Below the pieces are notes generated by a model. That model had not been told where the DNA came from, ran no database searches, and saw nothing but the letters and a program-made list of their open reading frames with translations. From contig JAIPIY010000002.1 in NCBI GenBank assembly GCA_021734445.1, forward strand, positions 32,786-96,785: a stretch of DNA of 64,000 nt, given 5' to 3'. The translations under genes and the position numbers were made by a program. Positions within the stretch are counted from its first letter, which is position 1. Every line of letters begins with the position of its first letter. Below are positions 1-64,000 of this stretch, piece after piece. Source of the stretch: Minisyncoccota bacterium. GTDB lineage: Bacteria > Patescibacteriota > Minisyncoccia > Phycocordibacterales > UBA1006.

Positions 1-338
1 ACACAGATAATGTGCGAGGGCATGAAGTCATACCCCCTTCCCAATGAAATTAGCTTGTGCAAAATCAATTTATCAAGGGTCTCAAGACCCTCGACAGAAT
101 CAACTTCTTGCCAGCCAAGCTTCATGCCCCAAATGACATATCTTGTAGATCCCCAAGAAGATGGGAACCCAAGATGATGACAATCACTCTTCCATGATTG
201 AGCCGGGGCAATCTTTAAATCAAATTTCTCTTTCAGAAAGAGTACGTGACGATTCATAGAAGCTGAACCGTTAGAATTGAATCCAGGACGGATAATTCGT
301 GTAAGAATCTCCTCCCTCAGTTGACGCAATGAATGCAT
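1..338 (-). CDS. Hypothetical protein, partial (runs off the window start; absent from the ORF track)
   Basis: Manual translation from ATG at 338 gives MHSLRQLREEILTRIIRPGFNSNGSASMNRHVLFLKEKF... with no stop to position 1; it has its own promoter upstream. Confidence 0.65.
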   Translation of the reverse strand, partial: MHSLRQLREEILTRIIRPGFNSNGSASMNRHVLFLKEKFDLKIAPAQSWKSDCHHLGFPSSWGSTRYVIWGMKLGWQEVDSVEGLETLDKLILHKLISLGRGYDFMPSHIIC

Positions 339-468
339 GGTAAATAGGTTTAAAGGGTTAGTGAAATGAACAACTGCATGTTGCTCGTTTTTTCAACAAA
401 CTTTTGCGGAAAAAACGAGCAACACTGCTGTAAAAAGCCGATGTGAATGTGCGATATTTCTTGGATAT

Positions 469-497
469 ATAGTAGCATATATGACTATAGAAGTCAA
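469..497 (-). promoter_or_regulatory. sigma70 promoter for the 338 ORF
   Basis: TTGACT-17 nt-TACTAT with extended TG on the minus strand. Confidence 0.7.
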
Positions 498-547
498 ATC
501 TTTTCGATTCAAGTTCAAGAAATAATTGTAATATTTACAAATCCAAA

Positions 548-604
548 CCCCACCTTAATCCCTACCTTTGCCGGCGAGGCAGGCTCCCCTTGGTAAGGGG
601 AGGA
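548..604. repeat. Palindromic REP-like element with a nested second palindrome
   Basis: CCCCACCTTAATC[CCTACCTTTGCCGGCGAGGCAGG]CTCCCCTTGGTAAGGGGAGG. Confidence 0.65.
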
Positions 605-626
605 AGAACTACCCTATATATTTATT

Positions 627-663
627 TCTCCCCCTTTTCAAGGGGGGAGACTAAGAGGGGGTT
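627..663. repeat. REP-like palindromic element, inverted relative to the 548-604 copy
   Basis: TCTCCCCCTTTTCAAGGGGGGAGACTAAGAGGGGGTT; its reverse complement has the same CCCC-N-stem-loop layout. Confidence 0.6.
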
Positions 664-707
664 ATAGGTTATAGATGTTACAGATCAGAGTTTTCTTTCA
701 ATATAAA

Positions 708-733
708 AGATTCCCGCCTACGCGGGAATGACA
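708..733. repeat. ATTCCC-N8-GGGAAT (dRS3/REP-like) palindrome
   Basis: AGATTCCCGCCTACGCGGGAATGACA. Confidence 0.7.
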
Positions 734-758
734 ACCCCTACACCACATGTAGTTAAGA

Positions 759-2789
759 TTAAAGATTCCTTACTTCCCCATTTTTTTCCTGCAAGATACG
801 TATTTCATCTCGCAACAGTGCAGCGGTTTCAAAATCCAATAGCTTTACCGCTTCGTTCATTTCGTGCTCACGCACCTTGATATATTTTTTTAGTTTTTTT
901 GTATCTTTCAAAATAGATTCATCCAATGCAATTTGATCAGCCAATGTTTTTGAACGCAATGATTCAATAGTTTCGGTAATGTCTTTGATATTTTTTTCAA
1001 TAGTTTTTGGTGTGATGCCGTGTTTCTTGTTGTAGTCCACCTGAATAGAACGTCTCCGGTCTGTTTCATCGATCGCTTTTTTCATGGCATCGGTAATTAA
1101 ATCTGCGTACAAAATAACGCGACCATGAATATTACGTGCAGCACGTCCAATAGTTTGAATTAAAGATGTTTCTGAACGCAAAAAACCTGCCTTGTCAGCA
1201 TCCAAAATACCTATCAAAGAAACTTCTGGTAGATCCAAACCTTCACGCAACAGGTTTACTCCAACCAAAATATCATATACTCCTCGACGAAAATCGGTCA
1301 AAATTTGTATACGTTCCATAGTTTTTACATCACTGTGTACATAGGTGGATTTTATTTTTTTATCTTTGAGATAATCATTCAAATCTTCGGCCATTCTTTT
1401 TGTTAATGTTGTTGCCAACACACGACGCCCTGCGGTGATTTCTTTTTGTGCTTCGGCTATAAAATCATGCACCTGTCCCTGATATGCACCATTTTCACGT
1501 AGCGGGCGAATTTCAATCACTGGATCAATCAATCCGGTTGGACGAATAATCTGTTCTACGATTTGTTCACTGGTCGTTCGTTCCAGATTTCCCGGTGTTG
1601 CAGAAATATAGATAACCTGACCTATACGTTTTTCAAATTCTTCATAGCGAAGAGGTCGGTTATCTTTTGCACTGGGTAAACGGAAACCATGTTCAACCAA
1701 TGTTTTTTTACGTGAAGCATCTCCTGCATACATTCCTGATAATTGGGGCAACGTAACATGGGATTCATCAATAACGGTCAAAAAATCTGGTTTTCCATCT
1801 GGTGTGTGCGGAAAATATGATAACAATGTTTCTGGTGGATCACCTGCATTTTTACCAGACAAATGTCGAGAATAGTTTTCAATTCCAGAACAATACCCAA
1901 CTTCGCGTATCATCGCCAAATCATAGGTGGTTCGTCGTTGAATTCTTTCTGCTTCGAGATTCAATCCCTGATCTTTTAAATACTGAATTTGTTCTTCTAG
2001 TTCTTGTTGAATACTGATTAGTGCTTTTTCTTTTTTTGCACCATCCGTCAAAAAGTGTTTTGCAGGGAAAATAAAACATTCTGAAACAGTTTCCATAATA
2101 CGCGAAGAAACTACATCAACTACAGTAATACTTTCAATAACATCTCCTGTAAAAGAAATCACGCGCATTGTTGTTTCAGATACTGGCACAATTTCAACCT
2201 TGTTACCCAAAGAACGAAATGTTCCCGAAGATAAATCTGCGTTTGTTCTTTCGTAATGCACTTTTACTAATTTTTCCATCACTTCGCGTTTCGAGATTTT
2301 TTGTCCAACCTGTAATAACAAATGACTGTCTTTATATTCTTCGGGTGATCCCAAACCATAAATACATGATACTGACGCAACGATAATTACATCTTTTCGT
2401 GTTAATAATGCTTGGGTTGATGCGTGACGTAATCGATCTATTTCTTCGTTAATACTGGCATCTTTTTCAATATACGTATCCGTAATCGGCATGTATGCTT
2501 CGGGTTGATAGTAGTCATAGTAGGAAACAAAATAATGCACCGCATGTGTTGGGAAAAATTCGCGAAATTCCTGGGCCAATTGTGCCGCCAACGTTTTATT
2601 GTGTGCAATAACCAATGTTGGTTTTTCTATTTGGGTAATGACATTTGCCATGGTAAATGTTTTTCCTGTACCAGTAGCCCCTAAAAGAGTTTGTTTTTGT
2701 AAATCCTTTTTCAATCCATCAACCAATCCAGTAATGGCCTGCGGTTGATCCCCTGCTGGAATATAACTACTTTCAAGATTAAATATCAT
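759..2789 (-). CDS. uvrB: Excinuclease ABC subunit B
   Basis: GATGTGKT Walker A, YYDYYQPEAY beta-hairpin, DESH, C-terminal UVR domain; start placed at ATG 2789, 7 nt after TATAAT. Confidence 0.98.
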   Translation of the reverse strand: MIFNLESSYIPAGDQPQAITGLVDGLKKDLQKQTLLGATGTGKTFTMANVITQIEKPTLVIAHNKTLAAQLAQEFREFFPTHAVHYFVSYYDYYQPEAYMPITDTYIEKDASINEEIDRLRHASTQALLTRKDVIIVASVSCIYGLGSPEEYKDSHLLLQVGQKISKREVMEKLVKVHYERTNADLSSGTFRSLGNKVEIVPVSETTMRVISFTGDVIESITVVDVVSSRIMETVSECFIFPAKHFLTDGAKKEKALISIQQELEEQIQYLKDQGLNLEAERIQRRTTYDLAMIREVGYCSGIENYSRHLSGKNAGDPPETLLSYFPHTPDGKPDFLTVIDESHVTLPQLSGMYAGDASRKKTLVEHGFRLPSAKDNRPLRYEEFEKRIGQVIYISATPGNLERTTSEQIVEQIIRPTGLIDPVIEIRPLRENGAYQGQVHDFIAEAQKEITAGRRVLATTLTKRMAEDLNDYLKDKKIKSTYVHSDVKTMERIQILTDFRRGVYDILVGVNLLREGLDLPEVSLIGILDADKAGFLRSETSLIQTIGRAARNIHGRVILYADLITDAMKKAIDETDRRRSIQVDYNKKHGITPKTIEKNIKDITETIESLRSKTLADQIALDESILKDTKKLKKYIKVREHEMNEAVKLLDFETAALLRDEIRILQEKNGEVRNL

Positions 2790-2809
2790 GATGTGCATTA
2801 TACATGAAA

Positions 2810-2843
2810 ATACAAAGCCTGCGAACCACACGGTTCACAGGCT
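2810..2843 (-). terminator. Intrinsic terminator after the vWA gene
   Basis: 12-bp stem AGCCTGTGAACC/GGTTCGCAGGCT (G.U pairs only on the minus strand), then a T-rich tract. Confidence 0.65.
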
Positions 2844-2865
2844 GATATATAGATCGATCCAAATT

Positions 2866-3522
2866 TTACAAACACAAACCTCTTTTGCGAATCCCTTCTT
2901 TTAACGTTTCAACATCATTAAAAAAATAATTTCCACCTGAAAGTTTGAACAAGACATCATGACGTACTTCAGAAAATGGCTTTGGGGAAATTGGCCCAAT
3001 CTGCAAATTATCCCCCAAAGAAGGACTAATAGCACAAATCGTAATCCCAAATTTCTCACTTATGGTATTCGCCATAGCCAATGCTTGATATTCGTCATTT
3101 AAAACCCCATCAGTAATGATGATAATAATTCGATTTCGAGGATAGTAACTTATACTGTCTCTAAATAATGCCCCAGCAATACTTAAAGCGGGCGCAAGAT
3201 TTGTCTCGAAACTTTTTGCTTTTCGTTTAAAATACCAATCAACGATTTTTTGCAAAGAATCATACCTATGAGTTAATAACATTTCAAGATGTAAAACATC
3301 TACAAATGAGACCAAACCAAACCGTATTTTATTTTGCTCTGGTGGAATACCAGAAATTAATTGATCTACGGCAGATACAACAAATGACTCGTCACCATTC
3401 ATTGATCCTGAAAAATCACTAACAATCACAATATCTGCATAGAGACAAGGTGTTTCTTTTTGAGAATATCCTTGTATAAAACATAGGCAGAAAAATACAG
3501 GCAAAAGAACGTTGGTTTTCAT
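2866..3522 (-). CDS. Secreted von Willebrand factor A domain protein
   Basis: MIDAS DxSxS (VSDFSGSM), TNLAPAL, IIITDG; N-terminal signal peptide. Confidence 0.85.
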   Translation of the reverse strand: MKTNVLLPVFFCLCFIQGYSQKETPCLYADIVIVSDFSGSMNGDESFVVSAVDQLISGIPPEQNKIRFGLVSFVDVLHLEMLLTHRYDSLQKIVDWYFKRKAKSFETNLAPALSIAGALFRDSISYYPRNRIIIIITDGVLNDEYQALAMANTISEKFGITICAISPSLGDNLQIGPISPKPFSEVRHDVLFKLSGGNYFFNDVETLKEGIRKRGLCL

Positions 3523-3635
3523 GAGAAAGAGCTTTAGTTAATCTATTTTTAGATTACATGATATAGCTTTAAAACACAACAGGAAGAAAAATATGGCAAT
3601 ATTGTTATCTGTGTATACCGCCCAACAAGATACAA

Positions 3636-4853
3636 TTAGTTGTGATAATATTTTTCTATAAAGTTTTTCTTATATTCAAAAAAAGTATCATTATGAATTG
3701 CCTCTCTGGCACCATCCACCAACTGTACCGTAAAATGTACATTATGTATTGATGCCAATGTTCCCGCCAGCATTTCTTTTGCATGAAATAAATGCGCAAC
3801 GTACGCACGAGTAAAATGTGTACAAGTATAGCAGGTGCACCCTGGTTCCAATGGCTGCATATCAGTTCGATATTGTGCGTTGGTAATACTGTAGGTTCCG
3901 CTGTGGGTATAGATTGTTCCATTTCGGGCGATGCGTGTTGGTGCAACACAATCAAACAAATCACACCCATGTTCAATACCCAACAACACATCCCCGGGTT
4001 CACCAATACCCAACAGATGTCTTGGTTTTTCTTCTGGTAATTCTTCGTTTACCCATTTCACTGCAGTACCTAAATCTTCTTTAGTAAAAGATCCTCCAAT
4101 ACCAAAACCATCGAACATATCTCCTGATTCGGTTTGCAATGATGCCAGCGTACGTGCTGATTCACGACGCAAATCTTCGGATTGACCACCCTGTACAACA
4201 CCCAACAACATCTGCTTTTTTTCTTTATCTAATTCGTTGTGCCGAATCAAACTTTGCAACGCCCACGCATGAGTACGATCCATTGCAGTTTTTTGATATT
4301 CATAGGATGCCTGTGGGCTAGTGCACTCATCAAATGCAAAAATAATATCAGCGCCCAAATTCCATTGAATTTCCATAGAACGTTCTGGAGTAAATCTATG
4401 AGTAGACCCATCTCGATGCGAACGAAATGTAACACCCTCGTCATCAACACGCGCCAATCGTTCATTATTTTTTGTTCCCCCTTCTGGATTTTTTTTAGAT
4501 TGATTTTGTGTTTGTGTTGCGACTTTTGATACATGTTCACCAAAAGCAGCACCTAAAGAAAACACCTGGAATCCGCCTGAGTCAGTAATTGTTGGACCAT
4601 GCCAACCCATAAAAGGACCAAATCCACCTGCATTTTTTATAATCTCATCTCCTGGTTCTAAATACAAATGATAGGTGTTTGCCAACACCACCTGTGCACC
4701 CATTGTTTTTACCATATCGGGAGTCAGTGCTTTTACGGTTGCCTGTGTTCCCACAACAGCAAAAGCAGGAGTTTGAATATCTCCATGAGGTGTATGTATA
4801 ACACCCGCACGCCCTAACGATCCTGGTATTTTTTTATGTAATGAAAAACTCAT
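3636..4853 (-). CDS. tgt: tRNA-guanine transglycosylase
   Basis: LANTYHL, TDSGGFQVFSL, FDCVAPTR, zinc site CxCxxC...H. Confidence 0.97.
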   Translation of the reverse strand: MSFSLHKKIPGSLGRAGVIHTPHGDIQTPAFAVVGTQATVKALTPDMVKTMGAQVVLANTYHLYLEPGDEIIKNAGGFGPFMGWHGPTITDSGGFQVFSLGAAFGEHVSKVATQTQNQSKKNPEGGTKNNERLARVDDEGVTFRSHRDGSTHRFTPERSMEIQWNLGADIIFAFDECTSPQASYEYQKTAMDRTHAWALQSLIRHNELDKEKKQMLLGVVQGGQSEDLRRESARTLASLQTESGDMFDGFGIGGSFTKEDLGTAVKWVNEELPEEKPRHLLGIGEPGDVLLGIEHGCDLFDCVAPTRIARNGTIYTHSGTYSITNAQYRTDMQPLEPGCTCYTCTHFTRAYVAHLFHAKEMLAGTLASIHNVHFTVQLVDGAREAIHNDTFFEYKKNFIEKYYHN

Positions 4854-4860
4854 AGGATAA

Positions 4861-5721
4861 TTATTCTTCCAAAATTATTGGTTCGTCGTTGGGCATAATT
4901 TCTTCGTACGTTAGATCCAGCAATCTTACAAAACGAATTTTTTCTGGATGTACGGGTAATCGCACATATGTTTTTTGAAATGGATCACGAGAATCAAAAG
5001 AAACTTTTTCAATCACACCCGCAACAAAAGGAGCGTTCGCGTACGAAACAACGTCGCCCTGTTCTACAGCAACATGTCGTGGAATTTCTAATTGCATTTG
5101 ATATCCACCCTTACCGCGCATCATCAATGCAATGGGTTCTTGTTCTTCATCAGAAGAGATAAACATTACTGGTGTATCCATGTCTGCATGAGATATTAAT
5201 GAGATAACTGAATAACGAGAATCAACCAAAGAAACTTTCCCAATTAATATTCCCGATTCAGAAACTGCTCCCTGCCCTACTATTACGTTATCTAATGAAC
5301 CTTTGTCTATAATCATAGTATCACGTGAGTACGATGATTTCGTATGCACCACACGCGCAATCAAAGAAGAAAGATTTGCATTATCCAAACCAACTAAATT
5401 TAATAATTCGTTATATTCTGATTCAATCACTGTTGCTTTGTCTAATAGTATTTGTTCTTCGGTAACACGTTTTTCCAATTGTATTAATCGATGCATCAAT
5501 TCTTTTTTTGGTAACAATGACAATGATTGAACACTGTTTTCATCATCTCCCTGAATCGAAGACCAGACCGGTGAAACCATACGTATCATCAATGATTGAA
5601 ACCAAATGGCAGTAGGCCGAAATCCTACCAAGAAAAGAACCAATCCCACCACAAAGACAGTCAACGGCCAAATGTTTTTTATTCGAGATGTTGTAGAATT
5701 ATGATCGCGCATGATCTTCAT
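4861..5721 (-). CDS. mreC: Rod shape-determining protein MreC
   Basis: TM helix, coiled coil, IDKGSLDNV..GILIGKV; directly follows mreB. Confidence 0.88.
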   Translation of the reverse strand: MKIMRDHNSTTSRIKNIWPLTVFVVGLVLFLVGFRPTAIWFQSLMIRMVSPVWSSIQGDDENSVQSLSLLPKKELMHRLIQLEKRVTEEQILLDKATVIESEYNELLNLVGLDNANLSSLIARVVHTKSSYSRDTMIIDKGSLDNVIVGQGAVSESGILIGKVSLVDSRYSVISLISHADMDTPVMFISSDEEQEPIALMMRGKGGYQMQLEIPRHVAVEQGDVVSYANAPFVAGVIEKVSFDSRDPFQKTYVRLPVHPEKIRFVRLLDLTYEEIMPNDEPIILEE

Positions 5722-6745
5722 GATACGCTAATACGTCACGATATTCATCCAGATTTTCTAAAACGATTCCAGCTCCACGTGCAACAGCCGACAAAGGATC
5801 ATCTGCAACGTGTACCGGTATTTTCAAAATACCTTGTAACAGAGTATCCAACCCACGGAACAATGCACCACCACCTGTCAGATACATACCTCGTTGCATA
5901 ATATCAGAAAGAATTTCAGGAGGAGTTGTTTCGATGACTTCTTTTGATCCTTCGATTAATTCATGTAATGAACTAGACATCGCTTCGCGAATATCGGTAT
6001 CAGTTAACAAAACTTCTCGGGGTAATCCAGTAATTAAATCGCGCCCTTTTACCGTTGCTTCCATAGGTTCCCCATCTTCTGAAACAGATCCAATAGCAAT
6101 TTTTACTTGTTCAGCAGTTTTTTCTCCAATGAGAATTTTAAATTCATCACGCAAATACGAAACAATATCTTGATTAAAACGATCACCTGCAATTTTCATA
6201 TTTTTTGATTGTACAATTCCACCCAATGCAATAACAGCAATATCACTGGTTCCACCACCAATATCAACCACCATAGACCCAACAGGTTCCTGAACGGGTA
6301 ACCGAATACCAATTGCTGCTGCCATAGGTTCTTCGATAATATACACTTCACGGGCACCTGCGTTTCGTGTCGCGTCATACACCGCACGACGTTCTACATT
6401 GGTAATACCAGATGGAACACCAACCACCACACGTGGACGGAAAAATTTCTTTGACATTTTTTCTGTCTTTCCAATCAAATACGACAACATTTCTTCGGTA
6501 ATTTCAAAATCAGAAATAACGCCATCCACCAAAGGTCGAATTGCCTTGATATGCCCAGGAGTACGTCCCAACATTTTTTTTGCTTCTACCCCTACCGCAA
6601 CAATTCTGTTTGTTTTTGTGTTCATTGCCACAATAGATGGTTCATTGATAATAATTCCGTGACCACGCAAATACACCAAAGTGTTTGCCGTACCCAAATC
6701 TATTCCTATATCATTTGAAAACTTTTTGTATAATTTTTCTAACAT
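5699..6745 (-). CDS. mreB: Rod shape-determining protein MreB
   Basis: IGIDLGTANT, VVDIGGGT, LTGGGAL actin-like motifs. Confidence 0.98.
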   Translation of the reverse strand: MLEKLYKKFSNDIGIDLGTANTLVYLRGHGIIINEPSIVAMNTKTNRIVAVGVEAKKMLGRTPGHIKAIRPLVDGVISDFEITEEMLSYLIGKTEKMSKKFFRPRVVVGVPSGITNVERRAVYDATRNAGAREVYIIEEPMAAAIGIRLPVQEPVGSMVVDIGGGTSDIAVIALGGIVQSKNMKIAGDRFNQDIVSYLRDEFKILIGEKTAEQVKIAIGSVSEDGEPMEATVKGRDLITGLPREVLLTDTDIREAMSSSLHELIEGSKEVIETTPPEILSDIMQRGMYLTGGGALFRGLDTLLQGILKIPVHVADDPLSAVARGAGIVLENLDEYRDVLAYHEDHARS

Positions 6746-6763
6746 ATCTGTGTGCTTATCCTT

Positions 6764-8017
6764 CTAAACGGTAAATCGTGCTATAAATTCATCGTATGAT
6801 ACCAATTCACTATCTGCAGATGTTCTTTTTTTAATTTCGACTGATTCTTGTTGTACGGTTTTTGCGCTGACAACCACTCGGTACGGAATTCCCAACAAAT
6901 CAGCATCGGAAAATTTTTCTCCTGGAGAAACCCCTTTTCGATCATCAAACAAAACTTCAATATTTCTTTTTGTTAATTGTCCGTACAATTTTTCCGCCTG
7001 TGCGATAACTATTTCATCTTCTCCTAATACCAATACATGTATTTGAAACGGAGCAACTGATTCGGGCCAAACAAGACCCTTTTCATCAGAGAACTTTTCA
7101 GCGATGACACCAATCATACGGGTTATCCCAATACCATATGAACCAAGATGCACTGGTATTGTTTCTCCTTTTTCATTTTTGAAATACAGCCCCATTTTTT
7201 CACATTTTTCTGTGCCAAAATTAAAAATATTACCCACTTCTGCTGTTTTTACTTGTTCTAATTCTTCACGAGAGATATTCAAATCTTTCAAAGTTTTTTC
7301 GTTCAATACTTCTTCGTTTATTGCAATATTTTTTTCGCGATTGATATAAATAATATCTTCTCCTGCTTCACAAATTGTTTGAAATTCATGACTGAATTCA
7401 GTAAATGCACCACCCGCAGCAAAAGTAACAAACGTATCTTCACCAACACCTAATCTATCAAATACCTTTTTATATGCATCGATAGTTTTTTGATAAAACT
7501 TTTCATGCTGTTCTGCATCTGTCGAATAAGAATACATGTCTTTCATGACAAATTCTCTTCCACGCATCAAACCAGATTTTGCCCGTAATTCATTACGTAG
7601 TTTTGTCTGAAATTGATATACATATATCGGCAAGTCTCTGAAACTTGAAATATGATTTTTAATCATTTCCGTAATCGGTTCTTCATGTGACCATCCAAAC
7701 CCAACCTGTCCACCTGCATGCAATTCAGATTTAAACCAAATATCAACAATATCATCGCTCCAACGATCAGTAGAGGTCCAAACATCTTTTGATTGAATAC
7801 CTGTCATAATGAACTCTTGCCCTCCAAGGGCATTCATTTCTTCACGGATTATTTTTTTTATATTATCAACAACCCGGAAACCCAAAGGTAACAAGTCATA
7901 CGCTCCAGCCATTTCTTTGTGCACATACCCAGCACGGATTAATAATTGGGCATTTTTTGCCATCTCATCCGCTGGTGCTTCTTTTCGTGTTTTAGTAAAT
8001 AATTGGGTTTGTCTCAT
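6764..8017 (-). CDS. proS: Proline--tRNA ligase (short form, apparently without the INS editing domain)
   Basis: GLMRGREFVMKDMYS, EVGNIF, GSYGIG, anticodon-binding domain; start at MRQTQLF. Confidence 0.95.
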   Translation of the reverse strand: MRQTQLFTKTRKEAPADEMAKNAQLLIRAGYVHKEMAGAYDLLPLGFRVVDNIKKIIREEMNALGGQEFIMTGIQSKDVWTSTDRWSDDIVDIWFKSELHAGGQVGFGWSHEEPITEMIKNHISSFRDLPIYVYQFQTKLRNELRAKSGLMRGREFVMKDMYSYSTDAEQHEKFYQKTIDAYKKVFDRLGVGEDTFVTFAAGGAFTEFSHEFQTICEAGEDIIYINREKNIAINEEVLNEKTLKDLNISREELEQVKTAEVGNIFNFGTEKCEKMGLYFKNEKGETIPVHLGSYGIGITRMIGVIAEKFSDEKGLVWPESVAPFQIHVLVLGEDEIVIAQAEKLYGQLTKRNIEVLFDDRKGVSPGEKFSDADLLGIPYRVVVSAKTVQQESVEIKKRTSADSELVSYDEFIARFTV

Positions 8018-8171
8018 AACCCCCATACTACTTGAAAAATCCCTTTTGGTCAAAAGTATCTTGCGCAACAATTATTTGACTTTATTATAAACACATGATT
8101 AAATAAAAAAGAATCAAGGTGTCTGTGTTTGCAGAATACCCAATGGTTCATTTACATAACCTTACATAAAA

Positions 8172-8687
8172 ATGAGAACGATTCACTCACTCTCACCATT
8201 GTCTCAGAGTATCCTCGTCAGCAATCTTACATCTGGACGCATGGGCTACAGTTTTCGATTTCAAGGGGTTCTATTAGAGACTATTCCAGCATCTGAAAAA
8301 AGTCTACCAGTGCTAGAAATAATCGTAGACCTGGCAAAGGTTACCACGGAGAAATCTATACCTGTCCTGCTTCAAAGATTACCGGGGTGCAACAACCTTT
8401 CTGGTAATGAATTAATTCAGGAATCAATCAAATTACTTCCATCAGAAGAAGAGCTTCTTGGCGGAGTTATCCAACAAATCCTCATGTTAGAGCGTGGAAC
8501 TCAAACCATGGAGACTATGCTTGAAAAAATGCACCAAAAATTCTTCCTCTGCGCCAAAGACGATCATATTCAATTGGTCGAGTATGTTTCCCTTTTTAAT
8601 GTTTGGATGATTACCTCTAAGCCAATTGATCTTGACTATCAATTGGGAGGAAGTATGGGATCTTCTTTGCTTCTGGTAACGCAGTAA
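8172..8687 (+). CDS. Hypothetical orphan protein
   Basis: 171-aa ORF with upstream TTGACT (8076) promoter and a downstream hairpin. Confidence 0.7.
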   Translation: MRTIHSLSPLSQSILVSNLTSGRMGYSFRFQGVLLETIPASEKSLPVLEIIVDLAKVTTEKSIPVLLQRLPGCNNLSGNELIQESIKLLPSEEELLGGVIQQILMLERGTQTMETMLEKMHQKFFLCAKDDHIQLVEYVSLFNVWMITSKPIDLDYQLGGSMGSSLLLVTQ

Positions 8688-8706
8688 CCCAACATGTTCG
8701 CATGAA

Positions 8707-8742
8707 AGCCCCTTCAACTCTTATCGAAGGGGCTGTTTTTTT
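8707..8742 (+). terminator. Intrinsic terminator
   Basis: AGCCCCTTC/GAAGGGGCT stem followed by GTTTTTTT. Confidence 0.75.
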
Positions 8743-8879
8743 ATTTTACAATCAATAAAAAGAAACTCTTTTCCATAATTCTTTTTTCAAACATACCATA
8801 CTTTGACGGTCGTCAAAACATGGTATTATTTACCAAAGCATTTTTGTCGAGTTACATATAATAAAAATGCATTACGGGA

Positions 8880-8904
8880 CCTACCTGCCGGCAAAGGCAG
8901 GTAG
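8880..8904. repeat. CCTRCCT-GCCGGC-AAAGGYAGG palindrome, second copy of the 561-583 family
   Basis: CCTACCTGCCGGCAAAGGCAGGTAG versus the reverse complement of 561-583, CCTGCCTCGCCGGCAAAGGTAGG. Confidence 0.6.
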
Positions 8905-9060
8905 TAATTAGAAACTACCTATTGCCTTTTTGTCAGTTTTTTGTTATTATGCAGTACAGCTTGTGCATTGATGCACAGGTATTTTATATACCGTGTATCT
9001 TATGTAGGCAAGAAGCCACAACAAGCCATTATTCAAAAATTGTATTTAGATTTGTATTTT

Positions 9061-9774
9061 ATGTCACAAGACTCTATTAAAGAAATGTTCTCTATTGGTG
9101 CTCATATTGGGTATGGAAAAACACGACGTCACCCAACAGCACAACCTTTTATTTTTACTACAAAACAACGGACAGATCTTATTGATTTGACCAAAACTGC
9201 TGTACAGCTAGAAAAAGCAGAAGCTTTTCTACGGGAATTAGGTACAGGAAAGAAAAATATTCTTTTGGTTAGCACCAAAGCCGAAGGTCGTTCTTTTATC
9301 AAAGACGCTGCGGAAAAATTGGATATGCCATACATCAACGAACGATGGATTGGAGGTACATTGACTAATTTCGGGGAAATCAACAAACGTATCAGCCTTT
9401 TGCGAGACCTTCTTGCGAAAAAAGAAAAAAACGAATTAGTTTTTAAAACAAAAAAAGAATTACTAATGATTGAACGAGAAATTGAACGTCTTACAAAACG
9501 TTTTGGTGGATTAGTTTCACTGATGGGTATGCCAGATGCAATTATCGTTATTGACCCTCGCCATGAAGATATCGCTGTATTAGAAGCAGCTTCAAAAGGG
9601 ATTCCTGTTATTGCATTGGCTAACACTGACTGTAATATGAAAGATGCAGAATATATCATTACTGCAAATGACACTGCACCAACCAGCATTAAATACTTTG
9701 TACAACGATTGGTGACTGCATACGAAAAAGGACGAGAAGCATCAGTATCTCACACTGCAACACCAACAGTATAA
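9061..9774 (+). CDS. rpsB: 30S ribosomal protein S2
   Basis: GAHIGY, RWIGGTLTNF, IPVIALANTD; upstream of tsf. Confidence 0.97.
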   Translation: MSQDSIKEMFSIGAHIGYGKTRRHPTAQPFIFTTKQRTDLIDLTKTAVQLEKAEAFLRELGTGKKNILLVSTKAEGRSFIKDAAEKLDMPYINERWIGGTLTNFGEINKRISLLRDLLAKKEKNELVFKTKKELLMIEREIERLTKRFGGLVSLMGMPDAIIVIDPRHEDIAVLEAASKGIPVIALANTDCNMKDAEYIITANDTAPTSIKYFVQRLVTAYEKGREASVSHTATPTV

Positions 9775-9798
9775 TTTTATTCTTAATTTAAATTTATT

Positions 9799-10392
9799 AT
9801 GGCAATTACCACAGAAGACATTAAATTATTACGAGAAAAAACAGGAGTATCTGTTATTCAATGTAAAAAAGCACTAGAAGAAGCTGATGGAGACATGGAA
9901 AAAGCTCTTCTTATCTTGAAAAAGAAAAGTGCAGAAATTGTTGAAAAGAAATCTGACCGAGAATTAGGTGGGGGTGTAGTACAATCATATATCCATGGAA
10001 ACAAGAAAATTGGATGCATGATTGAATTATTATGCGAAACTGACTTTGTTGCAAACAACGAAGAGTTTCAAACTTTGGCGTACGATATTGCAATGCATGT
10101 AACTGCAATGCGACCAGAATTCTTGACTGCAAATGATATTTCGGAAGAAAAAAAATCTCAGGTAGAAGCTTTGTGCAAAGAAGAAGTCGCAAATCTAGAT
10201 AAACCAGAAGAAATCAAAGGGAAAATATTGGAGGGAAAAATACAGGATTTCTTCAAGGCGCGAACATTAATGGAGCAACCATTTGTGAAAAATCCTGATA
10301 TGACTATCAAGGATCTTATCAACGAGGCAGTACAGAAATTCGGAGAAAAAATACAGATTGGACGCTTTGCGTGTTATTCATTACTTGAATAA
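9799..10392 (+). CDS. tsf: Elongation factor Ts (short form)
   Basis: LREKTG..CKKAL, ELLCETDFVA. Confidence 0.97.
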   Translation: MAITTEDIKLLREKTGVSVIQCKKALEEADGDMEKALLILKKKSAEIVEKKSDRELGGGVVQSYIHGNKKIGCMIELLCETDFVANNEEFQTLAYDIAMHVTAMRPEFLTANDISEEKKSQVEALCKEEVANLDKPEEIKGKILEGKIQDFFKARTLMEQPFVKNPDMTIKDLINEAVQKFGEKIQIGRFACYSLLE

Positions 10393-10402
10393 ATAAACCA
10401 TC

Positions 10403-10780
10403 ATGTATTCTTTTTTTATTATCACTCTTGTATCTTCAACTATCGGACTTGTCATCTTTTTCTGGGTACACATGAAAGATCGTGTAACGGCATTATATCC
10501 AGAACCAATCCCAGAAAAAGCATGGTATAGCATCGATCTAGTTTCCCTGTTAGAAAGCGGGATTGACCTGGTAAAAAATTCTCTCTTTAACCTCTTTATT
10601 TTTTTATTAAAACAAGCTATACTGGTGTACAGATTTTCATTAATAAATCTTCGAAGATATCTTCGGGCCAGAATATATAGAATACTTTCTACTGCAGACA
10701 CATCAAAAATGAAGGGCGAAGAATCTCAATTTTTGAAAACAGTAAAAGAATATAAGAAACAGGTGCAGAAAGAGAGATGA
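10403..10780 (+). CDS. Hypothetical membrane-anchored protein
   Basis: N-terminal TM helix; lies 11 nt after tsf. Confidence 0.65.
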   Translation: MYSFFIITLVSSTIGLVIFFWVHMKDRVTALYPEPIPEKAWYSIDLVSLLESGIDLVKNSLFNLFIFLLKQAILVYRFSLINLRRYLRARIYRILSTADTSKMKGEESQFLKTVKEYKKQVQKER

Positions 10781-10789
10781 TAAAAATGT

Positions 10790-10865
10790 GCCGGCATAGC
10801 TCAGTTGGTAGAGCAACGGTTTTGTAAACCGTGGGTCGTGGGTTCAAGTCCCTCTGCCGGCTCCA
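10790..10865 (+). tRNA. tRNA-Thr(TGT)
   Basis: Cloverleaf GCCGGCA...ACGGT-TT-TGT-AA-ACCGT...GGTTCAAGTCC...TGCCGGC-T-CCA. Confidence 0.96.
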
Positions 10866-10868
10866 TAT

Positions 10869-10900
10869 AAAAAACATCCTGCAATTGCGGGATGTTTTTT
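10869..10900. terminator. Bidirectional terminator
   Basis: AAAAAACATCCTGC-AATT-GCGGGATGTTTTTT between convergent genes. Confidence 0.8.
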
Positions 10901-10901
10901 A

Positions 10902-11609
10902 TTATCTGTAAATCTTTTGATCTAATCGGGTGTGAACTTCTTGGAACAATCCCCACACTGCAATCAGAAGACCTGTTATTTCCATAAACTCTTCCAATGA
11001 AGATCCAATAATAAAACCGGGATGATACACACCGCCCATTTCATAAAATCGTGCACCTATCATTTCCATACCAATAGCACCCAAGACAAACACCAGTGCA
11101 CCCGCAATGATAGTGTATTTAGTAGTCGTAGATAATTTCAATAAAAATGGAACCAAATAAAAAGACATCAACAACAAAATTATTCCGTATGGTATTACCC
11201 ATGCAAAATAAAAAAGACCCGAAACACCACCAAGGATATATTGAGTATGGTATGTCAGTTGCTCATGAACCTGAGCCAGTTCATCAAAACTAAGGAATAA
11301 TAACAACGTAGAAATAAATATCCAAGGTGTCCACTCTTTTTTTAATTTTTGTAAAAACTTATCGTACATTCCGCAAATCAACGCACAAGCAGATAAAACA
11401 AAAAACAACATCACGGAAAAAAATGTAGGGACATTTACCTCGTGACCAATATCAAACATACGGAAAATCCAAGTATTTTCAAAAAAAGGATTTTGTATGC
11501 GAATTCCTTGGAAAACAAGGTAGATTAAAATCATTGCAGCACCCAAGAAAACCAACACGCCAAACACCTGGTTAAGATTTTTTTTCCAAAAGAGAGTTCC
11601 CTGTTCCAT
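10902..11609 (-). CDS. Multi-pass membrane protein
   Basis: About 7 hydrophobic segments; E.NVPTFFS, LS.DE..VHE, EE.ME motifs. Confidence 0.8.
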   Translation of the reverse strand: MEQGTLFWKKNLNQVFGVLVFLGAAMILIYLVFQGIRIQNPFFENTWIFRMFDIGHEVNVPTFFSVMLFFVLSACALICGMYDKFLQKLKKEWTPWIFISTLLLFLSFDELAQVHEQLTYHTQYILGGVSGLFYFAWVIPYGIILLLMSFYLVPFLLKLSTTTKYTIIAGALVFVLGAIGMEMIGARFYEMGGVYHPGFIIGSSLEEFMEITGLLIAVWGLFQEVHTRLDQKIYR

Positions 11610-11652
11610 ATCAAGTACACCTACTATACCACATTTTCAGAGTATTTACAGT

Positions 11653-13326
11653 CTATTTCTTTTTACAGAACAATAATAAAAATCTCAGATCATCATACGT
11701 ATATGCATCCCCTACTATAGATTTCACAGTTCCCAATTTTTGATCATCTGCTTTTTGTAGAGCTTTTTCAATAATCACGATATCTTTTTTAAATGATACT
11801 TTTTTAGGTTGTAAATAATCAATGTCTTTTATCGTAACAGCATCATCTTTGAGAAGTTTTTCTATGTGATTCATAATCGTCTGCACTGTCAGAGATCTTT
11901 CTTTTGCAATAGATTCTAATGTCTGTTTTTGCAGTATGAATTCTTTTGTAGCTTGATACGTTGAAACTTTTTGTTTAGACAATTTTTGCTTCTTTTCTTT
12001 TTTTACTATTTGTAAGCTACCACCAGATTTTTTAATAAAGTCATAATGAAGATTTTGTATTTTTTCTGCATCGGTAATCAATAATCTTTTTACTAATTTT
12101 TCTGATTCTAACTGAAATCGATTATCATGTTGATATACCACAGGATCAACCCGAAGGGCATGTTCGTTATAACCCAATAATTGTAGCCCCTGGATGGATC
12201 GTACCCGTGATAATGCCACGTATCCCTGCCCTGGGACAAAACATTGGGACAAATCCATACATACCGCATCTAATGTCATACCCTGGCTCTTGTGTACGGT
12301 AATAGCCCATGCTAGACGTAGGGGTAATTGGGTTACTTCGGCCAAAACCTTGCCGTCATCGGTAGTCACAGACCATGTTTCTGGGTGTACATAAATACGT
12401 TCCCCTGATCTGGTTTCGACAATAACATCATCATTATCAATCGTTACAATACTACCCAATGTACCATTTACATATTTACCCTCGTTGCTGTTTTTTACGA
12501 ACATTACCAGTGCTCCTTCTTTTAATGAAAGTATTTCGTGGGTCAATAATGTTTTTTTCAAAGTTTCAATATGTTTAGCAGAACCTTTTGATGTCATAGA
12601 AAAAGTTCGCACAGGAGTTTCAAGATTACCTAATTTCTCTTGATTAATTTTATCCACATCAACATTGTGCGTAAATAATAATGGTCTTTCTCCATCGTAC
12701 ACAATTTCTTCTACCGCACATGAAGATAAAATATCATGAGTATCTTCAGAAATTGAACATGATCGTATCTGAGACAAAACGGACAACAATGGTCCATCAT
12801 CCTGACGATATGATTTTTGTAAATAACAAAGATGAATATCTGCGTTTTTCCATGCATCAGACAAAAAAGCATACGTAGTTCCGGTACCCCCAATAGGTGG
12901 TAATTGGAAAAAGTCACCTACAAAAATAACCTGCATTCCCCCAAATGGTTTTTCAGAATTTTTCATTGCCCGTGCCAATAGATCCAAACTGTTTAACAAT
13001 GCGCCCGACAACATGGAAATTTCATCGATGACGAGAACTTTTGTCTCATGAAATCGATCCCAAATATATTTCTTTTCCAACATCATCTCAACATCCCATT
13101 CAGACAGATTTTCTCGAACCCCAATACCTGACCATGCGTGTATGGTCATACCACCAATATGTGTCGAAGCAATCCCAGTAGATGCGGTTACCGCAACAGG
13201 CATATCATGATCGCGTAGATACGCAATATATTGATTAATAACATAGGTCTTCCCTGTCCCAGGGGCGCCGGTCAGAAATACGTTATGTCCCATTTTTAGA
13301 ATATCCAATGTCTGTTCTTGTGTCAT
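11653..13326 (-). CDS. PIF1-family 5'-3' DNA helicase with C-terminal HTH
   Basis: GAPGTGKT, IDEISM, GDFFQLPP, AWAITVHKSQGMTLD, YVALSRV; C-terminal IAKERSLTVQTIMNH. Confidence 0.92.
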   Translation of the reverse strand: MTQEQTLDILKMGHNVFLTGAPGTGKTYVINQYIAYLRDHDMPVAVTASTGIASTHIGGMTIHAWSGIGVRENLSEWDVEMMLEKKYIWDRFHETKVLVIDEISMLSGALLNSLDLLARAMKNSEKPFGGMQVIFVGDFFQLPPIGGTGTTYAFLSDAWKNADIHLCYLQKSYRQDDGPLLSVLSQIRSCSISEDTHDILSSCAVEEIVYDGERPLLFTHNVDVDKINQEKLGNLETPVRTFSMTSKGSAKHIETLKKTLLTHEILSLKEGALVMFVKNSNEGKYVNGTLGSIVTIDNDDVIVETRSGERIYVHPETWSVTTDDGKVLAEVTQLPLRLAWAITVHKSQGMTLDAVCMDLSQCFVPGQGYVALSRVRSIQGLQLLGYNEHALRVDPVVYQHDNRFQLESEKLVKRLLITDAEKIQNLHYDFIKKSGGSLQIVKKEKKQKLSKQKVSTYQATKEFILQKQTLESIAKERSLTVQTIMNHIEKLLKDDAVTIKDIDYLQPKKVSFKKDIVIIEKALQKADDQKLGTVKSIVGDAYTYDDLRFLLLFCKKK

Positions 13327-13378
13327 GTGCATCTAGTATACAGGATATTTTGTGAAAGAAAAATAAAAAATTACCCCA

Positions 13379-13408
13379 AAACAAAAAGCCCGATCGGGCT
13401 TTTTGTTT
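13379..13408. terminator. Bidirectional terminator
   Basis: AAACAAAAAGCCCG-AT-CGGGCTTTTTGTTT palindrome. Confidence 0.75.
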
Positions 13409-13416
13409 ATAATATA

Positions 13417-14121
13417 TTAAGGCAGGTTTGATATACTAAAGTTATTATCACTTTCATCTTGAGCATGAAGTGTTCTCGTACCCGCTGAACAAGGAGAGTT
13501 CGGATTTGGAAACCCATCACAAAAAGGTACCCCAGTATATAGCTCGGTTTTTATTTTAGTTTGAAAACTTGTATCCGGTGGAAATGTGTATCCTGCATCC
13601 GAACATCCAAAAACTGAAGAGCTTATCGTCCAATTATAATTGCCTTGTGATGCAAGAACTTGTTCTTCTCCAAAGCAGTCTCGAGAATAATGTATATCTC
13701 CAACCCCAGAAGGAATAGAGTAAGAAAGTCTTAACCAAGAATTTGCAGGTGTATTACATGTGTCCCAATTGACCGTATATGTTTGACCAATTCTCCAGTC
13801 TTCCCCACCATTTGGTGAAATAATTTTAATCCATGGTTGTGTATTTGGTGTACAATTATTTTCACCCCCTAGTGATACACCAACTTTTATACCATTACCT
13901 GATGAAACTGGCCCTGTTTCGACTGAACTATCTTGATCTTCTGTTATTACACTCATATCCGAAGATGTTTCACCTAATTCGTTATTATTTTCTGTAATAA
14001 CATCGACATTTTTGTTATTTGTTGTCGCAAAATATATACCTCCACCAACAACCAACAGACCAAAGATTATCAAGACAGCAGCTGGTAATGCAAAACCTAA
14101 ATTTTTTATCTTTGCTTTCAT
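13417..14121 (-). CDS. Surface protein with a pilin-like N-terminus and an Ig-like SPNGGE domain
   Basis: KNLGF-hydrophobic N-terminus; PWIKIISPNGGE...DESDNNFSI. Confidence 0.75.
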   Translation of the reverse strand: MKAKIKNLGFALPAAVLIIFGLLVVGGGIYFATTNNKNVDVITENNNELGETSSDMSVITEDQDSSVETGPVSSGNGIKVGVSLGGENNCTPNTQPWIKIISPNGGEDWRIGQTYTVNWDTCNTPANSWLRLSYSIPSGVGDIHYSRDCFGEEQVLASQGNYNWTISSSVFGCSDAGYTFPPDTSFQTKIKTELYTGVPFCDGFPNPNSPCSAGTRTLHAQDESDNNFSISNLP

Positions 14122-14147
14122 AGATATATAATTATTATGCTAATTCC

Positions 14148-15440
14148 CTATATACAAGTTCCAATTGTCCAGCCTATGGTTCCATCAGAATTACCACGAT
14201 GACATGTTTGCGTAACTGTAGGTTGCCCAAGAGTCCATGTTCCATTTTGATATGTGGCAATAGAAACTCTTTTTGTCTGAGATACTGAATCATCTAGTTG
14301 TGCAAAAATTGCTGTAACTATATATTGACCATCATTATTTTGATCTACAGTAACAGATACACTTCCACATTCTTGTACACAACCTTCTTCAGGGAAAAGA
14401 TTACCCCATGTCTGTTTTGCTAAAATTTCTGCTTGTGCTTGTGTTAATGATTGACTTATTATGGTCGTTTCACTTTCTGATCCACTTGCATTTATAGTAA
14501 ATGAATTGTCTGAACTATCAATAAAATTAGGAGGTGCTCCTTCAGGACCTGAAGTTTGATTTAGCTCATGATCAATTATTACCCAATAATTTCCTGGAAC
14601 AAGCACGGGTGATAAGGTAAATGTCTCAGAGCCATCATTCACTGTACCATTTGGAATAAAGGACTGAACTACAGGCTGATTTGTGCTATTATTATGTGCG
14701 AGAATATAAACTACTGAGGAAAAATTACAACTCTCCCATTCTACAGCAATCTCTTCTCCCGCAACATATTCCTCTCCACCATTTGGTGACAATACCTTGA
14801 TCCAAGGTGCAGTATTTGCATTACATATTTCAGTATTTTCACCAGTAAGTGTTGTATCTGTTGTAGATACGTTAATTCGAGTATCCGCACCAGATCTTAC
14901 CGCAACGACCTTTTGTTCAAGCTCTTTGGTTGACTGCAGGCGCGCACCTACAGAGGTACGCATACTTTCTTGTTGTTCCACTGCACGATCAATGGCTTGT
15001 TTTACTTCTTCATCTTCAGCGTGCAACTGAACATCTTGTAATATTGAAACTCGATTTTCAGAAATATCTGAAAATCGAGATAATACTTGCTGTCGTATTG
15101 CCAAATCAGGAATACGCGAAACCGCAACAGTTGCCCGTGCTAAATGTTCTTCAGATTCACGCAAAAAAGATTCTGCTTCTGCGATATTTCCTTGCTCCAT
15201 TTCTTGTGTAGCCAACCCAAAACTACGACCTGAAAATTCTTGTAATAAGCTAGCTTTCTTTTCTGAATTAAAAGTAAAGAAAAGTTTGATTTTATCAAAA
15301 AAACCAATTGGTTTTATTTCTGCGCTTTGCACAATAGATACGTCTGCGGTACTGGTAGCCATTTGTGCCGAAACAGTATACGCTGAAACAAATACCAACC
15401 CTATACCTATAAATATACTTGCAATTATTTTGTTAGTCAT
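14148..15440 (-). CDS. Exported protein with a helical (DUF5667-like) region and an Ig-like SPNGGE domain
   Basis: Signal peptide; IKLFFTFNSEKKA; PWIKVLSPNGGE...DSSDNSFTI. Confidence 0.75.
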   Translation of the reverse strand: MTNKIIASIFIGIGLVFVSAYTVSAQMATSTADVSIVQSAEIKPIGFFDKIKLFFTFNSEKKASLLQEFSGRSFGLATQEMEQGNIAEAESFLRESEEHLARATVAVSRIPDLAIRQQVLSRFSDISENRVSILQDVQLHAEDEEVKQAIDRAVEQQESMRTSVGARLQSTKELEQKVVAVRSGADTRINVSTTDTTLTGENTEICNANTAPWIKVLSPNGGEEYVAGEEIAVEWESCNFSSVVYILAHNNSTNQPVVQSFIPNGTVNDGSETFTLSPVLVPGNYWVIIDHELNQTSGPEGAPPNFIDSSDNSFTINASGSESETTIISQSLTQAQAEILAKQTWGNLFPEEGCVQECGSVSVTVDQNNDGQYIVTAIFAQLDDSVSQTKRVSIATYQNGTWTLGQPTVTQTCHRGNSDGTIGWTIGTCI

Positions 15441-15479
15441 GATATAAAAATAAACTCTTAAATTTTGTTACAGTATACC

Positions 15480-15510
15480 ATAAAAACCATACTCTTGGTA
15501 TGGTTTTTAT
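15480..15510. terminator. Putative terminator
   Basis: ATAAAAACCATAC-TCTTG-GTATGGTTTTTAT. Confidence 0.65.
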
Positions 15511-15521
15511 GAAACTAACAT

Positions 15522-16265
15522 TTATATATCTGTTTTTTCTACAGTACCTTCTTCTTTATTTTCTTCTTCAGATATTTCTTCATCTTCTTTTATTTCTTGC
15601 GATGCATAATAGTTTTCAACTAATACCAATGGAAGCATTTCTTCTACATCCGCTAATGAAAATAATCCTGTATGAACAATATCATCAACCATAATCGAAG
15701 GAGAGCCAGGAATATTAAAAATGGATATTAATGTTTGCATAGCTGGTGTATGTAAATCACGATCTAGCCAATAAATACGAACTTCTGGATATCGTGCACC
15801 AATTTCATCCAATACCACCGTTTGACGTCGGCAATCACGACATGACTGTTCATGGAAATATAATACAGAAACGATTTCTTCTCCGCATCGTTCGTTGAGC
15901 TCTTGTCGCAAAAGATAATCTTTTATTTGTAAAAGATTATATTGTTGTTTAATAGCTAATAGATTTGGATTTTCAGAGCCCAAATCACTCTCCATAAACT
16001 TCACCCGCCGAGCTAGATTATTTAATTCTTCATTTAATTCACGTTCAAAGTTTTCATTTGAAACAACATGATCACAAGAAGAATTTCCTAGTAATGCATA
16101 TCGTGTTTCTATAGATAAAATATCAAGAGATATTTTATTTTGAATTTCTTGAATTTGTGAAATACGTGCATTACTAGCTTTATCAGATAAAAAGAATGCC
16201 AGAATGAACAATCCTAAGGTTACAAAAAATACAATTGCATAATGATAAAAAGAATAGTTTTTCAT
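15522..16265 (-). CDS. Membrane-anchored protein with a C-terminal thioredoxin-like CxxC domain
   Basis: TM helix, coiled coil, LYF...SCRDC...PSIMVD. Confidence 0.7.
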   Translation of the reverse strand: MKNYSFYHYAIVFFVTLGLFILAFFLSDKASNARISQIQEIQNKISLDILSIETRYALLGNSSCDHVVSNENFERELNEELNNLARRVKFMESDLGSENPNLLAIKQQYNLLQIKDYLLRQELNERCGEEIVSVLYFHEQSCRDCRRQTVVLDEIGARYPEVRIYWLDRDLHTPAMQTLISIFNIPGSPSIMVDDIVHTGLFSLADVEEMLPLVLVENYYASQEIKEDEEISEEENKEEGTVEKTDI

Positions 16266-16270
16266 ATATA

Positions 16271-17524
16271 TTAGCGCCACGATGGTGTGCTGGCGCGAAG
16301 AGTATCATATACAGAACGCAGTACCCAAAATGGAACTACAAGTCCGTACAAAATAAAAAATGGAATAAAATTAACAAAAGAACCTTTTCGAATACCTGAA
16401 ACATATCTTCCCAAAAATACGGTCCCTAAAACAGATGCAAATATAACCAGAGACAAGAATGATAATGCCTGAGTATTCACGAAAAACCAATCCAACGAAA
16501 CAAATGCTTGCCATGATGAATTAAACCCAACCAATTGCAAGGTACTGAAATAATGTATCAAACCATCAAAAATTTTATACCAACTAATGAAGAACACACT
16601 AAGAATAACAAAATAGGCAAATACACTGGTTGGCACTGTGAACATACCAAATGCTCCCATTTTCGGATTGAAAATAATTTTTTTATAATCACGCGTATTT
16701 TGCAAAAACCCATATCCCCAACGTAACCGCTGTCGAAATAATGATGATACCGAAGCAGGACCTGTGGTGTATACCAAAGCATTATGACAATGATCTACTT
16801 CGTATCCCGCAATTTGTAATCGATAGGTCAATTCTAAATCTTCTAGATTATGTGCTCTTTTATAGCCACCCACAGCACGTAATGCATCTATTTTGAATAC
16901 AGAAAATGCACCAGGGACAACCAAAACACCACCCAAGAGACCTAAAACTTTTTTTGTAAATGCAAACATTTGATATTCAATACTTTGTGCTTTTTGAGCA
17001 AATGTTGCTGGGTTATGAATCAATACTGAACCTCCTACTGCTGAAACTTTTTTATTTTTTACGAACACAGATGCAATCGCTTGAATTGACTGAGAATCAA
17101 GTCTCGTATCTGCATCCAATGAACATATTAAATCAGTAGTGACGTAATCCAAAGCAAGGTTCAAAGCACTGTGTTTCCCCCCATTTTCTTTTTGCAAAAG
17201 AATAGTATTTTTTCTTTGTGCATATTTTTGTAACTCTTTCCACGTGGCATCGGTACTACCATCATCAACAGCAATAACAAATAATTTATCTTGTGGATAT
17301 GCTACGTTATCCAACGACACAAATGTTGCATCTATGGTTTTTTCCTCGTTCCAACATGGAACTACCAAAGTAACAGTAGGCAATTCTTTGGGGTCAACAG
17401 AAACGAGAGAATCTTGTTTATATTGTTTACGAGAAATAAAAAATGAATACAGAAAAAAAATCTGTGTGTACAAAGACACAAAGACAACCCCATACAAAAA
17501 AACTTGAACCCAATCTATATGCAT
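16271..17524 (-). CDS. Processive GT2 glycosyltransferase (PgaC/IcaA-like)
   Basis: VDDGSTD, DAD, LED, QRLRW motifs plus TM helices. Confidence 0.9.
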   Translation of the reverse strand: MHIDWVQVFLYGVVFVSLYTQIFFLYSFFISRKQYKQDSLVSVDPKELPTVTLVVPCWNEEKTIDATFVSLDNVAYPQDKLFVIAVDDGSTDATWKELQKYAQRKNTILLQKENGGKHSALNLALDYVTTDLICSLDADTRLDSQSIQAIASVFVKNKKVSAVGGSVLIHNPATFAQKAQSIEYQMFAFTKKVLGLLGGVLVVPGAFSVFKIDALRAVGGYKRAHNLEDLELTYRLQIAGYEVDHCHNALVYTTGPASVSSLFRQRLRWGYGFLQNTRDYKKIIFNPKMGAFGMFTVPTSVFAYFVILSVFFISWYKIFDGLIHYFSTLQLVGFNSSWQAFVSLDWFFVNTQALSFLSLVIFASVLGTVFLGRYVSGIRKGSFVNFIPFFILYGLVVPFWVLRSVYDTLRASTPSWR

Positions 17525-17578
17525 ATAATTATTAGTATTACTATACCAAAAAAACACTCATTTTACAATACGTAAAGG

Positions 17579-18898
17579 TTAATAATCTCGAAGCTTTTTA
17601 ATCTTTTCATTATTACGGATTTTATCGTGCACTTTTGCTTCAATTTGACGAATACGTTCTCGAGTTACTCCAAATTCACGTCCGACTTCTTCTAATGTGT
17701 GATTTACCCCATCTAATAGACCATAACGCATTTCAATAATTTTGCGTTCCTTTATAGAAAGATCATTTAATATTTCATGAATTTGATCTGTTAAAATTCG
17801 CTTTGATGCATCCTGGTCTGGTCGTGGAATTTTATCATCTGCGATAAATTCACCCATAGTTGATTTTTCATCATCATCACGACCAACAGGTTCTTCCAAA
17901 GATAATGTATCTTGATTGATTTTTTCAATCATATGTATTTTATCTACTTCGATTCCCATCTCTGTTGCGATTTCTTCTGGCAATGGATCACGTCCTAGAT
18001 CCTGTGAAAGTCTGCGGGAAACTTGTTTATATTTTGAAATAGTTTCCACCATGTGTACAGGAATACGAATGGTTCGTGATTGATCAGCCAATGCACGAGT
18101 AATAGACTGTCGAATCCACCAGGTTGCATACGTTGAGAATTTAAATCCTTTGTTCCAGTCAAATTTTTCAACCGCTTTGAACAATCCAAGATTTCCTTCT
18201 TGAATCAAATCCAACAATGACAAATCAGAGCTACGTCCAACATATTTTTTTGCAATAGAAACAACTAGACGAAGATTCGCTTTTGCCAAAAGATTTTTAG
18301 CCTCATCATCTCCTGCTTCGATACGTTTCGCTAATTCTTTTTCCTGAGACGCTTTAATCAATGGATACTGTCCTATTTCACGCAGATAAATTTGAATAGA
18401 ATCTTGTCCTGTTCCCTCTTCTTTATTATATTTATTGTAATCAGAAGATTCTTCATCAAGACTGAGCAGATTTCCACCCTCTAACACATCAATACCTGCA
18501 ACAGAAAAACGTTCATAGAGATCATCCAAGAAAAGAACATCAGTCTCAACATCAGGAAATGCTTTCAATATTTCATCATAGGTAACAAAGCCTCGTTTTT
18601 TTGCTTTCTCAACCAACACATGAATACGAGCATTTCGCTCTTCAAGCATTTTTTCAAAAGCAAGACTGGTTTTTCGTATCGCAGGGGCTTTCTTTGCTGT
18701 TTTTTTCAAATCTTTTTTAACGACTTTCTTAACAGCCTTTTTGACCACCTTTTTAGGGCTCGCAGGTTTTTTTACTGCAACTTTTTTTGCTACTTTTTTT
18801 ACAGGTTTTTTAACGACTTTCTTAACAACTTTTTTTACTGCTTTCTTTGTTGTTTTTTTCATAACTTTTTTTATTGTTTTTTTCTTTGTTGTTGCCAT
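17579..18898 (-). CDS. rpoD: Primary sigma factor RpoD with a Lys-rich N-terminal extension
   Basis: [40 protein letters not shown]; downstream of dnaG. Confidence 0.96.
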
Positions 18899-18902
18899 AT
18901 GA

Positions 18903-20645
18903 TTATGATTCTTTTACGGTTGTTGCTTTTAATGTATTGATACGTTCGGCTAATAAGTGACACTGCGTGACCAGCGATTCGGGTATGGGTCCATGCTTTT
19001 CCGCATCACGCATTTGGGTAAGCGTTTTCGTAAATTCAACTTCGATGATATCCAGCTCTAATGCCAATAAAAATGCTTGTATGTCATCCAAAGCTAACGA
19101 AATTTTTTCTTCTGTATAGGTCATTTCTGCAAACATAAAAGAATCCGAAAGCACACTGGCTAGTTCTTGTTGTAGTGCATCAAACGCTCCTTTTTCTTCA
19201 ACTAATGCGTCATAGGCATCTTTATATTCTTTTGCCGTATCAGGCTGAAAACGTTCTAACCATAAGACTACACCCAAAAAACGTTTTTGCAAAGATATTC
19301 TTCGAGTTGGTGGTTGTTCTGGTGATTGCTGTGAGTCAGTTTTTATTGATTGGGGCACATAGGTTTTTTCCCATGATTGAATATCTTCACGGACCGCAGT
19401 GTCGGAAACCTCCAACACCCGTGCCAAATGTCGAAACGCTCTATCTTTTTCCAGCGCGCCGGCAAGAAATCGAATCAATGGATATACCAAATTACGAGCC
19501 TCTGTAAAACGTTTCTTTTCATCTGCAATAGATTCAAGGCTATTAATGACCACATCAATAAACCGAGGTGCAGTGTCTACAATAGTACGCCATTCTTGTG
19601 GATCTTTTTTTACAATATCCGCAGGGTCATTACCGGGTTCCAATACTACAACTTTTACATCACAGCCCTCTTCTAATGCTAACAAGATACTGCGATTCGA
19701 AGCTTTTTGACCGGCAGAATCCGAATCCAATGCAACGACAATAGTATCAGTGAATCGACGAATCAAAGCTATTTGATCTCGAGTCAAAGCAGTACCAGAT
19801 AACGCAACTGCAGAACGAACACCAGACTGATGTGACATCACCAAATCCATTTGCCCTTCTACTACAACACAGTGTTCATCAATACGCATAGCGTGTTTTG
19901 CTTCGTGGTATCCATATAATATTTTTGATTTATGATACAAAATATTTTCTGGAGAATTCACATATTTTGCATCTGCTTGTTTTGTATCGCTGCCGGGAAC
20001 TTCGATGAATCTTCCTGAAAAACCAACCACCCTACCTTGGGTATCCATAATAGGAAACATCACGCGAGAACGAAATCGATCATACCATCCACGATTACCC
20101 TGAATAACAAGTCCTACCTGATTCATTTCTTCATAAGTATATCCAGCCTTTTCAAGAACATGCGAAACGCTTTGCCATGGTGGCGGAGCGAAACCAATTC
20201 TGAATTTTTGTATGCTATCTTTTATCAATCCTCTTTCTCTGATGTAATGATATGCATCGGGATATTCTTTGAACTGTTGTTGAAAGAATATCGTTGCATG
20301 TTCCAATAATGCACGCAGGCGGTCATTTTCGATTACTGTTTTTTTATCAACTCCAGGAGAATATTTTTCTAATGTAATTCCAGCACGTTCAGCTAATTGT
20401 ACCAGAGCTTCTTTGAATGTTACTCCTTCGATATCCTGAATAAATTGGAATACATCTCCACCGCGATTACATCCAAAACAATGGTACGTATTACGCGCAG
20501 GTGAAACAAAAAATGATGCAGATTTTTCAGAATGAAATGGGCATCGCCCCTTCATATTTCCACCAACGGGATCTAATTTTACATACGAACCAACAACCTC
20601 GACAAGAGAAATTCGTTCTTTAATTGTATCAACAGGTGAAGACAT
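18903..20645 (-). CDS. dnaG: DNA primase
   Basis: CPFH...CFGC zinc finger, KYVNSPE, EGQMD, DSDSAG TOPRIM. Confidence 0.97.
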
Positions 20646-20700
20646 AAAAGAAATGTTTTAAATAAGAAGAACACGAACAAAAGCACTGGTTTATATTCAG

Positions 20701-23700
20701 CTATTTTCTTTCTTCTGTAGATGTAGCCTCATCAGGAAATTCAGAAACAGTAAATCCTGGAATAAAATCGTGCACCAAACCTGTACCTGCTGGAATAAGA
20801 TTACCCAAGATAACATTTTCTTTTAATCCTCGGAGAATATCTGTACCACCTTTTACTGCATTGGTAACTAATGTACGAGTAGTGTGTTGGAATGAAGATG
20901 ATGCTAACCAGCTTTTTGTAGAAAGAGATACTTCGGTAATACCCAAAATAACAGTATCTGCAGTCGCAAGAAGACCTCCTGCTTTTTTTACTGGCATATT
21001 TTCTTCTTCGAATTGAATACGTTCAATAATTTCTCCTGATGTAAGACTGGTATCTCCAGGATTTGATACTCGAACTCGAGAAAACATTTGACGAACAATA
21101 ATTTCAACGTGCTTACGTGAAATCGATGCACTGTGCAATTCATATACGCGCAAGATTTCTCGAATAACATATTCCTGAGCTTTTGATTCTCCTCCGTATT
21201 TGAATATATCAAGAACATTAGCAGAACCATCAGTTAATAAATCACCAGCAGAAACAGTGTCTCCTACATCCACCAATGGAACGCGTCGATAATCAACTGT
21301 ATATTCATGTGTTTTCTTTCCTTCTTTTGCTCCACCAGCTTCTTCGAGAACAGTAATAACAACTTCTTTGTCTTTTTTGATGACATCAGAAACAATACCA
21401 TCTACGGTTGCAACAACTGCAGGTGTTTTTGGAATACGTCGTTCTAATACTTCTTCAACACGAGGAAGACCGGTTGTGATATCCAATCCAGATACCCCAC
21501 CGGCGTGGAAGGTACGCAACGTAAGCTGAGTACCCGGTTCTCCAATCGCTTGTGCAGCGACAACCCCAACAGCTTCTCCAACTTTTACTGGTGCTTGTCG
21601 TCCCATATCCAATCCGTAACAGGTAGCACAAATACCATATAATGTTTTACATTTCAAAGGAGAACGAACTACTGCGCTTTCTATATCATTTGATTCGATA
21701 ACTGCAACATCGGCATTAGACAACAGGTGTCCTTTTGCAAATAATACAGTACCTTTTGCATCTGCAATCGGTTCAGCCAAAATACGACCCCATAGATTTT
21801 TTCCAAAAGGAATTTCTACTCCAGAAATAATCAATCGAGAAACAGTTACGCTTTCTTTGGTGCCACAGTCTTGTTCTGTAATAACAATTTCTTGTGCAAC
21901 ATCAACCAAACGTCGAGTAAGATACCCAGCCTTTGCAGTGTTCAACGCAGTGTCAGTCAACCCTTTTCGAGAACCGTGTGTAGTAGTAAAGTATTCAATA
22001 GGAGAAAGACCTTCTTTAAATGATGGCACCACAGGGAACTCGATAATACGTCCAGACGTGTTAATAATCAAACCTTTCATACCTGACATCTGTGCCATGG
22101 AATTGATAGAACCTCGGGCACCTGATGTTACCATGTCATAAGCAGATTCACGATCGATAAGGTGAGCCCCTACCAAAGTTTCAATTTCTTTTTTCGCAGA
22201 TTCCCAGATTTCAATAATTTTCCGATATCGTTCATCATCAGATAATAATCCGTCATCGTATTGAGAACGAATAGTAGATTCAGCAGATCGAGCTTTTTCA
22301 ATAATTGCAGGTTTTCCTTCGGGAACTTTGGCATCATCAAGACCCCAAGTTACCCCAGCTCGTGTTACATATTTGAATCCAAATTGTTTAATTTTATCAA
22401 GAAGCACAGGTGTTCCATCAATACCATATCGTTGAATCAAAAGATCAATCAATTTACTCAGATCTTTCTTTTTAATTTCCTGGTTCATGTAGTGATAATC
22501 ATCAGGAAATACACTGTTGAACAATAGTCGTCCCACAGTTGTTTCAAAAATATTACCTTCGAATGCTGCATATTTTTCTTTTGCTGTACCACGTACCATG
22601 ATTTTTGCTCGCAAATCTACCACAGTATAATCGTATGCCAAAATAGCAGCATTTGGAGATTCAAATATTTTTCCTTCACCCAATGCACCGGGTACTATTT
22701 TTGTCATCCAGTAACACCCCAACACGATATCTTGTGATGGAGTAGTAATAGGAACACCGTCTTGAGGTTTTACTAAGTTTTTATTAGATGCAATCAAAGC
22801 CTTTGCTTCTTGTTGTGCTTCGGTAGACAGCGGCACGTGTACCGCCATCTGGTCACCGTCAAAGTCCGCGTTAAACGCAGTACATACCAATGGATGTACC
22901 TGAATCGCATTTCCTTCTATCAATACAGGATTAAAAGCCTGAATAGACAAACGGTGCAATGTAGGAGCACGGTTCAACAAAACATATTTGTCTTTAATAA
23001 CTTCTTCCAAAATTGACCACACTTCTGGTGCACCTTCTTCGATCAAACGTCCAGCACCACGAATGTTAAAAGCCAATTCTTGATCAAGAATTTTACCAAT
23101 AATAAATGGTCGGAACAATTCCAAAGCCATGTGTTTTGGTAAACCACATTGGTTTAGTTTCAACTGAGGTCCAACAACGATTACAGAACGTCCAGAATAA
23201 TCCACACGTTTTCCAAGAAGGTTTTGTCGGAACAAACCTTGTTTTCCTTTTAAATTATCAGAAAGCGATTTCAATGTTCGACGTTGTGATTGACTCATTG
23301 CCTGAGATCCACCAGCACGACGAATTGAATTGTCGATCAATGCATCGACTGCTTCTTGGAGAATACGTTTTTCGTTTCGCAAAATTACGTCAGGTGCACC
23401 AATTTCTTTTAGTTTAGCCAAACGATTGTTTCGATTTATTACACGTCGGTACAAATCGTTAAGGTCAGATGTTGCATGTCGTCCACCATCCAATGCAACC
23501 ATAGGACGCAATGCGGGAGGGATAATAGGAATAGCTGTCAAAAACATCCATTCTGGACGAGCGTTTGATTTTATCAAAGATCGCACTAATGAAAGTCGTT
23601 TTTCAATTTTCAACTTTTCAGCAGTTTTTGTTTTTTCCAAATCAACAGTCAATTGTTTTTCCAAAGCAACAAGATCAAGTTTTTTGAACATTTCGTATAC

Positions 23701-24351
23701 TGCTTCAGCACCGATACCTGCATCAAACAATGATCCATATTTGATAGACATTTTATGATATTCAGCTTCGGTAAGAACAACACCTTCTGAAATAGCAGCG
23801 ATTTCTTTTTTCGTAGTAGACATTAATTCACGCATTTTTTCTTTGTCGTCTTCATTCAACAATGCTTTCATTTTTGATTTGAATTCATTGTCCAATTCTT
23901 TCAAAATACGATCACGTTCTACTTCGTACATGTTGGTAACAATATATCCAGCAAAATATACAACTTTTTCTAATTGCATTACCGGAACACCCAACAACAA
24001 ACTCATACGAGATGGAATACCTCGCAAAAACCAAATATGCGCAACAGGGCTGGCAAGATCAATGTGTCCCATTCGTTCTCGTCGCACTACTGATTTGGTA
24101 ACTTCAACTCCACATTTTTCACAAATAATACCTGCGTAACGAATACGCTTGTATTTTCCACAGTAACATTCATAATCTTTTTCTGGCCCAAAAATACGTT
24201 CGTCAAAAAGACCACCACGTTCTGACCGTCCTGTTCGATAGTTGATTGTTTCTGGTTTTGTAACTTCACCACGAGACCATTCTCGAATACGTTCTGGAGA
24301 AGCAAGTTTCAAAGAAATTGCATTAAATTCTTGTGTAGTATGTATAGACAT
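20701..24351 (-). CDS. rpoC: RNA polymerase beta' subunit
   Basis: NADFDGDQM catalytic motif, GKRVDYSGRSVI, zinc finger. Confidence 0.99.
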   Translation of the reverse strand: MSIHTTQEFNAISLKLASPERIREWSRGEVTKPETINYRTGRSERGGLFDERIFGPEKDYECYCGKYKRIRYAGIICEKCGVEVTKSVVRRERMGHIDLASPVAHIWFLRGIPSRMSLLLGVPVMQLEKVVYFAGYIVTNMYEVERDRILKELDNEFKSKMKALLNEDDKEKMRELMSTTKKEIAAISEGVVLTEAEYHKMSIKYGSLFDAGIGAEAVYEMFKKLDLVALEKQLTVDLEKTKTAEKLKIEKRLSLVRSLIKSNARPEWMFLTAIPIIPPALRPMVALDGGRHATSDLNDLYRRVINRNNRLAKLKEIGAPDVILRNEKRILQEAVDALIDNSIRRAGGSQAMSQSQRRTLKSLSDNLKGKQGLFRQNLLGKRVDYSGRSVIVVGPQLKLNQCGLPKHMALELFRPFIIGKILDQELAFNIRGAGRLIEEGAPEVWSILEEVIKDKYVLLNRAPTLHRLSIQAFNPVLIEGNAIQVHPLVCTAFNADFDGDQMAVHVPLSTEAQQEAKALIASNKNLVKPQDGVPITTPSQDIVLGCYWMTKIVPGALGEGKIFESPNAAILAYDYTVVDLRAKIMVRGTAKEKYAAFEGNIFETTVGRLLFNSVFPDDYHYMNQEIKKKDLSKLIDLLIQRYGIDGTPVLLDKIKQFGFKYVTRAGVTWGLDDAKVPEGKPAIIEKARSAESTIRSQYDDGLLSDDERYRKIIEIWESAKKEIETLVGAHLIDRESAYDMVTSGARGSINSMAQMSGMKGLIINTSGRIIEFPVVPSFKEGLSPIEYFTTTHGSRKGLTDTALNTAKAGYLTRRLVDVAQEIVITEQDCGTKESVTVSRLIISGVEIPFGKNLWGRILAEPIADAKGTVLFAKGHLLSNADVAVIESNDIESAVVRSPLKCKTLYGICATCYGLDMGRQAPVKVGEAVGVVAAQAIGEPGTQLTLRTFHAGGVSGLDITTGLPRVEEVLERRIPKTPAVVATVDGIVSDVIKKDKEVVITVLEEAGGAKEGKKTHEYTVDYRRVPLVDVGDTVSAGDLLTDGSANVLDIFKYGGESKAQEYVIREILRVYELHSASISRKHVEIIVRQMFSRVRVSNPGDTSLTSGEIIERIQFEEENMPVKKAGGLLATADTVILGITEVSLSTKSWLASSSFQHTTRTLVTNAVKGGTDILRGLKENVILGNLIPAGTGLVHDFIPGFTVSEFPDEATSTEERK

Positions 24352-24371
24352 AAGCAAGTGTAAAATTAAAA

Positions 24372-27300
24372 TTAATCGTTATTCAAGACTTCGACATTTG
24401 TTAATGAAACATCCAAAGACAAACCTCGTAGGTATGCCAACAAAACATTAAAGGATGCTGGTACGTGCGGATGTTGTACTGGTTGTCCCTTGATAAGACT
24501 ATCAAAAGCCTGTGATCGTCCTTGAATATCATCCGATTTAATCGTTAACATTTCACGCAATGTATATGCTGCGCCGTAACCTTCCAAAGCCCAGACTTCC
24601 ATCTCTCCGAAACGTTGTCCTCCACCTTGAGATTTTCCTCCCAATGGTTGCTGTGTAATAAGAGAGTAAGGCCCAACTGAACGCATGTGAATTTTGTCTT
24701 CCACCATGTGGTGAAGTTTCAATACATACATGTATCCAACCGCGATATCTTGTTCGAAAGATTCTCCGGTTCGACCATCATATAATTTCATTTTTCCTGA
24801 TTCATTGAATCCAGCTTTTTTCAATTCCTCTTGAATTTCTACAGAACTTGCTCCACCAAACGGAGGCACAATTGCCTGGTAATTCAATGTGTTTGCAGCT
24901 AATCCAAGGTGTAATTCCAGAATCTGCCCAAGGTTCATACGAGAAGGAACCCCCAATGGTGTCAAAATAACATCCACAGGTTCACCATCTTCTGTATATG
25001 GCATATCTTCTTCTGGGAGAATGGTTGAAATAACCCCCTTGTTTCCGTGTCGTCCAGCCAATTTATCTCCAACAGAAATATTTCTCACTTGAGCAACTTC
25101 GATATAGATTTTTTTCAAAATTCCAGATTCTAATTGATCCCCTCGTTCCCGAGAAAATACTTTTACTCCGATAACACGTCCTCGTTTTCCATGTTCCAAT
25201 CGCAATGAAGTATCTTTTACATCGCGAGCTTTTTCTCCAAAGATTGATCGTAGTAATCGTTCTTCTGGCGTAAGTTCTGTTTCTCCTTTTGGTGTAATTT
25301 TTCCAACAAGAATATCGTTTTCTCGAACTTCTGCACCTACGCGAACGATACCATCTTCGTCAAGATTTTTTAGTTTTGATTCCCCTACGTTTGGAATATC
25401 GTGTGTAGTTACTTCTTCTCCCAATTTTGTATCACGTACTACACATTCGTATTCTGCAACACGTACAGAAGAAAAGATGCTGTTTTTCACTAATCGTTGT
25501 GAAAGAATAATCGCATCTTCATAGTTTTGCCCATTCCAACACATAAACGCAACACGAACGTTTTGACCCAAAGCCAATTGCCCCTTGTCTGTTGATGATG
25601 AATCTGCGATAGCATCACCTTTTTTAACTTTGTCACCCAATGACACGATAGGTCGTTGGTGAAACAATGAACTATTGTTTGTACGTGCAAAATTAATTAA
25701 TGCGTAGGTTGTATCTTTTCCTGATTTTGTACCCTTGATAACAATTCGTGCACCGTCAACGGTAATAACTTCACCATCTTCTTTTGCAATAACAACACGT
25801 CCAGTATCTCGGGCAGCTTGTTCTTCCATACCCGTTGCAACAATCGGAGCCTGAGGAATCAGACACGGTGTTGCTTGTTTTTGCATGTTTGAACCCATCA
25901 AGGCACGGTTCGCATCGTTGTGTTCCAAGAATGGAATACAACTGGTTGCGACAGACAAAGCCTGATTTGTTGCAATGTCGATAAAATCAACTTCTCCTGG
26001 AGTAACCATGTGTGGAGCTCCTTTGATACGTACCGCAACTTTTTCTGCTACGATTTTACCAGAAGCGTCATACGCAACTCCGGCATGAGCGACTGTATAT
26101 TTTTCTTCTTCTAATGCATTCAAATACACGATTTCATCAGTAACTTTTCCTTTTACTACTTTTGCGTACGGAGTTTCTAACATTCCATATTCGTTTGTAC
26201 GTGCATATACAGACATGTGCATGATCAAACCGATGTTTGGACCTTCAGGTGTGTGAATAGGACACAATCTACCATAGTGTGAAGGGTGAACGTCACGAAC
26301 TTCGAAACCTGCACGTTCACGGGTAAGACCGCCGGGACCAAGCGCAGATAAAATACGCAAGTGTTCGATTTCATCCAACGGATTTTCCTGGTGCATGAAC
26401 TGTGACAATTGGTTTGTCGCAAAGAATTCTTTGATACGAGCCTGCAACGGTCGTGGGTTTACAATGTTTACAGGTAATACAGTTTCTCCATCGATCGTAG
26501 ACATACGATCTTGGATATTTCGTTTCATCTGTGCCATACCAACACGTACTTTTTGTTGGAACAATTCTCCTACATATCGTACACGTCGTGAACCAAGATG
26601 ATCAATATCATCTTCTTTTGCACCAGGAGTATTATTCAAAGAAACCATTCGGTCGATAATCATCACCAAATCGTCCAATGACAAGATTTTATTTTCTAAT
26701 TCTTTTTCATCAAGACTTAGGTCAAAATATTTTTGAAAACGAAAACGCCCAACACGAGAAAGGTCGTATCGTTCTGGACTAAATACTGATTCGATAAATT
26801 CACGAGCGTTTTCAACAGTCGCTAATTCACCATCTCGTAATTTTTTATGCATTTCAAGGTATGCATCATCTGCTGTTTTTACAGAATCTTTTTCTAAACA
26901 AGCCTTGATTACCGCCTGAGTTTCAGGATTAGTAAACCGTGCAAGCATTTTTTCATTAGTAGTCAAACCGAAAACTCGCAATAATGAGGTAATATGGAAT
27001 TTTCGTTTTTTATCAATACGCACATGTATCAAATGATCCATGTCAGATTCAATTTCGATCCATGCACCTCGTGCAGGAATGATTTTTGCTCCGAAACGGA
27101 TTCCTTTTTTTGTTTCATCTGAAGTAAAGAATACTCCATAACTTCGTGCCAACTGAGCAACAACAACACGTTCAATACCATTGGTAATAAATGTACCATG
27201 AGGGGTCATCAATGGAACATCAGTTAGAAACATTTCTTGTTCTTTTGAACTACCAAGAGCTTTGTTGGTAAGACGAACACGCGCCTTTAAAGGAGCTTCA

Positions 27301-27560
27301 TAAGACAATTTATTTGCCTTTGCATAATATTCATCATGTTTTGCTTCGCCGACAGTAAGTTCAGTAAATTCTAGTTTGAATTTTTTTCCAGAATAATCTT
27401 CGATGGGAGAAAATTCCTTGAACACATCTGCGATACCATCACGCAAAAACCATTCATGTGATGCGACTTGATTCTCTACTAGGTTTGGTACCGGAACCAT
27501 TGGCTTTCGATATTTTGAAAAGAATTTCTTTTCAACAACTGCACTTTTTTTCTTTGACAT
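24372..27560 (-). CDS. rpoB: RNA polymerase beta subunit
   Basis: GDKLAGRHGNKG, GQRFGEME, rifampicin-pocket region. Confidence 0.99.
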   Translation of the reverse strand: MSKKKSAVVEKKFFSKYRKPMVPVPNLVENQVASHEWFLRDGIADVFKEFSPIEDYSGKKFKLEFTELTVGEAKHDEYYAKANKLSYEAPLKARVRLTNKALGSSKEQEMFLTDVPLMTPHGTFITNGIERVVVAQLARSYGVFFTSDETKKGIRFGAKIIPARGAWIEIESDMDHLIHVRIDKKRKFHITSLLRVFGLTTNEKMLARFTNPETQAVIKACLEKDSVKTADDAYLEMHKKLRDGELATVENAREFIESVFSPERYDLSRVGRFRFQKYFDLSLDEKELENKILSLDDLVMIIDRMVSLNNTPGAKEDDIDHLGSRRVRYVGELFQQKVRVGMAQMKRNIQDRMSTIDGETVLPVNIVNPRPLQARIKEFFATNQLSQFMHQENPLDEIEHLRILSALGPGGLTRERAGFEVRDVHPSHYGRLCPIHTPEGPNIGLIMHMSVYARTNEYGMLETPYAKVVKGKVTDEIVYLNALEEEKYTVAHAGVAYDASGKIVAEKVAVRIKGAPHMVTPGEVDFIDIATNQALSVATSCIPFLEHNDANRALMGSNMQKQATPCLIPQAPIVATGMEEQAARDTGRVVIAKEDGEVITVDGARIVIKGTKSGKDTTYALINFARTNNSSLFHQRPIVSLGDKVKKGDAIADSSSTDKGQLALGQNVRVAFMCWNGQNYEDAIILSQRLVKNSIFSSVRVAEYECVVRDTKLGEEVTTHDIPNVGESKLKNLDEDGIVRVGAEVRENDILVGKITPKGETELTPEERLLRSIFGEKARDVKDTSLRLEHGKRGRVIGVKVFSRERGDQLESGILKKIYIEVAQVRNISVGDKLAGRHGNKGVISTILPEEDMPYTEDGEPVDVILTPLGVPSRMNLGQILELHLGLAANTLNYQAIVPPFGGASSVEIQEELKKAGFNESGKMKLYDGRTGESFEQDIAVGYMYVLKLHHMVEDKIHMRSVGPYSLITQQPLGGKSQGGGQRFGEMEVWALEGYGAAYTLREMLTIKSDDIQGRSQAFDSLIKGQPVQHPHVPASFNVLLAYLRGLSLDVSLTNVEVLNND

Positions 27561-27718
27561 ACAATACAAAACCAACCCGATATGGGTGGCTATAATTACG
27601 TGACTACACGCTTGCTATGAATAAGAAACAAACCATGACCCGTGGTTTGTTTATGCACCGAAACAAAAAGAAGAATCGTTCTTACCGCAACACAATCATT
27701 TCTGTCTTTATGAAATAC

Positions 27719-27746
27719 AGTATACAGAAAAACAACAAAAAGTCAA
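27719..27746 (-). promoter_or_regulatory. rpoB operon promoter with a ~150-nt leader
   Basis: TTGACT-16-TATACT on the minus strand. Confidence 0.65.
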
Positions 27747-27774
27747 TGTTACCAGGGATTTTTGATTTTTATAT

Positions 27775-27804
27775 AAAAAACCCGCCAGTACTGGTACTGA
27801 CGGG
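27775..27804 (-). terminator. Terminator after the repeat helicase
   Basis: CCCGTCAGTA-CCAG-TACTGGCGGG-TTTTTT on the minus strand. Confidence 0.8.
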
Positions 27805-27835
27805 GAGCTTGCCAAGCTCAATTTATGGCATGTCT

Positions 27836-29971
27836 TTATTTTTTCCTTTTACACAAATCTTTCAAGATAGCCACAAGATCAGGTGCGTAGTGTTCAGCTG
27901 TCCGTGGACCAATTAAGTATACTCTGAACCATTGCGGATGATCTTTGCGATATCCCTCGGCAAGATTCTTTATGAGTACAAACTTACCTTGTACATCACT
28001 AAACTTTGAAATCTGGTTAGCTGTATACCAACCTTCTGGAGCCCGGGATTTTAGAATGCATAGATCTTTGAGAATCGCTACAAGATCGGGTGCGTAGTGT
28101 TCCGTGAAATTTGATCCTGTTTTACCCATCTTAAACCAATCAGAGTGTTCCGCTCGATACTCTTCGGCAAGCTTTTTGATTCGCACACTATGACTCAGTA
28201 CATCACCCATTTTTGAAATCTGGTTAGCTGTATACCAACCTTCAGGGGAATCCTGCCGAACACGGGCCTCCTTCAATATGTCAACAAGATCAGGGGCGTA
28301 GTGCTCAGTAAAGTTATTACCTGAAAAATACATCCCGAACCAATCAGGATGATTAGATCGGTGGATTTCAGCAAGGTTTTTAATCAGCACATCGCCACTC
28401 CAAACATCATCCATTTGACCAATTTGACTAGCCGTCATCCACCCCTCAGGAGCTTGTTTTTTTCGAGCACATTGCTTTTTCAGAATAGCCACAAGATCAG
28501 GTGCGTAGTGTTCAGTCCAATTAGGGCCTGATAAGTACATCATAAACCATAAGGAACATCTGCTACGGTATATCTCAGCAAGAGCCTTAACCTGATCCAA
28601 TTGACCTTGAACATCATCCATTCGTGTGATCTGACTAGCTGTAAACCATCCTTCCGGAGCTCTTTCTCGAACATATTCATCGGTATATTCTTTCACAACT
28701 CTCATCACCTCTTCTTCTGTGACATGGACTGATTCAAGAATCTCATCACACAGTTCCTGTTCAATATCAGAAGTAGAGATAAGGCGCTTGCGCATTCCTT
28801 TCATTTCTCTTTCTCCTAATACTTTAGGCATCACCATAGAATTGCCTTCCAGAACCTGTGAATAGAAAACCTGATCTCTGCCTTCGAACATCAACTGCAC
28901 AACATATGCAATTTTGTCTGGCATCAATTTCCACAAGCGTGTTGCCCTACCTGCCCCCTGAGTCAAACCGACAAGCGATCCAACAGGATAAGCAAATATG
29001 ACTCCACAAACACCTTCATCATCGAAACCAGTTTTAGGAACATCAACGCCCACAAGAACTTCAAATTTGTTGTCCTTGAAGTCATCGAAAAGATCTCTTC
29101 GATCATCCCTTGACATGGCACCTTCGATCAGTCGTGCAGTGACACCTTGATAAACCAATTCTTCTACAAGATCGCGTCCTTGTTCCACCGTTAATGTAAA
29201 CATGACGAATCGGAGACCTTTTGGTTGAAACAATTTCTTGTACAAACGCGTAGCAGCAATGTTTCCACCTTGGCGGATAATATCGCTACTTATTCGTTCT
29301 GTGTATTCAGACGTTGCCTCACCTTGCAATCTTCCAGCGATCTTGATCTTGACCTTGCCGGTCATAAACTGAATACCTGAAAGCATCCCTACTTCAACGG
29401 CTTCGGAAACTGAAATTCTGTGAACTTCAAGCCCTAGCCATTCTTTGAGGTTTTTCTCGTCAGAATATTCAGGTGTGGCGGTAAAGCCAATGATGATGGC
29501 GTGCTGTTGTTCATCCACCTTTGCCCGTCTTACCGGGCCCAGCGCAAGATGAGCTTCATCAAGAAATATGACCGAATACTGTTTCAACTCGTCATTACTT
29601 AATTTAATGAAAGTTTGGTACATCATCACGGTCACATGTTGACCGTTGCTTTTCCAACCTCCACCACGAAGCCCAACAACAAGCCGTACCGCAAATTTTG
29701 TAAATTCATTCTTCATCTGCGAAAGCAGATCAATCTTTGGTACAAGAATCAAAATCTTGATATCTTGTGCTCCATTGATAATAGCATCAGCAATCGTGGC
29801 CTGAAGGAATGATTTACCTATTCCTGTTGGCCCTGAGATGTACATAGTACGGAATCCGTCTATGATAGCCTGGCGTATTTCGGTGTAGAACGTTTCTTGT
29901 CCTTTACGAAATACGTTGATAGGAACATACGAAAGTAAGTTCGCTACAATTAACATGAATCGATTTTCCAT
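27836..29971 (-). CDS. SF2 DEAH-box (ResIII-like) helicase with four C-terminal tandem repeats
   Basis: GPTGIGKS, DEAH, TAT, QGAGRATR; four copies of (A/S)PEGWxTAxQI...EHYAPDLVxILK. Confidence 0.88.
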   Translation of the reverse strand: MENRFMLIVANLLSYVPINVFRKGQETFYTEIRQAIIDGFRTMYISGPTGIGKSFLQATIADAIINGAQDIKILILVPKIDLLSQMKNEFTKFAVRLVVGLRGGGWKSNGQHVTVMMYQTFIKLSNDELKQYSVIFLDEAHLALGPVRRAKVDEQQHAIIIGFTATPEYSDEKNLKEWLGLEVHRISVSEAVEVGMLSGIQFMTGKVKIKIAGRLQGEATSEYTERISSDIIRQGGNIAATRLYKKLFQPKGLRFVMFTLTVEQGRDLVEELVYQGVTARLIEGAMSRDDRRDLFDDFKDNKFEVLVGVDVPKTGFDDEGVCGVIFAYPVGSLVGLTQGAGRATRLWKLMPDKIAYVVQLMFEGRDQVFYSQVLEGNSMVMPKVLGEREMKGMRKRLISTSDIEQELCDEILESVHVTEEEVMRVVKEYTDEYVRERAPEGWFTASQITRMDDVQGQLDQVKALAEIYRSRCSLWFMMYLSGPNWTEHYAPDLVAILKKQCARKKQAPEGWMTASQIGQMDDVWSGDVLIKNLAEIHRSNHPDWFGMYFSGNNFTEHYAPDLVDILKEARVRQDSPEGWYTANQISKMGDVLSHSVRIKKLAEEYRAEHSDWFKMGKTGSNFTEHYAPDLVAILKDLCILKSRAPEGWYTANQISKFSDVQGKFVLIKNLAEGYRKDHPQWFRVYLIGPRTAEHYAPDLVAILKDLCKRKK
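27850..28670 (-). repeat. Intragenic tandem repeat, 4 units of 204-207 bp
   Basis: AAGATCRGGKGCGTAGTGYTC at 27875, 28082, 28286 and 28493. Confidence 0.9.
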
Positions 29972-30124
29972 TGTATTAAACTTTCAACGAGCAGATCATT
30001 TGTTCACCGCTTGATATACAATATGTCATATTATATATCATCTGTCAATACATACACACACATGTAATTAAAATCCCTTGCTTTTTAAAAAAGATATGTT
30101 AATATAGATAAAAACGTTCAGCAC

Positions 30125-30418
30125 ATGATAGAAATGTTCATCCTGCTGTCAGTCGCATCCGCAGCTGACCTGCCCAGGATGATTCATCGCGATCATCCTG
30201 AAATTGTAGTTACGGTTCTTTCCATCAATGAGGCTCGACTGAAATATCCCCAAGGCAACGATTGTTGCATTTTGGTGGGATTAGTTGAATCTCCTATTAT
30301 TTTTCAAGAATATGGGAATATTGTTATTTTCTCCGACCAGCAACCCGAAGCTATTTGTGCCACGGGCTGGAAGGGAAATGTTCTCGAGCTGTTACGGTTG
30401 TCGCTGAGACCACCCTGA
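30125..30418 (+). CDS. Hypothetical orphan protein
   Basis: Promoter TTGCTT-16-TAATAT (30078-30105) and its own terminator. Confidence 0.6.
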   Translation: MIEMFILLSVASAADLPRMIHRDHPEIVVTVLSINEARLKYPQGNDCCILVGLVESPIIFQEYGNIVIFSDQQPEAICATGWKGNVLELLRLSLRPP

Positions 30419-30423
30419 CGACT

Positions 30424-30463
30424 GGGCCATGAGGTTTTCGAACTTCATGGCCCCTCTTTTTTA
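30424..30463 (+). terminator. Terminator with a UUCG loop
   Basis: GGGCCATGAGGTT-TTCG-AACTTCATGGCCC followed by CTCTTTTTT. Confidence 0.8.
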
Positions 30464-30468
30464 TATAC

Positions 30469-30505
30469 AAAAAAATTCCCGCCATACGCTATTGCGCATG
30501 ACGGG
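30469..30505 (-). terminator. Terminator for the 31019 ORF
   Basis: CCCGTCATGCGC-AATA-GCGTATGGCGGG-AATTTTTT on the minus strand. Confidence 0.75.
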
Positions 30506-30527
30506 TTATTCAATCAAACTGATTCAC

Positions 30528-31019
30528 TTAGTCTTTAAGACAATATACAGAATCGGGAACATCTTCCCAATATTGTTTTCTGGCTTCATTTTCTGGATCA
30601 GAACAAAGTTCTTCCAGTAATCGAAGTGACTCCTGTTTACCATCGGGCCTGAGGTGTTCCTCCTGAAAAAGAATCACTGTTTTCTTTTCCCTGATCTCAG
30701 GAACAAGAGATTCTAAATAGAAAAGCCTGCAAATCTTCTTTTTATTATGCTCTTTTATCTCCCAATAAAAAGAGCTTGAATCCATTGCAATAATTTCAGA
30801 CAAAAGAAGAATATCGACATACCCAATACTGGGATCTGGATCTTTTTTATCATGATCAAGGAAGGAGCCTGTGGGGTCTCCATAAAATTTATTCACAGTC
30901 CACATTGTATTCACTATTCCATTACGAGTCCTTGCAAAATTTCCAGATGGCACAGAACAAGCTTCCCATCCGATAGTCTGTTGATTAATTAGCTCAATCT
31001 TTTCTAGTAGATCTTTCAT
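30528..31019 (-). CDS. Hypothetical orphan protein
   Basis: 163 aa; promoter TTGCAT-17-TAATGT; its own terminator. Confidence 0.7.
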   Translation of the reverse strand: MKDLLEKIELINQQTIGWEACSVPSGNFARTRNGIVNTMWTVNKFYGDPTGSFLDHDKKDPDPSIGYVDILLLSEIIAMDSSSFYWEIKEHNKKKICRLFYLESLVPEIREKKTVILFQEEHLRPDGKQESLRLLEELCSDPENEARKQYWEDVPDSVYCLKD

Positions 31020-31132
31020 TGTGTAGGTGCGTTAGTTTAAATACACATTACAATAATGAAATTATATATGCAACCCTTGACAAAAAAAAAAGAAATTGTG
31101 TTAAATATAAAAGAACCAAAAAACAACTGCAC

Positions 31133-31462
31133 ATGAACACAATTGAACGCCCTTGCTTTACCGTCTGTGAAAATGGGTCTGACCATGGACACTTTATTAT
31201 TCCATCAATCCAAGGAATGAGCTTTCCAATCTATTGCAAAGAGCATGCTCTTTTGTGCTTGAATGGATTAATCCGAAATGAGATTGTCGATTCAGCATTC
31301 AAAACAGCGATCATGCAAGATATCAATACCTGCAATCTGCCAAACACGGAAACCCCAGAAGTACGCAGAAAAGCAAAGAAGATATCAGATATGATTTCTG
31401 TGATTCTGCGAGCAGCTCACGAGAAAAGCTCATTTGATGACAGGGGTATCTGCAAAAATTGA
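31133..31462 (+). CDS. Hypothetical orphan protein
   Basis: Start MNTIERP; TTGACA at 31077; terminator at 31486-31517. Confidence 0.65.
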   Translation: MNTIERPCFTVCENGSDHGHFIIPSIQGMSFPIYCKEHALLCLNGLIRNEIVDSAFKTAIMQDINTCNLPNTETPEVRRKAKKISDMISVILRAAHEKSSFDDRGICKN

Positions 31463-31485
31463 CACACTGTCAGTTACCAAAGAAG

Positions 31486-31517
31486 CCCGAACCGTTATAC
31501 GGTTCGGGTGTTTTTTT
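31486..31517 (+). terminator. Intrinsic terminator
   Basis: CCCGAACCGT-TAT-ACGGTTCGGG-TGTTTTTTT. Confidence 0.8.
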
Positions 31518-31519
31518 AT

Positions 31520-32197
31520 CTATTTCTCCCCTTTTCGCCAATTTTCTATTTTTTTATGATCACCAGATAATAATACTTTTGGGACCTTATAGTTTTTACC
31601 CTGCCAAGGTAAAATTTCTGGTCGTGTATACATTTCATGACTGGAAATACGATTTTCTTCGATTGATTCTTGTTTACCTAATACACCAGGAATTTGTCGC
31701 GCCATAACATCTATCATCACCATCGCAGCCAATTCCCCACCTGTCAGTATAAAATCCCCAATAGAAATTTCTGTAGCGCGTAATGCTTTTTTTACACGAC
31801 TGTCGATTCCCTCGTACCGCCCACAAATAATGATGATATCTTCCAAACCTTTTTTCGTAACCATCTTTTGTGCATAGGTATTGGTAAACATTTCACCACC
31901 CGCAGCGGTGATAAAAACCTTTGCGTTTTTCTTTTTTGACTGAATTTTTTTTACCGCTTCTAAAATAGGTTCGGCACGTAATATCATACCTGGACCACCT
32001 CCGTATGGTTTTTCATCCACCTGCGCAGAAATATTTCCATCTGGCCAAACTTTGCGATATTTACCACGAACAAAAGAACGCAATGGATAACACTTGATTG
32101 CAATTTTTTTATTTTTTATCGCGCGCCCTAAAATCGATTCATTAATATATGAATCGAACATCTCGGGAAATATGGTGATAATATGAAATGTAATCAT
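31520..32197 (-). CDS. trmD: tRNA (guanine37-N1)-methyltransferase
   Basis: PYGGGPGM, CGRYEGID, SIGDFILTGGE. Confidence 0.97.
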   Translation of the reverse strand: MITFHIITIFPEMFDSYINESILGRAIKNKKIAIKCYPLRSFVRGKYRKVWPDGNISAQVDEKPYGGGPGMILRAEPILEAVKKIQSKKKNAKVFITAAGGEMFTNTYAQKMVTKKGLEDIIIICGRYEGIDSRVKKALRATEISIGDFILTGGELAAMVMIDVMARQIPGVLGKQESIEENRISSHEMYTRPEILPWQGKNYKVPKVLLSGDHKKIENWRKGEK

Positions 32198-32248
32198 GTG
32201 TTGTGTATTATTTTCGTGATTGACTATTACCTGATATACTATACCTAT

Positions 32249-33328
32249 ATGGAAATTATAACAATTATTTTATTAGGTCTTGTAGTCGTTGCCGTTATCT
32301 ATCTTATTATAACACGCAATGCAAAACCACCAGAAGATACTACCGCATCGCAACTGATGATGCAACAACTCAATGAATTGATCCGCCGTCAGGACGATCT
32401 CAAAGAATCAGTAAATACAAAATTACATGAATCCAGCAAGGGTCTGTATGAATCATTAAAACATCAATCCAGTGAATCAATAAAAATTATTCGTGATGTA
32501 ACTGAACGATTAACCCAATTAGATGAAACCAATAAACAAGTTGTTTCATTTACCGACCAATTACAAAGTCTTCAAGACATTCTCAAAAATCCAAAACAAC
32601 GAGGAATACTAGGTGAATACTATTTGGAAACATTGTTGAAAAACACTTTACCTCCAGGTAGTTTTGAAATGCAGTACGCAATGGGAAAAGATGAAAATGG
32701 AAATGATTTAATTCCGGATGCCATTGTTCGTGTAAAAGACAAACTGATTCCTATTGATTCAAAATTCTCTTTGGAAAATTATAACCGTATCAGTGAAACC
32801 AGCGATCTGAAAGAAAAAGAACGTCTGGAAAAAATATTTGTAAATGATTTAAAAAATAGAATTACAGAAACTGCAAAATATATCCAACCAGCAAAAGGTA
32901 CTATGGAATTTGCATTTATGTTTATACCCCACGAAGCAATCTATTATGATCTACTAACCAATACTGTTGGCGCATTACGTGACGAAGAAGAAAGTCTTAT
33001 CCAACGGGCGGCATCAAAATACAAAGTCATTATTGTTTCCCCTACTTCGTTTTTGGCCTACTTACAAACAGTATTACAGGGATTAAAAGCATTACAAATC
33101 GAAGAACAGGCAGTCCACATTATCAAACGGGTTGGTGAGCTGGGTAAACATATGCAAACGTATGAAACGTATCATGCAAAAATGGGCAATGCATTGGGTA
33201 CCGTGGTAAACCACTGGAATGCATCTGCAAAAGAATTAAAAAAAGTGGACAAGGATGTTCTTCGTATCACAGGTGAAGCAATCAATATCGAACCGTTGTT
33301 ATTAGATAAACCAGACAGCGAAGAATAA
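32249..33328 (+). CDS. rmuC: DNA recombination protein RmuC
   Basis: TM helix plus coiled coil, PKQRGILGE, PD..IDSKFS, FAFMFIPHE, VSPTS. Confidence 0.92.
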   Translation: MEIITIILLGLVVVAVIYLIITRNAKPPEDTTASQLMMQQLNELIRRQDDLKESVNTKLHESSKGLYESLKHQSSESIKIIRDVTERLTQLDETNKQVVSFTDQLQSLQDILKNPKQRGILGEYYLETLLKNTLPPGSFEMQYAMGKDENGNDLIPDAIVRVKDKLIPIDSKFSLENYNRISETSDLKEKERLEKIFVNDLKNRITETAKYIQPAKGTMEFAFMFIPHEAIYYDLLTNTVGALRDEEESLIQRAASKYKVIIVSPTSFLAYLQTVLQGLKALQIEEQAVHIIKRVGELGKHMQTYETYHAKMGNALGTVVNHWNASAKELKKVDKDVLRITGEAINIEPLLLDKPDSEE

Positions 33329-33360
33329 ACAAAACCGGGACACGTCCCGGTTTTGTTTAT
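33325..33360. terminator. Bidirectional terminator
   Basis: ATAAACAAAACCGGGAC-AC-GTCCCGGTTTTGTTTAT. Confidence 0.8.
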
Positions 33361-33376
33361 CTCTTTTATTATAGCA

Positions 33377-34192
33377 TTATCTGAGAAATACAACCAACAG
33401 AATCATTGCAATAGGTGCCAACAATCCAAACGTAGCCAACCCAACAAACCAAGGACGAGAAATAGATCGACTTTCTTCTGATGCGTGATAACTATTTTTC
33501 AAAGAAATATATAATCTGTATGCATACAGAACAAAAAATGGAATTAACGCAAATGAAATTGCAGTTGAAACCAAATCACCTACCATAGGAGAAATCAATC
33601 CAAACAACCACGCAGTCCCATCAGATGCAACAATTGCCATGGCAATCAAGAACAAAAGACGTCCAAATACTGACCACCAACGACCAGATACATATCGCGC
33701 GCTTTGCATCAGTGCATCAAAGAAAGATTTCTTTTCTTTTAATACAATGAAACTTGAGAATGATACTAATACCCCAAAGAAGATTCCAGGTAAGATAGCC
33801 AAAAACATTCCTCCAACGATTGTTAACGCAGACAACAGAGATGTTCCCAAAAATACACCTAAAACACTCCATGCATTTTTGTAGATTGTTTTAATGTCTT
33901 GCTTTTCTTCGACATGAATAATACCGAACATAATAGCAACCTGCCCCCACACTTGAATCAATATCATCAAAAGAACCGACAACATTGAAAAAAGAATGCC
34001 CACGATTAACGATGGACCAGTAATCCAACCTAACACAAGAAATATTCCTAAAACCAACATACCCACAAAAAATGGAATTGCCATTAATGTTACAAAACGC
34101 AAAATATGTTCTGTATACGTAGCCCAAGATTCTTTTACTAATGCGACTGGAGATGGTAATGCTGTGTTTTTTGTATTCTTTTCTTCTGACAT
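33377..34192 (-). CDS. Multi-pass membrane protein
   Basis: Several TM helices; ALMQSARYVSGRWWSVFGR. Confidence 0.8.
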   Translation of the reverse strand: MSEEKNTKNTALPSPVALVKESWATYTEHILRFVTLMAIPFFVGMLVLGIFLVLGWITGPSLIVGILFSMLSVLLMILIQVWGQVAIMFGIIHVEEKQDIKTIYKNAWSVLGVFLGTSLLSALTIVGGMFLAILPGIFFGVLVSFSSFIVLKEKKSFFDALMQSARYVSGRWWSVFGRLLFLIAMAIVASDGTAWLFGLISPMVGDLVSTAISFALIPFFVLYAYRLYISLKNSYHASEESRSISRPWFVGLATFGLLAPIAMILLVVFLR

Positions 34193-34241
34193 AATGAATA
34201 TGTATTATTTGTAAATATATAAAAAGTATACCATAAAAACA

Positions 34242-34895
34242 TTAATAAATAAAAATGACCGACCCAGTTGCCAGGATCGGTCTTTGTGCAACTCTGCGAT
34301 TTTTTGCAATACGCACCGTTGCCAATTCAGGTGCAGGACTAAATACCCCAGAAATCGCTGAGTCGATAGATTCGACAAATGATTTCCACCATTTTTTAAC
34401 CTTACTGGTTTTGTGTGGTTTTGGGGTGCAGGAGGCAAAGTAGAAACCCAGAACTATAAACATATGTTCTAATTTCAACAAAATTGCCTTAATTACCATA
34501 AAAGATTTTTCTGGATGGGAAGTCTCTACGCCAATGGGCGCAAACACTACCCACAGAAAAAACATTGAGAACACAATCCTGAATAAAGACCACTTTATTG
34601 CTAAAAAATTTCCAAAATGGGGGTTATCCAAGCATACTTCCTCTATATATTTCATGATTTGCATCCAGCTAAAAACTATAGCTATCCAGGCTAGATCAAA
34701 TAAAGTACCAATGATTACGAAAAAATCTATCTCTTTTACCATACTCAAAGAAATTATTCTGGCCCAACCAAGCAAACATACCGACAACACGAAACAAATT
34801 CGCGCAATCGTGAAATTGTTAATCCCAAACCATTCTTGAAACCAATCAGAAACGTCTTGAAATTTATTCAGCAGAATCATGTCAATTGAATGCAT
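34242..34895 (-). CDS. Hypothetical membrane protein (orphan unit)
   Basis: 4 TM helices, ASCTPKP; TTGACA upstream; hairpin at 34257-34282. Confidence 0.7.
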   Translation of the reverse strand: MHSIDMILLNKFQDVSDWFQEWFGINNFTIARICFVLSVCLLGWARIISLSMVKEIDFFVIIGTLFDLAWIAIVFSWMQIMKYIEEVCLDNPHFGNFLAIKWSLFRIVFSMFFLWVVFAPIGVETSHPEKSFMVIKAILLKLEHMFIVLGFYFASCTPKPHKTSKVKKWWKSFVESIDSAISGVFSPAPELATVRIAKNRRVAQRPILATGSVIFIY

Positions 34896-34969
34896 CTTTA
34901 TTTGTGTGTTAAGTGAAAGACCAAATGAGAATTGATTCTATAATTACATATTATACACACTATGTCAAT

Positions 34970-35224
34970 CTACCGTATTTTTTCCTCTTCTAACAGTTTC
35001 TTTTTCATTTCTGATCCTCCGCGATTATAATCCCCCACTGTTCCGTCGCTTTTTATCACCCGATGACATGACACAGTCAGGTCATAATTCTTTTTCATTA
35101 TGGAACCAACTGCACGTGCTGATCCGGGACTACCCGCCATATCTGCAACCTGTTTATAAGTCATGGTTTTTCCCTTTTTTATTTTTCTCACAATAGCTAA
35201 AACTTTTTTAGTGAATTCAGTCAT
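34970..35224 (-). CDS. MGMT-family alkyltransferase DNA-binding protein
   Basis: TYKQVA..ARAVG..SCHRVI. Confidence 0.88.
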   Translation of the reverse strand: MTEFTKKVLAIVRKIKKGKTMTYKQVADMAGSPGSARAVGSIMKKNYDLTVSCHRVIKSDGTVGDYNRGGSEMKKKLLEEEKIR

Positions 35225-35229
35225 ATGAA

Positions 35230-35721
35230 TTATAGGAAATCTTTTTCTTCTATTACACAAATAATAGATTTGCTTTTTGATCGATTTAAAACAACCACGG
35301 GTTTTGTAAATTTAACCCCCAATGGAAATAGTTTTTCTTTTGTATCTTTAATACTACTGCCGGTGGTAAATACATCATCGATAATACACACGATGTCTTT
35401 TTTATTTGGAATATATCCATCGATTACCTTTTTCGTACCGTGATCTTTTACCTTGTCACGCACTAATACCAACGGTAATTTCTTTTTGTATGCAACCAAT
35501 GATGTCAATGTAATCCCACCATATCCCGAACCAGCAATACAGGTTGCTTGTGATGGTACCAATGGTAACAATGCGCGAACAATATGTTGCAACAATTTTG
35601 GATCACCCAAAGACTTTTTAATATCACAATAATAATTCGAAGATTCACCATTTCGTAAGACAAAATCACCTTGTACAAATATTCCTTTTTCTTTTAACTT
35701 TTTCACCAAAGAGTTATTCAT
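35230..35721 (-). CDS. pyrE: Orotate phosphoribosyltransferase-like protein
   Basis: FVLRNG.SNYYCD, KDHGT, IIDDVFTTGSS PRPP motif. Confidence 0.82.
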   Translation of the reverse strand: MNNSLVKKLKEKGIFVQGDFVLRNGESSNYYCDIKKSLGDPKLLQHIVRALLPLVPSQATCIAGSGYGGITLTSLVAYKKKLPLVLVRDKVKDHGTKKVIDGYIPNKKDIVCIIDDVFTTGSSIKDTKEKLFPLGVKFTKPVVVLNRSKSKSIICVIEEKDFL

Positions 35722-37279
35722 GTTTTTTATTTCCTATACTATAAAAATATCCATCTCGTGAACCCATGTATAACACATCATCCCATAACGCTGGGGTAGA
35801 TTCGATACAATTCCCACCGGGTGTTTGATATTCATACAGTAAATCAGGTATACGTGGATTTTTCAAAGAATATTTTCGTAATGTCCCCGTGCAGGTTGCA
35901 ACCAATAGTTCATCTTGGGAAATTATTGGCGATGACCACGCGTGCCAACCAATAGCATCTCTCCAGACAACCTTTCCCGTATCAGTATCTACTACCAATA
36001 ATTCTCCTGGATTTGTTGGTACGTACAAAAAACCTTTGTACAATGCAGGTGTTGCCCATACACCACCCATGATTCCGGTTTCTGTTGATGGAATATGCAC
36101 GCTCCATACCAATGGATTCTTTTTTCGTGGATCCAATTTTACCAATTGTCCGATTTCTTTTGATCGTTCGTTTAATCTTTGTTCTTGGATTGCTACGTAT
36201 AAAAACCCCTGTTCGTCTATGACAATCGTTGCATCGGTATCATCTCCGACCCAATAATCAAAAACGGGTTCTGCATTTCCTGTTTGTATATCAGGAATAG
36301 AAAATCCCATGACACGCCCGCCAGAATTTGAAAAATATATTATGCCATCGTGTACTGCAACTGAACTTTCGATACTGACATTTCTGCCCACCTTCGCAAT
36401 TAGTTCATCATCATATGATGGTGTGGTAAATATAATTTGTGGATCAACCGTTATATTACCCATAGCATCTTTTTTCCGGTTTAATTGTATTGCAAAAAAC
36501 CAACCATTCTCCCCGCCTGTATACATTATGTCATTAATAATCACTGGATTAGAATCCCAATCGTTATTCCAGATTCCAGGCAAATCAGCCGAATCCAAAG
36601 ACCATAATTCTTTTGGAGTATTTTCCGTCAAAGATACAATACGCAATTTATTATCGCGAGAACCAAAATATATCAAAGGAAACCCATCAGGATCCAACGT
36701 TACAGAACCTTTGATAATGTCGCCCGTCGCAAATGCAGGTCGAGTTGCCATGCCTGTTTTTGCATCGACAAAATGCACCTGCTTATCGTATGCACCAAAA
36801 ATAATTTCCGTTACATCATCATGCACATACACCACAGGTTGTCCTGTCCATCCGTTTCCACACCATTTTTTTGTAATTCCCTTGTCGGTACTGTCTGCAC
36901 ACATACGTTTTTCAGGATATCGCCACAATACCTGTGGATCTGTTGGCAATCTACTGTCGCCATACCATGTTCGTGATGGGTTACCACGGAACATCGTTAT
37001 ACCCTCTCCCCATGCACCTAATAAAAATGTATTTGATACTAAAACTTCTTCTGGTAATTGATAAATATACGATTGAATATCTTGAACCACGACAGCATCC
37101 CCAACAGATGCAACTACGTGATTATGTGAAATAGGAAGATATTGCAAAGCATAGGTAGATACGGGTACCCCAGCAATAAAAAAATACATTATCATTCCCC
37201 CAATACCCCATAACAAACATCCAACAACCATATGTTGTATGCGTTGTTTTTGTGCTGGGATATAAGGTTCGTTATTCAC
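35714..37279 (-). CDS. PQQ-like beta-propeller repeat protein, membrane-anchored
   Basis: Repeated SSP/STP...W propeller units; probable GTG start at 37279. Confidence 0.8.
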   Translation of the reverse strand: MNNEPYIPAQKQRIQHMVVGCLLWGIGGMIMYFFIAGVPVSTYALQYLPISHNHVVASVGDAVVVQDIQSYIYQLPEEVLVSNTFLLGAWGEGITMFRGNPSRTWYGDSRLPTDPQVLWRYPEKRMCADSTDKGITKKWCGNGWTGQPVVYVHDDVTEIIFGAYDKQVHFVDAKTGMATRPAFATGDIIKGSVTLDPDGFPLIYFGSRDNKLRIVSLTENTPKELWSLDSADLPGIWNNDWDSNPVIINDIMYTGGENGWFFAIQLNRKKDAMGNITVDPQIIFTTPSYDDELIAKVGRNVSIESSVAVHDGIIYFSNSGGRVMGFSIPDIQTGNAEPVFDYWVGDDTDATIVIDEQGFLYVAIQEQRLNERSKEIGQLVKLDPRKKNPLVWSVHIPSTETGIMGGVWATPALYKGFLYVPTNPGELLVVDTDTGKVVWRDAIGWHAWSSPIISQDELLVATCTGTLRKYSLKNPRIPDLLYEYQTPGGNCIESTPALWDDVLYMGSRDGYFYSIGNKKHE

Positions 37280-37289
37280 AAAAAAATAA

Positions 37290-37631
37290 TTATTGTAATC
37301 TATCTCCAATACGCACAGCATCCGGATGCGAAGCGGTAATCACAACCCAACCATCGCCGGCATGATTTTCTAATCCTAATGTTAAAACTTCGGATGTAAA
37401 ATGTGCAATCTTTCGGGGTGGAAAGTTCACCACGCACAAAACCAACATGCCCAATAATTCTTCTTTGGTGTGGGCACCAACCAACTGAGCGCTGGAGTTT
37501 TTAACACCCAATACATCTCCGAAATCTATACGTAATTGGAATGCAGGCTTTTTCGCTTCAGGAAAATCATTTACTTCAATAATTTTTCCCAATCGTATAT
37601 CCAGTTTTTCAAAATCTTCTATCGTTGCCAT
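37290..37631 (-). CDS. csaA: tRNA-binding/export chaperone CsaA
   Basis: DFEKLDIRLG, SSAQL, VVNFPPRKIA..SEVLTLG. Confidence 0.9.
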   Translation of the reverse strand: MATIEDFEKLDIRLGKIIEVNDFPEAKKPAFQLRIDFGDVLGVKNSSAQLVGAHTKEELLGMLVLCVVNFPPRKIAHFTSEVLTLGLENHAGDGWVVITASHPDAVRIGDRLQ

Positions 37632-37721
37632 ATGCGTATATACTATAGTATTTTTTACAAAATAACCACATAATAAGAACTATTTTTGTAATATTTAACC
37701 AAGATAAATAAAAACCCCTAC

Positions 37722-38315
37722 CTAATCGGTAAAGGCTTTGGAGAGTTTTTCTCCATATTTTTTTATAGACTCATTCACGACAGAGTAGCCACTTTCTGGT
37801 ATATCAATCTCTGGACCAATGGTTGGAATAGAAATATGATCATTAACCTTTTTTTGTGGAATTTTTCTTGACCCACCATAATCAACAAGGATAATACCTT
37901 TGTTCGTTTTTATCCAATCCTTGGAAAGAACAGTATGATCTCCTCCTGCAAATCTCATTTCATCTTCAGAAAGGACCCGCTTGAGTCTCCTCATAACTTC
38001 ATCAAAAGAGACAATCTCTCCCTCGATTTTCTCACTGATTACTAACCAGTTGGTTATCTTGATGTAAGATGGAGCCAAGAAATCCAAAGGAGTTTGCTTG
38101 TACAAATTAAATTCAGTTTTATTTGAATGCAAGCCAGCCTGAATGCGATTTAGTAAAAGCTTACCATGGTTTTTAGTAATACTTTTTTCTGTTTCGTCAA
38201 ACTCAAAAAGATAAGTCCATCTCACTCTTATATACGCAAAAATATCTCTTGGAAATTTTAAAGCGTACGGTCCAATAAAAATTACTTGTCTGGTTGTTCC
38301 GTCTTTTATGTTCAT
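37722..38315 (-). CDS. Hypothetical protein, possible kinase-like fold
   Basis: GTTRQV..ALKFP, N.TE..LY, LVDYG; promoter TTGACT-16-TATAAT. Confidence 0.6.
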   Translation of the reverse strand: MNIKDGTTRQVIFIGPYALKFPRDIFAYIRVRWTYLFEFDETEKSITKNHGKLLLNRIQAGLHSNKTEFNLYKQTPLDFLAPSYIKITNWLVISEKIEGEIVSFDEVMRRLKRVLSEDEMRFAGGDHTVLSKDWIKTNKGIILVDYGGSRKIPQKKVNDHISIPTIGPEIDIPESGYSVVNESIKKYGEKLSKAFTD

Positions 38316-38445
38316 TTTTTCTAAGATCTAATCTTGGTTTATTATACTACATCTATAATAAAAGTCAACATTAGAAATTCAAACAACTAAAAAGATTGAC
38401 TCGTATATCGTACATCAACTTTTTTTATAAAAATGAAAAGAATCT

Positions 38446-39459
38446 TTACATCTGCGAAGTAACGTATGCTTTTGATTTTGGTCCATAAATACCATCTGCA
38501 ACCAATCCAACTGATGCTTGATAATCAATCAATGCCTGTCGAGTAATAGGACCAAACGCCCCGTCAGCAATTACCCGAGATGCAGAACCAACACCCTTTT
38601 TAACAAGAAAATTTTGCAATATCACCACCTCGGGACCCCGAGACCCAACACGCAATGTGCCAGTTGATGACCCATACGATACCACTACAACAGGAGCAAC
38701 GATTGTTTCCATTGCATCTTGTGTTGCGTCAGGAAGATCAATATCTTGCGCCATTGCTGTGATAAAAACTGATCGAAATTTTGTTACCAAAAATTCTGCC
38801 AATTCATCTTCGTCATCTGCATCGTCAAGAATTTTTTCAAGATATTCTATCGTGTCATCCAAATCAAACACCTGAGTCAAACGTGGATAAGGATCTATTG
38901 CATCTCCATCTTCATCCCGGATTTCAAAATGCAAATGCGGTGCAGCGGCAACCGCGTTACCGGTGTGTCCAACATACCCAATCAAATCCCCTGCTTCTAA
39001 TACATCTCCTTCGTCAATATCAGCAAGTTCACTGAGGTGCATATACACAAATGATTCATCTCCGGGTACAGCCGTAGCAACGAACAAGCCTGATCCAGAT
39101 CCATCACCCATTCGGGTTACAACAGCATCAGTTGGAGAAACAATAGGTGTTCCTTCGGCAGCCATAATATCCAACCCTTCGTGTAAATGTCCTACACGTT
39201 GATCACCAAAATTTCTTGTAAGATTTTTCAGTCCCACCCCAAACAAAACAGGTATGGAAATGTCTTCTACTGGATCATTATCCAGATCTTCGATATTTTC
39301 TCGCATCTCACTGTTACCATAACGCCAATCTGATGTACCGCGTCCAAAACCATCACCGTCATCATAATCACGATGATTAGCAAACAAAGAAACCGGTGCA
39401 ACAACTAATAAACCAATCAAAGACAGATTTGCAACAAATTGTACGGTTTTTTTATTCAT
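38446..39459 (-). CDS. M23 metallopeptidase with a peptidoglycan-binding domain
   Basis: HEGLDI, YMHL, PHLHFEI; C-terminal LQ.FL..ADG.FGP.T. Confidence 0.92.
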   Translation of the reverse strand: MNKKTVQFVANLSLIGLLVVAPVSLFANHRDYDDGDGFGRGTSDWRYGNSEMRENIEDLDNDPVEDISIPVLFGVGLKNLTRNFGDQRVGHLHEGLDIMAAEGTPIVSPTDAVVTRMGDGSGSGLFVATAVPGDESFVYMHLSELADIDEGDVLEAGDLIGYVGHTGNAVAAAPHLHFEIRDEDGDAIDPYPRLTQVFDLDDTIEYLEKILDDADDEDELAEFLVTKFRSVFITAMAQDIDLPDATQDAMETIVAPVVVVSYGSSTGTLRVGSRGPEVVILQNFLVKKGVGSASRVIADGAFGPITRQALIDYQASVGLVADGIYGPKSKAYVTSQM

Positions 39460-39596
39460 GTATTCATTGTAGCACGTATATATCTTGTTATTTCATTATT
39501 GGTCAATATAAACTTATCTTTTTTCTTTTACGATTTTTAACAAAATAAACCCCAACAGGTGGTCCAGGCTATCGTTTCTTGCATTATCAGGAAATA

Positions 39597-39625
39597 TTGA
39601 CATTATACTATAAAAGTGCTATAAT
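39597..39625 (+). promoter_or_regulatory. Perfect consensus sigma70 promoter
   Basis: TTGACA-17-TATAAT with extended TG. Confidence 0.85.
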
Positions 39626-39680
39626 ATAATAAGACAGTGAACGCATATATCTGTCAATAATTGGACATTCACAATTGAAA

Positions 39681-40115
39681 ATGAATCTCATGAAAACTTT
39701 GAAAACCATTTGGGTAATTACAGCAATCGTTTCATCTGTTGGTAGCTTGGTATTGATTGGATTCTCCATATCAAAGCCAGAACTTCATCTTGTACAGTTT
39801 CTTATAAATGTCATGTTCAAATTGATGGCAATCACCAGCATCCTGCCGGCAATTACCTTCTTTTCACAACTCGCTTACCAAGGTGATTTTTCACACATGT
39901 CATCATCTCTTGTATGCGAGGTTTCTATTAAAATCATATCATTAGTTATGGCAATCTCGTTTCTTGGAGTGTTTTCAATCGTGATACCAATTCCATTTTT
40001 GGCAAATATGCATGCATTTCCGGTCGGACAATTACCAATTCATAACATTGTAATTTCTGCCGTTGTTGGAATCATCGGAGTTTTGGCCATAAGAAAATCG
40101 GGGGCTGTCCTGTAG
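39681..40115 (+). CDS. Hypothetical 4-TM orphan protein
   Basis: Hydrophobic ORF downstream of the consensus promoter. Confidence 0.7.
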   Translation: MNLMKTLKTIWVITAIVSSVGSLVLIGFSISKPELHLVQFLINVMFKLMAITSILPAITFFSQLAYQGDFSHMSSSLVCEVSIKIISLVMAISFLGVFSIVIPIPFLANMHAFPVGQLPIHNIVISAVVGIIGVLAIRKSGAVL

Positions 40116-40131
40116 GACAATCCCAGCAACC

Positions 40132-40169
40132 AAAAAGGTTGACACACACATCGTGCGTCAACCTTTTTT
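40132..40169. terminator. Bidirectional terminator
   Basis: AAAAAGGTTGAC...GTCAACCTTTTT between convergent genes. Confidence 0.75.
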
Positions 40170-40183
40170 ATTTATTATACCTA

Positions 40184-40402
40184 TTATAAATTTTTACTAT
40201 TTTCAGTTGGTTCTTTTTTATTCAAAGCAAAAGCAGAATATGCCAACAATAATGCACAAATAAATGCGACTACAGAAACACCTACAACAATTTCTGTTTC
40301 AGCAACGAATACTTGCCACCCCAAAATCGCACGTATCAGATGTAATGTTGCTACAATACAGAAAATAGCACCAGTGATATAATTAAAAGCTTTTTGATTC
40401 AT
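40184..40402 (-). CDS. Small 2-TM membrane protein
   Basis: IF.IVA.LHLIR...GW; TATTAT 6 nt upstream of the ATG. Confidence 0.75.
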   Translation of the reverse strand: MNQKAFNYITGAIFCIVATLHLIRAILGWQVFVAETEIVVGVSVVAFICALLLAYSAFALNKKEPTENSKNL

Positions 40403-40484
40403 ATGTATATAATAGCATATATTTATTAATTACAATGTAATTATTTCTCTTTTTTACACAAGATACTAGGGATTACAACCAATA

Positions 40485-42308
40485 TTAATTCACAAAATGT
40501 TTTAATTTTTCTCTACCCAGAATATGAAGCTCAATGATTGCGCGCGTCAAAGCCACATACAAAATATCTTTTTGTATTCTTTTTCTTTCTTCGATATATT
40601 CTGCCAAGGCGCCATAGTGATACACAACTTCGAAACTTTCTTTGTGTATTCCTACAATAAATACAATATCAAATTCCACCCCCTGTGATTCAACCATAGT
40701 CAGTACATGAATATTTTTTGTATCTGCGAATTCTTTTCTAAAATCGATCAGATACGCATCATTCTTTGCCAGAATACCAATACTTCCCTTTTCATATGTT
40801 GGTATACATTCCTTGATATATGCTATTTCTTTAGGAATGGTATCTATAATTTTTTCTGTAACCACCGGACCCTGTTTTAACCCATCAGGGATTTCAATGC
40901 TATACCCCAATGTTTGAATGTAATCCAATATATTTTTTGTATTTCTATAGACTTTGCTTAGTCGGATATTTCGTTCCAGAGAAACATCTTCGTCAATGTC
41001 TTTCCAATTTTTTATGGTCCCCAATTTCACCTGCTGAGCTATATCCCCCACATATACAGAAGATTGTGTTTTTTCTTGTAAACAATTTTTGAAAATACGT
41101 AACTGTTCAGGAAGATAGTTTTGGAATTCATCTACAATCACCAAAGAATATGATATTAATGTATTTTCAGTTCTGTTGGTCAGTTTATCTTTTACCCATA
41201 CTTGATATTCTCGTTTTATTTCAAATTTTTTATACTTTTCAAAATATAATTTCAAAAGAATAGTCAAATCAAATCTATCCAATTTTTTCTCTTTTTTCTG
41301 TCGTGCAAATAGTTTACTATTCTGTGCTGAAAAATAATCTTCGTAATGAGAAAATAACGCGGTAAAATAATTCCTACTCCAAACAGAAGAAGTATTTTCT
41401 CGAAGTGCCTTTAATTTTTGATATTCATAGAGATCCTTTTCTTCGTCGTTATCTCCATATCTTTCGACATACGTATATCCCACCATATTCAGTACCAAAA
41501 ACGCCCATTCTGAAAATGTGGTTATGGTTACGTCTCGTATTCCCAATCCTGGTAACAGGGTCGAGAAATAATCTTTGGTTCCAGTATCTTGTACAAAGAT
41601 AACAATAGAACGTGGAGGATACAATTCTGCAGTATCTGGTGCCTGGGTCAGATACGCCACGCGGTGCAAAGCCAACGTTGTTTTTCCGGAACCTGCGGGT
41701 CCTGAAATAATCATCGGACCCTGGTGACTGGCACGAATAACCTGATCTTGTGCTTTTTCCATCTGAGCTACAATTTCAGGAAGAGCAAATTCTGATTTTT
41801 GTTTTGTAAAATATTCTTGATAGATCAATTCGCGGGGTTTGTTTTCAGATTCCAAAGAAAAGAAAAGTAATGTACCATCGACAATCATATATTGTTCTTT
41901 TTGTTTAATGGTTATTGTTTTTGTTTTCCCGCTGGGAAGTTTGTATGACACCTGACCCGGAGATTCAAAACGTATCGCCGCCACCGGCGCAACCCAAGAA
42001 TAAATGGACTGTTCAGAAAATTCATGTTTAGCAAAAAAGTATTCTTCCTCTTGCCCCTGTTCTGTTATGATTTTGCATTTTATAAAATACGGTGATCCAT
42101 CCAGATGATCCAGTTCAACTACCCGTTTTTGTGCATTTGCGCGCAAATCCATATATACCACCTGATCTGCTGGTGCCATTTTACTGATCTGGGATAAACT
42201 GGTATTTGCCAATGCAGTAACATTATGCAATCTTTGTTGAATTTTTTCTTTGATAAAACCAATATGTGATTTTACCTGTTCTATAAGCTCTTGTTTATAT
42301 TTTTCCAT
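40485..42308 (-). CDS. HelD-like SF1 helicase-family ATPase (RNA polymerase recycling factor)
   Basis: QDQVIR, GPAGSGKTTLALHRVAYL, VDEFQ, GDIAQ, YRNT, QGVEFD, LYVALTRA. Confidence 0.82.
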   Translation of the reverse strand: MEKYKQELIEQVKSHIGFIKEKIQQRLHNVTALANTSLSQISKMAPADQVVYMDLRANAQKRVVELDHLDGSPYFIKCKIITEQGQEEEYFFAKHEFSEQSIYSWVAPVAAIRFESPGQVSYKLPSGKTKTITIKQKEQYMIVDGTLLFFSLESENKPRELIYQEYFTKQKSEFALPEIVAQMEKAQDQVIRASHQGPMIISGPAGSGKTTLALHRVAYLTQAPDTAELYPPRSIVIFVQDTGTKDYFSTLLPGLGIRDVTITTFSEWAFLVLNMVGYTYVERYGDNDEEKDLYEYQKLKALRENTSSVWSRNYFTALFSHYEDYFSAQNSKLFARQKKEKKLDRFDLTILLKLYFEKYKKFEIKREYQVWVKDKLTNRTENTLISYSLVIVDEFQNYLPEQLRIFKNCLQEKTQSSVYVGDIAQQVKLGTIKNWKDIDEDVSLERNIRLSKVYRNTKNILDYIQTLGYSIEIPDGLKQGPVVTEKIIDTIPKEIAYIKECIPTYEKGSIGILAKNDAYLIDFRKEFADTKNIHVLTMVESQGVEFDIVFIVGIHKESFEVVYHYGALAEYIEERKRIQKDILYVALTRAIIELHILGREKLKHFVN

Positions 42309-42319
42309 AATTTTGTATT

Positions 42320-42342
42320 AAAAAAACCGCTTTTCGCGGTTT
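42320..42342 (-). terminator. Attenuator terminator between the leader peptide and the HelD-like gene
   Basis: AAACCGC-GAAAA-GCGGTTTTTTT ending 11 nt before the start codon. Confidence 0.75.
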
Positions 42343-42397
42343 ACGAGATCCTATTTGGGCCGATTTTATTTGAGTAATAATGTAATCCAAGTAACAT
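42341..42397 (-). CDS. Putative leader peptide MLLGLHYYSNKIGPNRIS
   Basis: ATG 7 nt after TTGCAT-17-TAAGAT; the stop codon overlaps the base of the terminator. Confidence 0.6.
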   Translation of the reverse strand: MLLGLHYYSNKIGPNRIS

Positions 42398-42529
42398 AAA
42401 AAACATCTTATCAAAAGATGCTTTTTAATGCAAGGGGCAACAATCCGTCAGTAACAATTATATTTTAAAAAGTACCCTAATTAACCCTTAACCTTCTAGT
42501 CTAATATTGACACTATAATCCTAGAAAAA

Positions 42530-43288
42530 TTAATTATTTAAACCACCTAACACAAGATTGATCATCATATCATCTTGGTCTTCCCTTTCATCGTTTTGTT
42601 CTTCCCGCTTCATTCTTTGATAAATTTTTTCCGTTTCTTCTTTAAATTTTTCACCTTGTTCACCTTTTAGCGTTTTGGCGTGTTCTATTCGTCTACCTAA
42701 AATTTTCATATTGCGTCGTCGCCAAAATTTTCTATCCTCTCTGTCTAATTCTCTTTTTGTCATCCTATCATAGTCACCAACCAAAATTCCCATTTCACGA
42801 ACTTCACCATTCCCATAAGTTGCCTTATAAAGAAATCTGTTATTTTCGGCAATCTCACCAAAGGGTACAACAAGACAAAATTCTGCAACTTCGAGACCCG
42901 TTGCTTTTTTATTTACAAGAGGTATTTCACTTATTATATATAGAAAATATTTACGGAATTGAAACCACTCATCTTTTGTGATTTCTTCAGGTAAATTATT
43001 TTCAATTAAAAAACTTTGTAATTCTTCTCTGAAAGTTTCTAGGGCAATTTTAGCTATACCTTCTGTGTTATCAAAATTAATTGTTTTTAGAAAATCAATA
43101 GCATCTTTTCTATCAAGTTTAGTATGTAAAACCCAACAACAATACATATATAAAGTAGAATATCTCTTAGAAGGAATTTGATCTAATTCTAACTTTTTCC
43201 TGATTTCACTAAGAATATAAATTACCTGTTTCTCTGAACGTATTAGAGATTTTAATTCTTTTGTGAGATTATTTAGTTTTTGATTCAT
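42530..43288 (-). CDS. Hypothetical protein in an AT-rich islet
   Basis: 252 aa, very AT-rich; YILSEIRK...LYMYCCWVLH. Confidence 0.7.
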   Translation of the reverse strand: MNQKLNNLTKELKSLIRSEKQVIYILSEIRKKLELDQIPSKRYSTLYMYCCWVLHTKLDRKDAIDFLKTINFDNTEGIAKIALETFREELQSFLIENNLPEEITKDEWFQFRKYFLYIISEIPLVNKKATGLEVAEFCLVVPFGEIAENNRFLYKATYGNGEVREMGILVGDYDRMTKRELDREDRKFWRRRNMKILGRRIEHAKTLKGEQGEKFKEETEKIYQRMKREEQNDEREDQDDMMINLVLGGLNN

Positions 43289-43360
43289 GCAATGATTTTA
43301 ATATAAATTATTAAGTTTTATACTTATTATATTAACTACTGATGATAATTCTACTTAGAG

Positions 43361-44257
43361 TTAAGCCGAAACACAGCCATTACATGATGCAGGCATATTT
43401 AGAGTCTCGAACTTTCCTGTTGTATCAGCTGATTCATTATCACTTGTAGAATATATTTCAAAAGTGTATTTTGTATTTGGTTCAAGCTTAAACTCCAAAC
43501 TATGCTCTCTAGTATTTTCCGAAGGAGATTTTAGGGATTTTATTATTTGACTAGAGTCAGTTTTGTATATTTTTATCCTACTATCTGACTTGTAATTTGT
43601 TTCCCAGCTAAGTGTACACGTATCAGCCAGACAACCCTGTCTTGTTACTGTTATTTTCAGAGGGTTTGATTTTGTTGTAAAATTAAAATTTTGATCCTTC
43701 CATGCATTATTAGCAATAGCAGTGATTGTACCAATATAATATAAATCACTTTCCAAACCATCAATATCTACATAGTGTATTGTTCCAACACCACGCTTGG
43801 AAAAATAACTCTTACCTTCAAATAATATCTTTGACTCACTCGGAATATTTGTTTTCCAGTTTACTCTTACTGAATTTGATTCTTCATCAATTGAAACATC
43901 AGATATAGACAAATCAACGGTAGGAGAAATTACAACTATTGGAGTAGCGGGTGGGGTATAAAGAGATACAGCAGTTATTGTGGGTGTCGATTTTATAGGG
44001 ATAGAGGTTTTCTTTTCTTCAAAATTAACCTTAGGAGTAATTTCCATTTTATCTTCTTGTAAACTTCTTTCTTTTGATGATTCTTCTTCAACTGGTATAA
44101 CCAGAGTGGTTTGTTGTACTTGTTCTTTTGTTGAAACCTTTTTAGCCCATGGCCAATGCCATGTAAATGGATTCCACCATGCAGCAAAAGTAATTTGAGG
44201 TATTACTAAAACAATAAACAGGAACATAAAAATAGTTTTTTTCAAATGTTTAGTCAT
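43361..44257 (-). CDS. Exported protein with two fibronectin type III-like repeats
   Basis: Signal peptide followed by AAWWNPFTW; VNWKTNIPSESKI and LSWETNYKSDSRI repeats. Confidence 0.75.
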   Translation of the reverse strand: MTKHLKKTIFMFLFIVLVIPQITFAAWWNPFTWHWPWAKKVSTKEQVQQTTLVIPVEEESSKERSLQEDKMEITPKVNFEEKKTSIPIKSTPTITAVSLYTPPATPIVVISPTVDLSISDVSIDEESNSVRVNWKTNIPSESKILFEGKSYFSKRGVGTIHYVDIDGLESDLYYIGTITAIANNAWKDQNFNFTTKSNPLKITVTRQGCLADTCTLSWETNYKSDSRIKIYKTDSSQIIKSLKSPSENTREHSLEFKLEPNTKYTFEIYSTSDNESADTTGKFETLNMPASCNGCVSA

Positions 44258-44388
44258 ATATTTTTTCTCGAGATAATCTCAATATAATAATATTAACATA
44301 TTAAGAATTATACAACAATTATTATCTCTATCTGCCAGCTCTCTCTTTGTGGTCAGGAATAATTCAAAGTAGTTTTAATTTGCTCGTG

Positions 44389-44460
44389 TGACCCCACGGA
44401 GGATCGAACTCCGATTCTGAGAATGAGAATCTCATGTCCTAGCCATTAGACGACAGGGCC
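44389..44460 (-). tRNA. tRNA-Glu(CTC)
   Basis: GGCCCTG...TGAGA-TT-CTC-AT-TCTCA...CGGAG-TTCGATC-CTCCG-TGGGGTC-A; no encoded CCA. Confidence 0.92.
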
Positions 44461-44583
44461 TGAATAACATACCCAGTGTACGTATTTTTATGGTCTTTCG
44501 CAAGTATACTATATTATTATTTTCTTCTTTTTATTCTTTATTCCCTCTTTACTTTTTACTTCTTTCTCTTTACTATAAACCCT

Positions 44584-45045
44584 ATGAAATTACACATCCT
44601 GGCGATTGGCAAGAAAAAATCAGACTACGACGCTATGATTGCCGAATACCAAAAACGCATCGTGTCCCCTTTTTCCCTATCGTTGGAAATTATAGAACCA
44701 TTGGGAATTGATAACCCCACACAATGCAGAACAAAAGAATCTGAAAAACTGGCAACCAAACTACAACCCGGAGATTATATAATTGCATTAGATGAAACTG
44801 GTAAAGATTTTACCACTGTTGCATTTTCACATCATATCGAAAAACAAATGCATACGGGTATCAAAAGAATGGTATGCATTATCGGCGGTGCATATGGCAT
44901 TGATGCACAATTGCAATCACAGGCACATTTGGTACTACGATTGGGTTCTTTTACGTTACCCCACGAACTGGCACGTTTGGTTTTAGCAGAACAATTGTAT
45001 CGTGTTACCAATTTACTGGGTGGTGGAAAATATCATCATGTATAA
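44584..45045 (+). CDS. rlmH: 23S rRNA pseudouridine1915-N3 methyltransferase
   Basis: LDETG, IIGGAYG, LGSFTLPHELARLVLAEQLYR, YHH. Confidence 0.95.
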   Translation: MKLHILAIGKKKSDYDAMIAEYQKRIVSPFSLSLEIIEPLGIDNPTQCRTKESEKLATKLQPGDYIIALDETGKDFTTVAFSHHIEKQMHTGIKRMVCIIGGAYGIDAQLQSQAHLVLRLGSFTLPHELARLVLAEQLYRVTNLLGGGKYHHV

Positions 45046-45081
45046 AAAAGCCCCCACCACTGATTAGTGACGGGGGCTTTT
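45044..45081. terminator. Bidirectional terminator (G.U pairs favour the minus strand)
   Basis: AAAAGCCCCCGTCACT...AGTGGTGGGGGCTTTT on the minus strand. Confidence 0.8.
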
Positions 45082-45097
45082 CTGGCCCAGAATATCC

Positions 45098-45229
45098 TTA
45101 TGACGGAATTCTTAATCGAAAAAGGAAATTCTTTCCCAAAGATTTTTTCTGACCAGAAAATTTGGCATGCATCCGTGCCAGGATGCGAAAATGTTGTCTT
45201 GTTGATACATTAGACGGTAATTTCTTCAT
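45098..45229 (-). CDS. Unannotated 43-aa basic small protein
   Basis: MKKLPSNVSTRQHFRILARMHAKFSGQKKSLGKNFLFRLRIPS; promoter TTGACT-18-TATGAT; matching terminator. Confidence 0.55.
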   Translation of the reverse strand: MKKLPSNVSTRQHFRILARMHAKFSGQKKSLGKNFLFRLRIPS

Positions 45230-45323
45230 GTGCGTAGTTTGAATGTTTAAAGCCATCATACAATATTTCTTATACAACAGTCAACCATCCAAGCAACCCT
45301 ATGAAACCATCCCGAATCATAGT

Positions 45324-46466
45324 ATGATGGACAACATGTTACGATTCATTACCCCTATACTATTTTTATTCACACTGATCAGTATTATCGCTCTTGGTTT
45401 TTTTATTTCATTAGTTATTCTTCGTTTTTTTGGGATTATCTCAAATCCATATTTATTTCGCGGATTAGCATTGTTGGGTATATTAATGCCGATTATTATG
45501 GCAGGGACCATGACGCTGGGTGGTGTTATATATCATCCCATAAACAATTTTTTTAATACCCTATCTGGTGGGTGGCTCACTTTTGTGAATTTCCTCTTTA
45601 TTGCATCGATTGGATTATCGTTGGTGTGGTTAATGGTGAATAAATTAGGTTACACAATTCCAGAGCAAATTATTGGGTATGGTATTTTATTTATTGGGAT
45701 TGGTGTCAGCATATTTTCTTTTTATAATGCTTCACGGTATGTTGTTCGCCATATTCCATTTTCTGAACATAATCTACCAGAATCTTTGTACGGTAAAAAA
45801 ATTGCCTTGGTGTCAGATATTCATCTGGGTATGATTCGTAAAAAATCTTTTTTGGAACGTATTACCAAAAGCATCATGGCAGAACAACCAGATATGATAT
45901 TGATCCCCGGAGATTTAATCGACGGACCTAAAATACCCTATGCTGATTTTCTATCTCCATTAGGTACATTATCTGCAGCAGATGGTATTTATTTCACCCC
46001 TGGAAACCACGAACAATATAACAAAGAAAATGCATTATTCTACGCATCTATACCATCCAATGTCACTACATTGATTGATGCAACCCATATTATTCCTGAA
46101 TTAGGTATTCAAATTGTAGGAATTGATTATGCGCGCGAATCTGTAGAAGAAACCAAAAACAGAATCACTCGTTCTGGATATACATCAGAAATGCCCAGCA
46201 TCACCCTGTTACACGACCCGAAAAATATGCAGGCAATGTCCGATGCAGGAATGTCATTTGTAGTTTCAGGCCATACACATGGTGGACAATTCTTTCCTGC
46301 CAGCATTTTGGTAAAACTTATTTATAAACAATACACACGTGGTTTTGCAGTAACAGGAACCATGCCTAGTTTTACAACAATAGGTGTAGGAACAGCCTTG
46401 TCGCCAGCCCGATTAGAATCGCGTCCAGAAATTATTATCTTCACGATAGAAAAACCAATGCAGTAA
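45324..46466 (+). CDS. Membrane-bound metallophosphoesterase (YkuE-like)
   Basis: SDIHLG, GDLID, GNHE, SGHTHGGQ. Confidence 0.92.
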   Translation: MMDNMLRFITPILFLFTLISIIALGFFISLVILRFFGIISNPYLFRGLALLGILMPIIMAGTMTLGGVIYHPINNFFNTLSGGWLTFVNFLFIASIGLSLVWLMVNKLGYTIPEQIIGYGILFIGIGVSIFSFYNASRYVVRHIPFSEHNLPESLYGKKIALVSDIHLGMIRKKSFLERITKSIMAEQPDMILIPGDLIDGPKIPYADFLSPLGTLSAADGIYFTPGNHEQYNKENALFYASIPSNVTTLIDATHIIPELGIQIVGIDYARESVEETKNRITRSGYTSEMPSITLLHDPKNMQAMSDAGMSFVVSGHTHGGQFFPASILVKLIYKQYTRGFAVTGTMPSFTTIGVGTALSPARLESRPEIIIFTIEKPMQ

Positions 46467-46469
46467 CCT

Positions 46470-47093
46470 ATGTTCGATGATTCTTTTCTTCATATTCTCG
46501 ATCAAGCCGAAGACCAAGCAAAAAATTTGGTATGGTATTCCCCTTCGCAAATAGAACGTGGAGATCATCTGAATGACGATCGGACAAAGGGTATGCGCCC
46601 ATGGAGTATCTCCCGAAAAACCGGTGAACTATTACACAATCTGGTGATTACAGAAAAACCAAAAATTATTGTCGAATTGGGAACCAGTATTGGATATTCT
46701 ACATTATGGTTGGCACATGCCGTACAACAACATAACGGACATATTCATACACTGGAAAGAATTCCAGAAAAAACGGCTATCGCAAAAGAACATATCCAGA
46801 ATACGAGTCTGCAAGATTCGGTTAGTTTTTATAATGGAGAGATTATCGATATATTACGTGAACAAAAATTTCAACCTATTGATATGTTATTTATGGATGC
46901 AGATAAAAGCAACTATGTTATGTATTTAGAATTCTTGCGACCGTATTTGTCACCCTATGCGATTATTATTATCGATAACGTACTGTCACATCCAGAAAAA
47001 ACAGAACATGCTGTGAATTGGTGCAAAGAACATATCGCACAAGAATCAAACATATTCCCCACCGAAAGCGGTATCTTTTTTTGTAAAACATAA
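46470..47093 (+). CDS. SAM-dependent O-methyltransferase
   Basis: VELGTSIGYS, FMDADK, IDNV. Confidence 0.9.
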   Translation: MFDDSFLHILDQAEDQAKNLVWYSPSQIERGDHLNDDRTKGMRPWSISRKTGELLHNLVITEKPKIIVELGTSIGYSTLWLAHAVQQHNGHIHTLERIPEKTAIAKEHIQNTSLQDSVSFYNGEIIDILREQKFQPIDMLFMDADKSNYVMYLEFLRPYLSPYAIIIIDNVLSHPEKTEHAVNWCKEHIAQESNIFPTESGIFFCKT

Positions 47094-47118
47094 AACCCGC
47101 CAAATGGCGGGTTTTATG
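47090..47118. terminator. Bidirectional terminator
   Basis: ATAAAACCCGCC-AAAT-GGCGGGTTTTAT. Confidence 0.8.
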
Positions 47119-47134
47119 TTTTATTTCATCTACA

Positions 47135-47557
47135 TTATTTTTTCCACTTTTTCGCAACATTCATACGAGATAATTCGCGATCCATAATAGCTTGGAATTT
47201 TGCAAAATCAACGTCAGCGACATTGTCTTTGCGTTCCATAGCCTCTTTGGCACGTTGGTATGCTTGTTCTGCTGCTTCACTATCAATATTTTCTGCATTC
47301 TCTGCAACATCCGCCAAAAGAACAATAGTATTATCAGGACGAATTTCCACAGTACCACCTGCAACATAGTGTGGTAATACTATTGAATCTTTTACGATTC
47401 GCAATTCTCCTGGTTTTACCACACTGATCATAGGAATATGAAATGGTAATACTGTAATTTCTCCTGATTGTGTAGGAATAGTAACCCGTTCAATAATATC
47501 ATCATATACGACTCGATCAGGGGTTGCTATTTTTAAGTGAATAGTATGATTGTTCAT
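47135..47557 (-). CDS. atpC: ATP synthase F1 epsilon
   Basis: IATPDR, GEITVLPFH; last gene of the operon. Confidence 0.95.
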   Translation of the reverse strand: MNNHTIHLKIATPDRVVYDDIIERVTIPTQSGEITVLPFHIPMISVVKPGELRIVKDSIVLPHYVAGGTVEIRPDNTIVLLADVAENAENIDSEAAEQAYQRAKEAMERKDNVADVDFAKFQAIMDRELSRMNVAKKWKK

Positions 47558-47596
47558 AAAGTAAGAAACATTTTTGGTAAAACCAAAAAATTGTAA

Positions 47597-49006
<1,410 letters not shown>

Positions 49007-49022
49007 CTATTAATAATATGCT

Positions 49023-49928
49023 CTATCCCAATGCGTTTGCTCCTGCGGAAATTTCTGCAATTTCTTGGGTGATCCCCGCCTGACGCGCCTTGTTAAATGA
49101 TAATTTCAAAGATTCTTGTAATTCCCCTGCATTCTCTGTTGCGTTTTGCATGGCAACCATTCGCGAACTGTGTTCGGATGCATAAGCATCCAAGAACACC
49201 TGATACATGACCCCCGTTAATAATTCTGGAATAACTGATTCCATTACTTGTTCTTCCGAAGGTTCAAATGTATATAATTTTTTAGATTCTCGTAAAGCTT
49301 CTTTTTTCTCGTGAGTAAGAGATTCACCCATAAGCATAAGATACAAAGATTCAGGCTGAATTGGTAATAGTGGTTTTATCTTTGCTTCGTAGGTTAATGG
49401 CTTAAGAAACTGTGTATAGGCAACAAAAACTTTTTGATATGATTCATCTTTCATGAACAGATCTTTCATTACATATACCAATTGAGAAGCATCTTCAATT
49501 CGGGCAAAATCTTTTATTTCTGTAAAAGAAGCTACTATAACAAGATTATTTCTTTTTGCAATTTTCTCAGCTTGTTTTCCTACGGTAACACATTCGATAA
49601 TTTCTGTTGGGTTGCTTTTTACATATTCTGAAACCCGACGAGAAACATTCACATTGTATCCCCCGCACAACCCCTTGTTCGAAGCGATAATAATACACAA
49701 TGTTTTTCCCGATACCCGTCGTGTCAGCATAGGATGTTCAACATTTCTCTTTTCAGACAAATTTACCAAAATCTCCAAAGCTCCCAATGCATAATCACGT
49801 GAAGATAAAGATGCTTCGACAGCGCGTCGCATTTTACTTGCGGCAACCATCTGCATAGTCTTGGTAATTTTTTTAATATTACCAACAGCTTTTATTTTTG
49901 ATTTAATTGCTTTTCCTTGTAATGCCAT
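49023..49928 (-). CDS. atpG: ATP synthase F1 gamma
   Basis: KITKTMQMVAASK, KGLCG, RQAGITQEI. Confidence 0.98.
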   Translation of the reverse strand: MALQGKAIKSKIKAVGNIKKITKTMQMVAASKMRRAVEASLSSRDYALGALEILVNLSEKRNVEHPMLTRRVSGKTLCIIIASNKGLCGGYNVNVSRRVSEYVKSNPTEIIECVTVGKQAEKIAKRNNLVIVASFTEIKDFARIEDASQLVYVMKDLFMKDESYQKVFVAYTQFLKPLTYEAKIKPLLPIQPESLYLMLMGESLTHEKKEALRESKKLYTFEPSEEQVMESVIPELLTGVMYQVFLDAYASEHSSRMVAMQNATENAGELQESLKLSFNKARQAGITQEIAEISAGANALG

Positions 49929-49937
49929 ATATACAGA

Positions 49938-51428
49938 TTAACGATTTTGTTTAAATTCTTCAATTGCTGATTTCAGATCACTTTCTTCTTGTTCGCTCCA
50001 GCCTTTTGTTAATCGATTCAATAAATCACCTTTTGCAGAATCAAGAAATGTATAGAAATCATGCTCCCAATCTGCAAGAATCGCGTTATCTACATCCATT
50101 ACGTATCCGTTATTTACTGCATACAAGATGGCTACTTGTTTTGCAACAGATACCGGCTGTAATTGTTTTTGTTTCAACACTTCAACCAATTTTCGTCCAT
50201 GGTCAATAGTTTTTCTGGTATCAGCATCCAAATCAGAACTGAATTGCGCAAAGCTTTCCAATTCACGGAACTGTGCCAATTGCAATTTCAATGGACCAGC
50301 ATTTTTCTTCATAGATTTAATCTGAGCAGATCCCCCAACACGAGATACCGAGTTTCCTACGTTAATCGCTGGTCGAATACCTTTGTTGAAAAGACTTGAT
50401 TCCAAAAAGATTTGACCATCTGTAATTGAAATTACGTTTGTTGGAATATATGCTGAAATATCTCCTGCTTGTGTTTCAATAATAGGTAATGCTGTAATAG
50501 ATCCCCCACCGTTTTCTTTGTTCAAACGACATGCTCGTTCCAACAGTCGAGAGTGTAGGTAAAAAACGTCTCCAGGATACGCTTCTCGTCCTGGTGGACG
50601 TCGAAGAAGTAATGATACTTCACGGTATGCAGTAGCATGTTTTGAAAGATCATCATAGATAATCAATACATCATCACCTGATTCCATAAAATATTCTGCC
50701 AAAGTAACACCAGCATACGGTGCAAGATAAATCATAGATGCAGGATCAGATGCGCCTGCAAGAACAATCGTAGTGTATTCCAAAGCACCATATTCTTTTA
50801 GTTGTTGTGCAATACGCATTACCTTTGATTTTTTTTGTCCAATGGCAACGTATACACATTTTACGTTTTGTCCTTTTTGGTTAATGATAGTGTCAATCGC
50901 AACAGCAGTTTTTCCTGTTTGACGATCGCCAATAATTAATTCTCGTTGACCACGCCCAACTGGCACCAATGCATCGATAGCTTTGATTCCTGTTTGCATA
51001 GGTTCGCTCACTGGTTCACGGGCCATTACACCTGGGGCAATTTTTTCAATAGGTCGTCGTTCTTTTGTTATCACTTCTCCTTGGCCATCTACAATACGCA
51101 TCAAAGGATCAACCACACGACCCAAAAAATCGTTTGCTACCGGAACCGAAAGAATTTCTTTTGTTCGTGTAACTCGGTCACCCTCTTTTACTTTTGTATA
51201 ATCACCCAAGATCATCGCACCTACATAATCGGCTTCTAGGTTTACTGCCAATCCGTAGTTTTCCGCACCAAAATCAAGCATCTCTGACATCTGACATGAT
51301 GCAAGACCGCTGATTTTTGCAATACCATCAGCAACCGATACTACGATTCCAAACTCTGTAGCATGGATATCTGCTGAATGCTTCTGTATTTTCTCTTTTA
51401 AATTTGAAATTATTGTATCGACACTCAT
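49938..51428 (-). CDS. atpA: ATP synthase F1 alpha
   Basis: [22 protein letters not shown]. Confidence 0.99.
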
Positions 51429-51433
51429 AATAG

Positions 51434-51808
51434 TTAAGAAGTTAACACGTTAGTAAGTCTAATAAGCTGTGTTGAAACGCTGGCATCATATCGCACACCA
51501 TTGTGTTCCATAATAAATCCCCCGATCAAATCTTTGTTTTGCTGGCGTGAACCAACCGTCTTTGCACCCAATATTTTTTTTATTTCTGATACAAAAGATT
51601 CCTGCAATGGATATGCCGAGATAATGTCTAAACTCTCTTGTGCAGAATCCCGTGCATGCATATGTTCTACATGATATAAAACAGAATCCAGTAACGGCAT
51701 CAGATGATGCGATTGCAAATATGACACCAGATTCTCTACAATATTTTTATTTGCAGTATCTTGTGCTAATTCATATACTACACGAGCAATTGCGTAAGAA
51801 TTTACCAT
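51434..51808 (-). CDS. atpH: ATP synthase delta (short form)
   Basis: SAYPL, LIGGF..YDASV; operon position. Confidence 0.85.
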
Positions 51809-51809
51809 A

Positions 51810-52319
51810 TTATTGTCGCATCATATCTAACGCACGTTCTCGTAATTTTTTATCTTGTTTTTCATCAAGATCTTCATTTAATATCTTTTCAACGCTGGCA
51901 ACAATCAAAGAAGCAGCTTGACCACGAACTTCACGCTCCATGCGTTCAAACTCTTTTTGTGATTTCTTTTTTCCATCAGTAATAATCTTGTTGTATTCCA
52001 ATTGTGCTTCTTCGGTTTTTTTCACAACAAGACTATCACCCGTTTCTTTTGCTTTTGCAATAATATCATTTGCTTCTTGACGAGCTATCATAAGAATTTC
52101 TTCTTTCTTTTGTTCAGCTGTGAGCAAATTTGTTTTTGCCAAAGCGGTGTCATCTAAACCTGCTTGAATTTCTGATTTTCTCTTTTCTATTACTTTTTGC
52201 AAAGGCTTGAATGCAAGATGTTTTAAAATAAAAAAGATAATCAAAAAATTAACAAGGTTTGCAAATGCAACCTGCCAATCAAATCCTACTTTACTTAAAA
52301 TTGCTAAAAGTCCTTCCAT
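51810..52319 (-). CDS. atpF: ATP synthase Fo subunit b
   Basis: TM NFLII...KPL..R followed by a coiled coil. Confidence 0.95.
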   Translation of the reverse strand: MEGLLAILSKVGFDWQVAFANLVNFLIIFFILKHLAFKPLQKVIEKRKSEIQAGLDDTALAKTNLLTAEQKKEEILMIARQEANDIIAKAKETGDSLVVKKTEEAQLEYNKIITDGKKKSQKEFERMEREVRGQAASLIVASVEKILNEDLDEKQDKKLRERALDMMRQ

Positions 52320-52326
52320 ATAGTTA

Positions 52327-52542
52327 TTACATCAAGAAGAATGCTACGAAAGCGTAAATCGCTGTTGATTCACACATAGCAACTCCGACGATCATTTTTG
52401 TAAACAATGAATCTCCTACATCAGGATTACGTCCAATTGCTTCCATGGCTTTACCAATAATATATCCTTCTCCCGCTGCTGTACCCACCATCGCCAAGAT
52501 AGCCATACCTTTTGCTATTAATCGTGCTGATTCTATTTCCAT
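52327..52542 (-). CDS. atpE: ATP synthase Fo subunit c
   Basis: GRNP loop, ESTAIY. Confidence 0.96.
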   Translation of the reverse strand: MEIESARLIAKGMAILAMVGTAAGEGYIIGKAMEAIGRNPDVGDSLFTKMIVGVAMCESTAIYAFVAFFLM

Positions 52543-52572
52543 ATATTTTTCAAACTTACTTTATATTAATAA

Positions 52573-53373
52573 TTACGCACGCTTTTCAGATGACGAATCT
52601 GATTTGATCGCGAGCATATAAAATACCGTCACCAAAGAACCAAATACAATTGCTTGAACAAGTGCTGAAAGCATGCTCATAGCAAACCACAGTGACGGAA
52701 CTGCATACGCTAACGAACCTATTAAAATAACCATCAAAACTTCACCGGCGTACATGTTACCAAAAAGACGCAGAGAAAGCGAGACGATTTTTGCCAATTC
52801 TCCTACAATATCTAATAGACCCAAAAAGAAATCTATTAATGACATAAAACCAGCACCAATCCCCTGTTTAAAACCTTGGAAAACTTCTTTGAATTTAAAG
52901 AATTTCCCCAGGTGCCCAAAAAATCCCCAATCACCAATACTGACAATATGAAGAACAATAACCGAACCAAACGCCAAAGCAAATGTAGTATTAAAATCTG
53001 CTGTTGGAGTTCGAAAGATTGAAATACCATCGTAGGTAATACTGGTTAAACCTGGTATTAATCCAGAGAAGTTTGCAAATCCAATAAACAAAAATAATGC
53101 TCCTAAAATATGAAAAACTTTTTTTGCATGATACTCACTGGCAGTAATTTGCATAATTAATCCAAGAACACCTTCGTACATCATTTCAAGCATTAATTGT
53201 CCTTTACCAGGCAGGGTAGATAATTTTGGTCGCATAATAAGAAGCCCAACAAAAAGAAATAATGCGATAGCAAAAAGATATAATGTAGTGTTAGATATTT
53301 GAAAAGATCCGATTGAAAAAATAAAATCGGGTTGAATGCTGGGTATTGCTCTTTTAAATTGAAACCATTCCAT
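52573..53373 (-). CDS. atpB: ATP synthase Fo subunit a
   Basis: PTADFNTT, SLSLRLFGNM. Confidence 0.96.
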   Translation of the reverse strand: MEWFQFKRAIPSIQPDFIFSIGSFQISNTTLYLFAIALFLFVGLLIMRPKLSTLPGKGQLMLEMMYEGVLGLIMQITASEYHAKKVFHILGALFLFIGFANFSGLIPGLTSITYDGISIFRTPTADFNTTFALAFGSVIVLHIVSIGDWGFFGHLGKFFKFKEVFQGFKQGIGAGFMSLIDFFLGLLDIVGELAKIVSLSLRLFGNMYAGEVLMVILIGSLAYAVPSLWFAMSMLSALVQAIVFGSLVTVFYMLAIKSDSSSEKRA

Positions 53374-53382
53374 ATATTTTTA

Positions 53383-53652
53383 CTATTCAGTAGTGGTGTT
53401 ATTTTCCTTGTTATCTGGTCGTTCTTTTTGTAGTGCACGATATCGAGCCGCAAAAACAATCCACGATAGAATATATGCTGCAACAAGAAGCGGAATAATA
53501 ATATCTAATTCGTAATTATTTTTTAAATATTTACCGATCAAAACACTAACGATTGCAGGAGCTGCAAAATATCCCAATATTTCAAAACTAAAATAAAATA
53601 GTCGATTGGTGTATTTTTGACGCTCTTGTGTTTTTTGATTATTTTCTTCCAT
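53383..53652 (-). CDS. AtpZ/AtpI-family 2-TM protein
   Basis: First gene of the atp operon; two TM helices with GKYL. Confidence 0.75.
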   Translation of the reverse strand: MEENNQKTQERQKYTNRLFYFSFEILGYFAAPAIVSVLIGKYLKNNYELDIIIPLLVAAYILSWIVFAARYRALQKERPDNKENNTTTE

Positions 53653-53697
53653 AGAAATGAAACCCTACGCGTATCCTAGATGAGTAACTTTTTTATA

Positions 53698-53808
53698 TCC
53701 AGGAAACAGGCCTCTATTCTTCTTGAGTGTTTTAATGAGAGATATCTCGAAATAGACTTCCCTGGAAAAAACACCCAAGACACAAGCAAAAGAGGCGCCT
53801 ATCCTGAA
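53698..53808 (-). promoter_or_regulatory. Structured 5' leader RNA of the atp operon
   Basis: Nested 7-, 6- and 13-bp stems starting just after a TTGCAT-16-TATAAT promoter. Confidence 0.55.
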
Positions 53809-53917
53809 CGCACATAATTATACACCTTGTCTTCTAAAATGCAAGCACGCCACAAAGAATTTACACACGCAAACCAAAGTTGCGATATTATACCTTTTTT
53901 GCTATAGTAGTGTGCAT

Positions 53918-53935
53918 GCAGCTGTAGCTCAGGTG
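53918..53935 (+). pseudogene. 5' tRNA fragment (acceptor strand plus start of the D-arm)
   Basis: GCAGCTGTAGCTCAGGTG shares CTGTAGCTCAGGTG with the tRNA-Ile 35 nt downstream. Confidence 0.6.
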
Positions 53936-53952
53936 ATCTTTGAAAATTTCGT

Positions 53953-54026
53953 GCGACTGTAGCTCAGGTGGTTAGAGCGCGTCACTGATAATGACGAGGT
54001 CCCAGGTTCGAGTCCTGGCAGTCGCA
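53953..54026 (+). tRNA. tRNA-Ile(GAT)
   Basis: GCGACTG...CGTCA-CT-GAT-AA-TGACG...CCAGG-TTCGAGT-CCTGG-CAGTCGC-A; no encoded CCA. Confidence 0.95.
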
Positions 54027-54055
54027 CAAAGTTTTCAAAAGAATAAGGGGGTTCA

Positions 54056-54090
54056 AAAATAAAAAACCGCATGATGCGGTTTTTTATTTT
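54056..54090. terminator. Bidirectional terminator
   Basis: AAAATAAAAAACCGCAT-G-ATGCGGTTTTTTATTTT. Confidence 0.8.
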
Positions 54091-54104
54091 CCTTCTTTTA
54101 TCAA

Positions 54105-54461
54105 TTATTCTATCTCTTGAATATTCTGTAAAACAACTGTATTATCTTGTATCTCATAAGTAAAACTTGCATGGCCCTGAATATGCCCGTCTTCGTATAT
54201 GAATTCCCCATTATGCAATGATTCATTTACGGTAATTTCTACTACATAAAATGTTCCACCCAATACCGGTTCTTCGGGTACAATAGTAGTAATATTTTCA
54301 CGAATATAATTTTCTACCAAAAAGATTTCATCCACGACAGTTTCTTTTTCATCTAACACTACTGGAGCTTCGGCTATTTCTTTTGATACAAATAGATCAC
54401 TGGTAATAACAAAAATCCCAACGATAACAAGAACAACAATAAATAAAACTTTTTTCTTCAT
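54105..54461 (-). CDS. Membrane-anchored hypothetical protein
   Basis: N-terminal TM helix; PVLGGTFYV..YEDGH. Confidence 0.75.
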   Translation of the reverse strand: MKKKVLFIVVLVIVGIFVITSDLFVSKEIAEAPVVLDEKETVVDEIFLVENYIRENITTIVPEEPVLGGTFYVVEITVNESLHNGEFIYEDGHIQGHASFTYEIQDNTVVLQNIQEIE

Positions 54462-54484
54462 ATATACAGTATATCACTTCTCTA

Positions 54485-54519
54485 TTATAAAAACCCCGCC
54501 GTAGCGGGGTTTTTATAAT
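54485..54519. terminator. Terminator
   Basis: ATTATAAAAACCCCGC-CGTA-GCGGGGTTTTTATAAT. Confidence 0.8.
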
Positions 54520-54525
54520 TTTTAT

Positions 54526-54861
54526 TTATTCAAGTTCGTTTTTCAAGTCCTCGATTGCAGCATCTACTTCGCTAGAATCTGCAGCCGCAGGTCGTGCAAC
54601 TGATTTCATTCCCCCTTCTGGTTCTGTGATTTTCAGGTTAACGCGTGCATTATGTTTCATTCCTACAACACGAAGAAGAGTTCGTACTGCCTTTGCAGTA
54701 TTTCCTTTTCGACCGATAACTTTACCCATATCTTCTGGGTTAAGATCCAATGTCAAAAGTACTCCCATGTCGTCAACTGTCCGTGTGATTTTTACATCAT
54801 TTGGATGGTCAACTAATCCCTTGATAACGTACGAAAGAAATTCTTGTGCTTGATCATTCAT
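54526..54861 (-). CDS. khpA: KH-domain RNA-binding protein (KhpA)
   Basis: EDMGKVIGRKGNTAKAVR; follows rpsP. Confidence 0.9.
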   Translation of the reverse strand: MNDQAQEFLSYVIKGLVDHPNDVKITRTVDDMGVLLTLDLNPEDMGKVIGRKGNTAKAVRTLLRVVGMKHNARVNLKITEPEGGMKSVARPAAADSSEVDAAIEDLKNELE

Positions 54862-54969
54862 GATAATTCTGTCTTTTCTTTTTATTTGTTAATAGTATAT
54901 ATACATGTTCGAACATGAATATATACATCCATTGTATCCATACCAAGAACCCCTGTCAACAGGTATAAT

Positions 54970-55003
54970 AAAAAAATATCCCGCACAGGCGGGATATTTT
55001 TTT
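54970..55003. terminator. Terminator after rpsP
   Basis: AAAAAAATATCCCGC-ACAG-GCGGGATATTTTTTT. Confidence 0.8.
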
Positions 55004-55301
55004 ATTTCTTTTCTTTTCGTTTTGGAGATGGAGATTTCTTTGGAAGAACATTTTTTTTCTTTCCTTCGATGATACCCTCTTTTACCAAATGATTGAAAAT
55101 AGTATCAGACATCTGAGCACCCTGAGCTATCCATTCTTGTACTTTTTCTTTCTTTACTGCAAAATTTCCAAGTTTAGGATTATAAGAACCAAGAACCTCT
55201 AAAAACTTTCCGCTTTTTGGGCCGTTTTGTTTTTCTGTTACAACCACACGAAATTGTGGGTCATTTTTTCGCCCTGTTCTTTGTAATCGAATCATTAACA
55301 T
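55002..55301 (-). CDS. rpsP: 30S ribosomal protein S16
   Basis: MLMIRLQRTGRK.P.FRVVV..GKFLE.LG.YNP..GAQMS. Confidence 0.96.
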   Translation of the reverse strand: MLMIRLQRTGRKNDPQFRVVVTEKQNGPKSGKFLEVLGSYNPKLGNFAVKKEKVQEWIAQGAQMSDTIFNHLVKEGIIEGKKKNVLPKKSPSPKRKEKK

Positions 55302-55415
55302 ACGGAGAGATAGTATCACGAGCCAACAAAAAAAGCAAGCTTGCGTCAACGCTGATATACAAAGGTCATAATCTACCCTATCACCAAAAATCGTATTGTA
55401 TGGTATACTAGGGCC

Positions 55416-57485
55416 ATGAAATCTAAACAATCAGGAAATTCTGAACACAAAAAAAATGCTGGCAAATCAGCCCCATATCAAAAAAATAAAAAACCAAACC
55501 GCACAAAAGTAGGATCAAAAAACCTTTTTCAGTCTCAATCTGCACCAAAGAAAAAAATAGACAACAATAAACCTAAAGAATCAAAAATCGCTGAATCAAA
55601 ATTCCGCATTGGAAGAAACAGTATTCCATTCATAGTGATCAAAGGACAAAAATCATCAGACGATATTGTTATTGATATTCCTTCAGATCTTTCTCATCAG
55701 GCATTACATGGAGATATCGTATCGGTATCCTATGAACAACAAGGGTCATCATACGAAGTTACCAAACTAGATATTGTGCGTCGTGCAAAAACAGGAATAG
55801 TAGGAACACTGGCTAAACATGGGCAAGAATATACTATTATTCCCGATGATGAACGTATGCACATGCGCGTATCTATTGCTGAATCAGATATCAATGATGC
55901 AAAATTAGGTGAGAAGGTCTACATAGAAATCAAAGAATGGTACCAATCGCATATTATTGGTTCGGTACGCCAAGTATTAGGAAAACCAGGAGAAAATAAT
56001 GCTGAAATGATTGCATTCGCTATGGAGCATGGTTTTGATATTCATTACCCCCAAGATGCCCTGGACGAAGCAGAAAAATTAGATGAACAAACTATTGCAG
56101 ACGAAGCACCAAATCGAAAAGATATGCGTGGTGTAGGAACATTCACTATCGACCCCGAAGATGCAAAAGATTTTGATGATGCTCTGTCATTGAAAATATT
56201 AGAAAATGACACCTATGAATTAGGCATACACATTGCTGATGTTTCTTTTTATGTACAAGAAGGTAGCGCCCTGGACCGCGAAGCCCAGGAACGTGCAACA
56301 TCAGTATATCTGGTAGACCGCACTATTCCCATGCTACCGGAAAAACTTTCGAATGAACTTTGTAGTTTAAAGCAAGATGTTGACCGTCTGGCAATGTCAG
56401 CAATTTTTACTATCAAAAAAGATGGTACAGTATTAGACTCATGGTTTGGCAGAACGATTATTCGGTCTCAAAAAAGATTTACCTATGCAGAAGCTCAAGA
56501 TGTATTGGACACCAAAGAAGGTCCTTTTGCAAATGAGCTACAACATATTTTAGCAATCTCGAAACATCTAGAAAAAGGTCGCCAAGAAAATGGTGCCCTG
56601 ATTATGGATTCAGACGAAGTAAAATTCGTATTAGATGAAACGGGAAAACCTATTCGCGCTGCAGTAAAAGAACGATTGGCAACCATGAAACTCATCGAAG
56701 AATGTATGCTTTTGGCAAACCGAAGGATTGCAGAACACATGAGCAAAGAAAGTGGAGAAAATATTTTCGTATATCGTATTCATGAACGACCCAACGAAGA
56801 AAAGATGCACAATCTTATTATTTATCTTGGACAATTGGGATATACCATTTCTTCAAAAAATGATGTCGTAGATCCACGGGATTTAAATGCTCTTATACGA
56901 AGTGTTTCTGACAAAGATGCACAATCGATGATTCAAACTGCTATTGTGCGATCTATGGCAAAAGCAATCTATACTACGGACAATGTAGGTCATTATGGAT
57001 TAGGTTTTGAACACTATACCCATTTTACATCTCCTATTCGACGTTATCCAGATATTTTGGTACACCGATTATTAATGTATCATACCCAAGGTAAACCCTT
57101 ACCAAAAAATGCATTACAATTTTACCAAGAACAATCCATGCATTCTTCACGCCGAGAACGAGACGCTCAAGAAGCTGAATGGGATTCTATTAAATACAAA
57201 CAAGTAGAATATATGAGCACCCGTATTGGAGAAACTTTTGACGGAGTTGTTTCTGGGGTATCACAAATGGGTATCTTCGTGCAAGAAAGAACCACTCGCT
57301 CCGAAGGATTAATCCGCATGCGACATTTGCCAGGTAATGTTGAATACAATGACGCGACGCGAACTATTCAAAATGGAAAAGGAGAAACGGCATTCTTTAT
57401 TGGACAATCTATTACCATCCGAGTCTCAGCCACGAATCAAATACGAAAAACTATTGATTATGATCTTGTAGCTGTCGAAGCATAA
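55416..57485 (+). CDS. rnr: Ribonuclease R
   Basis: TIDPEDAKDFDDA, HIADVS, HFTSPIRRYPD, C-terminal S1 domain. Confidence 0.95.
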   Translation: MKSKQSGNSEHKKNAGKSAPYQKNKKPNRTKVGSKNLFQSQSAPKKKIDNNKPKESKIAESKFRIGRNSIPFIVIKGQKSSDDIVIDIPSDLSHQALHGDIVSVSYEQQGSSYEVTKLDIVRRAKTGIVGTLAKHGQEYTIIPDDERMHMRVSIAESDINDAKLGEKVYIEIKEWYQSHIIGSVRQVLGKPGENNAEMIAFAMEHGFDIHYPQDALDEAEKLDEQTIADEAPNRKDMRGVGTFTIDPEDAKDFDDALSLKILENDTYELGIHIADVSFYVQEGSALDREAQERATSVYLVDRTIPMLPEKLSNELCSLKQDVDRLAMSAIFTIKKDGTVLDSWFGRTIIRSQKRFTYAEAQDVLDTKEGPFANELQHILAISKHLEKGRQENGALIMDSDEVKFVLDETGKPIRAAVKERLATMKLIEECMLLANRRIAEHMSKESGENIFVYRIHERPNEEKMHNLIIYLGQLGYTISSKNDVVDPRDLNALIRSVSDKDAQSMIQTAIVRSMAKAIYTTDNVGHYGLGFEHYTHFTSPIRRYPDILVHRLLMYHTQGKPLPKNALQFYQEQSMHSSRRERDAQEAEWDSIKYKQVEYMSTRIGETFDGVVSGVSQMGIFVQERTTRSEGLIRMRHLPGNVEYNDATRTIQNGKGETAFFIGQSITIRVSATNQIRKTIDYDLVAVEA

Positions 57486-57519
57486 ATTAAAAAACCGCAC
57501 ATGGTGCGGTTTTTTAATT
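57486..57519. terminator. Bidirectional terminator
   Basis: AATTAAAAAACCGCAC-ATG-GTGCGGTTTTTTAATT. Confidence 0.8.
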
Positions 57520-57526
57520 ATGGCAA

Positions 57527-57832
57527 TTATGCTAAATACGATTGTTTGAAAACCAATAATTCTGCCGCAATCAATTGAGATAGATCAGGAATTGCAGAAA
57601 GAAAGAATTCTTGCATTTGCTCATCTGCGGTATCAGCATCTAAAAGTGTATTAAATTCTTCTAATTTTTCAGTAGATAAATTACCAATAATAACAGCATT
57701 GATACGATCTTCTAATTGATTCAACAGATCTGATTTAATTTGATCAATGACTTCTTTTTCCAAATCTGTTGGAAATTTCTTTTCTTCGTATAATCGCTCA
57801 ACGAATGATTCTAAATTAAGATTTTGATTCAT
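57527..57832 (-). CDS. Small acidic helical protein (DUF5663-like)
   Basis: LEDRINAVII..LSTEKLEEF..LL...FF...IPD pattern, recalled from CPR proteins. Confidence 0.7.
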   Translation of the reverse strand: MNQNLNLESFVERLYEEKKFPTDLEKEVIDQIKSDLLNQLEDRINAVIIGNLSTEKLEEFNTLLDADTADEQMQEFFLSAIPDLSQLIAAELLVFKQSYLA

Positions 57833-57839
57833 GATATAT

Positions 57840-60800
57840 TTATATTATTTTTGTAATAGTAATAGAACCTTTTTTAAATGCATTTTCTGCATCACTGACA
57901 CCAAAGCTATCTTTTGAAACTTCGCCTGTTTCTTTGCTTTTAACCTCAACCTTGATATCTTTGAAAATCCAACCCTTAACCCCAGTTACAGTGTATGTAT
58001 TTTTGGTATCTTCGAATTCTGTTCCTGTTTTTAACAGGTCAGCACTGGTGAAGACTTGTTCTAACGAGGAGGCTTTTGGTTTTTCTTGTACGATAATAGG
58101 AGCTACAATAGGTCCACCTATTTTTGCAGTTTCTCCAGATTTTTCTTTGATTACCTCTACGGTTTCTTCTTTTTCTTGGTTACCAATAAGAAGCGCCTCT
58201 AGTCCTGTTGCAATAATATCTAATTCGGTCTTGTTGAAAACCACAGGTGTACCATCTGGAATGTTTTTCATTTCTTGATATTTATTACGTCCATATTCAG
58301 AAGAAAAATCCCCTTCTGAAATCATAATAATACCCTCTGATGATTGAATCTTTTTATTCAACATTTCAATGTCTTTTTTCATTGCATCTGGTGATCGTTC
58401 GGGAGAACTCATAGCCTCCTTTTCTGGAACAATCACAATAGTTTCTTCTGGGGTGATTACCGTAGCGCGAGAAAGTATTCCCTCTATTTCATCTCCAATA
58501 ACCTGCATTTCGCTTTTATTAAAAGTTACAGGAATACCTTCTTGAATAAAAGATAATTCTTGATAACGTTTTTTTCCATAAGCAGATTTAAAATCATCTT
58601 CTGTAACAGTAATAATCCCTTCTGATGATTGGATCTTTTTATTAATCATTCTCAGATCATCTTGCATGCCCTGATATTCTTCCTGAGTTATTTTTATTGA
58701 CTCGTCAGTTTTTTCCTTTTCTCCTTCAACAGTCAAAATAGAAGCAATGATAGGGCCACCAGTTTTTTTGTCTGCCCCTTTTTCTTTTTTGTCTTTTGCA
58801 ACCAAAGTTTCTAACGGTGTTCGTGGAACGACAGGAATAAAATATGGAGGCTCTGTATCTAACGGCAATTCTAGATTATGTACAGGATAATCATCATATG
58901 TTGGGATTATTGATTCAATATTGTTATTGTTTTCACCAACCAATGTTGCCAATGGTTTTACGTGTTCGACGCCATCTTGTTCACCAAATGATTGTACGAC
59001 TTCGGCAAAACGTCCTTTGAAAACCGCCTGACCATCTTCGGTAGCAAAAAATAATTTCCCTATTTCACTATCCGGATCAATTACTGCATTCCCGTTTGTA
59101 TCTATAGGAACCTCAAACACATGGTGTTGTGTATCCTGAGATAAAGAGAAGATCATTTTTAATGTTCCCTCTTTCATTTTTTCTTGTGCATCTACTGAAA
59201 AACCATCATGAAAAGATCCATCTTCTGTCATGCGCGCCATATTAAGAACATAGTTACCATCGGCATCGATACCTGTACCACCACCCCAATCAAGACGTAA
59301 TTCGTTTTTATCAAAAATTAATGTATCATTATCATACCAGGCGTCACGGGTAATATGTTGAGTCCCTTCATGAGTTTCCACATATTCTGCTGCTGTCTGA
59401 GTTACCTGTTTGGTGCCCTCTATCAACGTATGTGTAGTATTTGCAACAACGCCAGTTTCTCCTAATCGAGCCAAAGATCCAGCGTCTAAATTACCATCCG
59501 CATCAAAAGATAGTTTGATATTATCTGAAATAACAACATCACCCTTGAGAACATCAAAAGTTCCATCTAGATTTTTAATAATACTGGTGCCCTCTGGAGT
59601 ATTAAAAGTAACTCCATCTACAGTTGTTGTTACAGGATTATCCAGACCCATAGTAGAGGGGTCATTCATTATCCATCCACGCAAATGCTCTAGTGGTGTT
59701 TGAATTCTATTTTCATCTCCACCATTTTTCAAGAAACCTTCGATAATCCCCTGGGTATCATCTTTAAAGAATGCCACTGCTTCTTGTACGACGCCGCCAA
59801 TCACAAGACCACTAAGAGCGGTTGCCCCCACTTTCATTGCGACACGCTTTGCTTTGTATCTACTAAATGCTTTATCTTTTGCAGAAATACCCTGTTCACC
59901 ACCCATTAAAGAATCTTCTACAGTTTTTGCTTGTTTTGCAAGATAACTATCAAAAGTTTCACCTTCTGGAATACCCCCTTTTAATCCGGCTTCTATTTTC
60001 TTTCGTAATTCTACTTTTGCTTTTGCTGTTAAAATGGTTAAATCAGTTCTTTCTTTTTCTACACTACCAATATCAGTATATGAGATGAGATCGATTCTCT
60101 TTTTTGCATTCAAAGAATTTCGTGCTTCGATAGAAGCCAATTGTGCAAATATGGCACTCATTTCTTCTTCTTTGATATTTTTTATTGTTTCATTTCCTTC
60201 GGCATCTTTTTCAAAAACAAGTCCGCGCAATTTTGTTGCCAAGACAGATGATTTTTCCATCTGGTATTGATGTTCGTTTATTTGTTCTCGTCGTTTTGAA
60301 TCTTTTTCAAATGTTCCACCTTCGGCCATTTCTAATCCATGTTGAGCGCGTTCTAATGCAACGCGTTGGCTTTCATTCATACCAGCAAACGCACTGGACA
60401 CCGCAACAGCAGCACCAAAAGTACCCCATGCAGCAGCCTGAGATCCTAGTACCTTTTTCCCCATACCAACACTAAGAGAATATGCAATTCCAACCCCGGT
60501 AGATAATACAGCAGGACTGACAAACCGTCCGACTTTTGATTTTTTCATCCAATCAACACCACGGTCAACCATATTAAAATGTGCCTCTGTTTTTAGACTA
60601 CTTTTTGCTTTTCCTAAAATAATATTTGTTTCCAAATCTAATTCTTTTATTGATGCACCATGTTCCACTGCCAATCGGGCATTTTCTGCAATTTCCAAAA
60701 GATTATCTGCATACATGTTGGGACCTTTTGTCGTATCATCATTTTCTAATGTATTTAAAACACGATTTTTTTCGTTTATAAAAATTTCTTTTGATATCAG

Positions 60801-61277
60801 ACCTTGTGCATATTTTTGTACAATATCTTGAATATTTGTTTTTGCAGTGATAGTTTTTGCATCTTTTGCATCGAGAACCTTTTTCTCTTCTCCTTCGCTT
60901 AACGTGCCTTCATATTCAGAAACAAATCGTTCTGTAATAGCACCCATAGCAGCAACATGATCTGGATTTGATTTTTCCGATCTACGTGTATAAATGTTTC
61001 CTGTATTTTTTATTTCTTCACGAACTTTGTTTATTTCTCGTTGACGATAGTATTCATCAAAAAAAGTATGCTTCCAAAGCTTTTTAATAAACCCAGCTCC
61101 AGATTTTGATTCTGTCATGTATGCATCCGCAGCTTTCTTTGCTTCTGCTTCTGCAATTTCTTCTATGTTTACAACTGAAATACCTTTTTTAATTTTTTCC
61201 AATGCTTTATTTTTAGCATCTTCAGAAATTTCTTCTTCAGATTTAGGAACAGTAGGTGCGTTTTCACTCATATGCAT
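57840..61277 (-). CDS. Large (1145 aa) hypothetical protein with hydrophobic segments and internal repeats
   Basis: Long uninterrupted ORF; Gly/Ala-rich hydrophobic segments; duplicated NKKIQSSEGII domain. Confidence 0.85.
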   Translation of the reverse strand: MHMSENAPTVPKSEEEISEDAKNKALEKIKKGISVVNIEEIAEAEAKKAADAYMTESKSGAGFIKKLWKHTFFDEYYRQREINKVREEIKNTGNIYTRRSEKSNPDHVAAMGAITERFVSEYEGTLSEGEEKKVLDAKDAKTITAKTNIQDIVQKYAQGLISKEIFINEKNRVLNTLENDDTTKGPNMYADNLLEIAENARLAVEHGASIKELDLETNIILGKAKSSLKTEAHFNMVDRGVDWMKKSKVGRFVSPAVLSTGVGIAYSLSVGMGKKVLGSQAAAWGTFGAAVAVSSAFAGMNESQRVALERAQHGLEMAEGGTFEKDSKRREQINEHQYQMEKSSVLATKLRGLVFEKDAEGNETIKNIKEEEMSAIFAQLASIEARNSLNAKKRIDLISYTDIGSVEKERTDLTILTAKAKVELRKKIEAGLKGGIPEGETFDSYLAKQAKTVEDSLMGGEQGISAKDKAFSRYKAKRVAMKVGATALSGLVIGGVVQEAVAFFKDDTQGIIEGFLKNGGDENRIQTPLEHLRGWIMNDPSTMGLDNPVTTTVDGVTFNTPEGTSIIKNLDGTFDVLKGDVVISDNIKLSFDADGNLDAGSLARLGETGVVANTTHTLIEGTKQVTQTAAEYVETHEGTQHITRDAWYDNDTLIFDKNELRLDWGGGTGIDADGNYVLNMARMTEDGSFHDGFSVDAQEKMKEGTLKMIFSLSQDTQHHVFEVPIDTNGNAVIDPDSEIGKLFFATEDGQAVFKGRFAEVVQSFGEQDGVEHVKPLATLVGENNNNIESIIPTYDDYPVHNLELPLDTEPPYFIPVVPRTPLETLVAKDKKEKGADKKTGGPIIASILTVEGEKEKTDESIKITQEEYQGMQDDLRMINKKIQSSEGIITVTEDDFKSAYGKKRYQELSFIQEGIPVTFNKSEMQVIGDEIEGILSRATVITPEETIVIVPEKEAMSSPERSPDAMKKDIEMLNKKIQSSEGIIMISEGDFSSEYGRNKYQEMKNIPDGTPVVFNKTELDIIATGLEALLIGNQEKEETVEVIKEKSGETAKIGGPIVAPIIVQEKPKASSLEQVFTSADLLKTGTEFEDTKNTYTVTGVKGWIFKDIKVEVKSKETGEVSKDSFGVSDAENAFKKGSITITKII

Positions 61278-61319
61278 TTAATTATACTAAAAAGATTCTA
61301 CAATTGATAATATGTTTTT

Positions 61320-61348
61320 ATTATACACTATATATTATACTATGTCAA
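61320..61348 (-). promoter_or_regulatory. Perfect consensus sigma70 promoter
   Basis: TTGACA-17-TATAAT on the minus strand. Confidence 0.8.
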
Positions 61349-61378
61349 TATACACATTTACCTCCTTGAACCCCTTAA

Positions 61379-63664
61379 TTATTTCGCCACAGCTACCGCT
61401 TCATCAAATTTTACTGACAATAATTGTGATACCCCATCATTACTCATGGTTACTCCATATAAAATATTGGCACGAGACATAGTTTCTCGGTTATGCGTTA
61501 CCACAACCAATTGAGACACTGTGGACAATTTTTCCAACATATCACCATACCGACGACTATTTGCTTCGTCCAACGCTGCGTCTGTTTCATCTAATACCAA
61601 AAATGGTGGTGGGTTTACCTGAGATAATGCAAACAATGCAGCAATAGAAACCAATGATCGTTCCCCACCCGATAACATATCCAATGATTTGATATTTTTT
61701 CTTGGCAGGGTAACCTTTAAAATAACACCAATTTCTTTTTCCGCCTCTTCTTCGTCGACAACATCAATCTCATCTCCGTCTTCTGTTTTCGTTGTTTTTC
61801 TCTTAGTAATATCTGCCAAAACCAAAGACCCCGTACCCCCACCAAACATAACAGAAACCAATTCTCCAAAATGATCATTGATTTTCTTTACCCCTGCAGT
61901 AAAATCATGTTCTATTCTTTGTACCAAATTTTTAATAAGATCTTCTAATGAAACAATGGTTCCCCAAATATCTCCTAATTCTTTTTCCAAAAATTGATCT
62001 CGTTCAATCGTTTCATTATATTCTTTTATAATATCATCACCAGAACCACCACCCGCATCTTCGATACGGATTTTAATTCTTTCTAATTCATGACGCATTT
62101 TTGCCAGACTATCTTCATTATCGTCTACACCAACCAAAGATTCATCTGAAACAACATCGGCTGGATGATACCCAACCAATACCCGAGATTCTTCTTCGTC
62201 ATCAACTAGTCGTTGATAAAATCGATCATATGCATCTACATGGAATCGCAATGTTTCTTCTTTGCTTTTTAGTGTGTGCGCCTGAGTCGCTAGCTCATAA
62301 AATACATGTTCTTTTTTGCGACCCTCTTCATGAAATTGAGTAATTTGATTTCGTGTTGATTGTTGATTGGTATCCAGATTTTGTATTTGTATTTCAAGAT
62401 TTTTTATTTTTTCTTCAATATCTTGTTTTTCTTGTTGCAACGCAGTTACATCATGCATGACACGGGGTGGAATTTCTTGGTTTACTGTATTACCCCCTTG
62501 TTGAATTTTTTCTTTGAACAATAGAATATCTTTTCGCAATGATTCGATTCTCGACAGCATTTCACCTGTAGTAATATCCGGAGAAAACGAACATAATGAC
62601 AATATATGGTCGCACCATGTCAGCGTTTCTTCTTGTTGTAACATTACATCCTGTGATGTTTTTTTTGCAGTAGGTGCAGGTATCGATCGTGCAACGTCCA
62701 GCAATGCTTCAACACGCCCCAATGCACGCCCCAGTGTATCTCGTTCTGCAGTATAGGTACGGCGCAAATCATCATAGGTACGTAATTCTTGTTCTAATGC
62801 ACGCAAAGGAGATTCATCAACCGATGTCTTTGCTCGTGCCATGGATTCTTCTATAGTTTTTCGCTCTACTACAATACGCTCATATTCTTGTCGTGTTTGT
62901 TCTGCGGATTGTGTATACCATGCACGTGCACGCAATGCATAGATACCAAATTGTTTTTTATATTCTTGTCGTAATAATGCGGTTTGTTCTACTTTTTCTA
63001 CTTGTTTTTTTAAAAAACGAATATGCGGAGCCAATTCGCGACGGAGACCTTCTATTTCCTGCATATGGGCTTTTGTTTTTTCTAATTTACGTTCTGCATC
63101 TTTGATTTTCATCCGGTGAATACGTAAACCCAAAGCTTCTTCGATCATCATACGTCTGTCACGTGGAGATGCATGTAAAATACGGTCTGCTTCGCCCTGT
63201 GAAATAATATGATGACCTGATGCACCTACATGCACCCGAGAAACTAAATCTTGAATATCTTTTAATCTCACCTGAGAATCATTGATACTGTATACATTCG
63301 TACCATCTGAAAAAACTTCTCGTTTTAAAATAATTTCATCAAAATCCAAAGAAATATCTTGTTCTCCTACATCACCTGACAATTGGAAAATACGATCGTG
63401 ATTATCAAAAGTAATAGCAACCGACGCACGATTCATTTTTGAAACAGTCCGAGATCCACCAAAAATCATATCTGACCCTGATGATCCACGCATAGATTTT
63501 AATGATTGCTCCCCTAATACAAACCGCATCCCTTCTACAACATTTGATTTACCAGAACCGTTAGGTCCAACAATAGCAGTTACCGGAACAGAAAAATCCA
63601 ATGCCGTAGTTTTTGCAAAAGATTTAAAGCCAGAAAGTGAAAGTGTTTTAAGACGATGTATCAT
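61379..63664 (-). CDS. smc: Short SMC-family chromosome segregation ATPase
   Basis: GFKSFA, GPNGSGKSN, IISQG, LSGGE, LDETDAALD, VVTH; follows rnc. Confidence 0.88.
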   Translation of the reverse strand: MIHRLKTLSLSGFKSFAKTTALDFSVPVTAIVGPNGSGKSNVVEGMRFVLGEQSLKSMRGSSGSDMIFGGSRTVSKMNRASVAITFDNHDRIFQLSGDVGEQDISLDFDEIILKREVFSDGTNVYSINDSQVRLKDIQDLVSRVHVGASGHHIISQGEADRILHASPRDRRMMIEEALGLRIHRMKIKDAERKLEKTKAHMQEIEGLRRELAPHIRFLKKQVEKVEQTALLRQEYKKQFGIYALRARAWYTQSAEQTRQEYERIVVERKTIEESMARAKTSVDESPLRALEQELRTYDDLRRTYTAERDTLGRALGRVEALLDVARSIPAPTAKKTSQDVMLQQEETLTWCDHILSLCSFSPDITTGEMLSRIESLRKDILLFKEKIQQGGNTVNQEIPPRVMHDVTALQQEKQDIEEKIKNLEIQIQNLDTNQQSTRNQITQFHEEGRKKEHVFYELATQAHTLKSKEETLRFHVDAYDRFYQRLVDDEEESRVLVGYHPADVVSDESLVGVDDNEDSLAKMRHELERIKIRIEDAGGGSGDDIIKEYNETIERDQFLEKELGDIWGTIVSLEDLIKNLVQRIEHDFTAGVKKINDHFGELVSVMFGGGTGSLVLADITKRKTTKTEDGDEIDVVDEEEAEKEIGVILKVTLPRKNIKSLDMLSGGERSLVSIAALFALSQVNPPPFLVLDETDAALDEANSRRYGDMLEKLSTVSQLVVVTHNRETMSRANILYGVTMSNDGVSQLLSVKFDEAVAVAK

Positions 63665-63686
63665 ATAAGATTAAGCACGAGTAGTA

Positions 63687-64000
63687 TTATATCCCCCATT
63701 TTCTCAAAGACAAAGCTTTTCGTGCTGCTTCTTGCTCAGCTTCTTGTTTTGATTTTCCTGAACCTTCGGCAATACAGGTTTCTCCAAAATAAATTCCAAT
63801 AGTAAAGTTTTTATCATGATCAGGTCCACCCTCTTTCAAAACACGATATGACGGAGTGACCCCTTCTATTTCCTGAGATTTTTCTTGAACGTAGCTTTTT
63901 GCATCACGCCACAGATTACGTTCCACAATTTCATCAATTTTTGGTAACAATGTTTGTGTAATAAATTTTTCTGCAGATGAGTACCCCTGGTCACAATATA
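63687..64000 (-). CDS. rnc: Ribonuclease III, C-terminal part (dsRBD)
   Basis: DAKSYVQE..GPDHDK.F..GSGKSKQEAEQEAA; rnc-smc synteny. Confidence 0.92.
   Translation of the reverse strand, partial: YCDQGYSSAEKFITQTLLPKIDEIVERNLWRDAKSYVQEKSQEIEGVTPSYRVLKEGGPDHDKNFTIGIYFGETCIAEGSGKSKQEAEQEAARKALSLRKWGI

Follow-up and report, generated by a model that had tools for sequence, protein, structure and literature searches.

A boxA-like leader motif on stand-alone orphan gene units in a Patescibacteria-type genome

The locus analyzed here raises the question of whether the stand-alone genes dispersed along it belong to a distinct expression class, and whether the boxA-like motif in their leaders is a site for NusB-S10. 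The window (the whole stretch of DNA analyzed, 64,000 nucleotides) belongs to G000, a Patescibacteria-type genome of 0.67 Mb that is 90% complete. A sequence-only reading had singled out 11 ORFs, called orphans, and proposed a dedicated expression system or an insertable cassette class in which boxA controls fast-evolving accessory genes and core genes are leaderless. All 11 ORFs are present (units are named by their start positions), with that at 45229(-) encoding merely 43 aa, and the eight reported 12-mers (seven leaders and tRNA-Ile) were all confirmed in position and strand. The claim of own promoters held, a -35/-10 pair lying upstream of all 11 units, with a TTGAC(A/T) -35 box in units 338, 8172, 29971, 31133, 34895, 38315, 39681, and 45229, and weaker promoters in 3522, 30125, and 31019. 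So did that of own terminators, with a hairpin and T-run downstream of each of the 11 (that of 3522 read by eye, that of 34895 inside the end of its frame). A good boxA-like site was absent from 3 of the 11 (31019, 31133, and 45229). The term orphan suits most of these ORFs; 3522 and 29971 have Pfam domains (vWA and SF2 helicase, respectively). Rfam returned three tRNAs from the window and nothing else.

Unit 338 (1-497, minus strand) starts from the promoter TTGACT-17-TACTAT (497-469) and carries a 156-aa orphan ORF that continues past the edge of the window; its terminator also lies outside, ~10-55 nt beyond the stop. Its ~124-nt leader holds a long hairpin (~425-378), then the boxA-like TGTTCATTTCAC (372-361) and YTAAAC at -16 to -11; the order of hairpin and boxA is the same as in the rRNA leaders of the lineage. 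Unit 3522 (2820-3579, minus strand) has a weak promoter (3579-3551), the boxA-like AGCTCTTTCTCA (3533-3522), an ORF (3522-2866) for a 218-aa secreted-type vWA protein, and a hairpin terminator near 2845-2820 (approximate); the whole unit is missing between tgt and uvrB in the genome of the sister species, G001. Unit 8172 (8076-8745, plus strand), with TTGACT at 8076, the boxA-like GGTTCATTTACA at 8145-8156, a 171-aa orphan (8172-8687), and a terminator end near 8735-8745, is in place in G001 (78% aa). The same is true of unit 29971 (27772-30048, minus strand; 85% aa in G001), which runs from TTGACA-17-CATATT (30048-30020) to a terminator at 27804-27781, encodes a 711-aa SF2 helicase with C-terminal repeats, and holds the best-scoring boxA-like site, TGCTCGTTGAAA (29993-29982, 12.9 bits).

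Unit 30125 (30011-30460, plus strand) encodes a 97-aa orphan (66% aa in G001) and ends in a terminator at 30424-30453; its promoter is ambiguous (30011-30041 or 30078-30105), and the candidate site TGCTTTTTAAAA (30079-30090) may belong to the -35 box. Unit 31019 (30470-31073, minus strand) has the promoter TTGCAT-17-TAATGT (31073-31045), a 163-aa orphan (31019-30528; 57-60% aa in G001), and a terminator at 30505-30478. Unit 31133 (31077-31520, plus strand) combines TTGACA at 31077 with a 109-aa orphan and a bidirectional terminator (31485-31509), and its protein has a single relative (89%) among 5.8 billion proteins. Unit 34895 (34242-34968, minus strand), with the promoter TTGACA-17-AATTAT (34968-34940) and the boxA-like TGGTCTTTCACT (34923-34912), encodes a 217-aa membrane protein whose reading frame passes through its own terminator (34282-34257), and identity to the G001 ortholog is 88%, 22%, and 85% over residues 1-34, 35-150, and 151-215, respectively. 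Distant members of this family occur in 18 of 400 genomes of the taxonomic class, most of those read having a Shine-Dalgarno (SD) sequence, and scans of metagenomes gave one locus for the family and none for the 33377 protein.

Unit 38315 (37704-38368, minus strand) runs from TTGACT-16-TATAAT (38368-38341) through the boxA-like AGATCTTAGAAA (38329-38318) to a terminator at 37739-37711, encodes a 197-aa protein for which a kinase-like fold is a lead, and is absent at the corresponding G001 site. Unit 39681 (39597-40175, plus strand) has a perfect TTGACA-17-TATAAT promoter (39597-39625), the boxA-like TGGACATTCACA (39662-39673), a 144-aa membrane orphan, and a terminator at 40133-40175. Its G001 ortholog is 46% identical in aa with an identical boxA-like site, and 400 genomes of the order gave no credible match to the protein, only two weak hits with stops. 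Unit 45229 (45040-45284, minus strand), with TTGACT-18-TATGAT (45284-45255) and a terminator at 45092-45040, encodes a basic peptide (45229-45098) of which 40 of 43 aa are identical in G001 and which is skipped in one relative's contig. Farther along the window, the tRNA-Ile(GAT) region (53880-54027, plus strand; promoter TTGCGA-17-TATAGT, 53880-53908) repeats part of the 5' end of the tRNA and contains, at 53934-53945, TGATCTTTGAAA, an exact Bacillus-type boxA (consensus from PMC13753749).

The class of orphan units is real and extends genome-wide, beyond the window. Across G000 we identified ~30 atypical-codon genes, mostly orphans, with a TTGAC(A/T) -35/-10 promoter, a short leader, and a terminator, which bears out the proposal of a distinct expression class. 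Their promoters are of the same type as those of the rRNA genes, and a strong intrinsic terminator followed 20 of 32 class units versus 23 of 70 core units. A -10 box was found 11-14 nt upstream of ATG in 117 of 277 first genes, so that many core genes look leaderless, as had been claimed. The suggested preference for C/G-ending codons was also found, with a median GC3 of 0.38 in the window units and 0.26 in the 44 core genes of the window, a comparison that is partly circular. Two expression tiers appear to exist in Paceibacteria-type Patescibacteria. Housekeeping genes appear largely leaderless, with the -10 box 5-8 nt upstream of ATG, whereas a second tier appears to comprise some 30-50 small lineage-restricted genes per genome, each a stand-alone unit built from an rRNA-type -35/-10 promoter, a leader of 15-70 nt, and an intrinsic terminator. 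We found no paper reporting such a class in the literature searched.

These units, flanked by housekeeping genes, are mostly inherited in place, with whole units occasionally gained or lost. Eight of the 11 window units are in place in G001 and two are cleanly absent with no junction repeat seen, which argues against the idea of a recently inserted cassette class; two further gaps were found in another relative. The expectation that the genes evolve fast was borne out, class ORFs showing 54% versus 90% identity, with promoters conserved and leaders better conserved than promoter spacers (0.89 versus 0.76). Divergence begins at the start codon and extends through the 3' UTR (0.64 identity versus 0.79 in core; 9 and 31 pairs), with a median fourfold-site divergence of 0.48 versus 0.29. 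Similar leaders precede unrelated ORFs. Class proteins evolve at several times the rate of other lineage-restricted genes, with their promoters and leaders kept. A second genome pair (G012 and 272 kb of G021; core 64% aa, four class pairs) was too distant for a rate test.

The leaders were correctly described as lacking SD sequences; this trait does not mark the class, however, but is order-wide and reflects loss of the 16S anti-SD. CCTCC was missing from all 28 16S 3' ends read in the order, and SD-like words stand ahead of just 8 of 488 typical and 4 of 198 atypical genes. In other orders, relatives of these genes do have an SD: where the anti-SD is kept, the class leader ends in AGGAGG, and in the order without it, in an A-run at -14 to -11 and an A at -3. 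The A-run was seen in all four genomes of the family examined, with A at -13/-12 in 54-92% of class leaders. An alternative SD was considered and rejected, as leaders paired with the altered 16S tail of the same genome no better than shuffles did. The order without an anti-SD is a natural experiment that separates translation elements (SD or A-run) from boxA.

Enrichment of the boxA-like motif in orphan but not core leaders was upheld. We trained a cross-order profile (threshold, 8 bits) only on 58 SD-led orphan leaders of other orders, a set chosen only by promoter and SD that includes kin and one near-duplicate pair; 52 of its 58 genes lack a Pfam family. With this profile, 12 of 31 class leaders scored at least 8 bits in G000 (0.6 ± 0.8 in shuffles) and 6 of 33 in G001 (0.7 in shuffles), versus 0 of 16 (G000) and 0 of 15 (G001) leadered core genes and 0-1 of 105 leaderless genes. 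Its best site coincided with the previously noted one in seven of seven leaders (5.9-12.9 bits, four of them at least 8), and permuting its columns gave as high a count for G000 in 0 of 500 and 1 of 500 trials. The motif was recovered de novo three times, from G000 (G2 74%, C5 84%, T7 89%, T8 77%) and from each half of the independent set, with held-out counts of 8/30 and 5/27 (1.4 and 1.3 in shuffles). In the 58-leader set, 19 leaders were within two mismatches of the literature boxA (1.8 ± 1.2 expected). The literature boxA at three mismatches or fewer matched 49 of 93 Pfam-less atypical-gene leaders (dinucleotide shuffles, 23.0 ± 3.9; reverse strand, 20), strict matches (one mismatch or fewer) being rare (2 of 93); core first genes showed a small excess at two mismatches or fewer (18/277 versus 9.6 ± 2.2 expected).

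About a third of class leaders carry the degenerate boxA WGHWCYTTNAMA, and the profile's information is concentrated at the NusB-S10 contact bases G2, C5, U7, and U8. NusB-NusE reads these boxA bases and makes no base-specific contact at position 9 (PMC3177189), so we dropped the missing G9 as an argument against boxA. The pattern G..C.TT.A occurred in 26 of 89 leaders (2.9 expected), an excess that vanished once G2 was replaced, and at the level of the class G2, C5, a pyrimidine at 6, U7, and U8 are statistically present in the 5' part of the transcripts. The 23S leader of G000 has the same variant form as the mRNA motif, AGATCGTTTACA. In 16S leaders the family boxA was found in 24; the 16S form retains G9, which is mostly missing from the mRNA form, and none of the 31 G000 class leaders reached 9 bits with the lineage's 16S-leader profile. 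In genus g12 the motif was not enriched (1/46 and 1/14) though the class and NusB are retained; there G2 is missing from the 16S site and the mRNA motif and kept in the 23S site.

The motif is degenerate, is present in a minority of leaders, and overlaps the A-rich initiation signal. Much of the signal lies in the last 16 nt; excluding those, 3 of 21 leaders are within two mismatches (0.5 expected). Between G000 and G001 the site is conserved no better than the rest of the leader (67/72 versus 181/204, p = 0.37), and several sites form the 3' arm and T-run of a leader hairpin. Six G000 units have a GGGCG-type hairpin and T-run ~20 nt before ATG, overlapping the site; a scan of the genome collection for GGGCGA hairpin leaders gave 34 mixed loci, and the 14 inspected were not clearly one element.

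The check for nusB proved positive: nusB, nusA, nusG, and rpsJ are all encoded in G000, as is bS1. NusB was found in 194 of 201 genomes of the taxonomic class, and is thus kept in nearly every one although Rho, its textbook opponent, is gone (PF07497 in 0 of 101 searched). A search with PF00459 found no SuhB, a component of the E. coli complex, in the 90% complete G000, and no boxA site was found on nusB itself. The G000 NusB is intact and aligns with E. coli NusB over 3-133. At the position of E. coli D118 it has Asn, which may be common outside E. coli; this change raises NusB affinity for the non-consensus lambda nutR boxA (PMC2800207).

Taken together, the sequence evidence leaves it evenly balanced whether class leaders carry functional Nus sites that exert a regulatory effect. 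It is rather likely that NusB-S10 binds the motif on nascent RNA, in the manner of the rRNA and tRNA-Ile leaders. The distance of 13-46 nt between site and start codon, together with the frequent overlap of the site with the initiation A-run, leads us to propose that NusB-S10, once bound, would keep the 30S subunit or bS1 off, a step to which we give about half the credence of binding itself and which would resemble E. coli suhB minus the Rho step. Translation of the accessory set would then track the free NusB-S10 pool, i.e., the rate of rRNA synthesis. Such a Nus-tagged accessory-gene tier would probably be gated at translation, and classical antitermination at the units is unlikely because Rho and SuhB were not found. 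The broadest form, in which Rho-free NusB-S10 of Patescibacteria would be a global growth-coupled switch on a strongly transcribed, fast-evolving accessory tier set apart by its mRNA architecture from the leaderless housekeeping genes, is a tentative proposal that we consider doubtful.

The motif could instead be a bS1 translation enhancer, a 30S landing site made of a U-rich stretch and the A-run, with no role for NusB and with its boxA likeness reflecting the known preference of S1 for boxA; leadered mRNAs in a mostly leaderless cell would need such a site. In E. coli, S1 targets the rrnB boxA, which is used as an A/U-rich enhancer (PMC2176067), the A-run at -14 to -11 in all four family genomes matches a Bacteroidia determinant proposed to bind bS1 (PMC6847099), the protein is encoded, and genus g12 retains the A-run form without G2. 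Yet leadered core genes, which would need an enhancer most, are without the motif, it is equally strong where a full SD is present, and the specific G2 and C5 excess is what NusB contacts would predict; we regard the bS1 enhancer as the less likely reading, though a serious rival. Still less probable is that NusB-S10 acts on transcription, with an rRNA-type elongation complex reading through leader hairpins or resisting pausing on untranslated or poorly translated RNA. The rRNA-like promoters, the hairpin-boxA order of unit 338, and the six GGGCG-type hairpins fit this account, as does a report that the rrn complex hampers intrinsic termination (PMC13753749); the account must contend with the absence of Rho, with short single-gene units whose strong intrinsic terminators processive antitermination would undo, and, in the hairpin subfamily, with a site inside the terminator, too late for complex loading.

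Two further accounts address the units rather than the site. That they are phage-like morons or mobile cassettes, with a promoter-leader copied from an rRNA or tRNA leader and boxA as passenger, draws on their moron-like anatomy, the clean absences in G001 and the gaps in another relative, and the similar leaders ahead of unrelated ORFs, but is very unlikely given that most units are in place in G001, that the genome has a single tyrosine recombinase, that viral contigs yielded no member of the 34895 family, and that retention of G2/C5 across orders and in unrelated genes is not expected of a passenger. Phage or defence origin was likewise rejected, PHROGs (8 of 86 class proteins) and PADLOC (4 of 39) matching only general enzyme or HTH domains. 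Targeted transcript mutagenesis, e.g., stray reverse transcription by a diversity-generating retroelement (DGR) on RNAs marked by the leader motif, draws on the divergence running from start codon through 3' UTR, the raised fourfold divergence, and a reverse transcriptase with three TR/VR pairs in the genome, two targeting class-like genes. None of these pairs lies in the window units, however, and A-involving pairs make up 55% of differences versus 62% in core, i.e., no A excess, with an A deficit at fourfold sites of merely 2-3 points; whole-gene DGR mutagenesis was rejected on this lack of A bias. Leaders, which are transcribed too, have diverged less than promoter spacers, the fourfold rise is just as high in divergent core genes (0.49), and long pieces listed from three same-study runs differ at 0-1 positions (contigs drop rare variants), leaving mutagenesis the most improbable account of all.

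If NusB-S10 is such a global switch, its targets would represent the first genome-scale boxA regulon on mRNAs, and the leader code would flag host-contact and conflict genes among CPR "dark matter" from sequence alone. Many CPR genes are orphans without a functional handle; here a sequence tag marks out a defined, fast-evolving tier among these, and with a specific candidate reader both orphan function and the role of NusB become testable.

Among known systems, integron cassettes are promoterless ORFs that carry attC sites and sit in an array next to an integron integrase, whereas these units are dispersed with their own promoters, and the single tyrosine recombinase lies on another contig. 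Phage morons and prophage accessory loci (PMC7067206) share the self-contained promoter-gene-terminator build between conserved genes and the deviant codon use or composition; the units here differ in being chromosomal, outside prophages, and mostly vertical, with phage family matches just to general domains. The A-run at -14 to -11 and A at -3 recall the SD-independent, Kozak-like initiation of Bacteroidia (A-3, A-6, A-12, A-13; Baez et al. 2019, PMC6847099), where the anti-SD is kept and sequestered by bS21/bS18/bS6 and the signal is genome-wide, whereas here the anti-SD is lost and the signal is mainly on the accessory tier.

Leader boxA repression has precedent in the mRNA 5' UTR sites of E. 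coli/Salmonella suhB, a Citrobacter ParE-like toxin, rpsJ, and prsA (Baniulyte et al. 2017, PMC5725501). In these systems, too, boxA and the start codon of a protein gene are <50 nt apart, a position suited to translational repression, and NusB, NusE, NusA, and NusG are present. There, each genome has 0-7 such sites, all perfect and chiefly on Nus genes, and the output is through SuhB and Rho-dependent termination, whereas here a degenerate site is on about a third of 30-50 orphan genes, and neither SuhB nor Rho, whose termination is blocked at rrn and triggered at suhB, was found. Compared with the rRNA-operon leader boxA and rrn antitermination complex (E. coli UGCUCUUUAACA; B. subtilis AUGAUCUUUGAAA; PMC13753749; structure, PMC3177189), the cargo differs in being a short mRNA with its own terminator, and a boxB-like hairpin is seen in few units only; the contact bases and promoter type are the same, and the exact B. 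subtilis form stands ahead of tRNA-Ile.

Gene calling with a dicodon model on the 672-kb source assembly (11 contigs, 90% complete) gave 488 genes of typical codon use and 198 of atypical use, 80 of the latter carrying a Pfam family. Every promoter, start site, and leader length given here is a sequence prediction. The eight boxA-like 12-mers and eleven orphan ORFs of the sequence-only reading lay where it had placed them, and every one of the eleven units (named here by ORF start in the window) had both -35/-10 elements and a T-run hairpin. TTGAC occurred upstream of 39/93 Pfam-less atypical first genes versus 30/277 typical first genes; a -10 box lay 11-14 nt 5′ of the ATG in 117 of these 277. 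Under a fixed promoter rule, the gene class had 32 members in the source genome (versus 20/305 typical first genes), 34 in the sister species G001 (versus 18/295; 627 kb read), 48 in G012, of the same family (versus 27/350; 698 kb), and 14 in the further relative G021 (versus 7/112; 272 kb analysed). Terminators accompanied 20/32 unit-class versus 23/70 sampled core genes in the source genome, and 31/47 versus 21/70 in G012. The gene class is real, and the architecture is two-tiered. Its cargo is mixed: among the 32 source-genome proteins, 7 had an N-terminal signal or anchor, 9 at least two membrane helices, and 8 a Pfam family.

The 34895 reading frame passes through its terminator hairpin (window 34242-34330, -) and extends to 360 aa in G001. 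The 38315 orphan (window 37722-38315, -) has kinase-like fold neighbours (TM 0.43-0.53) and lies near an unnamed 763-member atlas cluster that is most frequent in Minisyncoccota; both are leads only. Genome-wide, upstream base frequencies of core genes inside apparent operons showed G at -16..-14 together with T-12, A-11, and T-7, as would be expected if many of these internal genes were transcribed leaderless from an extended -10 promoter of their own. For the ATP synthase operon (window 47135-53652, -), the G012 sequence read (94% complete) contained no match.

The absence of a Shine-Dalgarno (SD) sequence, earlier taken as a mark of the units, does not distinguish them, as SD-like words preceded 8/488 typical and 4/198 atypical genes. 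The 16S gene ends GGATCTCATCAAAT; 30 loci of the order yielded 28 readable 16S 3′ ends, and CCTCC was found in none of them. A Parcubacteria subgroup is known to have lost the anti-SD (PMC9297842). Anti-SD loss, assembly size, gene content, and the taxonomic make-up of the atlas cluster close to the 38315 protein point to the Parcubacteria/Paceibacteria group of Patescibacteria. In all four genomes, unit-class leaders carried YYAAAMC at about -16..-10 plus A at -3, which is the initiation-promoting pattern of Flavobacterium (PMC6847099). The 34895 family occurred in 18/400 class-level genomes, and most of the 12 distant loci read had, by eye, the same promoter-leader-terminator build together with a GGAG-type SD; the unit class is therefore older than anti-SD loss.

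Scored against the boxA consensus of E. coli and that of B. subtilis (PMC5725501, PMC13753749), the reported boxA-like motif was enriched in the source genome, with at most three mismatches in 49 of 93 orphan leaders versus 23.0 ± 3.9 in shuffles (reverse strand, 20), at most two in 15 (2.9 in shuffles), and at most one in only 2. Core first genes gave 86/277 versus 70.5 ± 7.9 and 18/277 versus 9.6 ± 2.2 at three and two mismatches. Removing the last 15 nt of the leader lowered the excess to 3/21 versus 0.5, and in six pairs with G001 conservation of the site did not exceed that of the remaining leader sequence.

To avoid overlap with the A-run, an SD-led set was drawn from other orders by promoter plus AGGAGG alone, which matched in 53/251 and 71/201 genomes, none from the order of the source genome. 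One locus per genome was taken from 30 genomes of each search, and 58 of the 60 leaders, including one near-duplicate pair and several kin, were long enough; 52 of the 58 proteins had no Pfam family. Within two mismatches of boxA were 19/58 leaders (1.8 ± 1.2 in shuffles; reverse strand, 7), and within one mismatch 5/58 (versus 0.1). Motif search returned WGHWCYTTNAMA with a log-likelihood of 109 versus 37-50 in six shuffles; each half of the set yielded the motif independently, and the held-out halves predicted each other (8/30 versus 1.4; 5/27 versus 1.3, maximum 5). At ≥8 bits, this profile matched 12/31 unit-class leaders of the source genome and 6/33 of G001 (0.6 and 0.7 expected), one of the twelve sites, 30079-30090, possibly being a -35 box, but only 1/46 leaders in G012 and 1/14 in G021. 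The motif was not equally common before core genes, with 0/16 and 0/15 leadered core genes matching in the source genome and G001, and 0-1/105 leaderless genes. Column-permuted profiles equalled the source-genome count in 0/500 trials, or 1/500 with the A-run fixed. Among 89 pooled leaders, G..C.TT.A was 8.9-fold enriched, compared with about 1 with G2 changed and 1.5-2.5 with C5 changed; NusB-NusE reads bases 1-8, with G2, C5, and a position-6 pyrimidine required and base 9 ignored (PMC3177189).

Some leaders also contain hairpins. A subfamily (C2:1683, C2:20643, C4:98747, C6:63721, C6:204571, and C8:10454 on the source contigs) has a GGG(C/T)G...(C)GCCC hairpin and a T-run about 20 nt 5′ of the ATG, kept in G001; the element overlaps the boxA-like site and resembles an attenuator or terminator within the leader. 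In unit 338 the leader forms a long GCTCGTTTT...AAAACGAGC hairpin (window 378-425, -) that has look-alikes before other ORFs in G001 (L112:3482, L077:9249), suggesting that this leader is reusable. Several Saccharibacteria records (L161, L166, L168, L172, L175, L180, L187) showed a membrane peptide of 64-66 aa preceded by a conserved promoter and a two-hairpin leader with a strong SD.

The suggestion of an insertable cassette class was not borne out by synteny: 8/11 window units were in place in G001 at 46-93% identity, with 338 outside this comparison, and 3522 and 38315 were absent, no junction repeat being seen. The pattern recurred in contigs of a third relative: its core was about 95% alike, yet 30528 and 34242 each had the middle part replaced, and 45048-45299 was skipped. 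Between the source genome and G001, core proteins were 93% identical (392 reciprocal pairs) and leadered atypical proteins 46% (19 pairs), with the upstream DNA of the latter kept like that of core first genes (0.81 versus 0.80). When family-restricted genes were grouped by promoter type alone, leadered genes were 54% identical (n = 23, 16 below 70%) and leaderless genes 90% (n = 36, 4 below 70%; P = 6e-7), and fourfold-site divergence was 0.48 versus 0.29. Most reading frames and lengths were preserved, so some selection acts on the proteins. The C/G-ending codon excess noted by eye appeared as a GC4 excess (0.31 versus 0.26 and 0.24, source genome and G001), and was absent in G012 (0.30 versus 0.29). 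A-specific mutagenesis is a poorer fit than relaxed or diversifying selection, to which allele exchange may add. The source genome carries three diversity-generating (DGR) template/variable repeat pairs whose mismatches are A-specific (C1:300-887, C4:304-862, C6:240438-242948) and one RT (C6:240438-241418); two DGR targets have unit-class-like leaders (C4:761-1366, C6:242283-242948). Separately, ProRS (window 6764-8026, -) is 65% identical to its G001 ortholog amid neighbours at 81-99%, likely an allele replacement.

The boxA likeness had been tied to NusB, and nusB is indeed present, about 900 bp outside the window, as are nusA, nusG, rpsJ, and bS1; SuhB and Rho were not found in the 90% complete source assembly. 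NusB occurred in 194/201 class-level genomes and Rho in 0/101. In all four genomes NusB has Asn at the E. coli D118 position, a replacement that in E. coli lowered the NusB-NusE Kd for lambda nutR boxA almost tenfold and raised that for rrn boxA threefold (PMC2800207). We consider it fairly probable that NusB-S10 binds the leader boxA-like sites. Mogridge and Greenblatt reportedly described, in 1998, competition of S1 with NusB-S10 for boxA. Translational gating would be the most likely effect of NusB-S10 binding by analogy with suhB, where translation is repressed by a boxA in the leader even at a distance of 100 nt from the SD (PMC5725501, PMC10931766); boxA is also an S1 target, serving as an enhancer (PMC2176067). 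The S1-enhancer and NusB-S10 readings may be one switch.

The 16S and 23S genes are unlinked (C2:17819-19347 and C10 near 30000), each with a separate TTG-type promoter and boxA-like site. The family's 16S-leader boxA (24 leaders) is stricter at G9 than the mRNA-leader motif: on its profile no source-genome unit-class leader reached 9 bits and 6/31 reached at least 6 (1.2 expected), and the tRNA-Ile site scored 14.5. The 23S leader has, by eye, a looser form, AGATCGTTTACA. Ahead of boxA and tRNA-Ile, 18 nt (window 53916-53933, +) nearly duplicate the 5′ end of the tRNA, as they also do in G001. Our search of literature on CPR/Patescibacteria leaderless or orphan genes, boxA, NusB, and anti-SD, which covered mainly open-access main texts, found no paper on the unit class. 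boxA before protein genes is already known, at a handful of genes in each genome and in the presence of Rho; the genomes listed for PMC5725501 are gamma-proteobacterial only. The novel elements of the present analysis are the held-out test across orders, the SD-less form, and the controlled comparison of rates.
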